Both the position numbers and the translations under genes were made by a program. From Candidatus Peregrinibacteria bacterium (GTDB lineage: Bacteria; Patescibacteriota; Gracilibacteria; Peribacterales; Peribacteraceae), in contig JAYUSS010000131.1 of the NCBI GenBank assembly GCA_043755535.1, positions 10,829 through 74,828 on the forward strand: a stretch of DNA of 64,000 nt, given 5' to 3'. This document shows, in pieces, positions 1 to 64,000 of this stretch; positions within the stretch are counted from its first letter, which is position 1; each line of letters opens with the position of its first letter. The notes below the pieces were generated by a model. That model made no database searches. It was not told the DNA's origin and saw only the letters and a list, made by a program, of their open reading frames with translations.

Positions 1-2
1 TC

Positions 3-3000
3 GCGACGAACAACATTCGTTCGTCGGGATCGTTGATTCTTTCCGGAGCGCAACCGGTGCTGACAGGCACCTATGACACAACCGGCACTGCCCAAGGAGT
101 CACCGTCGCCGGTCGTTACGCTTATGTCGCGGACGGTATAAGCGGACTCCAGATTGTTGCTACCGGTATTCCTGCATCACCGTCGCTCGTTGGTACCTAT
201 GACACAACCGGCACCGCCTACAGCGTCTCCGTTGCCGGTCGTTACGCGTACGTTGGAGACAATACGAGCGGACTCCAGGTCATCGACATCAGCACGCCTG
301 CATCTCCCACATTGGCCGGCACCTACGACACAACCGGCGACGCCTACGGCGTCACCATTGCCGGTCGCTACGTCTACGTCGGAGACGGTACGAGTGGTCT
401 GCAAGTCGTTGGCATACAGGGCATCGACGCACCCAGCGCAACCATCGGCGCAATCGAGACCCATAGCTTGAATGTCCGTGAATCCGCACGCATCAACGCC
501 AACCTGACGGTCGATCGCGGACTCACGGTGGGAGACGGCTTGTATGTCTACGGCCAAACCTCCATGCGCGCCTTCTCCGGATCGGCCCTTACCCTGTCAA
601 CACAGGATCGCGGAGGTGCACCCGCCCTCAATGTCCGCGGCACCATCTCCGGTTCGCTCATTACGCAGAACGGTGCGGGAAGCAACTACTTCTTGGGAAA
701 TCTCGGGATCGGTACTACGACTCCCAAGGCCCGCTTCACCGTCGTCGGCTCCGGTGCCTTTACGGGAACACTCTCCGGTTCTGCATTGAACATTCAAGGA
801 GGAACGAGTTACGTGCTCGGGAACCTCGGCATCGGCAAAACATCCCCTTCGACAAAGCTCGATGTGCTGGGCACCATCTCCGGCTCCCTCATTACCCAGA
901 ACGGAGCGGGAAGCAACTACTTCTTGGGGAATCTCGGCATCGGCGATACAACCCCTGCATCACTCTTTACTGTTGGGAACGGAGACCTCTTCCGAGTGGA
1001 TACAGATGGTCATCTGGGAATGGGAACGGCACCTCTCGCTCAGCAGTTAGTGCGCATTATTGCCACGACAAGCGGAGGCACTGGGCAGGCTGGTATGGTT
1101 GTTTTAGTAACTGGCGATTCAAGCGGAACATCATCAATCGATGGAATATCAGCACAAATTGCAACCTCCGCAGCCGCATATACAGTCGCCACTGCGCGAG
1201 GTTTGCGCATCAATGATGCGACACTCGGTGCGGGGTCGGCCATCACGGCGCAGGTGGGTGTGGATGTCCTGGATCAGACAAGGGGAACATCGAACTACGG
1301 ACTCCGCTCGCTGGTGACATCGGGAACCAATAAATGGAATATCTATGCATCTGGTACTGCACAGAATTACTTGGCAGGGAATCTTGGCATCGGCAAAACG
1401 GTCGCCGCCACCAAGCTCGAAGTTGTCGGTACGATCTCTGGCTCCCTCATTACCCAGAACGGGGCTGGGAATAACTACTTGATGGGGAATGTGGGCATCG
1501 GTACCACGGCACCCAAAGCCCTGCTCGACGTCGCCGGCACCATGTCCGGAAAGATTCTGGTCCTGAGCAGGCTCCAGAACATCGGCGCCACCCAGAGCGC
1601 GATCTGTGTCACCGCCACCGGTGCCATCCTCAAAAACGGCGGCACCAGCACCTGTCTCGTTTCATCTCTGCGCTTCAAGCATGACGTTGCGAGCCTTGAT
1701 AACAATGCCCTCTCCCTCATCGGCGCCCTCCGGCCTGTTTCCTACCGCGACAATGCGACAAACATTCTGAACGTCGGTCTCATCGCCGAAGAAGTGCAGC
1801 AGATCGATCCCCGTCTCGTCTTCTACGAAGCCGACGGTACGACGGTCCGCGGTGTGAAATACGAGAACTTCACGGCGCTGCTTGCCAAGGGCATCCAAGA
1901 ATTGAACACGCGCACGAGCGGCATCACCGCCAACTCAGGCACGACCATCAGCTCCTCTACCGGCAACGGTGCAGCAAGCCTTCTGACCCTCACATCCAAT
2001 GTTTCCTCCACCGGCAATACCGTGCTACGCGTCAACGCGTCGGGTTCTGTCTTCACGGACGGCACCTACAACAGTTCCGGTGCCGACTACGCAGAATGGT
2101 TCTACAGCAAGGATACTCTGAAGCAGGGCGAAGTCGTCTGTATCGATATTACCAAGAACAATGCGGTGGAACGCTGCAAGAGCGACGCCGACAGCAATGT
2201 GATGGGTATCGTCTCCACCAACCCCGCCTTCATTGGAAATAGCATTGGCGGAGCAAGTGGCATCATTCCTCCGGGCTACGCGCTCATCGGTCTCATCGGA
2301 CAGGTTCCTGCCAAGGTCATAGCCGAGGATGGTGAGGCGATCCGTCCGGGAGATGCACTGACTGCCGCCGCGATTCCGGGCTATGCACGCAAGGCAAAGG
2401 CAGGTGAATCCACTGTCGGTGTCGCCCTTGAAGGGTTGGCATCCGGCAAGGGAACGGTCAATGTATTGATCTCCCGCCGCAACAGCTCCATGACCGTCGA
2501 CGCCGTCGGACAGAAGGTCTTGGACACGATCGCGTCAATGGAAATCGAAGATGAAGTGCAGATCATGGTCAGTGCGGCACTCGGAGATCTCAATGTGGAT
2601 GATCAGATCACCGCAGAGGTGACACGGCAGATCGAGGTGATTGCTGCGCAGAATGCGGATATCGAGACGATGAAACTGGATATCGCATCCCTGAAGACGC
2701 AGATCGCCGGTATGGGATCATCTACGGGTACGGGCACCGCCGCGCTGGGCGGCGTACAGACGTTCGATTCGAACGTCTCTACATTGGAAATCGATGGCAC
2801 ACTCGTGACTGGAGGCAATGCAAGAATTGGAGGCGATCTCACCATCGACGGCACCCTCAATGCCTCTTCCCTCTTTGTCCCGAATGGCCTGACTATTGAT
2901 GGAGGAGTGGTGATGCAAGGACTCTTGGATGCACAGAATCTGCATGTATCCGATGAAGCGATCATTGATGGAACACTTACCATCAATGGAACCTTGAACC

Positions 3001-3887
3001 TTGCATCGGGTGCAACCTTGAATCTCGGTTCCGGCGCCCTGACGATGGATCAATTGATTGTCGAGAATGCACTGTTCGTGATGGGTGATATCACCATCAA
3101 GGGCATGGCCACCTTCCTGGGCGACATCAACGTGCAGGGTGAACTCGTCATGAGCAACAAGTACGCAGGCTTCGCGATGATCCCGAAAAACGGAACATCT
3201 GTGACGATCTACTTCGGATCCGGATTCAAAGCGACACCGGTGGTAAGTGTCACGCCAAATGACTTCGTCTTCACAGCCTGGAGAACGGCACCTGTCACAC
3301 AAACCGGATTTACGATCGAACTCGCAGGACCCGCAGACCGCGACGTCACCTTCTCCTGGATCGCGCTGGGTGTCTCTAACCCTGTAATGCTCAATGCAGA
3401 ACTGACGGATGAGGGAACGATCATCTTCCCGCTCGCTTCGGACAACATTCCTGTGTCCTCCAACATGGCATGGAACGCCTGCATCCGCAACATCACGATG
3501 CTCGATGAATCCGGACAGCCACTCTCCTGTGCTCGTTACCACGATGCCTACACCTGGACACACCCGGATCTGCAGATCAGTTTCGTCTGGAACACATCCA
3601 TGACTCCTCCACTCCTCCAATTGCCTGCGGGCTACACCGCACGAGTGACGGAAGATGCGCAGGGCATCATTGATGCGATTAGTGGATCGGAGAATCCGGC
3701 AGCAGGCGCCAGCCCTGATCCTGTCGTCGAAGAGACTCCTGCCGAGGAACCTGTTGTAGAACCTGTTGTGGAAGTGGCTCCTGCAGAAGAACCAGCTCCG
3801 GAACCAGAGGGAACGCCGGAGGAAGAACCTGCTCCCGAAGAAGCGCCGGTGCCGGCTGAGGGGGCAACGGAGAGCCCGGCGATCTAA
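3..3887 (+). CDS. Giant mosaic cell-surface protein, 5' end open to window edge
   Basis: No in-frame stop back to nt 3; the TTG at 33 is only the ORF-track start. LVIVD-like repeats (GRYAYVADGISGLQIV x3). At least 4 copies of a GTISGSLITQNGAGSNYFLGNLGIG tail-fibre-like repeat. Internal peptidase-S74/intramolecular-chaperone-like segment (LRFKHDV..GLIAEEVQQIDPRLV..VKYENFTALLAKGIQEL, nt ~1660-1925). Then a coiled coil, beta-helix-like repeats, an H-type-lectin-like segment and a Pro/Glu-rich tail. Confidence 0.75.
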   Translation, partial: ATNNIRSSGSLILSGAQPVLTGTYDTTGTAQGVTVAGRYAYVADGISGLQIVATGIPASPSLVGTYDTTGTAYSVSVAGRYAYVGDNTSGLQVIDISTPASPTLAGTYDTTGDAYGVTIAGRYVYVGDGTSGLQVVGIQGIDAPSATIGAIETHSLNVRESARINANLTVDRGLTVGDGLYVYGQTSMRAFSGSALTLSTQDRGGAPALNVRGTISGSLITQNGAGSNYFLGNLGIGTTTPKARFTVVGSGAFTGTLSGSALNIQGGTSYVLGNLGIGKTSPSTKLDVLGTISGSLITQNGAGSNYFLGNLGIGDTTPASLFTVGNGDLFRVDTDGHLGMGTAPLAQQLVRIIATTSGGTGQAGMVVLVTGDSSGTSSIDGISAQIATSAAAYTVATARGLRINDATLGAGSAITAQVGVDVLDQTRGTSNYGLRSLVTSGTNKWNIYASGTAQNYLAGNLGIGKTVAATKLEVVGTISGSLITQNGAGNNYLMGNVGIGTTAPKALLDVAGTMSGKILVLSRLQNIGATQSAICVTATGAILKNGGTSTCLVSSLRFKHDVASLDNNALSLIGALRPVSYRDNATNILNVGLIAEEVQQIDPRLVFYEADGTTVRGVKYENFTALLAKGIQELNTRTSGITANSGTTISSSTGNGAASLLTLTSNVSSTGNTVLRVNASGSVFTDGTYNSSGADYAEWFYSKDTLKQGEVVCIDITKNNAVERCKSDADSNVMGIVSTNPAFIGNSIGGASGIIPPGYALIGLIGQVPAKVIAEDGEAIRPGDALTAAAIPGYARKAKAGESTVGVALEGLASGKGTVNVLISRRNSSMTVDAVGQKVLDTIASMEIEDEVQIMVSAALGDLNVDDQITAEVTRQIEVIAAQNADIETMKLDIASLKTQIAGMGSSTGTGTAALGGVQTFDSNVSTLEIDGTLVTGGNARIGGDLTIDGTLNASSLFVPNGLTIDGGVVMQGLLDAQNLHVSDEAIIDGTLTINGTLNLASGATLNLGSGALTMDQLIVENALFVMGDITIKGMATFLGDINVQGELVMSNKYAGFAMIPKNGTSVTIYFGSGFKATPVVSVTPNDFVFTAWRTAPVTQTGFTIELAGPADRDVTFSWIALGVSNPVMLNAELTDEGTIIFPLASDNIPVSSNMAWNACIRNITMLDESGQPLSCARYHDAYTWTHPDLQISFVWNTSMTPPLLQLPAGYTARVTEDAQGIIDAISGSENPAAGASPDPVVEETPAEEPVVEPVVEVAPAEEPAPEPEGTPEEEPAPEEAPVPAEGATESPAI

Positions 3888-3910
3888 GTATCTCGCTGGC
3901 TTCTGGATAA

Positions 3911-4024
3911 CCTCCCCAGCTGCTAGACAACCTCCCCCACCCCTAGCCCCCGTAAAGGGGCGTTGCCCCACGGGGCTTTTACGCCCTCCCCAGCTGCTAG
4001 ACAACCTCCCCCACCCCTAGCCCC
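3911..4024. repeat. Perfect 40-bp direct repeat (3911-3950 = 3985-4024) separated by a 34-bp GC hairpin spacer
   Basis: cctccccagctgctagacaacctcccccacccctagcccc occurs twice. The last 20 nt of each copy equal the terminus of the DUF559 cassette. Confidence 0.9.
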
Positions 4025-4473
4025 TCCCCCGCGAGGGGAGGGGAACATACATATGATCGGATAGAATGAAGAACATTTTCAATATCATGAAGTACTTCTT
4101 CATTGATAAATCGGATGATTTCGATTCCCTCATTATTCATTTCATCCGTACGGATCGCATCATTTTCCTTTTGAGTTGAGTCATCATGAATGGAGCCGTC
4201 CACTTCAATACCTAATTTTGCTTTGTCACAATAGAAATCAAGGATCCTCCCTCTCACCGGGTTCTGCCGCCGAAATCGGACACCGAGCTGATCGAAGCGC
4301 AGAAATTTCCACAAATATTCTTCCGCCTCTGTCGGATTCTTCCTCATCTCACGAACATGCTGCAGCACTGATCCGTTCACCTGAGGTTTTACCTTGTATT
4401 CCTTTTCTTCGTGCTCCCTTCCCCTCGCGGGGGAAGGGCTGGGGATGGGGGAGGGCATGGGTAAAGAAGACAT
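3997..4473 (-). CDS. DUF559 (Vsr-like PD-(D/E)xK) endonuclease domain protein
   Basis: [53 protein letters not shown] matches the DUF559 pattern. The ATG (4473) and TAG (3997) both lie just outside the repeat-bounded cassette. Confidence 0.75.
   Translation of the reverse strand: MSSLPMPSPIPSPSPARGREHEEKEYKVKPQVNGSVLQHVREMRKNPTEAEEYLWKFLRFDQLGVRFRRQNPVRGRILDFYCDKAKLGIEVDGSIHDDSTQKENDAIRTDEMNNEGIEIIRFINEEVLHDIENVLHSIRSYVCSPPLAGEGLGVGEVV
4005..4454 (-). mobile_element. DUF559 endonuclease cassette, copy 1 (450 bp between CCTCCCCC / GGGGGAGG termini)
   Basis: Same outer termini and the same CCCC(T)CGCG(A)GGGG palindromic subterminal blocks as the copy at 10265-10717. The sense frame is open across the whole element. 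Confidence 0.6.
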
Positions 4474-4490
4474 AGGAAACTAATAGCAAC

Positions 4491-5156
4491 CTACCAAGTA
4501 GTCAGCGCATCAAACCCCATCAACACCCCATTCATAATCCCATGAACCCACCCCGACAAGATCGGAAACGGCAGCAACGATTCACCGAAGACAAGGAACA
4601 GTAGAATCCACTGCCCATACTGCATAAACCGGTCATAGCCCTCATGCCAGTCATCGGGCAAAAACACATAGAGGATCTTACTGCCATCAAGCGGTGCCAG
4701 CGGAAACAAGTTGAAGGCCATCAATGCCAAGTTCACATAGAGCGACGCACCGAGAATTTGACCGATGATCGTCATGACAGGAGATCCCCCGCCGATATCG
4801 AGTAGTCCGTACACTCCTCCACCCATCTGTAACGGAAGCACGGACAAGAGAATGAACGCGCCGAATGCGAGAACGAGATTGCTAAAGGGGCCGGCAAGCG
4901 CGACCAGCGACGTATCCCGTGCGTAGTGCTTAAACGCATGCGGGTTCACCGGTACGGGCTTTGCCCACCCGAACCCCACCACCAAAAACATCAACGCTCC
5001 AAGGGGGTCAATATGCGCAATAGGGTTAATCGTGAGCCGCCCTTCGTGCCGTGCGGTATCATCCCCCAACTGGAATGCCGCAAACGCATGCGCCCATTCG
5101 TGAATGGAGAGCGCGATGAGGACGGCGATGATGTAGGTGGGATTTAAAAATTGCAC
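4491..5156 (-). CDS. Site-2 protease family (M50) membrane metalloprotease
   Basis: HEWAHAF (HExxH) in the first TM segment, multiple TM helices, and an LDGS-like second motif (PLAPLDGSKI). Confidence 0.75.
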   Translation of the reverse strand: MQFLNPTYIIAVLIALSIHEWAHAFAAFQLGDDTARHEGRLTINPIAHIDPLGALMFLVVGFGWAKPVPVNPHAFKHYARDTSLVALAGPFSNLVLAFGAFILLSVLPLQMGGGVYGLLDIGGGSPVMTIIGQILGASLYVNLALMAFNLFPLAPLDGSKILYVFLPDDWHEGYDRFMQYGQWILLFLVFGESLLPFPILSGWVHGIMNGVLMGFDALTTW

Positions 5157-5168
5157 GAGGGGAGGATA

Positions 5169-5265
5169 CAGAAGATCCAGAGGATCCAGAAGACTCAGAA
5201 GATCTGCTTCCTGCCCCCTCCTCTGGATCCTCTGGATCCTCTAAGTCCTCTGAGCCCTCTGAGTC
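5169..5265. repeat. Inverted arms of a 9-nt-period word repeat in the divergent M50/rpmB intergenic region
   Basis: Left arm: cagaagatc cagaggatc cagaagact cagaagatc (5169-5204). Right arm: ctctggatc ctctggatc ctctaagtc ctctgagcc ctctgagtc (5221-5265). The arms are imperfectly complementary. Confidence 0.85.
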
Positions 5266-5327
5266 TTCCCATCTCTTGAAAGTTCCCGTTGACTCTTAGG
5301 TAAACCCCCATTAACCTGCCAGAACTT

Positions 5328-5537
5328 ATGGCAAGGATCTGCGCTAAAACCGGCAAGAAGACGACGTTCGGTAACACCCGAAGCCACTCGCTGCGCTCCA
5401 CACGCCGCACATGGAAGGTGAATCTCATCAAAAAGCGTGTGTTTGACCCTGCAACAGGTGAATTCAAGACAATGCGCGTTGCCGCTTCGTACCTCCGCAC
5501 GCTCGCGAAGAGGATGCAGCAGGGGAAGCGAGTATAA
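5328..5537 (+). CDS. rpmB: 50S ribosomal protein L28
   Basis: MARICAKTGKKTTFGNTRSHSLRSTRRTWKVNL is the typical L28 N-terminus; 69 aa. Confidence 0.9.
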   Translation: MARICAKTGKKTTFGNTRSHSLRSTRRTWKVNLIKKRVFDPATGEFKTMRVAASYLRTLAKRMQQGKRV

Positions 5538-5538
5538 A

Positions 5539-5617
5539 GTATTGGGTATTGAGTATTAGGTATGATGACGATGCTCTTTTTCGTATACCCAATACCTAAT
5601 ACTCAATACCCAATACT
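5539..5617. terminator. Perfect 26-bp inverted repeat (bidirectional terminator-like hairpin) between convergent rpmB and arfB
   Basis: agtattgggtattgagtattaggtat (5539-5564) is exactly complementary to 5592-5617, with a 27-nt loop. The arms are built from a 7-nt period (gtattgg/gtattga/gtattag). The right arm overlaps the arfB 3' end. Confidence 0.75.
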
Positions 5618-6022
5618 ACCACCATCCACTGACCCTTTTCGTGTTTGCTTAATAACACCGCGATCCCGTTTTTCAGCAACCATCTTCTCTTTCGCACGCT
5701 TGGATCGCCTTTTCTTTTGCTTACGGATCTTAAACGCAGCCTTGGTAATGCGCGACTCCTCCCCTTTCTCCTTCTCTTCCAGCTTGAGAATCAGGAGCTT
5801 CCACGCACTTAAGCGGTTTTTGCTCTGTTCGCGGTGCTTCTGCATTTTTACTTCGATGCCCGTTGGCAGGTGAATAAGCTGAACGACGCTCGATGTCTTA
5901 TTGATCTTTTGCCCCCCATGACCGCTCCCACGGACAAAGCGCTCCTCCACGTCTTCTGGCTGAATCTTCAACTCCTCCGCCAAAGCCAGAAGGTCTGGCG
6001 ACAATTCGATGGGAAACGACAT
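5603..6022 (-). CDS. arfB: Peptidyl-tRNA hydrolase ArfB (class I release-factor-like GGQ protein)
   Basis: About 139 aa, GSGHGGQKINKTSS (GGQ motif), basic C-terminal tail. Confidence 0.8.
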   Translation of the reverse strand: MSFPIELSPDLLALAEELKIQPEDVEERFVRGSGHGGQKINKTSSVVQLIHLPTGIEVKMQKHREQSKNRLSAWKLLILKLEEKEKGEESRITKAAFKIRKQKKRRSKRAKEKMVAEKRDRGVIKQTRKGSVDGGSIGY

Positions 6023-6218
6023 ACGCCAATCGTAGCATGAGACGGCTTGTCGGCCGTAGCCCAGAGGCGAAGGCTGAGGAAGGGCATGGGGAGAAGGCGG
6101 ATCGCCTTGGAGTATAGAGCAAATTGCCTATACTATGCCCCGCCTTGGAGAGGTCGCATAGATGGCGCCTTGTGCGCCATCGCACATCCTCATCATTGGT
6201 CGTTCTGTCTTAATCTTT

Positions 6219-6308
6219 GGAGAGGTCGCATAGTGGCCTAGTGCGCACGCTTGGAAAGCGTGTAGATCCGCAAGGGTCTCGGGAGTTCGAATCTCCCCCT
6301 CTCCGCCA
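6219..6308 (+). tRNA. tRNA-Ser (anticodon GGA), CCA encoded
   Basis: Folded by hand. Acceptor GGAGAGG/CCTCTCC, 3-bp D stem, anticodon stem CACGC/GCGTG with loop TTGGAAA, long variable arm (GATCC..GGGTC), T arm GGGAG TTCGAAT CTCCC. Confidence 0.9.
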
Positions 6309-6442
6309 TTCGACTCGCAGCCGCTGCGCGGCAATGCTCGCTCATGGTCGTCGCGCCTCTTGGCGCTCCGGCCATTCCTTTACTGAATCGAATGACCCTG
6401 AGCGAAGCCGCAGCGGAGTCGAAGGGCCCTTTTCGATTACAA

Positions 6443-6467
6443 CAAAAACAGCCCCGAAGGACTGCTT
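6443..6467 (-). terminator. Intrinsic terminator downstream of the 6488-6808 gene
   Basis: The minus strand reads agcagtccTTCGgggctgttttt: a stem with a tetraloop followed by a T-run. Confidence 0.65.
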
Positions 6468-6487
6468 TATAATCGCTGAATGTAGAA

Positions 6488-6808
6488 TTATTTCTTCTTC
6501 ACCTCACACGAGCAGCCGCAACACTTCATCGCAGTCTTTTGCAGGAAGAACAAGCACAAGACCAACGCGACAATGGAGAGCGATCCTGTGGATGTACCGA
6601 ATGCAAAGCCGCTCGAAAGCACGTGCGCCTTAAAGACACCGACTAGTGCAGCGAGGGTAACAACGGCATTCAGCACGAGTGACACGAGGGACAATGCATC
6701 GCACGCGGCACAGGCCATACCTTTTTTCTTAGACTTACCAAACATAGAGAGGAGGAGGAAAGTGGATAAAAGTGTACCACCACGGAAAATGAGAACAATT
6801 CTGTACAC
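6488..6808 (-). CDS. Small membrane protein with Cys-rich C-terminus (hypothetical)
   Basis: Hydrophobic segments; C-terminal CCGCSCEVKKK. The start may be the internal MFGKSKKKG (about 6745). Followed by a terminator. Confidence 0.45.
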   Translation of the reverse strand: MYRIVLIFRGGTLLSTFLLLSMFGKSKKKGMACAACDALSLVSLVLNAVVTLAALVGVFKAHVLSSGFAFGTSTGSLSIVALVLCLFFLQKTAMKCCGCSCEVKKK

Positions 6809-6890
6809 ATGAAACGGATTGACGAAATCCTACTTCCTTACTTCCATACCTCCTACCTTCCTTACCCCCGAATCTGTATTCTATGCTCGT

Positions 6891-9317
6891 ATGAAAATTT
6901 CTCTCGAATGGTTGGGTCAGTTTGTCACGTGGACCGATTCTGACCCTGCTGTCATCGCCGAGCGCTTAACACGTTCCACTGCCGAGGTGGAAGAACTGGA
7001 AGTACAAGGGGCACTGCTCGCACACTGCTGCGTGGGGGAAATCGTATCGCTCAAACAACACCCCGATGCAGACCGCCTCAAGTTGGCAGAAGTAAAAACT
7101 GATAAAGGGATAAAGAATGTCGTGTGCGGAGGAACAAACTTATATGAAGGCATGCTCGTGGCCTTTGCGCATGTCGGGGCGACCGTGAAGTGGCATGGTG
7201 GTGAATTGATGAAACTTGAACCGGTGAAGATCCGCGGAGTTGCAAGCGAAGGGATGATTTGTGCTGCAGAGGAGCTGGGGCTGGAATCGCTGCTACCTCC
7301 CAAACCGGAAGATGGCGAACGACCGGTTATTGATCTTTCACGAATGAATGGCGTACAGACGAGCGGCGCGCGCGTCTCTACCCCTCTTCGCGATGCCCTT
7401 CATTTAACTGATACGGTGCTGCATTTCAGCAATACCGCCATCACCGCACGACCCGATCTCTTCTCACACATCGGCTTCGCCCGTGAGTGTGTCGCACTCG
7501 GCCTCGCAAAGCCTAAAAAGACTGCTGTAAAGACGTCCCACGGGGACGTCTCTCGTCGCACCAAAAAGAGCGAAAGCCTCGCCATAAAAGTCGACTGCCC
7601 CGACCTCGTCCCCCGCTACCTCTCCGCATCGCTCTCCCTAGACTCGCTGGGGGAAACGCCCGAGTGGATGAAGCAGCGACTCGCGTCCGTGGGAATCCGC
7701 AGCATCAGTCTACCGGTCGATATCACCAACTACGTGATGATCGAAATCGGCGTCCCTATGCACTGCTTTGATGCAGACGATATCGACGGAACAGTTCACA
7801 TGCGTCTCAGTACGAAAAAGGAGAGCTTGATGACCCTCGACAATAAAAAATGGGATCTGCCCGAAGGCTGTTTAGTCTTAAGTGATGACAAAGGTGTCTT
7901 CGACCTTGTCGGCATTATGGGAGGACTTCGCAGCAGCACGAAAGATTCTACGAAGAACATTTTCCTCCATGCACTCTCAATTGATCCAGTCACTATTCGC
8001 AAAGCGATCATTGGTACAGGGCTACGCACCGACGCCTCTACCGTCTACGAAAAAGGCGTACCGGGCATCACGACAGAACAAGGCTTTTACCGGGCATTGG
8101 AGCTGATGTTGGAGCTGATCCCCGGTGCTAAACTTGCATCAGAAATCGACGAGAAAGGGCATAACGGAAAAGCTCCATCGATCAAACTTTCACTTGATGA
8201 CGTTCGTGCCACACTCGGCCTTAATATTGGTGACAAAGAGATTGTAAAAATCTTGGAGGATCTAGGATGTGAAGTAAAAGAAGAAAAAGCTAAAAGCCAA
8301 AAGCTAGAAGCTAGAAGCTCCACCGTTACACCGCCATTGCATCGATTGCGCGATCTCGTTGGCCCTCATGATATTCTCGAAGAAATAGGCCGCATTCACG
8401 GCTTCGATAAAGTAGAACCCGTCATGCCAAGCGCACCCATGCAGCTCCCCAAGCGTGACCTGCGTCTCCACAAGCTCCGTGAAGACTTGGTACGCAGCGG
8501 CTACTGGGAACTCATGCCACTCTCGTTTGTGAGCCCCCAGTTACTCGAGCGCTGTAACTTAGATCCCAAAGAAGCGATCAAGGTAAAAAACCCGATCGGA
8601 GAAGAGACGTCACTCATGCATACCTGCCCCCTGCCTCAACTCCTGGTCCATGCAGAACACATGCTGCCACGTGCCGAAGGGTCACTCAGTACGTTCCAAT
8701 GCGCCAATGTGTTTGATGCCAAGGGGAACCAGACATTTGCACTCGGGATGCTCCTCTCTGCAAAAGAAGAAACAGATTTGTTGGATGATCCACTCTTGGT
8801 GATCAAAGGACAACTCCTGGATGCCGTTGCAGCAACTGGCCAGAGTGTCGAGATCCATGAGATGAAAAAAGTACCGGCAATTGCTCACCCTGGGCGATCG
8901 GCAGACGTCGTGTTCCGCGGGAAATCGATCGGTAAGATCTACGAAATCCACCCTGTCGTGCGCCAACGCTTCGGTCTGACTCATCGGGTTGCAGGGGCGA
9001 CTCTCGACTTATCGACTCTGCTCGCCTCTCCATCGCCTGTTGCCGTGCAGAAAAAGCTCTCGATCTTCCCTGCTGTGACGTACGACGTCACGGTTACGCG
9101 AACACAGAAAGATGCACTGGGTCCGCTGCTACGTAAACTACGCAGTGGGAGCGAGCTTTTGGAAGCTGTGTCCGTCCACGATCTATACGCCGGGAAACCT
9201 CTGGAGAAAGGCTCCTACAACCTGACACTGAGATTTGTGTACCGGGCGAAGGATAGGACGCTGACGGAGGAGGAGGTGAAGAAGGAGCATGGGAAAGCGC
9301 TGGGAATGGTGCAGTGA
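6891..9317 (+). CDS. pheT: Phenylalanine--tRNA ligase beta subunit
   Basis: MKISLEWL start, tRNA-binding domain (HPDADRLKL..VVCGG), B3/4, B5 and C-terminal anticodon-binding-like regions. ATG at 6891 is preferred over the upstream TTG at 6819. Confidence 0.9.
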   Translation: MKISLEWLGQFVTWTDSDPAVIAERLTRSTAEVEELEVQGALLAHCCVGEIVSLKQHPDADRLKLAEVKTDKGIKNVVCGGTNLYEGMLVAFAHVGATVKWHGGELMKLEPVKIRGVASEGMICAAEELGLESLLPPKPEDGERPVIDLSRMNGVQTSGARVSTPLRDALHLTDTVLHFSNTAITARPDLFSHIGFARECVALGLAKPKKTAVKTSHGDVSRRTKKSESLAIKVDCPDLVPRYLSASLSLDSLGETPEWMKQRLASVGIRSISLPVDITNYVMIEIGVPMHCFDADDIDGTVHMRLSTKKESLMTLDNKKWDLPEGCLVLSDDKGVFDLVGIMGGLRSSTKDSTKNIFLHALSIDPVTIRKAIIGTGLRTDASTVYEKGVPGITTEQGFYRALELMLELIPGAKLASEIDEKGHNGKAPSIKLSLDDVRATLGLNIGDKEIVKILEDLGCEVKEEKAKSQKLEARSSTVTPPLHRLRDLVGPHDILEEIGRIHGFDKVEPVMPSAPMQLPKRDLRLHKLREDLVRSGYWELMPLSFVSPQLLERCNLDPKEAIKVKNPIGEETSLMHTCPLPQLLVHAEHMLPRAEGSLSTFQCANVFDAKGNQTFALGMLLSAKEETDLLDDPLLVIKGQLLDAVAATGQSVEIHEMKKVPAIAHPGRSADVVFRGKSIGKIYEIHPVVRQRFGLTHRVAGATLDLSTLLASPSPVAVQKKLSIFPAVTYDVTVTRTQKDALGPLLRKLRSGSELLEAVSVHDLYAGKPLEKGSYNLTLRFVYRAKDRTLTEEEVKKEHGKALGMVQ
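8285..8319. repeat. Five tandem 7-nt words (aaaagct aaaagcc aaaagct agaagct agaagct) inside pheT
   Basis: Read directly. Encodes ..KAKSQKLEARS.. in a linker. The same word family occurs at 17054-17088 and 20878-20940. Confidence 0.85.
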
Positions 9318-9377
9318 GTCAATCGACAATGTTTCCATACTTCCATAGCATCGCAAGCAACTTCTCCCCCTTAAAAC

Positions 9378-10100
9378 ATGCGCGCCGCTCTTCCTTCTTC
9401 CGCTCTTGTTGTTGCAGTGATTGCAGTGGCTTCGTCGATTGTTGTGTTTTCACAATTGACTGCGCAGATATATCCGTCAAGTACCAGCCCAATACCAATA
9501 TCAAGACCAACTCCATATTTATGTGAATATGAGGTTCCGGCGGCTACCGGTTGTACTGGTGCAGATAGAGTAATATGGCAAGGCAATTTACGAATAATGA
9601 CCATATGCAGATACGGAGTTGGTACAATACTGCCCAACAGATATGCCCCTCCCCCTTACTGCAGATGTGATTCTTATGGATATTGCAGTCCCATCACCTT
9701 ATCAACGTCGACATCAACCTCCAGTTCAGCATCCTCAAGATCATCGTCTTCTAAAGCATCATCTAAATCTTCATCTTCCAGTGTGATGGATTGTCTAAGC
9801 TTAAATGCATTGAATGCAATCCCACAATGCCCTGCAAGCGCAAAATGCTCCACACCGGGAACATCCTGCCAGACAGTTTTTATAAACAACGATTTAACGA
9901 AGCCAACCTGCGGATGCCGCACACAATCATCGTCATCTTCATCATCCTCAATAGTAGCATGTTTTGGACCGTCCTTCGCTTGTCCCACCAATGGCAATTG
10001 TTCGACAAAACCCAATACAACGTGTCGGACAAAAACGATAAATGGCGCAGCTATATGTGGATGTTATTTACCGGATGCAGCAACATATAAAGCTCGGTGA
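9378..10100 (+). CDS. Secreted/anchored Cys- and Ser-rich protein (hypothetical)
   Basis: N-terminal hydrophobic segment, poly-Ser linkers, and two similar Cys-rich modules (C..C..C.T....C.T..IN.....CGC). Confidence 0.5.
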   Translation: MRAALPSSALVVAVIAVASSIVVFSQLTAQIYPSSTSPIPISRPTPYLCEYEVPAATGCTGADRVIWQGNLRIMTICRYGVGTILPNRYAPPPYCRCDSYGYCSPITLSTSTSTSSSASSRSSSSKASSKSSSSSVMDCLSLNALNAIPQCPASAKCSTPGTSCQTVFINNDLTKPTCGCRTQSSSSSSSSIVACFGPSFACPTNGNCSTKPNTTCRTKTINGAAICGCYLPDAATYKAR

Positions 10101-10113
10101 TATAATCAAATGC

Positions 10114-11142
10114 ATGTCCATCGTCACAAAAACCGGCGACAAAGGCGAAACCGGCCTGTTTGGCGGACAGCGAGTACCCAAAGACGACGTACGGATCGAA
10201 ACGATCGGCACGGTGGATGAACTGAATGCTGTGCTTGGGATGGTCATCGCATCGCTGCGGGCGACCTCCCCCTTCCCCCAGCCCCTTCCCCCGCGAGGGG
10301 CAGGGGAGCGCCATGAGGAAGACTATAGATGCAACCATCAAATCAATGGATCGGTGCTGGAGCATGCTCGGGAAATGCGTAAAAGTCCGACGAACGCCGA
10401 AAAGTATTTATGGCATCATTTACGCTCCGATCAACTTGGCATCCGCTTTCGTAAACAGCATCCTATAGGAGGGTATATTCTGGATTTTTACTGCCCGAAA
10501 GCAAAACTCGGCATCGAAGTAGATGGCCCGATTCATGATGATCCTATGCGGCAAGAAGCAGATGATCGGAGGACAGATAAACTCAGTGACGAAGGAATAT
10601 TCATTCTGCGCTTTAAAAATGAGGAAGTGTTGTACGACACAAAAACAGTACTCAACACCATCCGCATGCACATTCATCCCCCTCCCCTCGCGGGGGAGGG
10701 GTTAGGGGAGGGGGAGGCTGTTGATGAAAAGGAAAAGTTAGGAATAGGAGAGGATTTGATCAGAATGCTCACAAAAATCCAAAACACCCTCTTCACCCTC
10801 GGTGCCGACCTCGCGACCCCCCACGAAAACAATAAAGCCGTAGTCCCGCGTATCGAAAAAGAGCACATTGAGGAAATTGAAGGGTGGATTGCGACCCTCG
10901 AAGAAACCCCCTTACCCCCCTACTTCATTTTGCCCGGGGGATCGAAATCTGCAGCCGAACTACACCTTGCACGGGCAATGTGCCGACGAGCTGAACGGTG
11001 TACTGTCACACTCTCCAGGCGCACAGAGATCGGATCAAACGTCGTACAATACTTGAATAGACTCAGTGATTTCCTATTTCTCGCGTCTTTAGAGGCAAAT
11101 CGCCTCGCAAACGTCGAGAATATTCGCGTTTCGTATTTCTAG
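10114..11142 (+). CDS. PduO-type ATP:cob(I)alamin adenosyltransferase interrupted in frame by a DUF559 domain
   Basis: N-terminus [34 protein letters not shown]-terminus [50 protein letters not shown]. About 151 extra codons lie between them. Confidence 0.8.
10265..10717 (+). mobile_element. DUF559 endonuclease cassette, copy 2 (453 bp), inserted in frame in the adenosyltransferase gene
   Basis: Bounded by CCTCCCCC..CCCCGCGAGGGG (left) and CCCCTCGCGGGGGAGGGG..GGGGGAGG (right), which are inverted copies of each other. The interior encodes [39 protein letters not shown]. Confidence 0.65.
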
Positions 11143-11231
11143 TGTCACATCCGCTTGACGGCTATCCCCTATGTTCTGTAGCCTTCACCGGCTTTTCTGC
11201 GCCCAAGAATGGACGCGTTCAACTCTTCAAC

Positions 11232-11375
11232 ATGTTAGGTAAACTCAAATGGCGTCGGCGTCTGCGTAAACACGGTTTCTTGTCTCGTATGATGACAAAG
11301 GACGGTCGCCGCGTACTTTCCCGCCGTCGTTCGGCTGGCAGAAAGCGTTTGACGGTGCAGAAGAAGACGAAGTGA
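11232..11375 (+). CDS. rpmH: 50S ribosomal protein L34
   Basis: [42 protein letters not shown] matches the L34 pattern. Internal ATG of the 11142 ORF. Confidence 0.8.
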
Positions 11376-11456
11376 GAGTAATAGGGATTAGAATACTAGA
11401 ATAATAGGATTCGTCGTTTTCCCCTATTACTCTATTATTCTAGTACTCTATTATTC
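11376..11456. terminator. Imperfect word-repeat hairpin after rpmH
   Basis: gagtaatagggattagaatactagaataatagg (11376-11408) against cctattactctattattctagtactctattattc (11423-11456). The loop-proximal 12 nt pair 11/12. Confidence 0.55.
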
Positions 11457-11464
11457 ACGCTCGT

Positions 11465-11758
11465 ATGCTCCGTTTCCTCCATACCCTCTCGGCCGTCCTC
11501 TTCTATGTCCTGGCCGGGACCTTCTTTCTCGCACTGATGCTCGCGGCCAATAACATTGCCGCACATGCATCACGTGTATGGCTGGATATCAGCGATCTGC
11601 CGCTTCTCTGCGCGGGACTCTTATTCGGGGGCCTCAGCTTGTACCGCAGCATCCGCCGCGACAGCGATATGTTCCACGCCCTGCTTGCCGGTATTGCCCT
11701 CCCCCTCCTGATTTTATTTTCCATCCTCCTGATTGCTAATTTTTTACCGATGTCCTGA
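11465..11758 (+). CDS. Small integral membrane protein (hypothetical)
   Basis: 97 aa with three hydrophobic helices. Bracketed by a perfect 20-nt direct repeat (11423-11442 and 11845-11864). Confidence 0.5.
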   Translation: MLRFLHTLSAVLFYVLAGTFFLALMLAANNIAAHASRVWLDISDLPLLCAGLLFGGLSLYRSIRRDSDMFHALLAGIALPLLILFSILLIANFLPMS

Positions 11759-11881
11759 CAATCTGTGCTGCGGCCACCCATAGCCGCGCTGATGCACCCA
11801 TAGCCGCGCTAAAATCTGTGATCTAGATTCATCACCATCCTCGTCCTATTACTCTATTATTCTATTATTCCGATCGCCCCT

Positions 11882-13144
11882 ATGTACACCCTCGACACTC
11901 TCCCCTCCGGCCTCCGTGTCCTCACTGCTCCCGTCGAAGGCACTGCGGCTATCACCGTGATGCTCTTTGCCGGTGCAGGGTCACGCTACGAAAAAGATTC
12001 TGAGCGCGGCATCAGCCACTTTTTGGAACACATGTTTTTTAAAGGGGGCAACAAATATAAGACGACCGAAGAAGTGAGTGCGGCGATCGACGGTGTGGGT
12101 GGGGATTTCAATGCATTCACCGGCAAAGAATACGCAGGCTACTACGTCAAAGTTGCCGCTAAGCAGAGCGACCTTGCGTGTGATGTGCTGAGCGACATGA
12201 TGCTGCATGCAAGCTTCCCACCGGAAGAAATTGATAAAGAGCGCGGCGTGATTATGGAAGAAGAAAAAATGTACCAAGACACCCCGATGTACCGCGCAGG
12301 GTGGGATTTTGAAGAAGTTCTCTTTGGTGATCACCCGCTTGGCTGGGACACAATCGGTACCGAGAAAGTGATTATGAGCGTACAGCAGGCAGACTTTAAA
12401 AAGCATCGCGATGCGCTGTATACCGCAGCCAACACCGTGCTCGTTTTTTCGGGAAACATTACGCAGCAGCGCGCACTGGAACTCGCTAACCAATACTTCG
12501 CGAACCTCGATGGCGATGCCAAGCAGACCTTCGAAGCGCTCACCAAGTACGGCGACAAAAAGATTTTTCTCCGCGATAAAAACACCGAGCAGGCGCACCT
12601 GGTCATCGGCGTCCCGAGCGTGTCTTCACAAGACCCCGATCACTTCACGCATAAAATGCTTGCCGTGATCCTCGGCGGCAACATGAGTTCCCGTATGTTC
12701 CTGCGCATTCGCGAAGCACGCGGGCTCTGCTATTACATCTCGACCGAAACAGATAGTTACCTGGATGCCGGTGCGCTCTCGACCCGTGCAGGCGTAGACC
12801 AGAACCGCTTGGATGAAGCGATCAGTGCCATTATTCATGAGTACGATGAATGTGCGGCGCACGGCGTCACCGACATCGAACTCAACCGTGCCAAAGAATA
12901 CCTGAAAGGGAAAATCACGCTCGACTTGGAAGACAGCGAGGAGCGCGCGCACTTCTACGGCAAACAAGTACTCCTCTACCCCGGCGTCCGCGATCTGCCT
13001 GAATACCTCGCGAAAATCGATGCCGTTACCAAGGAAGGCGTCGATGCACTGGCTAAGAGATTGCTTACACGTGATGCCCTGCGCCTTGTCGTGATCGGGA
13101 AAAAACTGGATGAGACACGGTTCGCGCATTTGATGAATGGATGA
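11882..13144 (+). CDS. M16 (pitrilysin/insulinase) family zinc peptidase
   Basis: HFLEHMFFKG (HxxEH) motif, about 420 aa, two-domain M16 layout. Confidence 0.85.
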   Translation: MYTLDTLPSGLRVLTAPVEGTAAITVMLFAGAGSRYEKDSERGISHFLEHMFFKGGNKYKTTEEVSAAIDGVGGDFNAFTGKEYAGYYVKVAAKQSDLACDVLSDMMLHASFPPEEIDKERGVIMEEEKMYQDTPMYRAGWDFEEVLFGDHPLGWDTIGTEKVIMSVQQADFKKHRDALYTAANTVLVFSGNITQQRALELANQYFANLDGDAKQTFEALTKYGDKKIFLRDKNTEQAHLVIGVPSVSSQDPDHFTHKMLAVILGGNMSSRMFLRIREARGLCYYISTETDSYLDAGALSTRAGVDQNRLDEAISAIIHEYDECAAHGVTDIELNRAKEYLKGKITLDLEDSEERAHFYGKQVLLYPGVRDLPEYLAKIDAVTKEGVDALAKRLLTRDALRLVVIGKKLDETRFAHLMNG

Positions 13145-13150
13145 TGTATC

Positions 13151-13765
13151 ATGCGTGCGCTTTCCCATACATTCATTATGACAATCACTCGCATTCTCAA
13201 CTCCGCCGTTGCCGCCATGCTCTGCATCGGTATTTCTGCCCCTGCATTCGCCGCCTCAACAACGGACGAAATCCTCGCCAAGCAAAAGGAATACCAGGCT
13301 GACGAGGTATGCACCGGCCGTACCGACAAAAACCTCGGTAAATGCATCGGGGACGCACTTAAGCGTATCAAGGCTCTACGAAAGGAATTTGCCGACGCAC
13401 TCGATGTCGAGCGCAAAGCCTGGTACGACGAACACGCAGGACTTGGTGTAAGCACCGAGTATTCCACTGCATTGCAGGAATTTATCGCCGCTACAACCGC
13501 AAAGCGTAAACTCTTCAACGACCAGCAGCGCATCATCGAGAAGCTGTTCTTCAACTCACGCAAGGATGTCCGTGAAAACGCAACGTCAACGACAACAACC
13601 TATACAACGAACGTCAATGCAGCGGCAATGGAAGCAGCAACTCTTAAGTGCGCCAAAGAATCCGATGCACGTGGGCTGCGCCTATGTCTCCGCCAGCAGC
13701 TGAAACTCATGGACCCCGCCACCCGCCAATTAAACATCAGCCCGGCAGGGACGCGGTCGAATTGA
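13151..13765 (+). CDS. Secreted hypothetical protein
   Basis: Signal-peptide-like N-terminus (..AAMLCIGISAPAFAAS) and a helical, charged body. Confidence 0.45.
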   Translation: MRALSHTFIMTITRILNSAVAAMLCIGISAPAFAASTTDEILAKQKEYQADEVCTGRTDKNLGKCIGDALKRIKALRKEFADALDVERKAWYDEHAGLGVSTEYSTALQEFIAATTAKRKLFNDQQRIIEKLFFNSRKDVRENATSTTTTYTTNVNAAAMEAATLKCAKESDARGLRLCLRQQLKLMDPATRQLNISPAGTRSN

Positions 13766-13801
13766 TCTCCGCTTGCTTTTACAGGTTCTAATGTGCACAA
13801 T

Positions 13802-13821
13802 CTGCGGCCAAGAATGGCCGC
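13802..13821. promoter_or_regulatory. Palindromic 20-mer CTGCGGCCAAGAATGGCCGC upstream of ndk
   Basis: GCGGCCA/TGGCCGC stem. A near-identical copy (19/20) lies at 15736-15755 and a related one at 11768-11790. Confidence 0.4.
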
Positions 13822-13855
13822 GCTAATATCTATCATCTGTTTCCCCCTACCCACA

Positions 13856-14290
13856 ATGGAACGCACTCTGATCCTCCTGAAACCCGACGCCGTCACCAAG
13901 CATGTCTGCGGCAACGTCATCAACCGCTTTGAACAGGCCGGGTTTTCTATCCGCGGTTGCAAAATGATGAATCTAAGCTCCGACATTCTTCGCGAGCACT
14001 ACGCACACATTGCCGATAAGCCATTTTACCCATCGGTCGAGCAGTTCATGCAGAGCGCGCCTGTGATCGCATTGGTCCTGGAAGGAGACGACATCATCGC
14101 CAAGATGCGCGAGATGCTTGGCGTGACAGACTGTCTGGCCGCTGCACCGGGTACCATCCGCGCAGAACTCGGCAGCAAAGAAGAGGGTCTCAGCAAAATG
14201 GTAAATATCGCTCATGCATCCGACTCGCTCGAGGCCGCAAATGCAGAGGTGAAGCGGTTCTTTAAAGAGGATGAACTGTTTAGCTACTGA
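13856..14290 (+). CDS. ndk: Nucleoside-diphosphate kinase
   Basis: MERTLILLKPDAV.., ..YAHIADKPFYPSV.., ..NIAHASDS (active-site His context). Confidence 0.9.
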   Translation: MERTLILLKPDAVTKHVCGNVINRFEQAGFSIRGCKMMNLSSDILREHYAHIADKPFYPSVEQFMQSAPVIALVLEGDDIIAKMREMLGVTDCLAAAPGTIRAELGSKEEGLSKMVNIAHASDSLEAANAEVKRFFKEDELFSY

Positions 14291-14309
14291 TCAACTATAA
14301 ACAACCCAT

Positions 14310-14340
14310 AAAAAAGAGGCCCCGCTGGGACCTCTTTTTT
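14310..14340. terminator. Bidirectional intrinsic terminator between ndk and the formyltransferase gene
   Basis: aaaaaagaggccccgctgggacctctttttt: a GC stem flanked by A-run and T-run. Confidence 0.8.
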
Positions 14341-14347
14341 ATACAAA

Positions 14348-15079
14348 TCAGTGTTTTGCCTGTGCAGCATCTATCGCCTCCTGCTTTGCGTCGGCAAGCA
14401 TTTGCTCAAGTGAAGGTGCGACAAGTCGTGGGCTTTGGACCTCCCTCACAGTGTCTTGAGCAATATCTCTGGCCAAACCAAGCATCAATTTCCACTCGTA
14501 AGGAAGTGCTCTGTCGGACAGAGTGTCTTTCGTATCTTTTGGATCAATATCGACGTATGCATATTTCACCACCGGACCTGCATCCTTTTCGTCAATCACT
14601 CTATGTGCGACAACAACTGAATGATTCATTGTCGCTACACCTCCATGTGCATCCAGTAACTTTTTCCTAAATCTTAACACAGCATCGTGCACTGTTTTTC
14701 CTGCCATTTTCTCGCCACCAAACTCAGGTAATGGACCCGGATGCTGGTTATAGATGTGCCCTGCGTATCGAGCCACAACATTGGGCGGTGTGTGGGGCAA
14801 CCACCCAAGCTGCATGACATCGGTGACGCCATGCTCTTCCAAAATATCGATAATCCGCTGGCCAAATCCCAGTGGATCTTCCGGATACTCCGGATAATCC
14901 ATCGTACGTACTCTTTCTACAGGGCAAAAGTACTTCATTCGATCCATCGCCCCAACATTGCTCCGGCTCGAAACTACACAAGAAATTTTGGCACCGGGGA
15001 CTTCGCCCGCGGCAACCAAGGTTGCAACATAGTTTGCTGTCGATGCCGATCCACTGGCCAGAATACCGAGACGCGTCAT
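14348..15079 (-). CDS. Formyltransferase, PurN (GAR transformylase)-like
   Basis: LGILASGSAS N-terminus and the NQHPGPLPEFGG motif, which resembles the N-x-HPS-LLP-xG formyltransferase motif. Confidence 0.6.
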   Translation of the reverse strand: MTRLGILASGSASTANYVATLVAAGEVPGAKISCVVSSRSNVGAMDRMKYFCPVERVRTMDYPEYPEDPLGFGQRIIDILEEHGVTDVMQLGWLPHTPPNVVARYAGHIYNQHPGPLPEFGGEKMAGKTVHDAVLRFRKKLLDAHGGVATMNHSVVVAHRVIDEKDAGPVVKYAYVDIDPKDTKDTLSDRALPYEWKLMLGLARDIAQDTVREVQSPRLVAPSLEQMLADAKQEAIDAAQAKH

Positions 15080-15139
15080 AGGGATACGAAAAAGAGATAG
15101 TACGCCATCGTACCGCGAGTGGCATAAAACACAATGATG

Positions 15140-15850
15140 TTACTTACACCCACATCCCTCTTCGCCCCGCAGAGCTTCTGTGGAGTGGGGGCCTTCTTTA
15201 CACTGGCAAGCTCCTCCGTTCTGACACACGCATCCTTGCGAAGCACCTTCAACGTCCAACTTAAACCTGCCATCACGATAATCGATCGTTGATCCACCGA
15301 TCACCGCCAATGTGACCGGAGATGCGCTGACCGTGATATCGGCTTTCTGAAACAGCAGATCGTCCTTACCTGCTTTTGCGACAATCTCCATACTAAACCC
15401 ACCCGTTTCATCGAGCCCGACTTGCAACACAAAGCCTGCCTTCTCTTCCGTCGCCAGAATGTTTGAGAGTGCGGTCGCAGCATCGTCTGTCACGACGATC
15501 AACTGCGGGCGCTCGGGACGCCGTGCCAAGAGAACATGAAGATCTGCAAGAAGATCATTGATATCCTCCTCTTTCATACTGTGCATGTTGGCAGCATCCT
15601 CCAGAATCTCCGCCCCCCCGATGCTGCATCCGTTGCAATGCAGTCCGTACTGCGCAAACACCCCCTCGGCCTCCGGAAGAATAGTCAAAATATCAGCCAC
15701 CCGCATCGATCGTGTAATAAGATTTTCCTGATGTTCTGCGGCCAGGAATGGCCGCTCTTGAATCTTTTTCGCAGATGTCACTGGCAAAGAAGGCATGGGT
15801 GACTTATGGTAGCACCATGTTGATGCCAAACCGCCTTCTTTCGCTGGCAA
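15140..15850 (-). CDS. DUF1858 (redox-disulfide) + HesB/IscA-like Fe-S assembly domain protein
   Basis: VADILTILPEAEGVFAQYGLHCNGCSIG is DUF1858-like. IVVTDDAATAL..GFVLQVGLDETGGFSMEI..ASPVTLAVIGGSTIDY is IscA/HesB-like. The start is uncertain (internal Met candidates near 15796 and 15706). Confidence 0.55.
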   Translation of the reverse strand: MPAKEGGLASTWCYHKSPMPSLPVTSAKKIQERPFLAAEHQENLITRSMRVADILTILPEAEGVFAQYGLHCNGCSIGGAEILEDAANMHSMKEEDINDLLADLHVLLARRPERPQLIVVTDDAATALSNILATEEKAGFVLQVGLDETGGFSMEIVAKAGKDDLLFQKADITVSASPVTLAVIGGSTIDYRDGRFKLDVEGASQGCVCQNGGACQCKEGPHSTEALRGEEGCGCK

Positions 15851-17052
15851 TTCTCCCTATCATCACCCTCTTTGTAGGGTGGCAATTGGGCGCAATCAGT
15901 CAGACGGGGCAAATTAATGACCTTAAACACCGATTAGACGGTCTCTCGGGACTCACGGCATCGGGCGCGGTTGCAGGTGACCCCGAGAAAGAAGTGGACC
16001 TGTCGCTGATGTGGAATGTATGGAGACTCCTGCAGACCAAATACATCGAACCCGGCGATCTGGAAGCGAGGAAAATGTCGCTCGGTGCCGTTGCCGGCAT
16101 GGTCAGCGCCGTCGGTGACCCATATACGGTCTTTATGACGCCCAAAGAAAACACCGACTTCCGCCAGGGGCTAAGCGGCCACTTACAAGGAATCGGCGCA
16201 CAGCTAAGCCAGAGCGGAACGTTTGTCGTGGTCGTCTCGCCCATCAAAGGCTCCCCCGCTGCCAAAGCCGGTCTGCAACCCGATGACGTGATTTTGCAGA
16301 TAGATGGAAAAGATATTACCGGCCAAAGCTTAGAAGAAGTCGTCAGCCAGATCCGCGGCCCCAAAGGCAGCACGGTGAAACTCGGCATCGGACGTGAGGG
16401 GGAAGATGACCTGCTCAATATTGCAATCGTGCGCGACGACATCACCGTCCCCAGTACCGAGTACGAAGTGAAGAGTGGGACCGGCGGTGACATCGGCTAC
16501 TTGGCCATCAACCAATTTGGAGACGAGACTATTGGAGAAGTACGGCAGATTCTCTCTGGAGTAGACGCAAAGAAACTCAAAGGATTCATCATCGATCTTC
16601 GCTACAACGGCGGAGGCTACCTGGACGGCGCCGTCGAACTGGTCTCCCTCTTCCAGAAGCAGGGTAAGGTCGTGGATGTAGCGGGCAGAGGTGATGAACC
16701 CCAGCGCCACTATGTCAACGGCAAGCCGATCTTGGCTGATATTCCATTGGTTGTCATCGTGAACGAAGGCTCTGCCAGTGCATCGGAAATTACGGCGGGG
16801 GCTCTGCAAGATAATAAGCGCGCAACGATTGTCGGCGTAAAAAGCTTCGGCAAAGGAACCGTGCAGGAAGTAATCGACCTTGCCGGCGGCACCAGCTTGC
16901 GTGTCACGATCGCCCATTGGCTGACGCCGAATGGACGCAACCTGAGCAAAGAAGGCGTGATCCCTGATGTGATCATCGAGCGAACGCGTGAGCAGATGAT
17001 CGCGGGACAGGATCCGCAGCTGGAGAAGGCGATGGAGGTGCTCTTAAAATAA
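15817..17052 (+). CDS. S41 carboxy-terminal processing peptidase (PDZ-containing)
   Basis: TM anchor, PDZ (SPIKGSPAAKAGLQPDDVILQIDG), catalytic region (IIDLRYNGGGY..NEGSASASEI..FGKGTVQ). Start chosen at MLMPNRLL; the ORF opens at 15748. Confidence 0.85.
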   Translation: MLMPNRLLSLAILPIITLFVGWQLGAISQTGQINDLKHRLDGLSGLTASGAVAGDPEKEVDLSLMWNVWRLLQTKYIEPGDLEARKMSLGAVAGMVSAVGDPYTVFMTPKENTDFRQGLSGHLQGIGAQLSQSGTFVVVVSPIKGSPAAKAGLQPDDVILQIDGKDITGQSLEEVVSQIRGPKGSTVKLGIGREGEDDLLNIAIVRDDITVPSTEYEVKSGTGGDIGYLAINQFGDETIGEVRQILSGVDAKKLKGFIIDLRYNGGGYLDGAVELVSLFQKQGKVVDVAGRGDEPQRHYVNGKPILADIPLVVIVNEGSASASEITAGALQDNKRATIVGVKSFGKGTVQEVIDLAGGTSLRVTIAHWLTPNGRNLSKEGVIPDVIIERTREQMIAGQDPQLEKAMEVLLK

Positions 17053-17053
17053 A

Positions 17054-17088
17054 GAGAGCTAGAAGCTGAAAGCCAGAAGCTATAAGCT
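17054..17088. repeat. Five tandem 7-nt words (gagagct agaagct gaaagcc agaagct ataagct) between the S41 protease and RNase H genes
   Basis: Read directly. Same word family as 8285-8319 and 20878-20940. Confidence 0.85.
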
Positions 17089-17095
17089 AACGACC

Positions 17096-17770
17096 GTGCT
17101 CCGCCTCCCCTCTTCCCTCGAACGTCGACTCGCTGAGATCTTCCCCAAGATCCGCGACCGCGAGCAGTTTGTAAAAGAAACACTCGAAGAGGCACTGCAA
17201 AAGTACGAACCGACAGAGGAGGAGAGCGACAACATCATGATCGGCGGCACCCTCCATTTGTTTTCCGATGGAGGCTCACGCGGCAACCCCGGGCAAGCGG
17301 CAGTCGCCTATATTCTGGAAGACCCTATTCGCGGCGAAGTCTTAAAAGAAGGAAAACAGCGCATCGGCGTCGAGACCAATAACGTCGCGGAGTATCGCGC
17401 GTTGATTGAAGGACTAAAAGCCGCCGAGAAATTCCACCCCAATCGCCTCATCTGCCACTTGGATTCCGAACTGGTCGTAAAACAGCTCAATGGGGAATAC
17501 AAAGTGAAGATGCCCGCGTTGCAGGTGTTTTTTGATGAAATCAAAGCGCTCGCCGACGAGCTCCCCGATGTCGTCTTTGTGCATATCCCCCGCGAAGATA
17601 ACTACCGGGCGGATGCACTGGTCAACCGCGCACTGGATGAACTGCCGGCTCCATCATTTGACGCCAACCGTCCGGGTGCGCCGCAGCAGACCTTGTTTCA
17701 TGACAGACCCGTTTCTTCGGATCGGCCCGGGGATGATTATCGCAATAGTTTAAGGGGGTCGGGGAGGTAA
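17096..17770 (+). CDS. RNase HI-like ribonuclease with N-terminal extension
   Basis: LFSDGGSRGNPGQAAVAY..NNVAEYRALIEGLK..DSELVVKQLNGEYKV..REDNYRADALVNRAL follows the RNase H fold DEDD pattern. Confidence 0.75.
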   Translation: MLRLPSSLERRLAEIFPKIRDREQFVKETLEEALQKYEPTEEESDNIMIGGTLHLFSDGGSRGNPGQAAVAYILEDPIRGEVLKEGKQRIGVETNNVAEYRALIEGLKAAEKFHPNRLICHLDSELVVKQLNGEYKVKMPALQVFFDEIKALADELPDVVFVHIPREDNYRADALVNRALDELPAPSFDANRPGAPQQTLFHDRPVSSDRPGDDYRNSLRGSGR

Positions 17771-17869
17771 AGAAAAGGCGGGAGCGAAGTCGAAGGGCTC
17801 ACCACGACATGCTGCTCTTTTCCCATTTTTCTTTTTTCATTATTCATTCCGTTCCTGCACACTATCCCC

Positions 17870-19180
17870 GTGTCCACTCGATCCTCGTTTTCCGGCCCCC
17901 TCGCACTCTTCGTCTTCCCCGTCCTCTTCGTCATCTTTTTACCGAAAGCGGAAGCCGCCCTCCCAAGCCTCACCTACCGCCACAAACATTTCCTCTACAC
18001 CATCAACGGAGGCGCAATGACCGGTTGGCAAGGGCAGAGCGAAGTATGGACCTATAGAGAGCGTGTCGTGATCCCCCCTGCCCTCCTACGAGTAGATGGC
18101 GACATCGTCCCCACTCTGCCCGAAGGATTTTCGAAGTCGCTCCAGCCATCGTGGAACCTTGATGCAATTGCTGAGACGATCCGTCAAAAAGTGGCGACGC
18201 AATTAGAACGCCCCGCCGGCAGCGTGGTTATTAGCCGTAATGCATCGGGCAGTATTATGTTTGAAGGTGTCGGATTCCCCGGGCGCCGGGTAGATCTAAC
18301 CAAGACTGCCCAGATGACGGTCGACGCACTCACGATGGGCATCACCGACATCACGCTCCCTGTCACCGAAACGCAGCCGCAGATCACGGTGCTCGATGAA
18401 GGGCTGAAAGCACAGGGCATTAAAGAAGTAGTGACCGTCGGTGAGTCGGACTTTCATGGCTCCACCCAAAACCGCATCCACAACGTTGTCACGGGCTTGA
18501 ATAGATTCAACGGACATCTAATCGCGAAAGACGAGACATTCTCGTTCGTGAAAGTGCTCGGCAACGTAGATGCCTCCACGGGCTACCGCAAAGAACTGAC
18601 GATCGTTGGGGATAAGACACTACCGGAGTACGGCGGAGGACTCTGCCAAGTAAGTTCCACCTCGTATCGCGGCATTTGGGAATACGGATTCCCCATCATG
18701 CAACGCAAGAATCACAGCTACGCCGTAAGCTACTATGCTCCGCAAGGGACCGATGCAACGGTATATCCACCAAACGTGGATATTAAATTTAAAAACGACA
18801 GCCCCGGTGCACTCCTGATACAAACTGCAATTGATATCCCTAATACCAAGGCCTATTTCATCTACTACGGCACGCGTGATGATCGCACGAGTGTCGTCAC
18901 CGGGCCCTTCAGCTGGGGATACAAGTCTGCTCCACCACCCCGCACCGAACAGACCACCGAAATCCCCGCAGGAACCAAGCGCAAAGTGGGCGAAGCGGTC
19001 CCGGGGCTCCAAGCTGCATGGTTTCGCACGGTTGTGAAGGATGGCAAAGAAACAACCCAAGGGACGTATTCGACGTATCAGGCGCGTCCGCTGTATTGGC
19101 AAATCGGGGTAGAAAATCTGACATCAAGCAGCGGGGCGTTGACGAATGTCGGTGGGGCTGAGGCAGTCATATCTGATTAA
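17870..19180 (+). CDS. VanW family protein
   Basis: Signal/anchor sequence and the VanW core (..LPEYGGGLCQVSSTSYRGIWEYGFPIMQRKNHSY..). Confidence 0.75.
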   Translation: MSTRSSFSGPLALFVFPVLFVIFLPKAEAALPSLTYRHKHFLYTINGGAMTGWQGQSEVWTYRERVVIPPALLRVDGDIVPTLPEGFSKSLQPSWNLDAIAETIRQKVATQLERPAGSVVISRNASGSIMFEGVGFPGRRVDLTKTAQMTVDALTMGITDITLPVTETQPQITVLDEGLKAQGIKEVVTVGESDFHGSTQNRIHNVVTGLNRFNGHLIAKDETFSFVKVLGNVDASTGYRKELTIVGDKTLPEYGGGLCQVSSTSYRGIWEYGFPIMQRKNHSYAVSYYAPQGTDATVYPPNVDIKFKNDSPGALLIQTAIDIPNTKAYFIYYGTRDDRTSVVTGPFSWGYKSAPPPRTEQTTEIPAGTKRKVGEAVPGLQAAWFRTVVKDGKETTQGTYSTYQARPLYWQIGVENLTSSSGALTNVGGAEAVISD

Positions 19181-19184
19181 AGTT

Positions 19185-19247
19185 CCAAGATCCAAGCACC
19201 AAGATCCAAAACGGGCGTCGTTTGGACGACTTGGAATTTGGATCTTG
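19185..19247. terminator. Imperfect word-repeat hairpin between convergent VanW and recO
   Basis: ccaagat ccaagca ccaagat ccaaaac (19185-19212) against cgtttggacgacttggaatttggatcttg (19219-19247). Confidence 0.55.
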
Positions 19248-19265
19248 TAATTTAGCTCTTGGACC

Positions 19266-19907
19266 TTACGCTTGCAGCACAAGCGTCCGCGATTTCATCG
19301 GCCTCGCCGCATGTTCATCAATAATTCCATCAAGGAGCGATGCCAATTCGTGATGCGCGGGTGCAAGTTCTGCAAGCGTATCGAACGGCAACGGTGATGC
19401 GGATGCATGCAGGAATGCACGCAAGCTATCAGATAGTTCCATAATGCGATCATCCCCGTTTTCGGTGGGAAGTAACCCGAGCAGATGAAAGAGGCGCGTC
19501 TGAAACGCCGTGAGTGCCCCGGCTTCGTCATGAGAGGAGTGATGCAAAAATGCGCACAGAAGATCAAATACTGCGGGCAAGGGCTCGCTGTCTTCGATCA
19601 ACGACAGAATGAGATCCATCCCGCTGCTGCGTTGGAAAAACGACGCAAATGTGCCGGTCTCCGTCTCGTACGTGCCATGGTCCGCGGCGCCGACAATCAA
19701 GTGATGCTCCCCGCTTTCGACAATATCCACCTTTACCCTACGCATAGGAAGGAGTGACCCCCCCATGCGACTGCCAGGTTTGCGGACGGCTTTTGCCCGT
19801 GCAGCCATACGCCCCTTCTCGCGTGTCAGCAGAATGCAAAAACGATCTGCCTCCCCCACGTCTACGGCACGCAGCACCACGGCATCAAGGCTCATTCTGC
19901 GTGTCAT
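19266..19907 (-). CDS. recO: DNA repair protein RecO
   Basis: N-terminal OB-like LDAVVLRAVDVGEADRFCILLTREKGRMAARAKAVRK; length about 213 aa. Confidence 0.75.
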   Translation of the reverse strand: MTRRMSLDAVVLRAVDVGEADRFCILLTREKGRMAARAKAVRKPGSRMGGSLLPMRRVKVDIVESGEHHLIVGAADHGTYETETGTFASFFQRSSGMDLILSLIEDSEPLPAVFDLLCAFLHHSSHDEAGALTAFQTRLFHLLGLLPTENGDDRIMELSDSLRAFLHASASPLPFDTLAELAPAHHELASLLDGIIDEHAARPMKSRTLVLQA

Positions 19908-19910
19908 AGG

Positions 19911-20864
19911 CTAAGCGGAGAACGAGAATGAAACCGGGAGCTTGCTGCGTACCCCGACAATCGTGCCGGCAAAAGAGAGCACGGGAATCACAACAATCTG
20001 GACGAGCAGGAAAATCGGAAGAGCGGTGTACAAGAGTGGAACTGCTTCACTCTGGAGCGCGCGGAAGGGCGCTTCGAGGGCGAACGCAGGCATAAAGACC
20101 GGCAACAAGAAAAGAATCGTGCCCATCAGAAGCGCCGCGATGACCGCAGCTGCAAGCAGGAGTACGGTCATCTCGAGCGCAAAGGGCAAAAGCACGTTGA
20201 ACGATGTTGCCCCCAGCAAGTGCGCCAGCCGCGGTTCATGGCCACGCCTGGCCGCCGCGCGCGAAACCCACTCAAACACCGCCGCGCAGAGCAGTAAAAA
20301 CATCACGATCATAAAGACGATACTGAGCGTCGTCAGCCCATCAGTCACTTGGAGGAGGGTGCGGATTTCCTGTTCGTGATCAGCCCCTGCAGTCAAAAAT
20401 GAGGGGTCCACCACCTGCTTCCAGCGGCTCATCTGCAAATCTGCGGCCAATGCGTTATACGATTCGAGCGAGGTGAGCGTCACCGAAAACACATCGGGGA
20501 AGGGGTTATCGAAATCGTACTGCTCCATGAATGCTATGTCTTCAGGGTGCAATGCTTTTTGTCGCTCATACACCTGTTCTTTTGAGAGGAATGAAACTTC
20601 TCGAACCGACGGATGGATGCGTAGCGCCGCATATAGTTCCTGAATATCCTGCTCCCGTGCCGTCGACAAAACCTCCAGCTGCAACGCGGAACGATCGGTC
20701 AGCAAATGCGTAACCGCCCGCACTCCCACCAGAAACGTGAAGAGCATCTGGGCCAAGAGCATGAGACACACCAGCATCGCTAACGTGAATCCCGATGATC
20801 TGTCCCGCCGTAGATGGAGCAAGACACGACTGAGTAGCGGGCCAATGGCACTGACAGAGGACAT
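19911..20864 (-). CDS. ftsX: Cell-division ABC-transporter permease FtsX-like
   Basis: One N-terminal TM, a periplasmic-type domain, and three C-terminal TM helices (FtsX topology). No ftsE is present in the window. Confidence 0.6.
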   Translation of the reverse strand: MSSVSAIGPLLSRVLLHLRRDRSSGFTLAMLVCLMLLAQMLFTFLVGVRAVTHLLTDRSALQLEVLSTAREQDIQELYAALRIHPSVREVSFLSKEQVYERQKALHPEDIAFMEQYDFDNPFPDVFSVTLTSLESYNALAADLQMSRWKQVVDPSFLTAGADHEQEIRTLLQVTDGLTTLSIVFMIVMFLLLCAAVFEWVSRAAARRGHEPRLAHLLGATSFNVLLPFALEMTVLLLAAAVIAALLMGTILFLLPVFMPAFALEAPFRALQSEAVPLLYTALPIFLLVQIVVIPVLSFAGTIVGVRSKLPVSFSFSA

Positions 20865-20877
20865 GGCGGAATTGTAA

Positions 20878-20940
20878 AGCTTCTAGCTTCTAGCTTCTAG
20901 CTTCTAGAACAGAATCCCTGAAAGCTGAAAGCTAGAAGCT
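20878..20940. terminator. 23-bp-stem hairpin built from agcttct/agaagct 7-nt words between the TPR gene and ftsX
   Basis: Pairing 20885-20907 with 20918-20940 by hand gives 19 Watson-Crick pairs, 2 GU pairs and 2 mismatches, with a 10-nt loop. Confidence 0.7.
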
Positions 20941-20942
20941 CG

Positions 20943-21566
20943 TCATACTCGCTTCGTCTCCAATTCATTCTCCAGCACATGCTGCTCAATACGCTCAATC
21001 GCGGCGACACATTCGCGCGCACGCGGGTTATCGGGCTCCAGGTCGAGTGCGCGCAAAAAGAGCGCACGAGCTTTCGAAAGGTTACGCAGTTCCAGGTATG
21101 CGGTGCCAAGGTCGCACAGTGTCAGCGGGTTTTCACTATCGAGGTTCAACGATCGCTCGAGTGTCACCACACCCTGCGGCTTTAGGTCACTACGAAGCAG
21201 TGCCCACCCCAGACATCGTAAAATTTCGGGGTTATTCGCCTTCAGTCTGTTCGCCTCTTTCAAACGCTTGAGTGCTTCGTCCCACTTTCCTTCGCGCGAA
21301 CGCAGGTACCCAAGAATATAATGACCGGTATAGCTGGAAGGGTCGAGCGCGACAGATTGCGACGCGGCGATATCGGCCCGCGAAAAACGTTCGAGTGATA
21401 ATTCATTGTCGGCAATCTCTTCGAGCGCTGCCACGTTGCTGGGGTCTTCCAAGACCAGATCCTCCAGAATCATCAGCGCATTGCTGTAATCGCCTGCGAG
21501 TTTCAGCTGTTCGGCGCGCTCCAGACGCTCCAAGACATCCGGTGGCAATTGGCCATGATCAGTCAT
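20943..21566 (-). CDS. TPR-repeat protein
   Basis: Repeated A..Y..LG....G....A...F..AL..P pattern. Start taken at MTDHGQLPP to avoid overlap with the upstream gene. Confidence 0.65.
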   Translation of the reverse strand: MTDHGQLPPDVLERLERAEQLKLAGDYSNALMILEDLVLEDPSNVAALEEIADNELSLERFSRADIAASQSVALDPSSYTGHYILGYLRSREGKWDEALKRLKEANRLKANNPEILRCLGWALLRSDLKPQGVVTLERSLNLDSENPLTLCDLGTAYLELRNLSKARALFLRALDLEPDNPRARECVAAIERIEQHVLENELETKRV

Positions 21567-21630
21567 ATGGGACTCATAATACGCCGAAAAGTGCCTCCAC
21601 AATAGTAATTGGAGGAAAAAGTAGAAGAGA

Positions 21631-21969
21631 TTAGCTTGTAAGGAAGTAATCGATGGTACGCAGAATCGCATACGCGCCAAAGACCACCGCAAGACTTAAA
21701 ACAGCTCCAATCATCAAATCCTTCCCTTTCTGCTTATAGTCTTCCTTTGCACCTGAAATAGTGACAAAAAACGCCCCGACCGTGAACATCGCCATCGCAA
21801 CCGCGGCGATCGCCCCGGCCATATAGGCAATAATACGTGTGATAATGCCCCAGAAGGTAAAGGATGTACCTGTAGAGATCGTGAGAACTGCATCCACCTC
21901 TAGCGGGAGCAGGACGAAAGCCAGCGCCAACGCAAAAGGGACAAAGAATCGGTGCAATCGGAGTGTCAT
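21631..21969 (-). CDS. Small membrane protein, tentatively TrbC/VirB2-like pilin
   Basis: Signal-like N-terminus followed by two long hydrophobic helices; 112 aa. The family assignment is tentative. Confidence 0.4.
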   Translation of the reverse strand: MTLRLHRFFVPFALALAFVLLPLEVDAVLTISTGTSFTFWGIITRIIAYMAGAIAAVAMAMFTVGAFFVTISGAKEDYKQKGKDLMIGAVLSLAVVFGAYAILRTIDYFLTS

Positions 21970-22126
21970 ACACGCCTAGGATACTCCGGTAACTGGATTG
22001 CATGAAAGCCTTTGCCGCACCTACACTGTATACCTCATGGAGGACCGTGATTTGCCACCGGAAGCATCTGGGTTCCAGAGCCGTTCCCTGAACGGGCAAA
22101 TTCCACGTGCATATGTCCGCGAGCCC

Positions 22127-25100
22127 ATGCGAAAGAGGCCGAATAACGACATGCGAGGAAGAGTCGCATCAGTTATCGCATTCCTACGCAGTCGCGGACC
22201 CAAGCGTCTGATCCGCGAAGCGTTTCTGATCGTGGTAGGACTCGGCCTGCTCTACAGCATATTCCTATGGTTCACGCTCCCCGATATTTCCGACCCTCGC
22301 AGTCTCATCGCATCCCAAAGCTCGGTAATTGCAGACCGTAACGGAACAGAGCTCTACAGACTCTACAGCGAAGAAAACCGCGCCTTCATTGAAAGTACCG
22401 ATATCCCAAACAGCCTCAAGCAAGCGATCGTTGCGATCGAAGATGAGCGGTATTACACCCGCGGATGCCTGGACCTGCGCGCCATTGCCCGCGCATTCTT
22501 CCGCTTCGGAAAGTCCGGAGGAGCATCGACCTTAACCCGTCAGCTGGCACGTAACGCCCTCGACTTGAAAAATGAAAACATCATCAGCCGTAAGTTGAAA
22601 GAAATTGTGCTCGGCTGCCAACTGGAAAGCACCTACAGCAAAGACGAGCTCTTGGCGCTCTACCTCAACTGGATTCCGTTCGGCCAGAACGCCTATGGCA
22701 TAGAGCTGGCCAGCCGCACGTACTTCGGCGTCCCGGCAAAAGATCTGACGTTGGCGCAGTCCGTGATCCTCGCATCCATCCCTCGCGCCCCATCGTATTA
22801 CAGCCCCTATGGTAACCATGTGCGAACGAGTGTTTCTGTGAGTATTCAAGAAGATATCGCTGCCGGCCGCATTACAAAGGCATCGCAAATCCCCGAGGAT
22901 GAAGCGGCAACGGGACTACTTGGAACAATGATCGGGACCGGATCAACCACCTTCTATATAGGAGGACGCACCGACCAGGTGCTGCGTAACATGCAGGACT
23001 TGGAATTTATTGATGAAGCTTTACGTCTTGCGACGCTCGAAGAATTAAAGACCATCACCTTCAGCCAGTACCGCGAAGACATTCGCGCTCCGCACTTCGT
23101 TCTCTGGGTAAAGCAGGAAGTAGAAACGCTCCTCGGCGGAGAATCTGCCGACGACAGCGTGCTTAACCAGGGGGGCCTCACCATCGAAACCACGCTTGAC
23201 TGGAAACTGCAGCAAATCGCCGAAAGCTTGATCACGGCCAAACGCGAAGACATCGGCAGAGTATACGAGGCACACAACATCGCACTCGTATCCGTACAGA
23301 CCGGCACGAATGAAATTGTCGCGTACGTAGGCAACAGCGACTACAACGATGAGGTGCATGACGGTCGCGTCGACATGGCCAAGGCCGCCAGACAACCGGG
23401 CTCCAGTTTTAAGCCGTTCATCTACGCTGCGGCATTCGAAAAAGGATTTAGCCCCGCAACGGTGCTCTATGATGTGCCGACCGCATTTGGCACCGATAAG
23501 CCGCAGAACTTTGACGGCAGCTACTGGGGGCTCACCAATATCCGTAAAGCGCTTGGGGCCTCCCGCAACATCCCCGCGATCAAAGCGTTTTTCCTTGGCG
23601 GAGAAGAAGGACCGATTCTGGACCTTGCCGCACGCATGGGAGTGACGACCCCACGCGATCAGAAGCGCACATTTATAGATGACAATCCCGACTTCCAGTA
23701 CGGCTGGCCGCTGGCCCTAGGGGCTGGCGAAGCACCTCTCACCGAAATGGTGCAGGGGTATGCGACATTCGCGGGCGGGGGTATCAGCAAGCCTCTCGTC
23801 GGTATCAAAAAGATCACGGATCGCCGCGGCAACATTCTGTACGAAGCGCCGGTTGATGACGGCACGGAAGCGATTGACCCGCGCATCGCCTACGAAATCA
23901 CCTCGGTCTTAAGCGACGTCGGTGCGCGTCCCGGTGAATACTGGCAGAGTGTGCTCTCTGTCCCCGGTTTCCAGGCAGCTGCAAAAACAGGGACCAGTAA
24001 CAAGTGTCTGGACCGAGGCGTTACCGGTGGATGCACCGAGCGACGTCCGTCTGATTTGTGGACGATGGGCTTTACGCCGAATCTTGTGACCGGCATCTGG
24101 ATAGGTAACGCCGATTCTTCTCCCCTCGCCGCAAAAGCCGAGTCGCTTTCACTCGCCTCCCCTATTTGGAAAGACTTCATGGTCAAGGCGCACAAAGAAT
24201 TAGAAACATCCGTCACGGCCTTTAGCATTCCGACGGGGATCGCGCAGCCTCAGATTTCTACCCTGAGTGGGCAGCTTCCCACCGAGTGCACACCGATTGA
24301 TCGCAGAGTGTCGGACATATTCCTGCAGGAAAACTCCCCGACACAGGACGACCCTGCGTGTGTGAAACTGACGGTCGACAAAGTAACGGGCCTCCTCGCA
24401 TCAGCCGAATGTCCGGCCGAAGCCGCAGAAGAGCGAAGCTTCTTTCAACCCCAAGAAGTGCTCGCGAGCCGCTTCCCGCAGTGGCAGGCCTCGGTGATTG
24501 AATGGGCCAAGGGACGCATGGCGAGTTACGACACCTTAACCGGCCTCTTCGGCTCCGGCGCTCCTCTCCCCTTGCCACTGGCCCCCACCGAAAGCTGCAC
24601 GCTTGCCCTGACCCCTGGTCGCCAGCAAGCACCGACGCTGCGTATCGATTACCCCGTATCGGTTGCAACCTATCCATCGTTCCAACCGCGTCTCACGTAC
24701 AGCGCCGGTTCGGGTATTCGTGAGATTCGCTTCGAGATCGACGGCAAACCCGCGGGCACATTCACGACTGAACCATTCGAAGGACCTGTGCAAGTTCCAC
24801 GATCCGTAAAAGAAGGTGGAGAGCACACGCTTACGGTCACGCTTGTCGACCAGTACTACAACACGGCAACGGACGAAGTAGATTTCCAGTTCGAAGAAGA
24901 CCGTGATAACCCTTCCGTAGAATTCACCTCACCCCGCGGTGACTTGTCCGCAAAAGCAGGAGAAGCCTTGGTACTAGAAGCAGATGCGACGGATGATGAA
25001 GGCGGTATCAAGTACGTGCAGTTCTACCTGGGTACCAGACTCCTTTCGACTAAACCGACTGCGCCGTACAAGCTTGATTGGGCGCAGACACTGGAACCTG

Positions 25101-25183
25101 GCTCCTACGAACTACGCGTGGTAGCTACGGACCTTGCGGGGAATGAATCAGAGGACAGCATTGAACTGACGATCGAAAACTAA
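22127..25183 (+). CDS. mrcA: Class A penicillin-binding protein (glycosyltransferase + transpeptidase) with C-terminal Ig-like domains
   Basis: GT51 motifs (AIEDERYY, GASTLTRQL). Transpeptidase motifs (QPGSSFKPF, SRN, KTGTS). C-terminal tandem Ig-like segment (YVQFYLGTRLLSTKPTAPY). The ORF opens at 21998; MRKRPNN is the preferred start. Confidence 0.85.
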   Translation: MRKRPNNDMRGRVASVIAFLRSRGPKRLIREAFLIVVGLGLLYSIFLWFTLPDISDPRSLIASQSSVIADRNGTELYRLYSEENRAFIESTDIPNSLKQAIVAIEDERYYTRGCLDLRAIARAFFRFGKSGGASTLTRQLARNALDLKNENIISRKLKEIVLGCQLESTYSKDELLALYLNWIPFGQNAYGIELASRTYFGVPAKDLTLAQSVILASIPRAPSYYSPYGNHVRTSVSVSIQEDIAAGRITKASQIPEDEAATGLLGTMIGTGSTTFYIGGRTDQVLRNMQDLEFIDEALRLATLEELKTITFSQYREDIRAPHFVLWVKQEVETLLGGESADDSVLNQGGLTIETTLDWKLQQIAESLITAKREDIGRVYEAHNIALVSVQTGTNEIVAYVGNSDYNDEVHDGRVDMAKAARQPGSSFKPFIYAAAFEKGFSPATVLYDVPTAFGTDKPQNFDGSYWGLTNIRKALGASRNIPAIKAFFLGGEEGPILDLAARMGVTTPRDQKRTFIDDNPDFQYGWPLALGAGEAPLTEMVQGYATFAGGGISKPLVGIKKITDRRGNILYEAPVDDGTEAIDPRIAYEITSVLSDVGARPGEYWQSVLSVPGFQAAAKTGTSNKCLDRGVTGGCTERRPSDLWTMGFTPNLVTGIWIGNADSSPLAAKAESLSLASPIWKDFMVKAHKELETSVTAFSIPTGIAQPQISTLSGQLPTECTPIDRRVSDIFLQENSPTQDDPACVKLTVDKVTGLLASAECPAEAAEERSFFQPQEVLASRFPQWQASVIEWAKGRMASYDTLTGLFGSGAPLPLPLAPTESCTLALTPGRQQAPTLRIDYPVSVATYPSFQPRLTYSAGSGIREIRFEIDGKPAGTFTTEPFEGPVQVPRSVKEGGEHTLTVTLVDQYYNTATDEVDFQFEEDRDNPSVEFTSPRGDLSAKAGEALVLEADATDDEGGIKYVQFYLGTRLLSTKPTAPYKLDWAQTLEPGSYELRVVATDLAGNESEDSIELTIEN

Positions 25184-25347
25184 CACCTCTCAGCTGCGTC
25201 ACGATTGTGTCTTTTTGCAATACCATTCGCTCGCAACCTGCATGACTGAGGGTAAAGTTGAAGGTTGCGCGAGATCCGGTCTTTCACACAAGAAGGAAGA
25301 TCATGCATGACCAGGGGCAACGGTACGACCTCGACGATGATGAACTA

Positions 25348-25891
25348 CCGCGCAGCAAGCTGACGCGGTATCGGTGCAAGTTATGAGGGAAACATGCTGA
25401 GTTGTTCTACTACGTGCGTTCGGTAGATGTTTTTGTAGTGCTGGCCTTGGTTCTGAACATACGTCTGTATGACTTGCTCATTGCCATGCTTTCCGACTGT
25501 TTGAATGTAGTAACCACTGGTCCAGAATGATCCTCCCCAGAGCATTTTCTTTACTTCCGGTCTGCGTTTGAAGATCTCTCTGGCTGTGATGCTCTTGATC
25601 GTTTGAACCATACGAGTGGGAAGCATCATCGGGACGGATTGAAGGAGGAAATGGACATGATCTTCATCGGCTCCAATCTCCACAAAACGTATTTCGTAGC
25701 GTTGTTGAATATCAAAGCAGATGTCTTTGAGTGTTTGCTCCACTTCTTGAGAGAAAACTTTCTTCCGATATTTTGCAGGACAGACCAAGTGGTACAGCAT
25801 AAGATTCACATTATGCTCTTTGTGGATGTGTTTCGTCATACGAATAGCCTACCCCCTCCACCTGACGACCGCCCGCAGCAAGCTGACGGGG
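25348..25891 (-). mobile_element. IS200/IS605-family element (tnpA only)
   Basis: Y1/HUH transposase gene flanked by GCAGCAAGCTGACG-containing hairpin-like motifs (25348-25368, 25869-25891). The exact ends are not determined. Confidence 0.6.
25381..25839 (-). CDS. tnpA: IS200/IS605 family transposase TnpA (HUH, Y1)
   Basis: LYHLVCPAKYRKKVF, DEDHVHFLLQS (HUH), FWTSGYYIQTVG (catalytic Tyr context); 152 aa. Confidence 0.9.
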   Translation of the reverse strand: MTKHIHKEHNVNLMLYHLVCPAKYRKKVFSQEVEQTLKDICFDIQQRYEIRFVEIGADEDHVHFLLQSVPMMLPTRMVQTIKSITAREIFKRRPEVKKMLWGGSFWTSGYYIQTVGKHGNEQVIQTYVQNQGQHYKNIYRTHVVEQLSMFPS

Positions 25892-26074
25892 TATTCCTCC
25901 TAGGGGAATAAACGCTGTATTATTCATTATTCTCATAGAATGATACACTACTCAATTGCAGATCAGCTGTTTCCCATTTCTAGAACTTGTAACTTCATAT
26001 TTTTGTACTATTCTGAGGTGGATGTCGAATGAGCCACTTTCTCCAGCATACTTCCATCCTCTCTCCGAACACTC

Positions 26075-26599
26075 ATGAAGCACCCCTTTGCGATTACGGT
26101 TTTTGTGGGCGTCGCCCTCTTTGCGTTCCTCATCGCTCCGATCATCGCTCCCCGCATTACCGGCGCAAACATCAACGCCGGAAATTCCAGTAGCGTCCGT
26201 GCCGCCCCATCAAGTACATCAGCCGTCGTCCTCACCTCCGCAAGCAGCAGCAAAAGAAGTAAGAGCACCGGCAGTAGCAGCACGAGCAGCACCTGCATGC
26301 AGACCGCCGTCGCTGTCCGCGAGGATGCCGTCATCAGGGGCAACGCACACTTGTTCGGTGCCATCCTCTCCTCCGGTATGGACCGCAGAATAGCCTTCGA
26401 CAGTGCATGGTTCATTACCGATGCCGAAAAGCGCAGAGCAGCGGTCATGGCCGCCTGGGTCGCCTTTCATACCAAGAAAGAGCAGGCAGAGATGATATGG
26501 GAGAACGATATCGACGCTGCATGGCAGAATTTCCAAGCCGCAGCAGAGACCTGCGGATTCCCCGACGCCGATGCCGACGGCATCCTGCTGGATCGCTGA
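26075..26599 (+). CDS. Membrane-anchored hypothetical protein with Ser-rich linker
   Basis: N-terminal TM segment and a poly-Ser/Lys linker. No recognisable domain. Confidence 0.4.
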   Translation: MKHPFAITVFVGVALFAFLIAPIIAPRITGANINAGNSSSVRAAPSSTSAVVLTSASSSKRSKSTGSSSTSSTCMQTAVAVREDAVIRGNAHLFGAILSSGMDRRIAFDSAWFITDAEKRRAAVMAAWVAFHTKKEQAEMIWENDIDAAWQNFQAAAETCGFPDADADGILLDR

Positions 26600-26627
26600 C
26601 CCATCACCCTCCGCACATCCTCCATCC

Positions 26628-28085
26628 ATGCCGTCCTTCCTCGCCGACTACCGGGATCTCCCTCATTCCACGCGGATCGTGACTGCGATTCTGCTCCCCA
26701 TCCTCCTGCTTGCAGGGGTGATCGGGGGAAGCAGCGCCACAACGTATGTCGCGGCTATCGGCGAACGCTGCACACTCGATCTGCCCATCGGCACCATCGT
26801 AGAACTGGACATCCCCGGCATCTTCGCGCAGAGAATCGCGCGGAACAAATGGGAACTTTCGTCGGATTTCATCGTGGACAACTGTTACGTCAAAGAGCAC
26901 ATGAAGCACACAAAACAGGACTGTGAACCGCAGGATCGGGCTTGCCAGCTAACATTTTCCTCGATTGGCAGAATAGTGAAGACTGATGATGGGCAGACGT
27001 GGACAAAGACGGGGATCAACGAATGGCAGAACGCGAGCGGGGACATCCGGAACAATGCCGCCATGTTCGAGCAGAGCACGACTACAAAGCACACTGCGGC
27101 AGGAATTGGTGGAGTGCCGAAGTGTAAGAAAGAGCCACCACCCCCAAAATTCTGCTCCAGTTCATCCGCGCCAAAAGAACGTGCTACCCATTCATCCTCA
27201 TCCTCTTCCTCCGCCCCCACCTGCACCGCCGTCCACTATAAATTCGACGAGGGAGCGGGGACGACAACACTCAATGCGCTCGGATCCTCCCATGTCGGAT
27301 CTCTCGTCAATAGTCCAGTGTGGTCCACCGACCATGCCCCCACCCTCTTCCAGAATAGTGGGGCCCTTGCGTTTGACGGCAGCAACAAAGTGACGATCCC
27401 GACATTGCCGACCCCGGATACTCCATACACGATCTCTTTCTGGATCAAGGCTCCCATGACGGAGAACGCCGATCAGATGATCCTGCAATGGGCCGGGTAT
27501 TCATGGAAATTCGCCATCGGACATCGGACGTTTACCCGCTATGACTGTCAGCAGAATGGGACCGTCTATCAGTTCAACAGGACTTATGACCCTTATTTCC
27601 AGGGCAGTCTATGTACCGGTCAGCATGGAACCGCAACGAATGTTCGAAATTATGCAAATTATTATTTTAACGTAGGTGCCTCTGCAAATTACTACTCCTT
27701 CAATGAAGACGCGCAAATGCCTCATGCTACATGGGTTCATTTGACGTTCGTCAACGATGGTGAGCCGAATGCTTACCCCTCCACCAAGCGTCTCTATATC
27801 AACGGAGTGGATAACGGGGATCCGAACGGGGGATTGACTGGTGGGACACAGACAGGATTGACTATCGGCAATCTGCATGACGAGGCGATCTGGCCGAATC
27901 TTTCCACACCATCCATCCAATATATCAATTACAATACGGATCAGACGCCCGCCAGGTACTGGTATCCCGCGCAAGGCTTCAACGGCCTCATCGACGATGT
28001 CCGCGTCTACAATCGCATCCTTTCCGCCTCCGAAGTCGCTGCGCTCGCTACGGGCGCAGATGTTTCTTTTGACTGCACACGGTAA
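26628..28085 (+). CDS. LamG/concanavalin-like lectin domain surface protein
   Basis: TM anchor and Ser-rich linker. C-terminal LamG signature (ALAFDGSNKVTIP..YTISFWIK..WVHLTFV..LYINGV..FNGLIDDVRVYNRILSASEV). Confidence 0.7.
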   Translation: MPSFLADYRDLPHSTRIVTAILLPILLLAGVIGGSSATTYVAAIGERCTLDLPIGTIVELDIPGIFAQRIARNKWELSSDFIVDNCYVKEHMKHTKQDCEPQDRACQLTFSSIGRIVKTDDGQTWTKTGINEWQNASGDIRNNAAMFEQSTTTKHTAAGIGGVPKCKKEPPPPKFCSSSSAPKERATHSSSSSSSAPTCTAVHYKFDEGAGTTTLNALGSSHVGSLVNSPVWSTDHAPTLFQNSGALAFDGSNKVTIPTLPTPDTPYTISFWIKAPMTENADQMILQWAGYSWKFAIGHRTFTRYDCQQNGTVYQFNRTYDPYFQGSLCTGQHGTATNVRNYANYYFNVGASANYYSFNEDAQMPHATWVHLTFVNDGEPNAYPSTKRLYINGVDNGDPNGGLTGGTQTGLTIGNLHDEAIWPNLSTPSIQYINYNTDQTPARYWYPAQGFNGLIDDVRVYNRILSASEVAALATGADVSFDCTR

Positions 28086-28124
28086 TCAGGGCTCACACTT
28101 TCGGTTCTCTTCCTTTCTCAGTCT

Positions 28125-28436
28125 ATGGCAACTACATTCCGCTCCTTTCTCTGGCCTCTCACATGCTTGTTCCTCTGTGCACTGCTTGCTGGAACTCTCT
28201 TCTCTGTCTGGACACAAGGTATCACTCCGCCGCTGGCACAGGTCGCCATCGCAGAATGCGAACCCGAGCCGAACTGCTGTGCAGGAGGCGGGGTGGGCTG
28301 CTCACCGGGGCAACTAGCGGGGTGTTCTGTTCAAGCAGCCCCTGTTCCTCCACCACCGAATCCCGGTTTTTTGCCAGCCGGCCAGGGTGCACTCACGGCT
28401 CAGCAGAATGTCGCCGCCGCCCTCAGTTCGTGGTAG
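28125..28436 (+). CDS. Small secreted Cys/Pro-rich hypothetical protein
   Basis: Signal-like N-terminus; 103 aa. Coding status is uncertain. Confidence 0.3.
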   Translation: MATTFRSFLWPLTCLFLCALLAGTLFSVWTQGITPPLAQVAIAECEPEPNCCAGGGVGCSPGQLAGCSVQAAPVPPPPNPGFLPAGQGALTAQQNVAAALSSW

Positions 28437-28457
28437 GGAAGAGGCTTATAGGAAGAA

Positions 28458-29387
28458 TCAAGCATTGATATGGATGGCCAGGATCTCCGGCGGACAAAAT
28501 AACCGTGCCCGTGCCAGCGTTTCCCCTACTCCGTGCGTGATTGCCAATATTCGATCCTCTCCAAGGTCAAACAATCCCTGGTCAAATTTATTACCGAGCA
28601 GATCGGGGATCGGATACAGCGCTCCGATAAAAGGCAGACGGATTTGTCCGCCGTGCGTATGGCCGCTGATGATGAGCGATGCGCGTTTGAATGCATCGTT
28701 CAAGATAATGTCCGGGATGTGGGAGAGCAGGATCACGGGGATCTTCTCAGGAATACCCTGTAAGGATTGTTCGAGGTCGCAACTCTCCATCAGCGTGTGG
28801 TCTGTTCCGGCGAGTGCGAATGTCTGTCCGGCATGTCGCAGAATCCGATGTTCATTTCGGAGTACCGGAATATTCATCGATTTTAAGAGTGTAATCACAT
28901 CCGTAGAGCTGTCTGGTGTTCGGTAGGGCATGAATGCGCCTCGTCCACGATCCAGCATGTGTCCGGTGTCGTGGTTACCGAGGACTGCGAATATGCCGAG
29001 TGGTGCTCGAAGATCTTTCAACGGATTCAGTGCATGGATATCGCTCACATGGTCGTAGATGAAATCACCGGGAAGGAGGATGAGATCGGGCTTGAGAGTA
29101 TTCGTTTTTTTGACCACACGTCGCATGTATGCCTCTCCTTTAAATGGCCCGACGTGCTGGTCGGCTATTACCGCAATTGTGAGATTGTGCAGACCTTTTA
29201 TCTGAATACTTTTTTTATTCACTGTGATCATTCTCGGTTCTATAAACGAGCCGTAGATCAGCACCGCAAATGCGATCAATCCAAGCCATCCAATCATTCC
29301 TCCATACACAAACACTGCAAGCGACGCGAGCATCATCAGGGCGATGAGCATGTCCCAGAAGAGTGGATGGTGAGTGAGGCGTCGCAT
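28458..29387 (-). CDS. Membrane-anchored metallophosphoesterase
   Basis: IAVIADQH, LPGDFIYDH, VLGNHD, SGHTHGGQ motifs. Start taken at MRRLTHHP, just after the uvrA stop. Confidence 0.8.
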   Translation of the reverse strand: MRRLTHHPLFWDMLIALMMLASLAVFVYGGMIGWLGLIAFAVLIYGSFIEPRMITVNKKSIQIKGLHNLTIAVIADQHVGPFKGEAYMRRVVKKTNTLKPDLILLPGDFIYDHVSDIHALNPLKDLRAPLGIFAVLGNHDTGHMLDRGRGAFMPYRTPDSSTDVITLLKSMNIPVLRNEHRILRHAGQTFALAGTDHTLMESCDLEQSLQGIPEKIPVILLSHIPDIILNDAFKRASLIISGHTHGGQIRLPFIGALYPIPDLLGNKFDQGLFDLGEDRILAITHGVGETLARARLFCPPEILAIHINA

Positions 29388-29391
29388 GAGG

Positions 29392-32325
29392 TTATTTTTT
29401 CGAACGCTGCTTCTCAAAAATCTTTTTGAGATATTGCCCCGTGTAGCTGCTTTCCACTTTGGCAACTTCTTCCGGCGTACCGGTGGCAATAATATGCCCT
29501 CCGCCATTCCCTCCATCTGGGCCAAGGTCGATTACGTGGTCGACGGATTTGATCACATCAAGGTTGTGTTCAATCACAAGCACGGTGTTGCCGAGTTCTA
29601 CAAGACGTTCCAGCACCAGCAGGAGTTTACGGATATCTTCGAAGTGCAGCCCTGTGGTTGGCTCATCCAGAATATAGAACGTCTGGCCGGTCGAACGTCG
29701 AAGCAGTTCTGTTGCGAGTTTCACGCGCTGCGCTTCTCCACCCGAGAGCGTTGTCGCGCTCTGCCCCAGGTGCAGGTAGCCCAGGCCGACGTCTTCGAGA
29801 GTCAGAAGTTTTTTGTTGAGGGTCGGAATGGATCCGAAGAATTCGAGACCTTCGGTGACGGTCATGGCGAGTGCATCGGCGATATTTTTCCCTTTATACG
29901 TGATCTCAAGCGTTTCACGGTTGTACCGTCGACCCTGACAGGCTTCGCACGTCACGAACACATCGGGAAGGAAGTGCATCTCAATCCGCTTCATGCCGTC
30001 GCCTTCACACTCTTCACAGCGCCCTCCTTTCACGTTAAAACTGAAGCGGCCGGGCTGATAGCCGCGGAGTTTGGCTTCGGGCGTCACCGCGAACAAATCG
30101 CGGATGTCGGTAAAAATTCCGGTGTAGGTAGCGGGGTTGCTGCGCGGCGTCCGTCCGATGGGGGATTGGTCGATCACGATCGCTTTATCCAAGTACTGCA
30201 ACCCCGCAATGGAGCCGACGTTCTGGGGTTTTGCATGCGCTTTGTTGAGGACACGTAGGAGCTCGGGGCCCAGGATGCCGTGAATGAGACTGGATTTACC
30301 GGAACCCGACACTCCGGAGATGCCGACGAATGTTCCAAGCGGAATCGATACGTCGACATGGCGCAAGTTGTGATGATGTGCGTCTTTGATTTCGATCGTT
30401 TTGCCGTTACCGGGTCGGCGTTTTTTCGGAATTTCAATCATCTTCTTGCCGCTCAAGTACTGGCCCGTCACGGAATCCGGATTGTTGATCAATTCTTCCG
30501 GCAGTCCCTGTGCCACCACCGACCCGCCGTATTTACCCGCGCCCGGCCCGATTTCGAGCAGGTAGTCGGCCGCTTCAATCGTTTCTTCGTCATGCTCCAC
30601 CACAATCACGGTATTCCCCAGGTCACGAAGCTTCGTGATCGTCGCGATCAGCCGTGCGTTGTCACGCTGGTGCAGTCCGATCGACGGTTCATCAAGCACA
30701 TAGAGTACGCCTTCGAGTGCGGAGCCGATTTGTGTGGCCAGGCGGATGCGCTGCGCTTCTCCACCCGAAAGGGTGGATGCACTGCGGGAAAGTGTCAGGT
30801 AGGTAAGACCGACGTTTTTAAGGAAGCTCAAGCGTGCGACGATTTCTTGGAGGACTTTTTTGACGATGGTGTATTCGTAGGTGGAGAGGGAGGAAGCAGA
30901 AGATGCAGAGGATGTAGAGGACTTAGAGGCTTTAGAGGACTTAGAAGAATCGGATGGAGTAAGACTTCGGAAAAAATCTTCAGCTTCTTCAATACTCATA
31001 TCCGTTGTCTCCACCACATTCTTCCCACCCACCGTCACGCCGAGGATTTCTTTTTTGAGACGCTCGCCGCCGCAGGACGGGCAGGGGAGTTCGAGCATAT
31101 ATTCTTCAATCTGCTGACGCACATAGCTGCTGTCCGTTTCGCTGTGCCGACGCTGGAGGTTCGGGATCACGCCTTCGTAGGTGGTTCGGTACGTGCCGCC
31201 GAAACTGCGGGTTTCCATCTCCACTTCCAGCGGTTCGCTGTAGCCGTGCAGAATAACTTGGCGTTGCTCGTCTGTGAGGTTTTGCCACGGGGTATTCATG
31301 CGAAATCCCACCACCTTTGCGAGAGCTTCCAGCACGTTATTCATGAACCCCATGCGGCTTGCAGATGTTGCCCATGGGTGAATAACTCCTTCGGCCAACG
31401 TCAAACCGGGGTTTGGCACAATTGATGATGGATCGATCTGCAGAATGGACCCGATACCGTGACACTCCTCACACGCACCCTGGGGTGAGTTAAAGGAGAA
31501 GCTGCGCGGTTCAAGATCGGGTATCTGCTGCGCGGGGTGATCGGGACAGACGAAGGACTGCGAGAATCGCCACTCTTCATTGGTGTCTGCATCCAGCACG
31601 ATAAGCGTTCCATCACTCTTCTTTAAACAGAGTTCCACGGAGTCCGCTAAGCGGGTTCTGTGGGGGTTTACTTCCCCTTCTTTTGTTTGCAGTTCGCGCA
31701 CCATCATACGGTCGACGACGATAGAGATGGTGTGAGCTTTTTTCGGGTCGAGCGTGATTTCTTCGTCGGTGGTCATGATGGTTCCGTCGATCCGGATCCT
31801 GACAAACCCTTCGCGTTTGATCGAATCCAGAATCTTCATATGCTCCCCTTTGCGCCCCTCTACTTGGGGGGCGAGCAGGTAGATCTTCTTTCCTTCGGGC
31901 AGATTGGCGATGGTCTCGACCATCTGGCTCGCAGTTTGGCGCTCTAAAAGCTTGCCGCATTCGGTGCAGTGCACTTTGCCGATTTTTGCCCAGAGCAGAC
32001 GCATGTAATCGTAGACTTCGGTGATGGTCCCGACCGTCGAGCGTGGGTTTCTTGGCGCAGTTTTTTGATCAATGGAAATGGCAGGGGATAGGCCTTCAAT
32101 CGAATCAACCTCCGGTTTTTCCATCTGGGAGATGAACTGTCTGGCATACGCAGACAAGCTTTCGACGTAGCGACGCTGTCCTTCGGCGAAAATAGTATCG
32201 AAGGCCAAGGTCGACTTGCCGGAACCCGAGACTCCGGTGATCACTGTCAGCTTATTACGCGGGATAGTGACATCGATATTTTTGAGGTTGTGCATCTTGG
32301 CACCTTTGACAACGATATTATCCAT
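29392..32325 (-). CDS. uvrA: Excinuclease ABC subunit A
   Basis: [54 protein letters not shown], Zn modules, two ABC signatures (LSGGEAQR x2). Carries an extra Ser/Lys-rich loop ([22 protein letters not shown]). Confidence 0.95.
30890..30952. repeat. Seven tandem 9-nt words (gaggaagca gaagatgca gaggatgta gaggactta gaggcttta gaggactta gaagaatcg) inside uvrA
   Basis: 63 nt, equal to 21 codons, encoding the Ser/Lys-rich loop on the minus strand. Same word family as 32333-32401. Confidence 0.85.
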
Positions 32326-32332
32326 AGGAGGG

Positions 32333-32401
32333 GAGGACTTAGAGGATGTAGAGGGTTTAGGACTTAGAGGATGTAGAAGACTTAGAGGACTTAGAAGATG
32401 G
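32333..32401. repeat. 9-nt word repeat (gaggactta gaggatgta gagggttta ..) 8-76 nt upstream of the uvrA start codon
   Basis: Shares gaggatgtagagg and gaggacttagaag strings with 30890-30952, in the same orientation. Confidence 0.85.
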
Positions 32402-32620
32402 ACGGGACGGTTGGGTACGTTGGGTTAGTTGGGTGCGAAACTAAGAATGGCGAAAAAATGTATACAACAAAAAATAGGCCCCGCGGCTGGCGGAGCGACG
32501 CCTTAGTTTATTGATTTTTGGAGGTTCTGTCTAGGCTTAGGGTAAAGAAAAAACGGGGAAATGCTTTAGTGCGCTAAAGCACTGGATTTTTGAGTGTTTG
32601 TGGTAGGTTCATAATTATTT

Positions 32621-33126
32621 ATGAACGAAGCTGCGGATATCGCCGGCTGCATTGCGTATATTGATGGCGCGAATCTCCATAAAGGGGTTCAGAGTTCGGG
32701 CTGGAACATGGACTATAAAAATTTTACCACTGGCTTTCTGCCAAGTACCGGACAGAGCGTATAACTATTTTCCTTGGATATATTGCCAAGCATCAGCCTC
32801 TTTACGACACATTGATTGATATTGGTTACAACCTGATATTCAAGGAGGTCACCACACAGAGTGGGCATATTAAAGGAAACTGCGATGCAGAAATGGTGTT
32901 GCACACAGTGAGTGATTTCTATGAAAATAAGCTCACAAAAGCAGTCATTGTCACAGGTGACGGTGATTTTGCTTGTCTCATAGATTTTTTACAAAAGCAC
33001 AGCGTGTTTCATCGACTCATTGCTCCCAATTTGCAGTATACTTCTTACCTTTTACGGAAGCGCAATCTTCCTATTGTGTATCTGGAGAATCCGCGCCTTA
33101 TTCCTCACATACAAAAAGACCCCTGA
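32621..33126 (+). pseudogene. NYN/LabA-like (DUF88) domain gene with a 1-nt frameshift in an A5T4 run
   Basis: Frame 1 (ATG 32621) gives ..CIAYIDGANLHKGVQSSGWNMDYKNF and stops at 32762-32764. The rest (FYHWLSAKYRTERITIFLGYI..GNCDAEMVLH..VIVTGDGDFACLIDFL) is open in another frame from 32719. The switch must lie within 32717-32725. Confidence 0.7.
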
Positions 33127-33304
33127 CAGGCATGATGTCCTGCGAGGGTTCTTTTCATATTGTAGATCTACAATAACAATGGTATCCCTTGAAAACAAGC
33201 ATTTTACACTCTCATGTGCCGTCGATAGGTACTTTTATATAAGTCTACCGCTGTTTGTTTTTTTAGATTCCGCATACATGGTGTTTATTGATATCTAGGT
33301 ATTT

Positions 33305-33416
33305 AACCGTGTCGAATTCGATGCCTTTAACTCATGCCAATATTTTAAATCCATCGAATTCGATGGATTTATATTACACCTATCCCATTTTTAAAGGGGT
33401 CGAATTCGACGCCTTT
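33305..33416. promoter_or_regulatory. Three spaced palindromes with TCGAATTCGA core (operator-like array)
   Basis: Site 2 (33347-33370) AAATCCATCGAATTCGATGGATTT is a perfect 24-bp palindrome. Sites 1 (33305-33328) and 3 (33393-33416) are imperfect. Centre-to-centre spacing is 42 and 46 bp. Confidence 0.55.
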
Positions 33417-33592
33417 GAATTTGAGGCGGGAGTCAAAGCCCACAAAGCCACTTTTTAGCGGCGCCGCTAAAAAGTACAGGCGGGTGCCGGGAAAAACGAT
33501 TACCCTCAAGTGCGGTCACTGATCGGGAAGATTTCTCCCAAAAAATGATCGGAAATCCTGTCAGATTCCGTCTCTCTGCTAGTCTTAGATAC

Positions 33593-34747
33593 ATGCGCAC
33601 CATTCTCCCTCTCGCTACTCTTGCCCTTTTGCTTGCCGGCTGTACCCAGCCGACTGTTCCACCAGGGCACTCGAGTTCCTCTGCCTCCTCTGAATCTTCT
33701 GCATCCTCTCCGTTAACCCTCAACTCCCCGCAGGTCGAGATCTTCGCCAAGGACTTATCCGGTGCTCGCGTGATTGTGCGCGACGGCTTCGGGAATTTTT
33801 GGGTGAGTCGCCCAAAGGCAGGGGTAGTGACGGTGCTGGAAATCGGTGATGACGGAAAAGTTCTGCAGCAGTATGACGCAATCAGGAACTTGAGAAATCC
33901 CCACGGTCTTGCATTCAACCCCGCCGGAACCCATCTGTACGTCGCCGAGGAGACTTCTATTAAGGAGTACCTCGTCTATAGCGACGCCCCGGTGAAGACG
34001 ATCGCCACACTTCCCGCCGGTGGTAGCCATGTTACGCGGACGATTGAATGGGGCCCGGATGATCGTTTGTATGTTTCCATCGGTTCTACCTGCAATTCCT
34101 GTATCGAGAAAAATCCGCTGCATGCGACGATCATCTCCATGAATCCCGACGGGTCCGACCATAAGACCGTCGCGACGGGGCTGCGTAATTCCGTCTTTTT
34201 CGATTGGAGTTATGTAGACGGACAGATGTATGCGACGGAGATGGGACGGGATGGACTCGGGAACGATCTGCCGCCGGATGAGATCAATAGGATCAAGCCG
34301 GCTTCGTCTGCGGACTCCGCCGCGCCAAGTTATGGTTGGCCGTATTGCTTTGGCGATCGCATACGCGATTCGCACGTTGCTGGTGATGTGGACTGTGCTA
34401 CAACCGAACCGCCGCATATCGCGCTCCCAGCGCACGTTGCACCACTTGGCCTCGCGTTTATCCCCGAGGAAGGCTGGCCGGAAGCATGGTGGTACGATCT
34501 TCTTGTCGCAGAGCACGGCTCAACCCAAATCGGCAGCGTAAAGGTTGGCTATAAGGTCGTGCGTATTCCTTTGGATGCGAATGGCAACCCCGAAGGAGAG
34601 CCGGTCGACTTCCTGACGGGCTTTTTAGAGGGAGAGACGGTGAGAGGCCGACCGGTGGATATTATGGTTGAACCGGGTGGGACGATGTACGTGACGGATG
34701 ATAAGGAGGGGGTGGTGTGGAGGGTGGGGGTGGGGGAGGAGATGTAG
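33593..34747 (+). CDS. Lipoprotein, PQQ-dependent sugar (glucose/sorbosone) dehydrogenase-like beta-propeller
   Basis: Lipobox MRTILPLATLALLLAGC and a Ser-rich linker. Propeller motifs (PHGLAFNP.., SIGSTCNSC, GLRNSVFFDW, YGWPYCFG). Confidence 0.7.
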   Translation: MRTILPLATLALLLAGCTQPTVPPGHSSSSASSESSASSPLTLNSPQVEIFAKDLSGARVIVRDGFGNFWVSRPKAGVVTVLEIGDDGKVLQQYDAIRNLRNPHGLAFNPAGTHLYVAEETSIKEYLVYSDAPVKTIATLPAGGSHVTRTIEWGPDDRLYVSIGSTCNSCIEKNPLHATIISMNPDGSDHKTVATGLRNSVFFDWSYVDGQMYATEMGRDGLGNDLPPDEINRIKPASSADSAAPSYGWPYCFGDRIRDSHVAGDVDCATTEPPHIALPAHVAPLGLAFIPEEGWPEAWWYDLLVAEHGSTQIGSVKVGYKVVRIPLDANGNPEGEPVDFLTGFLEGETVRGRPVDIMVEPGGTMYVTDDKEGVVWRVGVGEEM

Positions 34748-34791
34748 GGGAGAAACTTTAAGGAATAGCCAAAGTATGCAATAGTAAAAGC

Positions 34792-36246
34792 ATGTTCGAG
34801 CAAGCCTTTAAAAACATCGATGATATTCTGCGGAAAGATGCAGGGGTGAGCTCAGAACTTGATTATATTGAGCAAACATCGTGGATACTTTTCTTGAAGT
34901 ATTTGGAAGATTGGGAGGAAATGAAAAAGAAGGAAGCGGATCTTTCGGGAACGATGTACCGCGAAATTATCCATACGCCTTTTCGGTGGGAAACATGGGC
35001 GGTTCCTAAAGGGCCAGATGGGAATCCAGATCATACCAAGGCAATGACTGGTGATGACCTTCTCGATTTCGTGAATGATCAACTCTTTCCATATCTTAAG
35101 AAGTTTAAAATTGATGCTGAGAGTTCCGATACGATCCAGTATAAGATCGGCGAAATTTTTAGTGAATTGAAGAATAAAATCCAAACCGGATATACGCTGC
35201 GTAGTATTCTTGATGTTGTGGATAAGATGCACTTTCAAACAAGCGCAGAGAAACATGAATTATCTCACCTCTATGAAAGCAAAATTAAGAACATGGGAAA
35301 TGCCGGGAGAAATGGAGGAGAATACTACACACCACGCCCACTTATTCGTTCCATTATTAAAGTCGTTGATCCACACATAGGACAGACTATTTATGACGGT
35401 GCATGCGGTTCTGCAGGGTTTTTAGTCGAGGCTTTTGATTATTTAAAGGAGACGAAAGGTAAAAAATTAAGCACCGATGATCTGGAGACTCTCCAGAAAA
35501 AGACATTCTTTGCAAAAGAGAAGAAGTCCTTGGCATACATCATTGCCATCATGAACATGATTTTGCATGGTATTGATGCTCCGAATGTCGTTCATACCAA
35601 TACGCTGGCAGAAAATATTTTGGATATTCAGGAGAAGGATCGTTACGACGTGATTCTTGCGAACCCGCCGTTTGGGGGGAGTGAGCGCCCGGAGATTCAG
35701 CAGAACTTCCCGATTAAAACAGGGGAAACTGCGTATCTCTTTTTGCAGCATTTTATCAAGAAGCTAAAAGCAGGTGGCAAAGCAGGTATTGTTATTAAAA
35801 ATACATTTCTTTCGAATACAGATAACGCGTCCGTTTCGTTGCGTAAGTATCTACTGGAGAGCTGCAACCTGCATACGGTGCTAGATCTTCCGGGTGGAAC
35901 CTTTACCGGGGCAGGAGTGAAAACGGTGGTGCTATTTTTTGATAAAGGAGCACCGACAAAAAAGGTGTGGTATTACCAATTAAATTTGGATAGGAATTTG
36001 GGGAAGACAAATGCATTAAGTGAGAAAGACCTAGCAGAGTTTATAGAGTTACAGAAGGCGCAGGGTAGTTCTGCAAATTCATGGAGTGTAGATGTGGGTG
36101 ATGTTGATCAATCGACATTTGATTTGTCAGTGAAGAATCCGAATGCAAAGGGAGAGGTGGAGTTGAGGGTTCCCAAAGAGATTTTGGAGGAGATGAAGAG
36201 GCTGGATGAGGAGACGACTAAAATTTTAAGCATTATTTTGAAATGA
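34792..36246 (+). CDS. hsdM: Type I restriction-modification system, methyltransferase subunit
   Basis: HsdM N-terminal domain (FKNIDDILRKDAG..EQTSWILFLKYLED), AdoMet motif (YDGACGSAGFL), and NPPFGG catalytic motif (ILANPPFGGSE). Confidence 0.95.
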   Translation: MFEQAFKNIDDILRKDAGVSSELDYIEQTSWILFLKYLEDWEEMKKKEADLSGTMYREIIHTPFRWETWAVPKGPDGNPDHTKAMTGDDLLDFVNDQLFPYLKKFKIDAESSDTIQYKIGEIFSELKNKIQTGYTLRSILDVVDKMHFQTSAEKHELSHLYESKIKNMGNAGRNGGEYYTPRPLIRSIIKVVDPHIGQTIYDGACGSAGFLVEAFDYLKETKGKKLSTDDLETLQKKTFFAKEKKSLAYIIAIMNMILHGIDAPNVVHTNTLAENILDIQEKDRYDVILANPPFGGSERPEIQQNFPIKTGETAYLFLQHFIKKLKAGGKAGIVIKNTFLSNTDNASVSLRKYLLESCNLHTVLDLPGGTFTGAGVKTVVLFFDKGAPTKKVWYYQLNLDRNLGKTNALSEKDLAEFIELQKAQGSSANSWSVDVGDVDQSTFDLSVKNPNAKGEVELRVPKEILEEMKRLDEETTKILSIILK

Positions 36247-37445
36247 GTACTACTCCAAAGATTGGGTGGCGAACTAAAGGTTTAAGTGAACTTTCAAGTG
36301 TATTCACTGATGGTGATTGGATTGAAAAGAAAGATCAATCCATTGATGGAATTAGACTTATTCAAACTGGCAATATTGGGAATGGCTTGTTTAAGGACAG
36401 AGCGGAGAAATCTCGGTATGTTTCCGAGAAGACATTTAAAAAATTGAAATGTACGGAGGTATTTGAGAGCGATTGCTTGGTGTCTCGTCTGCCCGATCCC
36501 GTTGGAAGGGCGTGTATCGTTCCAGTGATCCAAGAAAAGTTAATAACCGCAGTAGATTGCACAATTATTCGATTTAATAATATTGATATTTTGAATAATT
36601 GGTTTATCTATTACTCACTTTCTCAGGAATATCAAAATCAAATAAATAAGGAAATTTCAGGTTCAACAAGACAAAGAATTAGTAAAAAGAACTTGGCTCA
36701 AATTCAAGTTCCTCTTCCACCACTTCCCGAACAACAACACATCGTCACCATCCTCGACGAAGCCTTTGTCGCTATTGAGAAAGCAAAGAAAAATACGGAG
36801 AAGAATTTGGAGAGTGCGAAGGAGATTTTTGAGTCATATCTTCAAAGTGCATTTAGTAATGATACTTGGGAAGCGGTATCACTAGCACAAGTTTGTGAAA
36901 TTTCTTCAAAGTTAATAGATCCTCGTGAGTATCGTTATTCTGATCTACTACATGTTGGAGCGGGCAATATTGAAATAAAAAGTGGAAGACTCCTTAAGTT
37001 ACAAACTGCAATAGATGAGAGACTTATATCAGGTAAATTTTTGTTTGATAAATCGATGGTTTTATATAGCAAGATTCGCCCGTATCTAATGAAAGTTGCT
37101 CGACCTGATTTTTCAGGCTTATGTAGTGCGGATATTTACCCATTATCCCCTAATCCAAATAAAGTAATTAGAGATTATTTGTATTATCTATTGCTGACAT
37201 CAGATTTCACCCATTACGCCATTAAAGGTTCGGGGAGAGCGGGCATGCCTAAAGTAAATAGGGATCACCTTTTTTCCTATAAATTCAACTTAGCACCATT
37301 GGCAGAGCAGCAAATCATAGTCAGTAAACTCAATATGATTTCGCAAGAATGCAAAAAACTCGAATCCCTCTACCAACAAAAAATTGCAGGCTTGGAGGAA
37401 CTCAAAAAATCTTTACTCAAAAAAGCTTTCGCTGGTGAACTGTAA
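36243..37445 (+). CDS. hsdS: Type I restriction-modification system, specificity subunit
   Basis: Two target-recognition domains separated by conserved helices (LPPLPEQQHIVTILDEAF.. and LAPLAEQQIIVSKLNMIS..). Overlaps the hsdM stop by 4 nt. Confidence 0.9.
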   Translation: MSTTPKIGWRTKGLSELSSVFTDGDWIEKKDQSIDGIRLIQTGNIGNGLFKDRAEKSRYVSEKTFKKLKCTEVFESDCLVSRLPDPVGRACIVPVIQEKLITAVDCTIIRFNNIDILNNWFIYYSLSQEYQNQINKEISGSTRQRISKKNLAQIQVPLPPLPEQQHIVTILDEAFVAIEKAKKNTEKNLESAKEIFESYLQSAFSNDTWEAVSLAQVCEISSKLIDPREYRYSDLLHVGAGNIEIKSGRLLKLQTAIDERLISGKFLFDKSMVLYSKIRPYLMKVARPDFSGLCSADIYPLSPNPNKVIRDYLYYLLLTSDFTHYAIKGSGRAGMPKVNRDHLFSYKFNLAPLAEQQIIVSKLNMISQECKKLESLYQQKIAGLEELKKSLLKKAFAGEL

Positions 37446-37465
37446 TTCTCTTCCTTTTTCCTCCT

Positions 37466-37843
37466 ATGAACATCAGCGACAAAGACCGGGAAATGCTCTG
37501 GGGCGAAGACGAGCCGTATTCGGAGGCGAAGATTGTGATGAATACGAGAATATTGGGAGATCATGTGTCTCGCGTGATGTTGGAAGTTGAGGGCAATATC
37601 AACCCGACGACGTTTAAAATCATCAAGTAACACAAGCATTTGTTTGCGGATCAACCGATGGTTATAGAACTGTTGGAAACAGCCCGATATTTTGGCAAAG
37701 GTGACGGATATCAAGTTTCCGCAGGGGTGGAAGAACTGACAGATGACCCGCAAGTGATGGAGAGAGCCAAGGTAAAACTGCGCTACATGAAAGATGCCAT
37801 GATTGTGATGCATGAGTTTGTGATGGAGTATTTGGATACGTAA
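37466..37843 (+). other. Small ORF pair in one frame separated only by TAA (37628-37630): either a 125-codon gene with an in-frame stop or two mini-ORFs
   Basis: ATG 37466 gives MNISDKDREMLWGEDEPYSEAKIVMNTRILGDHVSRVMLEVEGNINPTTFKIIK, then TAA, then HKHLFADQPMVIELLETARYFGKGDGYQVSAGVEELTDDPQVMERAKVKLRYMKDAMIVMHEFVMEYLDT. No recognisable family. Confidence 0.4.
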
Positions 37844-37864
37844 ATCTTTGTAAATGAGCATTTT

Positions 37865-37888
37865 AGCCATTAAAAGTGGCTTATTTTT
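37865..37888 (+). terminator. Intrinsic terminator after the small ORF(s)
   Basis: agccaTTAAAAGtggct followed by tattttt. Confidence 0.6.
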
Positions 37889-37920
37889 ACTATTGCGTGT
37901 GCCACTCCCAAAAATGGGTT

Positions 37921-38949
37921 ATGATGCCAACCATGCGCTTCCCACGTTCCAAAAAACTCCTGTTTACCAATAATAAGGGGGGTGTTGGTAAAACGACGCT
38001 TGCTTACAACTGCGCGGTTTCATTTGCGCAGCAAGGATACAAGACGGTGCTTGTCGATTTGGATCCTCAATGCAATCTCTCCCGTTTGGCATTGGGCGAT
38101 ATGTTATTTGAGCAAACGCTTTTTTCATCCTCAGAAAAAGACATGTACGAAATTCTTAAGGGAGTGGTGGAAGGAGGAGCGGATGTGGATGTTTCCGCGC
38201 CATTGATCCCCGTCCACAGTGCCCCCAATTTATTTTTGATCAAAGGGAGTGTGAACCTGTCCCTCTACGAAAACATTCTGGTGACCGCGTACGGTCAAGC
38301 GGCCGCAGGAGAGCGACTGGGGTATTTTCAAACGAGTGCGATCGATCGATATTTGCGCGAACGCGGGTTGAATGATGAAGTGGATATTTTCGTCATTGAT
38401 ACTTCTCCCAGTCTATCGCTTTTAAATCGAATCGTTTTTTTGGGTTCGGATTACTTTGTAGTACCCATGATGCCGGATGCGTTTAGTGTCCAGGGTATAG
38501 AGAACCTCGGGATCGTTTTTGAAAAATGGAAAAATAACTGGAAAATAACTGGCAAGGCGCTCTCGGGTGAAACGGAGAATAAATTTGTGCTGTCCGGAGA
38601 CGGTCTTTTTATCGGGTATGTCGTTAATTCCTATAATGTCTATGCTGAACAACCGATCAAAGACCATAGACACTGGATTGAGGAAATTCCAAAGAAGGTA
38701 AGACAGTTTCTTTCTGAAAAACATGGTAGGAATGGACTTGTGGAAAAGAGCTGGGTTGCTCCTCTTGCTGAAATTCAAGATTATGGGAGAATTCCTGCAA
38801 AGTGTCAGGAACTTGGCGTTGCCATTTTTGATCTTGATCCGAAACTTATAGAAGATCACCACCAGGGAACAAAGGAGAATATTGAAAAATCAAAAGAAGA
38901 GTTTTCGCATTTATCAGCGGAAATTTTGAAAATATTGCATGCATACTAA
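37921..38949 (+). CDS. ParA/MinD-superfamily ATPase with extended C-terminal region, embedded between hsdS and hsdR
   Basis: Deviant Walker A FTNNKGGVGKTT, VLVDLDPQCN, and Walker B IFVIDTSPS. ATG 37921 is preferred because the GTG at 37876 lies inside the terminator hairpin. The stop is 8 nt before the hsdR ATG. Confidence 0.8.
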   Translation: MMPTMRFPRSKKLLFTNNKGGVGKTTLAYNCAVSFAQQGYKTVLVDLDPQCNLSRLALGDMLFEQTLFSSSEKDMYEILKGVVEGGADVDVSAPLIPVHSAPNLFLIKGSVNLSLYENILVTAYGQAAAGERLGYFQTSAIDRYLRERGLNDEVDIFVIDTSPSLSLLNRIVFLGSDYFVVPMMPDAFSVQGIENLGIVFEKWKNNWKITGKALSGETENKFVLSGDGLFIGYVVNSYNVYAEQPIKDHRHWIEEIPKKVRQFLSEKHGRNGLVEKSWVAPLAEIQDYGRIPAKCQELGVAIFDLDPKLIEDHHQGTKENIEKSKEEFSHLSAEILKILHAY

Positions 38950-38957
38950 GCCCGGTC

Positions 38958-41276
38958 ATGAACGAATCTGAGACCAGAGCAGAGCTAATAGACCCCAAGC
39001 TTCACATGAGTGGTTGGGGTGAAGTCGAGGGTTCTAAAGTTCGTCGTGAATATTTGATTGCGCCCGGAAAAATTGAAGTAGGAGGAGCTCCGAGAAAAAG
39101 GGAGATTGCCGATTATATTTTAGTCTATAACAATCAAAACGTTGCTGTTATTGAAGCGAAGTCCGCAGGGCTGGACGCTTCAGAAGGCGTGGCACAGGCA
39201 AAGGCTTATGCAGAAAAGCTGCGTATTGATTTTACGTACGCGACGAATGGTAAGGAGATTTATGAAATTTCAATGAGTACGGGCAAAGAGAAAATGGTCG
39301 ATTCATTCCCGACGCCACAAGAACTTTGGAAGAGGCTATACCCAGATGCGAACAATTGGCGCGATACATTCGATGCGGTGCACTTTGAAAAAATGTTCGG
39401 GGAAATAGGTCCGCGTTATTATCAAGAAATTGCAGTGAATAAAACTCTTCATGCAATTGCAGATAATAAAAATCGGATACTCTTAACATTGGCAACAGGT
39501 ACAGGAAAAACGGTTATTGCCTTCCATATCGTATGGAAGCTTTTCCAGTCGCGTTGGAATTTGCAGAAAGACGGCGGTCGTCGGCCACGTATTCTCTTCT
39601 TAGCCGATCGCAATATTCTTGCAGATCAAGCCTTTAATACGTTCACAGCATTTCCAGAAGATGCCTTAATCCGCATTAGCCCATTGGATATTCGTAAAAA
39701 GGGTGCGGTTCCAACAAATGGCAGCATCTTCTTTACGATTTTCCAAACTTTCATGAGTGGGCCAAAGGGCACGCCATACTTTGGGGAATATCCGCCCGAC
39801 TTCTTCGACTTTATTATTGTCGATGAGTGTCACCGCGGAGGAGCGAATGACGAGAGTAACTGGCGGGGAATTTTGGAATATTTTTCACCTGCTGTTCAAC
39901 TTGGTTTAACAGCTACGCCAAAACGAAAGGACAATATTGATACCTACAAATACTTCGGTGATCCGATCTATATTTATTCTCTGAAAGAAGGAATCAACGA
40001 TGGCTTCCTGACACCATTTAAGGTGAAGCGTATCCAGACTACATTGGATGAGTACGTGTATACATCCGATGACACTATTGTTGAAGGTGAGGTTGAGGAA
40101 GGGCGCATTTATGAGGAAGAAGATTTTAATAGAATTATCGAAATTAAAGAACGTGAAGAAAAACGTGTGGAAATCATGCTTGAAGAAATTAATCAGCAAG
40201 AAAAGGCAATTGTCTTCTGTGCCAGTCAGTCACATGCGGCTGCAGTCCGTGATTTAATCAATCAGCGTAAAAAGAGTGCTAATCCCTATTATTGTGTGCG
40301 TGTCACTGCGAATGATGGAGAAAGAGGTGATCAGTACTTGCGGGAATTTCAGGACAATGAAAAGAGTATCCCCACTATTCTCACAACATCGCAGAAGCTC
40401 TCTACAGGAGTCGATGCACGGAATGTACGAACGATCGTACTCATGCGACCGGTAAATTCCATGATCGAGTTTAAGCAAATTGTTGGTCGCGGCACACGAT
40501 TATTTGAGGGAAAAGAGTATTTTACGATTTTGGATTTTGTTGACGCCTATAAGCATTTTTCAGATCCCGAATGGGATGGAGAGCCCTTAGATGAAACTAC
40601 TGAACGTGAACCACGAATTCCTGATGATTCCGAACCAGAAGAGGTGTTGGATGGGCCCTTTATTGATGAGGAAGAAGAGGAAAAACCAAAGAGGCTGAAA
40701 ATTAAATTGCGTGACGGTAAGGAGCGAGAAATCAAACATATGATTTCCACTTCATTTTGGGGCGCAGATGGTAAACCTATTTCGCTGCAAGAATTCATGG
40801 ATAATATGGTTGGAGCAATGCCAAATTTCTGTAGTTCGGAAGAGGAATTACGACAGATCTGGTCTCAGCCATCTACCAGAAAAGCCTTCCTGGAAAAGCT
40901 CGCTGAGGCGGGATATGGCAGAGATCAATTGGAAATGTTGCAAAAGGTCATTGATGCAGAAAATAGTGATCTGTTCGATGTTCTTTCGTACGTGTGCTTC
41001 TTAGTTCAGTGCCTAACCAGAGAAGAGCGTGTTACAAAAGCCAGTACAGACATCTATACCGGTCTTGATACTAATCAAAAAGACTTTCTTGAATTCGTCT
41101 TGTCCAAATACATCGATCAGGGCGTTGATGAGCTTGGTGAAGATAAATTGCCCAAGCTGCTCAATCTTAAATATCAGGCAATTGCAGATGCAGAGAAGGA
41201 ATTAGGGAGTGTCGATAAAATTCGATCGATGTTTATTGGGTTTCAGAAGTTTTTGTATAAACCGAAGTTTGCCTGA
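38958..41276 (+). CDS. hsdR: Type I restriction enzyme, restriction (helicase-nuclease) subunit
   Basis: N-terminal nuclease domain (ETRAELIDPKL..ADYILV..VIEAKS), SF2 motifs (LATGTGKT, VDECHRG, TSQKLSTGVDA, QIVGRGTR), and an EcoEI-R-type C-terminal domain. Confidence 0.9.
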   Translation: MNESETRAELIDPKLHMSGWGEVEGSKVRREYLIAPGKIEVGGAPRKREIADYILVYNNQNVAVIEAKSAGLDASEGVAQAKAYAEKLRIDFTYATNGKEIYEISMSTGKEKMVDSFPTPQELWKRLYPDANNWRDTFDAVHFEKMFGEIGPRYYQEIAVNKTLHAIADNKNRILLTLATGTGKTVIAFHIVWKLFQSRWNLQKDGGRRPRILFLADRNILADQAFNTFTAFPEDALIRISPLDIRKKGAVPTNGSIFFTIFQTFMSGPKGTPYFGEYPPDFFDFIIVDECHRGGANDESNWRGILEYFSPAVQLGLTATPKRKDNIDTYKYFGDPIYIYSLKEGINDGFLTPFKVKRIQTTLDEYVYTSDDTIVEGEVEEGRIYEEEDFNRIIEIKEREEKRVEIMLEEINQQEKAIVFCASQSHAAAVRDLINQRKKSANPYYCVRVTANDGERGDQYLREFQDNEKSIPTILTTSQKLSTGVDARNVRTIVLMRPVNSMIEFKQIVGRGTRLFEGKEYFTILDFVDAYKHFSDPEWDGEPLDETTEREPRIPDDSEPEEVLDGPFIDEEEEEKPKRLKIKLRDGKEREIKHMISTSFWGADGKPISLQEFMDNMVGAMPNFCSSEEELRQIWSQPSTRKAFLEKLAEAGYGRDQLEMLQKVIDAENSDLFDVLSYVCFLVQCLTREERVTKASTDIYTGLDTNQKDFLEFVLSKYIDQGVDELGEDKLPKLLNLKYQAIADAEKELGSVDKIRSMFIGFQKFLYKPKFA

Positions 41277-41282
41277 AAACAG

Positions 41283-41615
41283 TTAATTCCTTATTTTTTC
41301 TCGTACAGACTTCACCCACTCCTGCCCCTTATCCCCACCCCACAGTAACCACGCAATAAACCCATTGCTTGGTTTTTCCGGGTTAAAGAAATTCTTACCT
41401 CGTTTATCTACCTCATGTCGGGCGAAGTAGCTGTACATGCGGGCGATCGTTCGTGCAGAAACCGGCTTACCTGCAGCCAAGTGTTCGGCCATGGCTAACC
41501 CTACTTCGGTGCCGCCGCGTTTGAATATTTTACGCAGATCTAGTCCGCGTGAGGCTTCGAGGGAAACTTCCGGTGGGGGAATGAATTCCTGCTTGTGATG
41601 CTTTAGTGAGTTCAT
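41283..41615 (-). CDS. Small conserved-looking hypothetical protein
   Basis: 110 aa; ..RGGTEVGLAMAEHL..ARMYSYFARHEVDK..NGFIAWLLWGGDKG.. This reminds me of a small domain seen in phage/mobile-element proteins, but I cannot name it reliably. Confidence 0.45.
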   Translation of the reverse strand: MNSLKHHKQEFIPPPEVSLEASRGLDLRKIFKRGGTEVGLAMAEHLAAGKPVSARTIARMYSYFARHEVDKRGKNFFNPEKPSNGFIAWLLWGGDKGQEWVKSVREKIRN

Positions 41616-41646
41616 TGAAGGCAGTATATACCTTTTATTTTGAGTA

Positions 41647-41708
41647 GTTTACAATAGAGTTTACAATAAAAAAACATGAGGTTACAATAGAGTTTACAAT
41701 AAAAAAAC
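41647..41708. promoter_or_regulatory. Two 28/29-identical direct repeats (GTTTACAATAGAGTTTACAATAAAAAAAC vs GGTTACAATAGAGTTTACAATAAAAAAAC) in a divergent promoter region
   Basis: 41647-41675 and 41680-41708, which gives four TTACAATA boxes between the divergent genes at 41615 and 41727. Confidence 0.6.
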
Positions 41709-41726
41709 TTACGCTATACTTTGTAT

Positions 41727-42746
41727 ATGGACCAAAAAGTCGACATCGTCACGTTTATTTTAAAGCAGCGACATATCCGATCGCGCGATATTGTCGCAAA
41801 GTTCGGTGTGACTCGGCAGTATGCATCAAAATTACTCCGTGAATTGGCTAAAAAGGGTATGTTGGTTAAAACAGGTGCTGCACGTTCGTCCTGCTATGTG
41901 TTGCCTAAATATGCAAAGCCGGAGGGGGAGATCGTACGTCGGTATCGTATATCTAGCCTGAAAGAGCACGAAGTACTGGAGGAAGTGGAAGAACGATCTT
42001 CGTTCATGCCTTCTTTGCCTGATAACGTGCGAAGCATCTTCCAATATGCTTTTTCCGAGATGCTCAATAATGCAATTGATCACTCGAAATCTGTAAATGT
42101 AGAAATATGTGTGCGAAAAAACAAGAATCTGATATTTACAGTCAATGACGTTGGTATAGGTGTTTTCCGCAATATCATGAAAAAAAGAAAGCTGAAGTCG
42201 GAACTCGAAGGCGTGCAGGATCTTTTGAAAGGAAAAACCACTACGCAACCCAAAGCCCATTCCGGAGAGGGGATTTTTTTCACATCCAAGATCGCGGATG
42301 TTTTTAGTCTTGAGAGTTATGGATACAAGCTGACGATTGATAATCGCATTGATGATGTGTTTTTCGAGGAGCAAAAGCCGTCCAAGCGTGGAACAAAAGT
42401 TACCTTCGAAGTTGCCAGTACGTCACAAAAACATTTGAATGATTTATTCAAGCAATATCAAACCAACCCATCGGATTTTGCATTTGATAAGACGGAAGTT
42501 CGAGTGAAGCTCTATACCATGGGCACAATCCATGTTTCACGGTCGCAGGCCAGACGGGTACTGTCAGGCCTCGAAAAATTCAAATCCATCGTTCTTGATT
42601 TCGACCAGGTCCCCAATGTCGGCCAAGCGTTCGCGGATGAAATTTTTCGCGTATTTTTCTCCAGGTATCCCGATATTCAGATTCAACCAGTGAATATGAA
42701 CGAGACGGTGCAATTTATGGTCCAGCGTGCGATGAATTTCTCATAA
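41727..42746 (+). CDS. wHTH + GHKL (HATPase_c) ATPase + C-terminal STAS-like (DUF4325-type) domain protein
   Basis: N-terminal wHTH (IRSRDIVAKFGVTRQYASKLLRELAKKGML). N box EMLNNAIDHS, G1 box NDVGIGVF, G2 box SGEGIFFTSKIAD. C-terminus IVLDFDQVPNVGQAFADEIFRVF is typical of DUF4325. Confidence 0.65.
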   Translation: MDQKVDIVTFILKQRHIRSRDIVAKFGVTRQYASKLLRELAKKGMLVKTGAARSSCYVLPKYAKPEGEIVRRYRISSLKEHEVLEEVEERSSFMPSLPDNVRSIFQYAFSEMLNNAIDHSKSVNVEICVRKNKNLIFTVNDVGIGVFRNIMKKRKLKSELEGVQDLLKGKTTTQPKAHSGEGIFFTSKIADVFSLESYGYKLTIDNRIDDVFFEEQKPSKRGTKVTFEVASTSQKHLNDLFKQYQTNPSDFAFDKTEVRVKLYTMGTIHVSRSQARRVLSGLEKFKSIVLDFDQVPNVGQAFADEIFRVFFSRYPDIQIQPVNMNETVQFMVQRAMNFS

Positions 42747-42858
42747 CACACCCCATCACAAATCCCCCCATTCATCCAGCCCACTATAAGAAGGGTCTAT
42801 TGAACAACCAAAGTGTTCAACTGTAGCATCACACCGTTCATTTCCACCCACATTAACC

Positions 42859-44253
42859 ATGTTTCGCCGCTCCGCCGCCGTACTCGCAGCAATCGTACTT
42901 CCTTCTATAGCGCTTGCCGTAGCATTCCCCGATGTCTCCCCCAGCCATTCGTACCGCGAGCAGATCGAAACGCTTGCCGACATGGGTGTTGTGAAGGGAA
43001 ATCCTCCTTCGGCAGGCTCAGGACAGGCTCCGTTATTCATGCCTGAAAGTACAATAAACAGAGCGGAGCTTTTGACGCTCCTTTATAGGGCGGCAGGGAA
43101 GACCCCGGCAACGCCGACCAAGTCTTGCTTTAAAGATGTGAATACAGACGCCTGGTTTTCGGCCGTGGTGTGCGACAGTGCGAAGAACGGATACGTGGGT
43201 GGCTACCCCGATCCTTCGGCAGGCTCAGGACAGGCTCCACTTTTTAAGCCGGGCAACGCAGTCAACCGTGTCGAGGCTCTTAAAATGATTCATACGGTGC
43301 TCGGGCTCAACATCAATGCAACTGCTTCGACCGGGCCACTCAAGGCCTATAGCGATGTGTCCTTCTCTGCGTGGTACACGCCGTACATGACGAGTGCGTT
43401 TGTGCACAAAGTTCTGCCGGTCGCGGGACAGACGGGCAATTTGTTTATGCCCGAGGCTGCACTCAGTCGCGGTGAGGCTGCAGCGTATGTTTTCAACGGA
43501 CTCGGACTCACGCTGCGCGGATACACGGTGAGCAGTAGCAGTAGCAGCAGTACGGAAACAGAGAGGTCATCATCGTCATCATCTGCTCGCACGACTGCGT
43601 CATCCAAGTCGACGGAGTCCGCACCGATACTCTTGGATGTCGACTTCCCGTTTAGTGATGACGGAATGTTTAAGGGAAAAACGTCCAAGGTCTACAAGTT
43701 CACACAGAAGACAGCAGTCGTCGCAGAGATCACCGTGGATGTCTCGGTAAATGAATCTGCGATGTGCAGACTGTATAAGTTGGAAGCCGAAACATCGTTT
43801 GCGTTGGAGTACTACGTGGGACAAGTGGTGAATAATCACTGCTGGATGCGAGTGGCACTTGCACCTGCCAACTACCAGTTGGAAGTAGTCCCCGGTACCA
43901 AAGATGGTAACTACAAACTGTCGACAAAGAAGGTGACCGGCGACGGCAATGACGGATTCAGCCAAGCAGCGAAACTCCTCAAGGGTTCGCCAAAAACTGG
44001 GTATCTGGAAAGTGAGGATTACGGCGAATTTTATACCTTTACGCTCACAAAAACAGAGAAGCTAACAGTGGTTGTGAGTGAGGCAGATAACACCACATGT
44101 TTGATTTTCCCGATGGCGGATGTCGACTTGTTCGGCTTTAGCGGACCGGTGTGTAACGAAGAGTACGAACTGCCGAAGGGGAAGTATGTCGTGGGAGTTA
44201 CCCGTCGTGATCAGCGCCAAGGAAAAGTATCGTTCTCGATTCGGTACGAGTAA
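42859..44253 (+). CDS. Surface protein with two SLH-like repeats and a C-terminal beta-rich domain
   Basis: Signal peptide. FPDVSPSHSYREQIETLADMGVVKG..INRAELLTLL and FKDVNTDAWFSAVVCDSAKNGYVGGYPD..VNRVEALKMI. Ser-rich linker. Confidence 0.7.
   Translation: MFRRSAAVLAAIVLPSIALAVAFPDVSPSHSYREQIETLADMGVVKGNPPSAGSGQAPLFMPESTINRAELLTLLYRAAGKTPATPTKSCFKDVNTDAWFSAVVCDSAKNGYVGGYPDPSAGSGQAPLFKPGNAVNRVEALKMIHTVLGLNINATASTGPLKAYSDVSFSAWYTPYMTSAFVHKVLPVAGQTGNLFMPEAALSRGEAAAYVFNGLGLTLRGYTVSSSSSSSTETERSSSSSSARTTASSKSTESAPILLDVDFPFSDDGMFKGKTSKVYKFTQKTAVVAEITVDVSVNESAMCRLYKLEAETSFALEYYVGQVVNNHCWMRVALAPANYQLEVVPGTKDGNYKLSTKKVTGDGNDGFSQAAKLLKGSPKTGYLESEDYGEFYTFTLTKTEKLTVVVSEADNTTCLIFPMADVDLFGFSGPVCNEEYELPKGKYVVGVTRRDQRQGKVSFSIRYE
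43005..43031. repeat. 27-nt element tccttcggcaggctcaggacaggctcc, copy 1, in frame in SLH repeat 1
   Basis: Identical to 43212-43238. Encodes PSAGSGQAP. Confidence 0.9.
43212..43238. repeat. 27-nt element, copy 2, in frame in SLH repeat 2
   Basis: Identical 27-mer. The flanking codons differ from those of copy 1. Confidence 0.9.
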
Positions 44254-44254
44254 T

Positions 44255-44279
44255 CCGGCTTCGCTCTTGCTACGCCGAG
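44255..44279. repeat. 25-nt element ccggcttcgctcttgctacgccgag immediately after a stop codon
   Basis: Identical to 47501-47525; a variant lies at 48269-48295. Confidence 0.9.
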
Positions 44280-44471
44280 ACGAGACTACGTCGCAACTGA
44301 AAATAAAATACGCGGAGCAAGGCTCCGCGTTTTCAGTTTCAAAAAATTTTTGCGAACACAAAGAATCAACAACCACATCACAATTTTGCATTCACGCCGC
44401 ACCATTCACTTCACAAGTTGCGTATGTACCATACAATTTAAACCAATCTTATTTCCTTTCCCTTCAGTCAC

Positions 44472-44594
44472 ATGCCAGTAAAAAAGAAGAAGGCAGCTCC
44501 AAAGAAGAAGGCTGCTAAGAAGACTGTAAAGAAGGTCGCCAAGAAGAAGGTGGCCACGAAGAAGAAGAAGCCAGCGGCTAAGAAAAAGAAATAA
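44472..44594 (+). CDS. 40-aa lysine/alanine-rich basic protein (histone H1-like tail composition)
   Basis: MPVKKKKAAPKKKAAKKTVKKVAKKKVATKKKKPAAKKKK, followed by a hairpin and T-run. Not in the ORF track because it is under 60 aa. Confidence 0.45.
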   Translation: MPVKKKKAAPKKKAAKKTVKKVAKKKVATKKKKPAAKKKK

Positions 44595-44620
44595 TCGCGT
44601 CTCGTTATTGAATCGCGATT

Positions 44621-44652
44621 CAATACCTCCTTACGGGGGTATTGTTTTGTTT
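44621..44652 (+). terminator. Intrinsic terminator after the Lys-rich ORF
   Basis: caatacc tccttacg ggggtattg followed by ttttgttt. Preceded by the perfect 20-bp palindrome tattgaatcgcgattcaata. Confidence 0.6.
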
Positions 44653-44663
44653 AGCGCGGGAAT

Positions 44664-44741
44664 GGTTCGACAGGCTCACCATGACACTCTCGCTACAAAG
44701 ACCCTGAGCCTGCCTACCGGACAGGCAGGCCCGACGAAGGG
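44664..44741. repeat. Composite GC-rich REP-like element (module A tcgacaggctcaccatgaca + module B gaccctgagc..hairpin..cgaaggg)
   Basis: Module A resembles 17790-17809 (17/20). Module B resembles 6394-6426. Contains an internal 8-bp hairpin gcctgcct/aggcaggc. Confidence 0.7.
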
Positions 44742-44759
44742 TGAAAGGCTCTTTATTTG

Positions 44760-45755
44760 TTAGAGATGCTCATTAAAAAACGTCACCGTCGTATCCATAA
44801 AGTGCTTCCAGGTTTCGCTAAACTCATGCCCTTCTTTGGGGTACGTGACAAAGCGAATATCTTTATCTGCAGCTTCAAGATCCACATTCAGTTGGTTACT
44901 CCACTCAATCGGGACATCTTTGTCTTTAAATCCATGGAACAGGAGGATTGGAGCCTGGATATTCTTGAGGGATCCGTGTGGGGAGATCGCTGCCCAAGCC
45001 TCGGGAGCTTCCTCTTTTGTTCCGCCGAAGGTTGCAAACGTAATGGGTGCATATTCCTGGTCATCGTTCCACCTGTTAAAGTTCTCCCACGCATCCGTAT
45101 GCACCGGTGCATACAGCACGGCAGCATCGACGAGTCCAGGGTGTGCTACCAGGATCTGCATGGTGACGCCGCCTCCCATAGAGTGTCCGATCATTCCTAT
45201 GCGCTCTGCATCGATCCGTGGGTCATGCAGTGCCTTGGTAGCAAGGATCGCGTTGATGCTATCGAGTGCGTATCCAAGACCGTTTTCGTAGGGACCCTTT
45301 GCATTCGGGTTATCGTCACTCTGCGCATGGCCGCGATAATCGGTATGGAGTACCGCAAACTTCGCACGTGCGAGTGCATCCTGCTCGCGCCTAAGTCCCC
45401 GACCGTTGGTATATGTATCCGGGTCGATGTAACCGTGATTCTGAATGATCAACGGGAAGGGGCCGTTACCCTTGGGGATGGCAAGTGTGCCGCTGATCTT
45501 AAGCCCGTTACTGCGGTAGGTGATGAAGTGCTTGGTGTAGGCGGTATTGGCTTCGAGCACTTTCCCGATCCGAAGATCAGAACCGGAAAGAGTCATCGTT
45601 GAAAAATCGCTCACAGACTGCGGCCATTGCTCTAAGATCACGGGCTCTGCAATACGAGCATCATTCTCATGTTGCAGCCGGGCTATCGGCCCTGCTGTTG
45701 CTGCGCAGCTACTAAGCAGCAGACAAACAATGATGGTCGGGAGAGGGAGACGCAT
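44760..45755 (-). CDS. Lipoprotein alpha/beta hydrolase (S9/dienelactone-hydrolase-like)
   Basis: Lipobox-like MRLPLPTIIVCLLLSSC, nucleophile elbow GHSMGGG, and C-terminal ..FHGFKDKDVP..GHEF. Confidence 0.75.
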   Translation of the reverse strand: MRLPLPTIIVCLLLSSCAATAGPIARLQHENDARIAEPVILEQWPQSVSDFSTMTLSGSDLRIGKVLEANTAYTKHFITYRSNGLKISGTLAIPKGNGPFPLIIQNHGYIDPDTYTNGRGLRREQDALARAKFAVLHTDYRGHAQSDDNPNAKGPYENGLGYALDSINAILATKALHDPRIDAERIGMIGHSMGGGVTMQILVAHPGLVDAAVLYAPVHTDAWENFNRWNDDQEYAPITFATFGGTKEEAPEAWAAISPHGSLKNIQAPILLFHGFKDKDVPIEWSNQLNVDLEAADKDIRFVTYPKEGHEFSETWKHFMDTTVTFFNEHL

Positions 45756-45775
45756 GATTGCAGTATACCAGCACT

Positions 45776-46522
45776 TCACGCGATACCGAGAGTTCCGAGA
45801 GACTCTTCTGTGTGGTCCAAGAATTCTTTATAAAGTTTGTAGTGCCCTGTCTCGTAGTAGGGGACTTCCTGGTATCCGTCTTTCGAAAGAGAGTAAATCG
45901 TTGCATGCGGGTACGAGAGAAGAATGGGGGAGTGTGTTGCGATAATAAATTGACAGTCCTGCTCGGTGAGTTCATGCAGCCGCTGTAAGAGTTCCATCTG
46001 GCGCTTGGGCGAGAGTGCGGCTTCCGGCTCATCCAGTAAGTACATCCCCTTGCTGCGGAAGCGGTGATGAAAGAGCGCAAAAAACGATTCACCGTGCGAT
46101 TGTTCGTGGAGCGACTTGCCGCCGTAGTAACTTTTTATGGACGGCCCGGAGTCTGGCTCACGGTCCAGCTCATCGATATTCGTTGCGAGGTTGTAGTAAC
46201 TCTCGGCACGCAAAAAATAGGCATCCTCTGCACGCTTTACTCCTTTGGCGATGCGGATGTGATTATGAAGAGGGGAATGAGATTCTTGGGTTGCGAAATT
46301 GAAGTTCCGAGATCCACCTTCTGCATTGAGTCCGTACCGAAGGGCAATTGCCTCCATCAACGTCGATTTACCGCTCCCGTTTTCCCCTACTAAAAACGTC
46401 ACCTTGGGGTGAAACGTGAGTGTCTGTAAATGCTTTACCGCCGGCAAGTTAAAGGGATAGGCAGAACGATCGGGGATCGTGTCCTCTATTAGTTCTACGG
46501 AGCGGATGAATTGGGTGAGCAT
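45776..46522 (-). CDS. Stand-alone ABC-type (AAA_21-like) ATPase
   Basis: Walker A VGENGSGKST, signature-like SHGES, Walker B MYLLDEPEAALS, and H-loop IIATHSP. Confidence 0.75.
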   Translation of the reverse strand: MLTQFIRSVELIEDTIPDRSAYPFNLPAVKHLQTLTFHPKVTFLVGENGSGKSTLMEAIALRYGLNAEGGSRNFNFATQESHSPLHNHIRIAKGVKRAEDAYFLRAESYYNLATNIDELDREPDSGPSIKSYYGGKSLHEQSHGESFFALFHHRFRSKGMYLLDEPEAALSPKRQMELLQRLHELTEQDCQFIIATHSPILLSYPHATIYSLSKDGYQEVPYYETGHYKLYKEFLDHTEESLGTLGIA

Positions 46523-46596
46523 GAGTGAATTATAGCTGTTTCAGGTGCACGAGAGTGGTTAATTGACAAAATTAAAATGAGGTTTAATTTATACAC

Positions 46597-47499
46597 ATGA
46601 GCGAAACTTCCCAAGTGAACGGCGAGCCGGCCTTGCGCTACCCCGCATCCCTGACATTGATTCGACATGCACAGTCGAAATACAACGAGCTAAAGGGTAT
46701 TTCAACGAAGTGGGATTCCTTTCGGGTATTTCATGAGCGTTTTAAGGCAGAATTTTATAGCAATGCCAAAGAGAGGATCGTCCGACCGGACTTAGCGCTG
46801 GAAGTAGTCAGAAAAAGGTGGCCAAGCCCCGAGTTGTACGAGCTTGCTGTAGCATTTTATGAGCAGATTCATGAGTTGATGCAGGGAGTGAGTGATTCCG
46901 AAACTCCTATTACCGATAAAGGATTGCAACAGGCAACTGAAACCGGTCGGCATATTGCGGAGCATGTACCGAAGCCGGATATTATTTATCTCTCACCGTA
47001 TCTCCGAACACGTCAGACACTGGAAGCAATTCTTGCAGGAGCCCCTGCCGATTGGAGAGATGTGCAGAAGTGGGAAAATGAACCCGTGCGTGAGCAGGAG
47101 CATGGTATGAATACGGTGTTTAACGATTGGCGCTTAAGTTACGTGTTTGACCCGATGGAAATGCTCCATTCCGTGAAACAGGGTGAGTATGATTATCGCT
47201 ATAGAGGAGGGGAAAATAGGTATGATGTGCGAGATAGGGCCAGTCGTTTTATTGGTCGCTTGAGGCGTAAGCACGAAGGAGAAAATGTGCTTGTGGTATC
47301 GCACCATCTGACAATTCTCGCAACGCTTGGAGAGCTTCTCCATTGGACTCGTGAAGAATTTTTAGACTGGGATGAAAATCGTAAGCCGGCAAATTGTGGA
47401 GTGACGATTCTCCGTCGCGAGGAAGGAGTCAGTCGAACAGGAAAGGACCTTCTGATTCTTGGAGAAGGTGGTTACAGCAGGAAGTTGTATACGGAGTGA
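46597..47499 (+). CDS. Histidine phosphatase (phosphoglycerate-mutase-like) family protein
   Basis: LIRHAQSKYN (RHG-type motif) and VVSHHLTI (second His). Confidence 0.7.
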   Translation: MSETSQVNGEPALRYPASLTLIRHAQSKYNELKGISTKWDSFRVFHERFKAEFYSNAKERIVRPDLALEVVRKRWPSPELYELAVAFYEQIHELMQGVSDSETPITDKGLQQATETGRHIAEHVPKPDIIYLSPYLRTRQTLEAILAGAPADWRDVQKWENEPVREQEHGMNTVFNDWRLSYVFDPMEMLHSVKQGEYDYRYRGGENRYDVRDRASRFIGRLRRKHEGENVLVVSHHLTILATLGELLHWTREEFLDWDENRKPANCGVTILRREEGVSRTGKDLLILGEGGYSRKLYTE

Positions 47500-47500
47500 C

Positions 47501-47525
47501 CCGGCTTCGCTCTTGCTACGCCGAG
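47501..47525. repeat. 25-nt element ccggcttcgctcttgctacgccgag, second copy, again directly after a stop codon
   Basis: Identical to 44255-44279. Confidence 0.9.
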
Positions 47526-47596
47526 GCATTCGTTCATTAGCTTTGTTGTTATACAGATCTCGGCGAAGTCCTGTGGTCGGACAGGACGTAGACGGA

Positions 47597-47673
47597 TGGT
47601 GCCCGCGGCAGGATTTGAACCTACGACCCCTTGGTTCGAAGCCAAGTACTCTATCCAGCTGAGCTACGCGGGC
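47597..47673 (-). tRNA. tRNA-Arg (anticodon TCG), CCA encoded
   Basis: The reverse complement folds by hand. Acceptor GCCCGCG/CGCGGGC, anticodon stem CTTGG/CCAAG with loop CTTCGAA, T loop GGTTCAAATCC. Confidence 0.9.
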
Positions 47674-47716
47674 AGCTTGAATACAGTATAGCGGAATTTC
47701 AGAGTCTTTCCTGTTC

Positions 47717-48172
47717 TTATTTTGCAGCGCCGCAGCATTTCTTAAACTTCTTCCCACTGCCACACGGGCATGGGTCATTGCGACCAGTTTGCTTGGATGG
47801 ATCATTAAGGATTGTTTTTGATCCAAATCGTGAGGTTCTACGAATTGCGTTTGCGGGTTCTTCCAGGGAACGCACGATGTTACTGGGTGTATCTTGAGGG
47901 GCATGGTCTACTGATCGTAATTCCCGGCGGATATCCACCGTGTCTAAAATATCCGATACACTCACGGATATACCTTTTGCTTTCAGGAATTCCGAAACTT
48001 TTTGAGCGCCTTCTAAAATATTTGTTTCCTCACCAGTAAAATGTGTAAGAAGAATGAGAAGTTGCTCTCGGGTATCCTCAGTTTGCTCTAATTCCTGAAT
48101 AACTTCGGCCGGTAATGGGGTGGCGTGTTCATCAAAGAGGTTCCTATCCTCTTCAGAAGTGTTGGTACTCAT
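47717..48172 (-). CDS. SEC-C metal-binding motif protein
   Basis: C-terminal [19 protein letters not shown] and an acidic N-terminal region. The ORF opens at 48208; MSTNTSEED is the preferred start. Confidence 0.65.
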
Positions 48173-48268
48173 ATAGTAATTATGGGTATATTTTAACCAA
48201 AATGTCAAATTCTCTGGATCGAAGCGTATTCTCTGCTAGGATATCCCAGCTTTTGAGTATTGGGGACT

Positions 48269-48295
48269 CCGGCTTCGCCCGCGAGCTACGCCGAG
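48269..48295. repeat. Variant of the 25-nt element (ccggcttcgcccgcgagctacgccgag)
   Basis: Shares the ccggcttcgc and ctacgccgag ends with the other two copies. Confidence 0.7.
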
Positions 48296-48320
48296 ACAAG
48301 TCGCCAATTGATCTTTATTT

Positions 48321-49901
48321 CTATATTGGGGAGTCGCCAAGTGGTAAGGCACTTGCCTCTGGAGCAAGCATTCGGGGGTTCGAATCCCTCCTCCCCAGCC
48401 ATCTATCACTTATTATAACTTCACGACTTTTAAGCAGTGCTGCGATAATTTCGGTGTATTCGATGTTACTAATTTCTTTGTCGAGGATGGTAATGGCCTT
48501 AAAGAACAAAGATATAAGATGCTTCTTCAAATCGGGAGCAGCTTTGGTGTAAGTCTGGTGCAAGTCGTCTGTCAGCACCATTAAACGGCTGAAGGTATCT
48601 ATATTACCTTCACGCTTCTGTTCTAAGTCCTCTAATTGCTTCTGCAATTGCCCCAGTTCAACGCGGATGTCCTCCGACATGCGCTGGTAGGTATCAGAGT
48701 CTATAACCCTGTCAGCGCGGTCAGTTTCAACGTTCTGGCGACGTGTCTTTAATCGCGTAATACGGTTGTTAATAGCTTTGCCAGTCCTATCAATGCCGCT
48801 ATGTGTTTGGTCGAGTATGTCATTGGCCTTAGCTGCTATTTTCTTCATCAGGGGCGCAGTAAATTCGAGTTTGCTAAATTCATTCGCTATCAGCTTCTCT
48901 AATTCGTCAGAACGGATGTTCTGTCCTACATTGCTATGCTTCTTTTTTGTTAGTGAACAATGATAATAGGCCATGTTCTTCTTCTCATGTAGTTCGGCAG
49001 TTACTTTTCCTTGGCATATCCCGCATCGGAGAATATGACGAAGAAAGAACTTCTCGGAGTGCTTTCGTTCTCTATTTGCGTTTTGGTTGTGTTGGTTCTT
49101 CACTTCTTGGCACAGCTTGAAAGTCGGGTCATCTATGAGGGCTTCATGGTTACCGTTCTTCTCTTGTACCTTTCCTTTATATTTGATTTTGCCGATATAA
49201 AATTCGTCACCAAGCATTTTAATGAACTTGGACTTTGCCATCTTCTTACCTGACTTTGAACGTAAGCCTTTGTCGAACATGATGGTATTCAACACTGTGT
49301 GATTATAATTGCCTGTGGCATAAAGCCGAAAGGCTTCCTCTATTAAATGCCTTTTGGTTTCGTCCACTTGTATTACTCTTCGGACTTTATCGCCGTCGGC
49401 AATGGCAATATTCAGATAGCCAGGTTTTGCAGGTCCAGGCCAACCCCCACTTGCGACTTTGGCTTTCATACCTCGCTTCGTCTTTATGGATATTACCCTG
49501 CTGTAATATTGGTTCATTTCGGATACGAAGCCGTCCATTAGCTCACTCTCTGGTTCATCGGACTCCGTAAACGATTGGTTCAAAGCAACAAGTTTGCACC
49601 CCGCCTCGTTCAGTAAATTTTTTATCTGTTTGTGGTCAGATGAGTTTCTAGCAAACCTATCAGTCTCGGTTACGATAAAATACTTCACGTCATTATCAAT
49701 CACATAATCTATAGCTTCCTGAAAAGCAGTACGTCCCTTGCGGCTTGTTCCGCTTTTTCCTGCATCGGTAAATACCTTCAATATGTTGATATTCCTCCTC
49801 TCAGCAGCTTCACGACAGGCTGTCTCCTGATTTTCGGTAGACTGGCCTTTAGCCTGTCGTGAGCTACTTATGCGCGTATATATGACTCCTGAATTGTCCA
49901 T
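48321..49901 (-). CDS. Large serine recombinase (integrase)
   Basis: VIYTRISSSRQ (catalytic Ser), ..FIVTETDRFARN.., recombinase domain, Zn-ribbon (CGICQGK..YYHCS), coiled coil. The last ~27 codons (..GRRDSNPRMLAPEASALPLGDSPI) are antisense tRNA-Gln. Confidence 0.9.
   Translation of the reverse strand: MDNSGVIYTRISSSRQAKGQSTENQETACREAAERRNINILKVFTDAGKSGTSRKGRTAFQEAIDYVIDNDVKYFIVTETDRFARNSSDHKQIKNLLNEAGCKLVALNQSFTESDEPESELMDGFVSEMNQYYSRVISIKTKRGMKAKVASGGWPGPAKPGYLNIAIADGDKVRRVIQVDETKRHLIEEAFRLYATGNYNHTVLNTIMFDKGLRSKSGKKMAKSKFIKMLGDEFYIGKIKYKGKVQEKNGNHEALIDDPTFKLCQEVKNQHNQNANRERKHSEKFFLRHILRCGICQGKVTAELHEKKNMAYYHCSLTKKKHSNVGQNIRSDELEKLIANEFSKLEFTAPLMKKIAAKANDILDQTHSGIDRTGKAINNRITRLKTRRQNVETDRADRVIDSDTYQRMSEDIRVELGQLQKQLEDLEQKREGNIDTFSRLMVLTDDLHQTYTKAAPDLKKHLISLFFKAITILDKEISNIEYTEIIAALLKSREVIISDRWLGRRDSNPRMLAPEASALPLGDSPI
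48327..48401 (+). tRNA. tRNA-Gln (anticodon CTG), CCA encoded; left junction of an integrated element
   Basis: Acceptor TGGGGAG/CTCCCCA (U1-A72), anticodon stem CTTGC/GCAAG with loop CTCTGGA, T loop GGTTCGAATCC. Base composition drops sharply right after 48401. Confidence 0.9.
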
Positions 49902-49946
49902 AAACTATTTATAATAAAGGCATACAACAAAGAACAAAAATATTTC

Positions 49947-50456
49947 CTATGCACCTTCTTGATAGATATGGTCACTAAATTCATTTCCCCTTGTCTCTAA
50001 ATATTCCCCTACTTCGCAAATAACATCTCCTAACAAAAGTTGCATGCCCGTAAATCCGACGCCATCAATTTTATATGATGGAGGTAATAAAACTAATTTA
50101 CATTCAAAATCTGATAAATAATTTTGTAGCAATATTATCTCTTCTTTCGACTTACATATTCCATATCTATCACTGACAATTAAAGTAGATACTCGTCGTA
50201 CTCCCATTTCTACCAGCATTTCGTGAAAAACGTCACTTTCTGTAGTTACACAATTTTCTTCTTCGACAAATACTTTCTCAACTTTTAAATTACTTTCCTC
50301 GGCATATTCTCTGATTATTTCTTCTTGTAATTTCAGAGAATCGCCACGCTTTTTTGACGATAGTTCTCTACCGCAAGCCTTTAGAAAAATATAACATGTC
50401 TGCTGCATAAAAAAATTGGGGAATAAATAAATATATTCACACCCTAAGCTCGACAT
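49947..50456 (-). CDS. Resolvase-N-domain-like protein with Cys in place of the catalytic Ser (tentative)
   Basis: CYIFLKACGRE..SLKLQEEIIREYAEESNLKVEKVFVEE..FHEMLVEM..STLIVSDRYGICK..ILLQNYLSDFECKLVLL follows the Y-x-R-V-S..SL..Q..vf.D..f..ml..liv..dR..r..l...g pattern, with LKAC instead of ARVS. No DNA-binding domain is seen. Confidence 0.35.
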   Translation of the reverse strand: MSSLGCEYIYLFPNFFMQQTCYIFLKACGRELSSKKRGDSLKLQEEIIREYAEESNLKVEKVFVEEENCVTTESDVFHEMLVEMGVRRVSTLIVSDRYGICKSKEEIILLQNYLSDFECKLVLLPPSYKIDGVGFTGMQLLLGDVICEVGEYLETRGNEFSDHIYQEGA

Positions 50457-50509
50457 GCGCTTTGAAATGGACAGCGACGTTTGTATAAATCTGTCTTGAA
50501 CCTTCGCCG

Positions 50510-50983
50510 TTAAATTCTCACTCCAATCATCACAGGCATCCTGTCATGCCGCGTTGCTACCTGAAAATAGTGTGATGCTGGTTCGGTGAGGACATACACA
50601 TGCGGTTTGCGCTGCTCATCATGGACGAGGACGCCTTTAATGCCCTGCGTCACCTGAAGCCACACGCCTTTCTCACAAATAAACGAGGCAGGAATGTCTA
50701 CGAGTTCTGGGTGCATCCAATTCCATTTCCCTTCCTCCAAGCTCTCTTTCTTGCACCATCCTGTGTGATACAGCCTCGATAGCTTGTTATCCCTGTTGCC
50801 CCACTCAAAAATGCCGAGTTGCCCTCCGTACCACACAGGCAATAGTGCTTTCTTGTCCCTGAACTGAAACCGTATCTCCTTCTCCGCGCCCTCGTTGCGC
50901 GTTATGACATGGCTTTCCAGCTTGTGATGTTCAATCAGCTTGTCCGAGAACTCCCGATATTGGACGGATAATGCGCTGCACAT
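50510..50983 (-). CDS. Short, divergent SRAP (SOS-response-associated peptidase / YedK-like) protein
   Basis: Starts MC (Cys2), has the C-terminal HDRMPVMI motif and intermediate W/E-rich motifs (IFEWG, IPASFICEKGVW). Only 157 aa, compared with about 220 aa as I recall for typical family members. Confidence 0.5.
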   Translation of the reverse strand: MCSALSVQYREFSDKLIEHHKLESHVITRNEGAEKEIRFQFRDKKALLPVWYGGQLGIFEWGNRDNKLSRLYHTGWCKKESLEEGKWNWMHPELVDIPASFICEKGVWLQVTQGIKGVLVHDEQRKPHVYVLTEPASHYFQVATRHDRMPVMIGVRI

Positions 50984-50995
50984 GGGTATTGGAGG

Positions 50996-52261
50996 TTAGA
51001 AACACATTTTGCCTGCAACGTCGCATATTTCGTAATCGTTTGCTGCATCGTCGTATATGTCCTTCAAAGGCAACGTTTCAGCACTACGAAGTGCGAAACG
51101 TCCTATCTTGGCATTCACTAATCGCATCAGTTCTGACGACTTCATGCGGTCACTATGCTTTGTGAATAAACTTAGTTGAATCGTATTGGAACACTGCAAA
51201 CTCTCGGCAATGACATGGACATACCCAACCTTATGCCCCTTCCTCCACCCCGCTTCAAATAAATCTTTGGCTGGTGTCACTAGGCTCTCGAATTCATCCG
51301 TTGCCTCCATCAAGTCCATGCGCCCGTACCAGCTTCCCCCCTCTTTGTAGGACAAATACAGCGCAAGTCTGTCACAGGAAAAATTGTAGTAATGCAGTGC
51401 TTCTGAAAGACGTTCGACATTTCTGACAATCCATCCTCGTAGCCGCAATGGGTCGTCGGTTGCGCCACCTACGCTTCCCCCTCTCGCCATTGCCTTGTGT
51501 GGAGGCCGCGTTGTCTTCAGTGGGCTAATGGCTGTCCCTCGCATTTCCCATAACAGTTGTTCGCCTTTGATAGTGAGGAGTCGTCGAATGAGCTTAGTGT
51601 CTGCTTTCACTAGTTGGTCACAGGTGTAAATGCCGTAGCTGCTTAACTTCTCTTTGCTGCGTCCTGCAATGCCCGTGATGTCGTCCACGGGCTTATCCTG
51701 TAGAAGTGTTGCTATCTCCTCTGGTGACGCGGCTACGTGGCATCCAAAGGGCTTGTTCGTGTCTGATGCGAGCTTGGCGAGCGTCTTGCTTCGGGAAATG
51801 CCGATGCTAACAGGCATCCCTATTTCCTGAAGCATGCGTTGTTGCAATGCCTTAGCCGCTTCGGGCAACGGCAAATTGAAGGCACGCGAAAGAAACGTAG
51901 CGTCGAAAAATAACTCGTCTATGGAATAGTATTCAACGGCGGTGCTGACGGTTTTTACCATCTTTAACATCTGCTTGGAAATAACCTCGTACCAATAAAA
52001 GTCACGCTTCACGAATATTCCTTCGGGGCAGAGCTTAGACGCTTCCCAAATCGGGACACCCGTCTTCACTCCTCGCTTCTTCATTTCGTAGCTCTTGGCG
52101 ATAATGCACGCGCCTTGGTTGCCGAGAACGCCTACGGGCAGCTTTGCTAGATACGGAAAACGCACCCTTTCACATGACACATAGAAACAGTCAGCATCCA
52201 AATGTCCGATGAGAGCATGCGTCTGTGTCATAGGTCGTGCAGTGTACGCTCGTACACCCAT
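50996..52261 (-). CDS. Y-family DNA polymerase, UmuC-like
   Basis: GHLDADCFYVSCERV..PVGVLGNQGACIIAKSYEMKKRGVKTGVPIW..YYSIDELFFD..GISRSKTLAKLAS. The true start is possibly MTQTHAL (52231). Confidence 0.85.
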   Translation of the reverse strand: MGVRAYTARPMTQTHALIGHLDADCFYVSCERVRFPYLAKLPVGVLGNQGACIIAKSYEMKKRGVKTGVPIWEASKLCPEGIFVKRDFYWYEVISKQMLKMVKTVSTAVEYYSIDELFFDATFLSRAFNLPLPEAAKALQQRMLQEIGMPVSIGISRSKTLAKLASDTNKPFGCHVAASPEEIATLLQDKPVDDITGIAGRSKEKLSSYGIYTCDQLVKADTKLIRRLLTIKGEQLLWEMRGTAISPLKTTRPPHKAMARGGSVGGATDDPLRLRGWIVRNVERLSEALHYYNFSCDRLALYLSYKEGGSWYGRMDLMEATDEFESLVTPAKDLFEAGWRKGHKVGYVHVIAESLQCSNTIQLSLFTKHSDRMKSSELMRLVNAKIGRFALRSAETLPLKDIYDDAANDYEICDVAGKMCF

Positions 52262-52289
52262 AACAAGTCAAGGTTCTGCTCGGTTACCT

Positions 52290-52311
52290 ACATTTGGTTA
52301 CCCCTAAATGT
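52290..52311. promoter_or_regulatory. Inverted repeat ACATTT-N10-AAATGT upstream of the polymerase gene (candidate operator)
   Basis: Read directly. Overlaps a GGTTACC direct repeat (52282-52288, 52296-52302). It lies 29-50 nt upstream of the first ATG. Confidence 0.3.
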
Positions 52312-52418
52312 CCCTACAATGCTCTAGGCTCAATTTGAATGTATGCCACATATATTTTATCACTGAAGGTAAAATAGGTTGTTAAAACTAAACTGAGGGA
52401 TAGGCACTTAAATATCTT

Positions 52419-55001
52419 TTATTCATCCGAGTCCAATTTATCCTCAAGTTCGCTTCTAAATTCTGAGTTGATAAGGTTGCCATTTCGTAGGTAGGTAAAA
52501 AATTCAATGTAGGAGATAGGGCTGAGAAAATGAAATAGGTATCGCTGCTTAATCTGCTTTTGTTTCAATTCATTATTTAAATCTTCAAAGTGCTGTTTCG
52601 CATATTTATATTTTGCGCGATTTTCAAGAGAGTCATCGTTGTCAGCTTTTACTTCAACCACAATAAAATAATCGCATTCCTTGTTTTTAATATAAATAAA
52701 ATAATCGGGATTAAATGACTGCTGCTTAGAATGTTTTCCTCCAGTAGATGTAATTGAGTATTCAATGCTATAAAAACCTTTATCTCTCGACTTTACCCAA
52801 GCCTCAATTATTTCAGCGTTTTCCTTTTTGCATAACATTTCAAGAAACTTTCTTTCTGGTTCTGCTTTAGTAAATACAATATTCAAAGGAGTTTTAAACA
52901 AATATGGGTTAATTAGTTTGGAGGAGCTTTTCGGGAATGTCTCATCTTCAATAACTGACTGCAAAATGTCAGAGGTCTCTTTTCCTAATTCTGCTGTGAA
53001 ATCCTCAGTGTAGAACACTGTTGCATAGTGGCGTAGGTTGCCAACTGAAAGTGTCTCTTGTTCAATTTTATTCGTGTTAAGCAAATAAGGGTCGGTTATC
53101 TTTCGAATATTTACAACCGTTTTTCCTCTTTTGCGTAAGAGTGTCCCAAACATTGAAAGAATCTTTTGCTTATTTTTTTCAGTCATTACATTTCCCTTGA
53201 TACCAACCCTATTCATCGAGTTTCGTATAATCGTTTTTATTGCCTCTTTAGGAGGGAGATTTTCTTTCGTATAGTAACCCTCAGGCAACCTTAATATTTT
53301 GCCCTCCCATTCACGGATTTTAAATTCATCAAATATTTTATTTACAACTTCTTCAATCGTGTATGTGTTATATGAAATAAGTGTGTTCTTAGATGATATT
53401 TTACCACTCAAGTCTGTGTACTCTGTTTCTTTTTCTGTTTTCTCAACTTGAGCGATTAATTCGATATAACCCTTAGTATAATCAAATTCAGTATGTTCTC
53501 TCGTTGATTCTTTCTCCTGAGGTTCCTTCTCATAATTAATATTGTAAAGCTCAAAATTGAACTTGCTCCTTTTTCCAGTCCTCAGCGGTAAACTAAATAA
53601 CTTCATTTCTACTTCTAATATTTCATCCACAAGTCCCGTAATATTACGACTCCAACTATCATGATTAAATACTCTGACACGAGGCTGCGGAGATTGATAC
53701 TCAGGAGGAATCCTTAGTCCTCGTCCCAATACTTGTGCAATAAGCAGCTTTGAATTAAAAGCTCTATCCTCCCATGGAACAATTTGAAACACATTTTTTA
53801 CATCCCACCCTTCGGTGAGCATTGAAACTGATACTATCCACTCAACGGGGTTATCCGCGTTATCAACTTTAGAAAGTTTAGCAATATTCGCTCTATGGTC
53901 TTTATGCGAAGTAACAATAAGAACTTTTTTATTAATATCCTCTCTTGGTAAATTCTCCTTTTGGGTAAGGTAATCAATTAGTTCTTCAGCTAGCTGTTTA
54001 GCTCGTGTTATATCTTTTGTAACTAAAATTGTTAAAGGTTTTACTTTTCTATACATGTCTTTATTCGATTTATGATTATCATAAATTTTTTGGAACTTTT
54101 CCTGACTGTCTAAAGTATCATCCTGACTAACATAATCTACCATTTTAACCATTCTGTCGTCCTCTGCCTGCCGTAGGGAATAACGATAGATAACGTCATT
54201 AAAATATTCATCTTCGATATATGCAGTGCCTGTGAATCCAAGGATAAAATGAAACGAATAATCTGAACTTAACAAAAAATCTTTCCATTTTCGGATATCC
54301 TGATTCTGTTTATCATTCCCTGCTACTACATTGTAGATGTGATGTGATTCATCATTCAAAACTAATACTTTATCGCCGCCTCCCTTTAAGCTGTCTCGAA
54401 TTGAGGAACCAGTTTTATCATATACTGCATGAATATTTTCGATGCAAATGTCACCATTTTTTACCGTAACATTTGCATTAACAATACTTGGATTTCGAAA
54501 TTTTGCGTTATCAGGAATGGAATTCTTTAACTTAATATCACTGCTAAGAGCAGTAAATTTTTCCATTAAACCTTTTTCGATTGTAAGGGACGGACAAAGC
54601 ACCAACACTCTATCAACTAATCCCAAGCCAAGCATAATTTGCGCGATTGCATACATTACGTAACTCTTTCCAGTGCCAGTCGCTAAATCTATATTTGCAC
54701 TTAGTTTCTGCGGCAACTGCAAATGCCGACAATATTCATCAACAGTATTATAACGAGTTCTTAACTCAGTATTGTGCGGGTCACTCCAGTTTTCCCTAAC
54801 AAGGTCTTCTGTACTCTTATAATTACCTGACGCTAAAAATATTATTGCTTGTTGTATTGCTTCTTTTTGGTAGCTCCTACCATCAATAGCAATATCCAAA
54901 AACCTATCCCAGCTGCTTAAATCTAATTTTGCAGGGTCAAAGGTTTGGCTTACCTTTAATACCAGGTCGCCTGTCTTATATGTTTTAATTTCCTGAAGCA
55001 T
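52419..55001 (-). CDS. res: Type III restriction enzyme, Res subunit (SF2 helicase + PD-(D/E)xK nuclease)
   Basis: LATGTGKSYV (motif I), LNDESHH (motif II), MLTEGWDV, QVLGRGLR. C-terminal nuclease motif PDYFIY..FIVVEVK. Confidence 0.85.
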   Translation of the reverse strand: MLQEIKTYKTGDLVLKVSQTFDPAKLDLSSWDRFLDIAIDGRSYQKEAIQQAIIFLASGNYKSTEDLVRENWSDPHNTELRTRYNTVDEYCRHLQLPQKLSANIDLATGTGKSYVMYAIAQIMLGLGLVDRVLVLCPSLTIEKGLMEKFTALSSDIKLKNSIPDNAKFRNPSIVNANVTVKNGDICIENIHAVYDKTGSSIRDSLKGGGDKVLVLNDESHHIYNVVAGNDKQNQDIRKWKDFLLSSDYSFHFILGFTGTAYIEDEYFNDVIYRYSLRQAEDDRMVKMVDYVSQDDTLDSQEKFQKIYDNHKSNKDMYRKVKPLTILVTKDITRAKQLAEELIDYLTQKENLPREDINKKVLIVTSHKDHRANIAKLSKVDNADNPVEWIVSVSMLTEGWDVKNVFQIVPWEDRAFNSKLLIAQVLGRGLRIPPEYQSPQPRVRVFNHDSWSRNITGLVDEILEVEMKLFSLPLRTGKRSKFNFELYNINYEKEPQEKESTREHTEFDYTKGYIELIAQVEKTEKETEYTDLSGKISSKNTLISYNTYTIEEVVNKIFDEFKIREWEGKILRLPEGYYTKENLPPKEAIKTIIRNSMNRVGIKGNVMTEKNKQKILSMFGTLLRKRGKTVVNIRKITDPYLLNTNKIEQETLSVGNLRHYATVFYTEDFTAELGKETSDILQSVIEDETFPKSSSKLINPYLFKTPLNIVFTKAEPERKFLEMLCKKENAEIIEAWVKSRDKGFYSIEYSITSTGGKHSKQQSFNPDYFIYIKNKECDYFIVVEVKADNDDSLENRAKYKYAKQHFEDLNNELKQKQIKQRYLFHFLSPISYIEFFTYLRNGNLINSEFRSELEDKLDSDE

Positions 55002-55002
55002 A

Positions 55003-57093
55003 TTATTTAGCGGAAGGATGTATTTTTAACTCCTCCTTAAATTCATTTCCGTAGATATCAACATAGATAACCATGATTTTATTGCCACATTCATTCTTAT
55101 TAAAAGTTGGAATGATAATTTCTTTTTGATGTTTAAGTACCTTCTTAATTTCAATGGCATCTTCCTCTTCAGTATCGTTCCCTTTTTTGCCATTTTTCTT
55201 AGGTAAAAGGTCTTCTGCAAAGAAAGTAGAATCCATTTCAAATTCCTTACCGTTGTAATCTAAATCCACCAATACCATTGCTAATGATTCAAAGTTGCCC
55301 ATTTCATTCCCGCTCTCCTCTTCTGCAAAATCAGAATTGAATTTTGAGATATGCACAGTTACTGAATCCTTATTTACCACTAATTTTGAAGTAACTTGTG
55401 GTTGTCTCATAAAATGGAAACCAACCGCATCTTCTAAATCATTGATATACTTTTTGCTTTGTGGCTGTCTAAATTTCTTAAATCTAACTTTATGCAGTTC
55501 TCGAATCACATGATAAGGAACTTTTAGAAAATAATATTTAACGTTTCCAATTTCCTGATAATCGCTAATAAAATCTACGTAATTAGCTGGTGCTACGACG
55601 TAAACACGGCTGCCAATTTTATTACCAATATGCGAATGTAAGTCTTCTAAATAGTCTTTATCCACTTGCGAGTTCTTGAATTTCCAATATGGAAAAATGA
55701 TGCAATAGAATCCATCCTTCTTCTGTCCGCTGAAACTAATACCCCCAACTTTCTTATTTGTTTCTTCTATCTCAAAAAGCTCCATGACGAATTTAATAAA
55801 TTCCTCCGTTTGCAAATCAAATATTTTTTGTAAGTCATAATAACCAGTGTTTAAAGTCACGAAACTCTTTGCAAGCTGCTGATGTTTTTCCTTTTCCTTC
55901 ATTAAACTTTTACTTGTTTGAATATTCAATAATCTTTTTTGTATTGTGTAATATGAAAGTTTGCCTATGTCACAAACTATCCATTTTCTGCCCAATTTTT
56001 CGGCAACTGCGGCTGTTGTACCTGAACCTCCGAAGAAATCCATAACCAAATCACCCGGCTGTGAGGATGCCGAAATGATTCTAGCTAGTAATTCTTCAGG
56101 CTTTTGAGTCGGATATCCTACGCTGTCCTCAGGTGTATAAGCATATGTCCCTGTCGGTAAGTCATTGAAGCTCTCGGCTAACTCTTTCTTTCCCATCCAT
56201 ACGTCCCATGCTGACTGAGGTCTTTTTTCAGTTGCCTCAAGAATTGCTTCATCCTTTGTAAGCCTTGGGTTATCTGAAATATAAGTTTTAAGGTAATTGG
56301 AACCTCCGCTACTTTCTTTGCCTCTAGTGTAAAACCAGCCATTTTTATCTTTATCCAAGGCATTGGTGATGCGTTTTGAATAACCCAGTCGCAAAGGTGG
56401 GTTAAAGACTGCTGTAGGTGATTTATAGCAAAATATTAGCTCGTGAGATTTTGGGAAGAATTTTCCTGAACCCATCAACCCACAAACCCAAATGATTTCA
56501 GCGAATTGAAAACTAGGAAATATTTCATCGAGTAGAAGTTTAATAACGTGTCCTTTTCGAGAATCAATATGAACATAAATTGTTCCATCTTCAGAAAGAA
56601 TCTCTTTTGCAAGTATCAATCTTCTTCTAATAAATTCTACAAAATCAGCCCCCTTTGCCTTATCCGCATATGCTTTTTCCTGGCTAGAACCTGTGAAATC
56701 ACTGTTTGTTGCAAAGGGCGGGTCTATATAAATCAATTTTACCTTTCCTTTTATCTTATTTTTAATCACAGGATTCTTATTTTCATAAACGGTTTTTAAT
56801 AGCTGTAAATTATCACCAAATACAATCATATTTTGCCAGCCGTCATTGAATTTCTTCCTCTCACCGTTAAATATCTTTTCAATTTGAAGGGGTACAGGAC
56901 AAATACCGTCTTCATTAGAAAGGATATCCTCTTTTCGCATTTTACCTCCATAAACTACTTCATATTCCTTCTGCAGAATCGGAAACATTTTATATTTATA
57001 CTCTGCTGGAAGTGGCTCATTTTTCTGTAAACGACTAATAATGTCTTGAATTTCAAATTCATCGAGCTGGCTTGCAGAGTTATTCATGTTCAT
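55003..57093 (-). CDS. mod: Type III restriction-modification methyltransferase, Mod subunit
   Basis: [11 protein letters not shown] (motif IV) precedes [15 protein letters not shown] (motif I), the beta-class order. The central variable region is a presumed target-recognition domain. The stop abuts the res start. Confidence 0.85.
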
Positions 57094-57155
57094 GTGGGGA
57101 GTCTATCAAATAGAACGATATAAGGTAAGGTTTTATAAAACACCCTATAAGCTCG

Positions 57156-58079
57156 CTAGTACATCTTCAGGACATTCTTAGCCAAAGTAAGGGCATAGGG
57201 AATGTCATCCGCGCTCTTAAGGTCCAAGTACGAGATATTTTGGTTGTAATACTTCATGGAATTTGGGATGTCCTTCACGCGGCGTTGCGGGTCTATGGCT
57301 TTAAACGCGCTGGCCAAATTGCGCGGAAACATCAGGCGGAGCTTTGCCAGATAGACATGGAAGCTAAGTGCATTTTTCCTGCCGATACGAAGTGCGATAT
57401 ACCCTTTGCGCGGCTGTACCTCTAGGCGAGAGTCGAGCTTCGTCAGTTCTGAAAGCATTGTGTCATATAGCTCTCGGGTATCCTCCCAGCCCGCCTTGAA
57501 ATGGTCGTCCACTGTGTAGGTTTTTACCTCGCGAGCGACTTTGCGTACGCTCTCGGAGGCAGGGGCAATTTGCGCGAGCTTCGCGCCCTTCTGGCTGCTT
57601 TGTAGCTGGATAAGCGAGAGCAAGCTGTTTTCGTATTGCTGCACCTCCCAAAATTCAAACGGCAAGTCCTGAATGCCTAGAGCCTCGCGCTGGTGCGGAG
57701 TGAACGAGGCAGCAATAAACAGGACACGGGACGCTTCCCAGTTCACGTCGTCACGCTTGAGCTTCGGAATGACATCATGGGCTTTCAAAACGAATTCTGC
57801 TCGGTTGTTGAGCAAGAGGGATAGATAGGCGAACCCTTGGTCAATTAGAGGCTCATGCGTACCCCGCTTGTATTCGATAAGTACGAAGCTGTTTTGCTCG
57901 GTGTCGAATGCAACAGTGTCTATGCGTAGGCCGTTGTTCGGTGCGAATTCTGAAGCAACAAACGTCAGGCCAAACGCTTCGTCTAGGTCAGCTTCGATAA
58001 GCCGTTGCAAATCGCGCTCTATACGAAAGGGTTTTTCCTTTATTCGCTTAAGTGTGTTGTTGGCTGTAAATAGTGGCAT
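57156..58079 (-). CDS. PD-(D/E)xK nuclease-like N-terminal domain + DUF5655-like C-terminal domain protein
   Basis: RIDTVAFD..FVLIEYKR (D..E-x-K). The C-terminal half (..KGYIALRIGRKNALSFHVYLAKLRLMF..) is DUF5655-like. Co-directional with mod and 62 nt upstream of it, but GC-richer than mod/res. Confidence 0.5.
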   Translation of the reverse strand: MPLFTANNTLKRIKEKPFRIERDLQRLIEADLDEAFGLTFVASEFAPNNGLRIDTVAFDTEQNSFVLIEYKRGTHEPLIDQGFAYLSLLLNNRAEFVLKAHDVIPKLKRDDVNWEASRVLFIAASFTPHQREALGIQDLPFEFWEVQQYENSLLSLIQLQSSQKGAKLAQIAPASESVRKVAREVKTYTVDDHFKAGWEDTRELYDTMLSELTKLDSRLEVQPRKGYIALRIGRKNALSFHVYLAKLRLMFPRNLASAFKAIDPQRRVKDIPNSMKYYNQNISYLDLKSADDIPYALTLAKNVLKMY

Positions 58080-58118
58080 ATGCGGATAGTGTAACCAATG
58101 CGCCTTCGTTTAAATACG

Positions 58119-58469
58119 TCATTTTGAACCATCCTCTAAAAACCTCTTTTGAAGTTTCTGTATGCGCTCTCCTGTTAATTGATACTTGAGCAGTGCAGTT
58201 ACATCGCCGTCGCTGTATATTTTATCGAGTCCCCATGTAACGTACATATCCGACGTTTCAGTCAAGCAGTCTCTCGCTAGTTCTTGGTATTCGGCGTACT
58301 TAGCCGTATATTTTTCCACTACCGTTAGATTCTGTGCCAACGCTCTTTTATTGCCTTGAATCTGGTAATACTGAGCAACAATCGTGCCTGTCATTGCCAT
58401 GATGATGAACGCGCACGCTATCAGAATGCCGAAGGCGTGCTTCTGCATTTGAGTGTGTATCTTATTCAT
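58119..58469 (-). CDS. Small single-pass membrane protein (hypothetical)
   Basis: One TM segment (FGILIACAFIIMAMTGTIVA); 116 aa. Confidence 0.4.
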   Translation of the reverse strand: MNKIHTQMQKHAFGILIACAFIIMAMTGTIVAQYYQIQGNKRALAQNLTVVEKYTAKYAEYQELARDCLTETSDMYVTWGLDKIYSDGDVTALLKYQLTGERIQKLQKRFLEDGSK

Positions 58470-58557
58470 AAGAGTAGGCGGGAAAGGGCTAACACCTTAA
58501 GTATTACACCTTAAACATGAGGTTCTCAAGACAAGCCTGAGGTTAGAAGATAAACAG

Positions 58558-58806
58558 GTGAAAAAACAAGGAGCTTCCCATCGAGCTATAGAAGACGTTT
58601 CGTTGCAACTTAGCGATAGGATTCGTGCGCTTCGCGAGAAACAAAACCTCACTCAGCAAGCACTCGCTTCAAAGGCAGGGGTGTCCTTAAAGTACCTACA
58701 AGCCCTAGAGTCCCCGAATCCGCATAATGCGAGCGTGGTTATCCTGAACAAGCTGGCCAAGGGTTTCGACATGCCTCTCTGGAAGCTCCTAAAATTCGAC
58801 GAGTAG
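58558..58806 (+). CDS. XRE-family helix-turn-helix transcriptional regulator
   Basis: IRALREKQNLTQQALASKAGVSLKYLQALES is an XRE-type HTH; 82 aa; GTG start. Confidence 0.75.
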   Translation: MKKQGASHRAIEDVSLQLSDRIRALREKQNLTQQALASKAGVSLKYLQALESPNPHNASVVILNKLAKGFDMPLWKLLKFDE

Positions 58807-59052
58807 TTTTGATACTTATAAAGGTACATCGAGTTATTAAACTTTTGCCCCCCCTCGCGCGAACGTCTAAAAACAGGGATAAAGTGCCTTGGCTCGTTCC
58901 TGACAGAACGGAAGTCTTGGTTTCTTTCCCCCAACCCCCTAAAACCAACCACTATAACGTCATTATAAGTAGCCTGTTTAATTCTAAAGGGCGCACTTCT
59001 CTAATAGGGGCTGCGGTTTTATTGGTAATTTTATAACCTATTTAAAAACAGG

Positions 59053-59823
59053 TTATAAAATTTTAAGCTCTGGTCTGTAGAAATTAACCGTCCCATACCG
59101 TTGGAAGCCTTTATAGAACTGATTGCTAGCCACTTTCTGAACCGAAGCCGCGAACCATTTACCACCCATCGGAGCCGCGATGCCTCTTTTATTAAGCAAC
59201 TGCGCTATGTGGTGGTAACTGAGCCGCTTACCCTGCTGCCGCTTCCGTCTAAACCCTACAATGTCCCTAACCGTTGTTAATTCGGCGGGAACAGCCACAT
59301 ATTCGCTTCCTAATGTCCTGTAACCGTAGGCACAACGGCCTCCAGCGTATCCTTTGCCAGCCTCTACTTTTTTCAGTCTGCCAGCGGACATTCGCGCAGT
59401 AATCATTTCCTTTTCGTATTCGGCCATCATAGCTTTGAACTGTCTAAATAATTTCCTACTAGGCTCGTTCGATAGCAGGTCAGGTTCTTCTATAGAAATA
59501 ACGGCCAGTCCACGTTTCTGAAAGTCGGCCAATAACTGCTCTGAAACCACGAGGCTGCGCGATAGCCTGTCGAGCCGTAGAAATACCAACCCCAAGCCCA
59601 TGTCTTTATGCTCCTCTGCGTAATTCAACAATCGTAGAAGTGCGGGACGGTCTTTAAGCGAACCTGAAACTGCCTCGTCCCTGAAAATATCGAGCAACGG
59701 TAGGCCATGTTTCTCTGCGTACTCTTTAATGCGGTCTTCCTGAATCTTGATACCGAAACCGTCGCGCTGGCCTTCCGTTGAAATTCTGGAATACCCTATC
59801 AAGTGTCGGGGTGTGTCGGCCAT
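59053..59823 (-). CDS. Serine recombinase (resolvase domain + partial recombinase domain, no Zn ribbon)
   Basis: LIGYSRISTEGQ (catalytic Ser), FLRLDRLSRS, then GYAGGRCAYGY.. recombinase-domain-like segment; 256 aa. Confidence 0.85.
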   Translation of the reverse strand: MADTPRHLIGYSRISTEGQRDGFGIKIQEDRIKEYAEKHGLPLLDIFRDEAVSGSLKDRPALLRLLNYAEEHKDMGLGLVFLRLDRLSRSLVVSEQLLADFQKRGLAVISIEEPDLLSNEPSRKLFRQFKAMMAEYEKEMITARMSAGRLKKVEAGKGYAGGRCAYGYRTLGSEYVAVPAELTTVRDIVGFRRKRQQGKRLSYHHIAQLLNKRGIAAPMGGKWFAASVQKVASNQFYKGFQRYGTVNFYRPELKIL

Positions 59824-59866
59824 AGAGAGAAGTTGGTAGGAGTTATAATGGCGTTATAAGTGCGGC

Positions 59867-60070
59867 TCAGATGGCCATGATTTGCTGCGGGCCATCGGGG
59901 TACATCTCGCAATAGCGTTTGTAGTTCTTCATGATGTCCAAACATTCGATGCGTTCTAGCCCGCTAAATTCCATTACGGTTTTTATATCGAACATGTTTG
60001 TGACACCTGAACGTCGAGTGTTTTCGTAGGCATGGAATTTTTCTGGGGTAATCTGTGGCGGATAGTCCAT
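59867..60070 (-). CDS. Small DUF5049-like protein (phage-associated family, tentative)
   Basis: MDYPPQI..RRSGVTNMFDIKTVMEFSGL..IMKNYKRYCEMY. An internal ATG was chosen so it does not overlap the upstream 60087-60329 ORF. Confidence 0.4.
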   Translation of the reverse strand: MDYPPQITPEKFHAYENTRRSGVTNMFDIKTVMEFSGLERIECLDIMKNYKRYCEMYPDGPQQIMAI

Positions 60071-60086
60071 ATAAAGAAATGGGTAA

Positions 60087-60329
60087 TTAAATAGGCTTTT
60101 TGTTCTTGCGTCTCTCTGCCCTCCATAGTTTTTTGTACTGTGCATCCAGCCTCCTAAACTCTTGCCCTCCAAACTCCGCCCCACGGTGTCTTGAGAATGC
60201 TTCTTCCAATCGGCCATTCGCTTCTAAGTAGCGTTGCTCATTCCGTAACGCTTCAATTTTGGACAAAACCTTTTTAATTCTTAACAAAATTTCTTCCATT
60301 TTCGGTGTCTTCGGCAAATTCTTCGGCAT
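60087..60329 (-). CDS. Small coiled-coil hypothetical protein
   Basis: 80 aa, heptad-like charged sequence. Confidence 0.35.
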   Translation of the reverse strand: MPKNLPKTPKMEEILLRIKKVLSKIEALRNEQRYLEANGRLEEAFSRHRGAEFGGQEFRRLDAQYKKLWRAERRKNKKPI

Positions 60330-60655
60330 AAATATCTTTGAGTACGGCGAAGCCAGCCTTTCTGCTTTATTCCTGAAGCGAGGGGCTGTTCTTTCGTCTA
60401 AAATGTATCTTTATACTATATACCTATTCGTCATAGGACAAGCATATTATGGCTTATGTATGCCATTAGTTTGTTGTTCGATTTCCTATTTGTTCTAAGC
60501 CCCCCCTTATACGCGGGTATTGTCTCTTTTTCGTATATTAGGAAATTAAATGAGAATAAATAAACCTCTCCAATAAATCCAAAGTGGCTACCTATACGCA
60601 AGAATGCCGATAGTGCTTTTATCAATTATATGACTTTTAAAGTCTTATGACTTTT

Positions 60656-61672
60656 CTACTGCTCACTTTTGGCGAAATACTGAAGCTCCTCTGATAGTAA
60701 GTACTTAAATGGTGCAAGGTACTGCCTCGCAACTTGGTCTGTATTGATATCAAAGTTAAAATTTAAGGCAATGTTTAAGTGTTTCCTGTCACACAGATAA
60801 CGCATATCCCATATTTTTTCGTTCCACCTAGCATGGTCATTGGCAAACCTACTATGTACGCACCTCCAGATAGCCCTGATAAATAATTCTGGTTCTAGCC
60901 CCTGCTTGATTGATGTCCTGAGCTTCTTGTAGTCCTCCTCCAGCCATTCACATTTCCGCCCCGTTGCTAGATAGAACCCCATAACAATATGCGCCTGTTC
61001 ATCAGCTGACATATCATCGAATATTTGATGCCGCTCCAAGAGCATTTTTGTTATTTCTGAATTATAACCGTTCAATTTTTTGTCAAGCGTCGGCGGCTCT
61101 GGCGCGTTGCTATTATTCTGAATAACTAATTCATTATTCTTTTCCTCTCTCTTTTCAGTATCGTCGTCCTTCGCCCATGTCCCACCCTCCGTCCCACCTT
61201 CATTTTTAGTATTTACTTCATTAAATTTATCTAATTCTATTACCTTCTTAATATTATGTTCAGCATTTGTGCTTAGAGGGTCATTGCTTTCTTCAGCAGA
61301 GGTAACTTCATTTTTATTTATAGGCTCGTTGCAAGTCTGCATAGAGGTATCAGCATCCTTGCTGCTAGGGGTCGTATCAGGAATGACACGAGTCTTGGTA
61401 ATTTTTATATATCTCTTATTGCCTTTAGCCTTATCTATCTCAATTTCAATATAGCCTCGTTTTTGTAACTCACTTATACAACGTGTGACAGTCGCTTTGC
61501 TTAGGTTATACATCTCTGCAAAGTATCTATTGTTTGCCCAACAAAAGCCTTCTTTATGTGTTAACAAATAAATATCGCCGTACATCAGTCTTGCGGCAGG
61601 GTTTATCGTATCATCATGGGCTATATACATCGGTATCTTCATGTAGGACGGTGGTTTCTTCCTTTTATACAT
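60656..61672 (-). CDS. N-terminal wHTH replication/recruitment-type protein (plasmid/phage Rep-like, tentative)
   Basis: ARLMYGDIYLLTHKEGFCWANNRYFAEMYNLSKATVTRCISELQKRGYIEIE is an HTH typical of replisome-organiser-like proteins. Followed by an acidic low-complexity middle and a helical C-terminal domain. Confidence 0.45.
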   Translation of the reverse strand: MYKRKKPPSYMKIPMYIAHDDTINPAARLMYGDIYLLTHKEGFCWANNRYFAEMYNLSKATVTRCISELQKRGYIEIEIDKAKGNKRYIKITKTRVIPDTTPSSKDADTSMQTCNEPINKNEVTSAEESNDPLSTNAEHNIKKVIELDKFNEVNTKNEGGTEGGTWAKDDDTEKREEKNNELVIQNNSNAPEPPTLDKKLNGYNSEITKMLLERHQIFDDMSADEQAHIVMGFYLATGRKCEWLEEDYKKLRTSIKQGLEPELFIRAIWRCVHSRFANDHARWNEKIWDMRYLCDRKHLNIALNFNFDINTDQVARQYLAPFKYLLSEELQYFAKSEQ

Positions 61673-61692
61673 AAATATATTTGGTAGATAAA

Positions 61693-61929
61693 TTAATAAG
61701 GTATGTCTGAAAATAATCGTTTCTTTACAGTTGTTAGGGCATTTACAAAATCAATCGCACCTACTTTTTCATTGCCCCAGTAACGCCGATTTATTTCATC
61801 CTCTTCGATATTCATTTCAAGAATGAACTGCGCCCTTCGTTGTGTCCTATCTATGCTTAACAACTCTCCCTTTTTATCGCAGAGACACCATGCACAGAGC
61901 TGAAAGTCAGTCGTTGTAAATATATGCAT
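61693..61929 (-). CDS. Small DUF5659-like protein (tentative)
   Basis: TTDFQLCAWCLCDKKGELLSIDRTQRRAQFILE..AIDFVNALTTVKKRL matches the pattern as I remember it. Confidence 0.35.
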   Translation of the reverse strand: MHIFTTTDFQLCAWCLCDKKGELLSIDRTQRRAQFILEMNIEEDEINRRYWGNEKVGAIDFVNALTTVKKRLFSDIPY

Positions 61930-62162
61930 AAAAATAAAAGATGAATTTATAAAATATCGGCTTTTGGCGATACTAAGTTCTTATCGCTTTGAGCCTTAGG
62001 AAGAGGTTTAAGCCCATCAAGCGCGAGAAACAGATGTGCTGCTTGCGTGATAAATATTTCTAACGCATCCGATGATTTGGAGGGCTTGTCGTTTTCCATG
62101 CCACTATGAAATCACCTTCAGCCCTCCCAAACTGGACAGGGGAACTTAAATGAATCTGTCTC

Positions 62163-62975
62163 TTACTTTCGTCTTAATTGTTCATATTCTTGCTGAACTC
62201 TAGTAATCTCTTGGGTGACAGCCCCTTTAGAAACCGAGTCTGTGGTTGATAGCTTAGTGATTGAGCCAAATCCCTCATTTATTGTTTGCCATATTTCCTC
62301 GTTATTAAGCCTTTTAGTGAGGCCATCAATAATAAGATATTTCCTATAAACCAGATAGGAACTTATACCCTTCTTCTTCGGGTCTGGAGGAGCAAGTGTT
62401 GAGTGATATGCCATAATCATTGCTTCCATCTCAACTATGCTATTAAAGACACCTTTACTCTTTAGTAAAATATTCACTCCTCGTTCAGTAAGTTCTATAG
62501 AAACTTTTTCATCTTCATATTTAGAAACATCCTTCAATTCTACGCCAAGTGCCACCGCATAGTCCTTCTTGGAATCTACAGCGCGTACTAATTTGGCATC
62601 TTTGCCTACATCATGCGCTAGAGGAAAATTCAAAAATCTTCCATACCTGACAAAGTTTGCGATAGATACAAACCAATCTGGGCTTAGAGAATATTTATTA
62701 ATAAGTTCACCAATGTCGTCTTTAAAGTGTTTGTATTTATTATTTATAACGACAAAATCATCAATATCTAATTCGGTTTTATATGTATCTTTTTCAAGAA
62801 CTTTCACATATCCCTTTTCAGGAATCTCATGCTTCTGCCGAAGCTGCATAATTTCTCTTTGAATATCCATGCTTGTGATTATTCTGAAAAAATTATTTTG
62901 CCCCCTAGCATTACCCATTTGGAGGCAATTTTCCTTAATAACATCCCTATCTATCATCAATATTTTATTCATCAT
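62163..62975 (-). CDS. Hypothetical protein, no recognisable domain
   Basis: 270-aa ORF with ordinary protein-like composition. Confidence 0.45.
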   Translation of the reverse strand: MMNKILMIDRDVIKENCLQMGNARGQNNFFRIITSMDIQREIMQLRQKHEIPEKGYVKVLEKDTYKTELDIDDFVVINNKYKHFKDDIGELINKYSLSPDWFVSIANFVRYGRFLNFPLAHDVGKDAKLVRAVDSKKDYAVALGVELKDVSKYEDEKVSIELTERGVNILLKSKGVFNSIVEMEAMIMAYHSTLAPPDPKKKGISSYLVYRKYLIIDGLTKRLNNEEIWQTINEGFGSITKLSTTDSVSKGAVTQEITRVQQEYEQLRRK

Positions 62976-63179
62976 ATATATATCCCACTTTACTAGCCCA
63001 CCACTGCCATAGATAGGCTTCTCTGTCGCTGCGTTATCGAAGTATATGAGTCTATTACATCAAGTTTATGTTCCATCTGTTTCCAGTAACTCATATTACT
63101 TAACACGGTTATAATAATGTTTGAACTGAGCAGCCATGTAAAGTTAACTTTACACTATATAAACAGTCATGAAAAACAG

Positions 63180-63617
63180 TTACTCATGATGTGCTTTTGC
63201 ATGCAAGCGATGGAACAACACTTGAGTTGTTTTCCTTCGTTCTTCATAAGGTCCATCTAATTTGTCGGTTACTTCTTCGGGGAAATAGCCAAAGACTCCA
63301 AGAAAGTATCGATATGAAACTTCTTCGTAAGGACCCAAGCTATAACTACCAGAAAAATATTCTCTGCATACATCTCGCGTGTGACGCACTATTTCATAAA
63401 GATCGATAATACTGAGTTCTCGTTCAATTTGGCTGGAGATATACTCGGCAATGCCTATTCCCCATTTGTAAGCAAGTTCATTAAATTCCTTGCTCTCATC
63501 AAGAGGAAATCCATTAGGCCAATCTTTTGCAATGTGCTCAGGAGGTTGAGGCCAAGGATTGACTGTATTATTGCTCAAGATGCAGACAGGAAAGTGTGAC
63601 AGTGTACCGTAGGACAT
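63180..63617 (-). CDS. Hypothetical protein, no recognisable domain
   Basis: 145-aa ORF. Confidence 0.4.
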   Translation of the reverse strand: MSYGTLSHFPVCILSNNTVNPWPQPPEHIAKDWPNGFPLDESKEFNELAYKWGIGIAEYISSQIERELSIIDLYEIVRHTRDVCREYFSGSYSLGPYEEVSYRYFLGVFGYFPEEVTDKLDGPYEERRKTTQVLFHRLHAKAHHE

Positions 63618-63759
63618 GAGGAATATCTAAATATACACTTTTATCTCTAAAATCATCCACCAGTCCCAGCCATTACTTTTTACACTTATAAACGAATAAT
63701 TTGGCTTAATATAGGCAAAAATAATGATCTCAAATTTTGCTCTGCACCAGTCTTCTTCG

Positions 63760-64000
63760 TTATTCTTTGAGGAGCTTCAGGAACGGTTTATTGATATACA
63801 ATTTTTCTCGGCCTATTTTTACAGATTCCAAGATGCCTATTGTGGCTAATCCATCCAGGTATTTTCGTGCTGTTTGTTCTTTTGCTATTCCTGCTTCGAT
63901 TAAAAATTGTGTTTTGCAATACGGTTGCTGAAATAGAAGGTCGAGTAGTTCTTTTGAGTAGGATGGAAATTCTTTCTTCATGTGTATTTTTGTCGTTTCC
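63760..64000 (-). CDS. Fic-family protein, C-terminal wHTH part only (gene runs off the window or is truncated)
   Basis: YSKELLDLLFQQPYCKTQFLIEAGIAKEQTARKYLDGLATIGILESVKIGREKLYIN matches the C-terminus of Fic/DOC proteins. The frame stays open upstream of the ATG to nt 64000. Confidence 0.6.
   Translation of the reverse strand, partial: ETTKIHMKKEFPSYSKELLDLLFQQPYCKTQFLIEAGIAKEQTARKYLDGLATIGILESVKIGREKLYINKPFLKLLKE

Follow-up and report, generated by a model that had tools for sequence, protein, structure and literature searches.

A probable integrative element with defence genes at the 3' tip of tRNA-Gln(CTG), headed by a large serine recombinase that reads into the antisense tRNA

Genes and composition of the locus

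The window, by which we mean the whole analysed stretch of 64,000 nucleotides from a Candidatus Peregrinibacteria genome, contains an intact tRNA-Gln(CTG) gene, beyond whose CCA end lie the genes and sites collected in Table 1. The gene nearest the tRNA encodes a large serine recombinase (LSR), and its ORF crosses the whole tRNA in antisense to end in the C-terminus ...ISDRWLGRRDSNPRMLAPEASALPLGDSPI*. The TGG codon of Trp501 is the reverse complement of the tRNA CCA end and the next 25 codons are antisense tRNA, which together make up the last 26 codons of the gene; the stop codon, TAG at 48321-48323, lies in host DNA, 4-6 nt past the 5' end of the tRNA. The ARAGORN call and the ORF coordinates thus agree with the initial annotation, which had described an LSR ORF that enters tRNA-Gln in antisense and takes its stop codon from the host.

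Table 1. Features at and downstream of tRNA-Gln(CTG), with window coordinates and the basis of each assignment.
Feature	Coordinates	Strand	Basis or sequence
Large serine recombinase (LSR), 526 aa	48321..49901	-	Pfam PF00239/PF07508/PF13408
tRNA-Gln(CTG)	48327..48401	+	ARAGORN; intact; 3' part is the attL B arm
attL core and P' arm	48393..48419	+	CCCCAGCCAT, then CTATCAC, then TTATTATAAC
169-aa protein, degenerate resolvase-like N-domain	49947..50456	-	Pfam Resolvase E 1.3e-5; without YxRxS catalytic motif
157-aa protein	50510..50983	-	no match in Pfam, PHROGs, PADLOC
Y-family (DinB/ImpB-type) DNA polymerase	50996..52261	-	Pfam IMS E 2.4e-39 and IMS_C
Type III restriction enzyme, Res subunit	52419..55001	-	Pfam ResIII; PADLOC REase_III
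Type III DNA methyltransferase, Mod subunit	55003..57093	-	Pfam N6_N4_Mtase E 8.7e-41; PADLOC MTase_III
Candidate anti-phage defence protein PDC-S18	57156..58079	-	PADLOC PDLC04945, E 5.2e-82, full length
Short serine recombinase, 256 aa	59053..59823	-	Pfam; PHROG integrase / DNA invertase
Replication initiator-like protein, N-terminal winged helix	60656..61672	-	Pfam HTH_36; PHROGs
270-aa protein, last gene before site A	62163..62975	-	no family match (Pfam, PHROGs, PADLOC)
Site A, best attR candidate (P arm and core)	63108..63137	+	GTTATAATAA-TGTTTGAACTGAG-CAGCCAT
145-aa protein between sites A and B	63180..63617	-	ORF list; no family match (Pfam, PHROGs, PADLOC)
Site B, second attR-type site (core and different P arm)	63646..63672	-	TGGCTGGGACTGGTGGATGATTTTAGA, encodes WLGLVDDFR
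Fic-family gene, C-terminal part	63760..64000	-	Pfam SoFic-like_C E 5.4e-26

The GC content is approximately 0.41 across 48-64 kb, compared with 0.505 genome-wide. A switch in composition right after the CCA, as the initial annotation had it, is therefore correct as to the lower GC of the block and not as to its abruptness; the drop after tRNA-Gln is gradual, with no sharp step there. The mosaic that it described is borne out by the values, since the mod/res genes (52.5-57.0 kb) lie at 0.32-0.38 and the region of 57.0-60.0 kb at 0.44-0.52. Another low-GC block at 32-42 kb is separate from the element.

The adjacent Mod and Res ORFs on the same strand (PF01555, PF04851) constitute a type III restriction-modification system. 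Together with the PDC-S18 candidate and the DinB-type polymerase, this gene content suggests a mobile defence and repair island. The 169-aa protein next to the LSR has a 152-aa counterpart at the same position in L021 and is absent upstream of distant relatives; it is possibly a partner or regulator of the LSR. The 256-aa serine recombinase combines a resolvase domain with part of the recombinase domain, without a zinc ribbon, and is possibly a multimer resolvase or invertase, or else a truncated integrase. The replication initiator-like protein matched ten PHROG families of replication-initiation, O-like and DnaD-like proteins (best E 3e-17).

An integrase located at a tRNA, together with PHROG matches to an integrase and to phage-type replication initiators, could also be taken to indicate a prophage or its remnant. 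However, none of the ORFs tested with Pfam and PHROGs matched a capsid, tail, terminase or lysis family, the PHROG matches comprise integrase and replication families only, and genes for defence, repair and replication fill most of the approximately 15 kb; we consider a prophage at this tRNA very improbable. Because the element has its own replication initiator, it appears plasmid-like instead. A tyrosine-integrase tRNA island of the Islander type was also considered and rejected, as the ORFs scanned with Pfam contain no Phage_integrase domain and the genome has a single copy of the tRNA 3' segment. The initial annotation had noted that this segment has no second copy in the window, and this holds for the whole 1.47-Mb assembly, in which the 25-nt segment does not recur with up to 3 mismatches allowed.

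The recombinase and its clade

Pfam identified in the LSR the Resolvase (E 9.8e-30, residues 6-154), Recombinase and Zn_ribbon_recom domains, which are the domain set of large serine recombinases, and a match to PDB 3guv covers residues 7-157. Residues R10, S12, D81, R82 and R85 are present and invariant in two alignments. In the AF2 model, long helices (349-396 and 402-445) lie between the strands of the zinc ribbon as a coiled-coil insert. With a catalytic resolvase domain, a recombinase domain, a zinc ribbon bearing this insert and a short core shared by its sites, the protein is a large serine recombinase. The modelled fold stops at the strand of residues 495-497, just before Trp501, and residues 500-526 have pLDDT values below 50; the tRNA-encoded tail is thus predicted to be disordered.

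Reading into an antisense tRNA is a habit of the clade. Among the LSR relatives with a complete 3' end, 41 of 70 read into an antisense tRNA, with overlaps ranging from 12 to 141 nt, and in 33 relatives the CCA serves as an in-frame Trp codon, a trait seen with 10 tRNA species and in many phyla. This is far above chance. The present gene shows the same trait, being convergent with the tRNA with its ORF entering at the CCA end, and the element belongs to a large LSR clade that is common in Patescibacteria and targets tRNA 3' ends. We found no publication on tRNA-targeting, att-spanning LSR elements of Patescibacteria.

Could the read-through be a gene-calling accident near a variable hotspot, and the insertion be due to something other than the recombinase? 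At the protein level the tail shows no conservation, that of the closest genome (G001) lies in another frame, the overlaps are widely spread, and the predicted disorder of the tail would suit such a view. Against this, it is the geometry, and not the tail, that is conserved, as the in-frame Trp codons across 10 tRNA species attest, and we regard an accident as hardly credible. Furthermore, the P' motif GTTATAATAA is encoded by the same codons in 7 LSR genes whose proteins are 44-69% identical; this conservation at the DNA level, like that of the P arms, points to a functional att site.

The ends of the element

On the recombinase strand, attL reads GTTATAATAA-GTGATAGA-TGGCTG. The initial annotation placed the right end probably outside the window because a long direct repeat of the tRNA was expected there. 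Serine recombinases exchange strands at a 2-bp core and do not leave a long repeat; that the element ends have only 7-9 bp in common is therefore expected. Two conserved attR-type sites with CAGCCA(T), sites A and B, lie inside the window, which speaks against that placement, and the right end is most likely within the window.

Site A consists of a perfect inverted copy of GTTATAATAA from the last codons of the LSR, followed by 13 nt and CAGCCAT, the 7-bp core that it shares with attL; an element ending here measures 14.7 kb. The pattern was matched in 0 of 100 shuffles, with the proviso that it had been noticed after the fact, and apart from this 10-mer nothing in 48.3-64.0 kb duplicates the LSR 3' end in inverted orientation. 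When site A is joined to P', the resulting 27-nt spacer is centred on the C of CAGCCA, and the inner parts of the two arms are symmetric at only 3 of 13 positions. The 29-mer of site A (up to 3 mismatches) occurs in 7 of 200 family genomes, from 5 genera, against no match for the control. The core of such sites follows the neighbouring tRNA, being CAGCCA with Gln (G012, G146) and GAGCCA with Asn (G202). In G012, a NUDIX cassette has as one border a 23-nt tRNA 3' fragment-CAGCCA-N8-TTATAATAAC and as the other a type-A site. In G201 (contig C40), a type-A site lies within the last codons of an LSR gene and encodes WLPSSNGIITLL, to be compared with WLLSSNIIITVL, the tail that our LSR would have if joined at site A.

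Site B, found by tblastn with the tail of P0003, shares a 9-bp core, CCCAGCCAT, with attL. Its 27-mer has an identical copy, site C, at C140:748-774, and recurs in 31 of 200 family genomes (control 0), typically 0.14-1.7 kb downstream of tRNA-Gln and in the opposite orientation. Were site B the true attR, the element would be 15.27 kb long and include the 145-aa ORF, which was tested for kinship to the LSR and showed none; the free-form integrase would have 534 aa and end in ...VIISDRWLGLVDDFRD..., with a tail WLGLVDDFRD like that of P0003, a protein of 535 aa. The recurrence of the 27-mer, often downstream of tRNA-Gln, speaks for this reading, as does its start exactly at the core TGGCTG; in addition, the type-B DNA that follows the core of the 69%-identical LSR gene of L020 (22/27 identical) encodes a real tail, WLGLVDDFRN. 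However, that junction could be a tandem junction of two elements, site B does not have the GTTATAATAA motif that a partner of P' in inverted orientation should show (4/10 at the symmetric position), the recombinase is closer to site A, and the identical sites B and C bracket the Fic gene and look like relics. Both P-arm types adjoin LSR 3' ends in nature. Owing to its symmetry, core covariation and proximity we prefer site A, and we consider site B unlikely as the true end.

A longer element, with sites A and B internal, would run past the window to site C or to the flank at C140:~20,690. It would account for the identity of sites B and C and for the return of synteny with G001 only from C140:~20,690, and past site B the sequence remains low in GC and accessory in content (Fic, followed by type I restriction-modification genes on C140). 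Since the DNA to the right of both sites has this character, composition does not mark the element end. This extension is nevertheless distinctly improbable: two conserved attR-type sites lie nearer the recombinase, and a multicopy repeat breaks the Fic gene approximately 100 nt beyond the end of the window, the contig end being common to five other contig ends. Moreover, arrays of 2-6 attR-type sites occur in relatives, and such arrays without recombinase genes are common downstream of their tRNA-Gln, which points to stacked remnants rather than to one element. The Fic gene lies outside the element whether this ends at site A or at site B.

Returning to the element that ends at site A, we read site B, the Fic gene and, on C140, site C, all of them beyond its right end, as what is left of one or more older elements that had the same core. 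The island headed by tRNA-Gln is therefore composite and at least 36 kb long, given a link between contigs C131 and C140 that we infer.

The locus in relatives, proposed origin and known systems

The tRNA-Arg(TCG)/tRNA-Gln(CTG) pair is kept in relatives. In G001, which belongs to the same genus, the pair is followed by a different block of 8 kb, which opens with an unrelated LSR gene that likewise runs into the tRNA, and then by the flank that corresponds to C140 from ~20,690 in the present genome. The G001 tRNA has one C fewer, which shifts the frame of the LSR tail (WLGGGIRTPE*). Every other relative examined carries different DNA directly after the CCA, this DNA being different in every genome. 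The absence of the element from relatives is, like the anatomy of the locus and the conservation of its sites, a direct observation, and the differing content at the same tRNA upholds the initial proposal of an LSR-driven element integrated at the tRNA-Gln 3' tip. Of the two marks of insertion named in that proposal, attR candidates were found and an empty site was not, as relatives and metagenome contigs yielded neither an empty attB nor a circular attP junction for the element.

We believe, with a probability of approximately 0.8, that ~48.40-63.13 kb (to 63.67 kb if site B is the end) is one integrative element set at tRNA-Gln(CTG) by the LSR. We infer from its anatomy the recombination itself, the exact crossover point and any current mobility. 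The LSR would have inserted the element at the last bases of the tRNA, by a crossover within the common CAGCCA(T), most likely at the CA that joins the acceptor stem and the discriminator base; a crossover at this position would explain why tRNA-Gln is intact and why the LSR stop codon is supplied by host DNA. This would place attP within the 3' end of the LSR gene. While the element is integrated, the ORF would pass through Trp-Leu (TGG CTG, complementary to the CCA end plus the discriminator) into the antisense tRNA as far as a chance stop, and in the circular state it would continue into the P arm of the far end, giving the tail WLLSSNIIITVL... via site A.

We tentatively speculate that the tRNA half of attB is sufficient for LSRs of this kind. 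Each new arrival would then integrate between the tRNA and the element already present, and cassette arrays would build up in which every cassette closes with a conserved P arm; the three sites A, B and C and the site arrays of relatives could be products of this process. Because attP would lie inside the gene, integration would swap the native C-terminal tail of the LSR for tRNA-encoded filler. Such a swap could sense the integrated state, replacing or aiding a recombination directionality factor, and the 169-aa neighbour, with its inactive resolvase-like domain, might act as a partner.

The large serine integrases of phages and ICEs (phiC31, Bxb1, Listeria A118/LI, TP901-1 and SPbeta SprA) are the same three-domain enzymes with a long coiled-coil insert; they also use short att sites that share few crossover bases, and their pseudo-palindromic attP has an outer motif approximately 13 nt from the centre in each arm, like site A joined to P'. 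Unlike those systems, the element targets a tRNA gene at its 3' tip, has attP within the integrase ORF, whose C-terminal tail would therefore change upon integration, and is plasmid-like rather than a phage. The tyrosine integrase IntP/IntX of myxophage Mx8, as reportedly described by Tojo et al. 1996 and Magrini et al. 1999, is said to have attP inside its gene and a tRNA gene 3' end as target, its C-terminus being rewritten by integration. These three features would be common to both systems, whereas the enzyme family and mechanism are unrelated, and Mx8 carries a tRNA-identical segment where the element shares only 7-9 bp. Tyrosine-integrase tRNA islands of the Islander/TIGER type resemble the element as accessory islands that lie beside an intact tRNA and differ among related genomes; in the element, however, neither a tyrosine integrase nor a tDNA-fragment repeat was found.

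Plasmids and phages of CPR bacteria are poorly known, and the element would show how restriction and other defence genes move in these ultra-small bacteria. In genomic-island surveys, tyrosine integrases alone are credited with targeting tRNA genes (PMC4383910); a review of mobilisable elements locates the sites of serine recombinases within protein genes (PMC5704250), and the word tRNA is absent from a large LSR catalogue for genome engineering (PMC10083194). One published case is the Paracoccus phage vB_PamS_Pami6, whose serine recombinase has a predicted tRNA-Met site; unlike the element, it is a tailed phage, and neither an ORF/att overlap nor a clade-wide pattern was reported for it (PMC6536676). 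The use of tRNAs by many LSR relatives runs against published surveys, in which serine integrases are not known at tRNA genes. If true, a broad LSR clade on invariant tRNA tips (at least 10 tRNA species, many phyla) would alter the way in which islands are sought, as finders based on tDNA-fragment repeats would miss LSR islands, which leave no such repeat. The clade would offer genome engineering integrases with targets in essentially every genome, and the att-spanning gene would be a simple, testable model of a serine integrase that senses its own integration.

A further comparative sign of insertion by such enzymes comes from a second LSR in the genome, on contig C44, which reads into tRNA-Thr. 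Relatives carry HK|tRNA-Thr sites without the 4.5-kb element to which it belongs, and in the present genome this element is flanked by the 9-bp repeat GTATGGAGC.

The tRNA-Gln gene as an insertion site

The large serine recombinase (LSR) gene indeed reads through tRNA-Gln(CTG) in antisense, as the initial annotation had proposed: codon 501 is TGG, the complement of the CCA end, the following 25 codons (LGRRDSNPRMLAPEASALPLGDSPI) are antisense tRNA-Gln, and the stop codon lies just past the 5' end of the tRNA. The source assembly comprises 1.47 Mb in 153 contigs, and the window takes up positions 10829-74828 of contig C131, which ends 104 nt past it. GC content is ~0.41 over 48-64 kb, against 0.505 genome-wide, and the GC profile agrees with the mosaic composition that had been described for the element. 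GC is lower after the tRNA, as had been noted by eye, but the shift at the CCA is gradual rather than an abrupt step. Upstream of the element, the window contains a separate low-GC block (0.40-0.47) at 32000-42000. The nearest relatives of the recombinase are found in Peregrinibacteria/Peribacteria MAGs.

The divergent tRNA-Arg(TCG)/tRNA-Gln(CTG) pair is kept across the family, and the DNA 3' of the tRNA-Gln CCA is different in every relative examined. In the closest genome, of the same genus (G001), tRNA-Gln is followed by a different low-GC block of 8 kb, the first gene of which encodes an unrelated 501-aa LSR that also enters the tRNA (tail WLGGGIRTPE*); past this block, homology with the present genome resumes at ~20,690 on contig C140. 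The differing DNA after the CCA, together with the G001 block, therefore identifies tRNA-Gln as a recurrent landing site for serine-recombinase elements. These comparisons bear out the suggestion of an integrated element, and the block in the window is not ancestral. No clean empty site was found in forty relatives searched by the left flank, in the family and genus searched with the right flank from C140, or in two metagenome scans with the reconstructed attB and the B' flank; in the family and genus search, the right flank was common only to G001, which carries its own island. In G001, the 3' strand of the tRNA-Gln acceptor stem (contig C1 of that genome, 18238-18311; L014) is one C shorter (CTCCCAGCC); either the tRNA is damaged or a homopolymer run has been misassembled.

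The right end of the element

The 25-nt 3' segment of tRNA-Gln occurs once in the whole assembly, in which we found no long direct repeat of the tRNA-Gln 3' end. Long direct repeats at element ends are not made by serine recombinases, and such a repeat was therefore dropped as a criterion for attR. The right end had been expected outside the window; instead, two candidate attR sites, A and B, both lie within it (see the table). When site A and attL are joined at CAGCCAT, two 10-mers form perfect inverted repeats round a 27-nt spacer, the midpoint of which is the C of CAGCCA, and CA is the only central dinucleotide common to both partners; this pattern appeared in none of 100 shuffles. In the recombinase gene itself, GTT ATA ATA A, directly before TGG, is written in identical codons in seven LSR genes whose proteins are 44-69% identical. 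The constraint on this motif acts on DNA and not on protein, and we interpret the motif as the outer part of the P' arm.

The 29-mer of site A, allowing ≤3 mismatches, is present in 7 of 200 family genomes from 5 genera (reversed-pattern control, 0). Where a type-A site follows tRNA-Gln at ~1 kb (G146 and G012), its core is CAGCCA, and where one follows tRNA-Asn at 0.7 kb (G202), it is GAGCCA. On contig C40 of G201, the final codons of a full-length LSR gene contain a type-A site, which encodes WLPSSNGIITLL; joining the present LSR to site A would give WLLSSNIIITVL, and the homologues P0009 (WLPASVGIKTVL) and P0014 (WLPSPKLLILLKD) have similar non-tRNA tails. Through site A, the element measures 14,735 bp and the free-form integrase 547 aa. 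Upstream of the related LSRs of G064, G065 and G066, a search for an inverted copy of GTTATAATAA gave only a match with one mismatch and the wrong central bases, which we treated as chance.

Site B was reached by using the non-tRNA tail of P0003, a 69%-identical LSR homologue (L020), as the query, which returned a 27-mer encoding WLGLVDDFR in two identical copies (recombinase strand, TGGCTGGGACTGGTGGATGATTTTAGA). As a right end, site B is attractive in that it is identical at 22 of 27 positions to the DNA after the core in P0003's own gene, and an integrase joined there would have 534 aa, against 535 aa for P0003. The 27-mer is also widespread (31 of 200 family genomes, 23 genera; control, 0), with type-B sites 0.14-1.7 kb downstream of tRNA-Gln in G014, G070, G074 and G213 and three copies downstream of tRNA-Gln(UUG) in G177, mostly with no recombinase gene close by. 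Site B does not, however, contain the GTTATAATAA motif and resembles the tRNA arm instead; the family consensus of type-B sites agrees with the 3' end of tRNA-Gln at 14 of 23 positions (counted by hand). We favour site A as the right end, with a probability of about 0.6, because of its symmetry with P', the covariation of its core with the tRNA, its occurrence inside the end of an LSR gene in G201, and its position nearer the recombinase; site B is an unlikely right end.

From the tRNA outward, the order is tRNA, element, site A, a 145-aa ORF, site B, a Fic gene and, if C131 and C140 adjoin, site C. The simplest reading of this order would be stacking, in which the newest element sits beside the tRNA and older, decayed ones have been pushed outward. 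Left of site B, a relic recombinase 3' end with its P' arm, as at a tandem junction, is not supported, the global alignment score falling among those of shuffled controls; the 145-aa ORF showed no similarity to an LSR. A viral-contig scan for the type-B arm returned no circular or free form.

Other genomes contain further arrangements of such arms. In G012, a one-gene NUDIX cassette is bordered by a 23-nt tRNA 3' fragment-CAGCCA-N8-TTATAATAAC on one side and a type-A site on the other; the whole locus (contig C32 of that genome, 11161-12502; L034) runs from tRNA-Gln(UUG) through a 690-nt segment downstream to the 23-nt tRNA copy and the cassette with its P'-like and type-A arms, and resembles a stack of insertions on a small scale. 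In G201 (contig C8, 6412-9060; L183), three of the six type-A sites of the genome, with a GAGCCA core, share one strand within 2.7 kb; they make up an array of short cassettes, and no recombinase gene lies close to them. Similar GC-rich stretches are found upstream of both tRNA-Gln genes of the present genome (window 48215-48300 and C97:45204-45320; e.g. GGGGACTCCGGCTTCGCCCGCGAGCTACGCCGAGACAAG), and words related to them occur on the flanks of several type-B sites elsewhere in the family. The end of contig C97 coincides with the 3' end of tRNA-Gln(UUG) (45329-45403; L121), one base before the CCA; contig C9 of G004 starts no more than 80 nt from a tRNA-Gln-like match, and contig C5 of G021 stops 55 nt past a tRNA-Gln. 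Such contig ends point to variable or repeated DNA following these tRNAs.

Cargo and the DNA beyond the element

Features of the element and its candidate attachment sites (window coordinates unless a contig is named)
Feature	Position	Strand	Remarks
tRNA-Gln(CTG)	48327-48401	+	ARAGORN
LSR	48321-49901	-	526 aa; Resolvase, Recombinase and Zn_ribbon_recom domains
169-aa protein	49947-50456	-	resolvase-like N-domain without YxRxS catalytic motif; directly upstream of LSR
157-aa protein		-	no assigned function
DinB-type polymerase		-	
Type III Res and Mod		-	
PDC-S18		-	full-length match to PADLOC candidate defence gene
Short serine recombinase		-	256 aa
Replication initiator		-	
Several further proteins		-	unassigned
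attL		+	CAGCCAT-CTATCAC-TTATTATAAC
Site A	63108-63137	+	GTTATAATAA-TGTTTGAACTGAG-CAGCCAT
Site B	63646-63672		27-mer; search with P0003 tail
Site C	C140:748-774		27-mer; search with P0003 tail

All genes of the element lie on the minus strand. The 169-aa protein has a degenerate and apparently inactive resolvase domain, and a 152-aa counterpart (24% identity) occupies the same place beside another LSR (P0005, locus L021); it could be a regulatory partner of the recombinase. As a general LSR partner it was rejected, since no such small resolvase-like ORF was found upstream of the 80 more distant relatives. The element contains no virion genes and no tyrosine integrase, and we found no inverted second copy of attP. 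Close LSR relatives travel with other defence cargo, namely Gabija-like OLD/UvrD genes, Shedu SduA_C and large helicases. From its gene content and this cargo of its relatives, we therefore call the element an integrative, plasmid-like defence island.

The Fic gene, from 63760 onward, is cut by a ~95-nt repeat that occupies window 63906-64000 and continues to the end of C131 (74838-74932 of C131; ATACCAACTTGCATTTAAAACGCC...CAGCCATCGA). The last ~95 nt of C131 are 99-100% identical to the ends of five other contigs (C30, C145, C13, C29 and C1), and no contig runs past them; they form one end of a multicopy insertion-sequence-like repeat. C140 starts with an N-terminal Fic fragment, after which come site C, accessory genes over ~20 kb (an ice-binding-like protein, and type I R-M with a second Fic) and the G001-syntenic flank. 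Of the Fic fragments, one covers residues ~1-165 of a Fic protein and the other runs from residue ~270 to its C-terminus, with the repeat between them. A join of the two contigs via the Fic gene is plausible, and if they adjoin, the composite island at tRNA-Gln would span at least 36 kb.

tRNA overlap among large serine recombinases

In the protein collection, C-terminal tRNA-antisense peptides (DSNP, DSNQ, GFEP and IRTP, for example) are found on many LSR homologues. We examined 80 LSR loci from one-genome-per-species contigs, 70 of which had the ORF end on the contig; in 41 of these 70, the ORF enters an antisense tRNA by 12-141 nt (Asn 22, Gln 6, Arg 3, Glu, Asp and Pro 2 each, and Ser, Leu, His and Lys 1 each), and the CCA complement is in frame as Trp at 33 loci. 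The tail is not conserved, its frame being shifted in G001, where the acceptor stem has one C fewer. An AlphaFold model of the LSR (mean pLDDT 82) shows a fold whose last element is strand 495-497 (VII); pLDDT is <50 for residues 500-526. Because the tail is unconserved and lies past the end of the modelled fold, it is best regarded as a by-product of the crossover location.

The Islander paper names tyrosine integrases as the only ones known to use tRNA genes as targets (PMC4383910), and protein genes are where a review of mobilisable elements locates the sites of serine recombinases (PMC5704250). The word tRNA is absent from the LSR discovery paper (PMC10083194), and one Paracoccus phage serine recombinase has a predicted tRNA-Met site (PMC6536676). 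No description of a serine integrase gene spanning its own attP was found in the literature searched. Myxophage Mx8, with its tyrosine integrase, offers the nearest known analogue. The present LSR is an ordinary enzyme with ordinary chemistry; no account of the tRNA target class, of an att-spanning gene or of stacked, conserved arms appears in the literature searched.

A second LSR of the present genome (C44:19858-21456) enters tRNA-Thr(UGU). Its 4.5-kb element (C44:16886-21456; L118) is flanked by a 9-bp repeat, GTATGGAGC, containing the CCA complement, and the unoccupied arrangement of histidine kinase and tRNA-Thr is visible in two relatives (G002 and G005).
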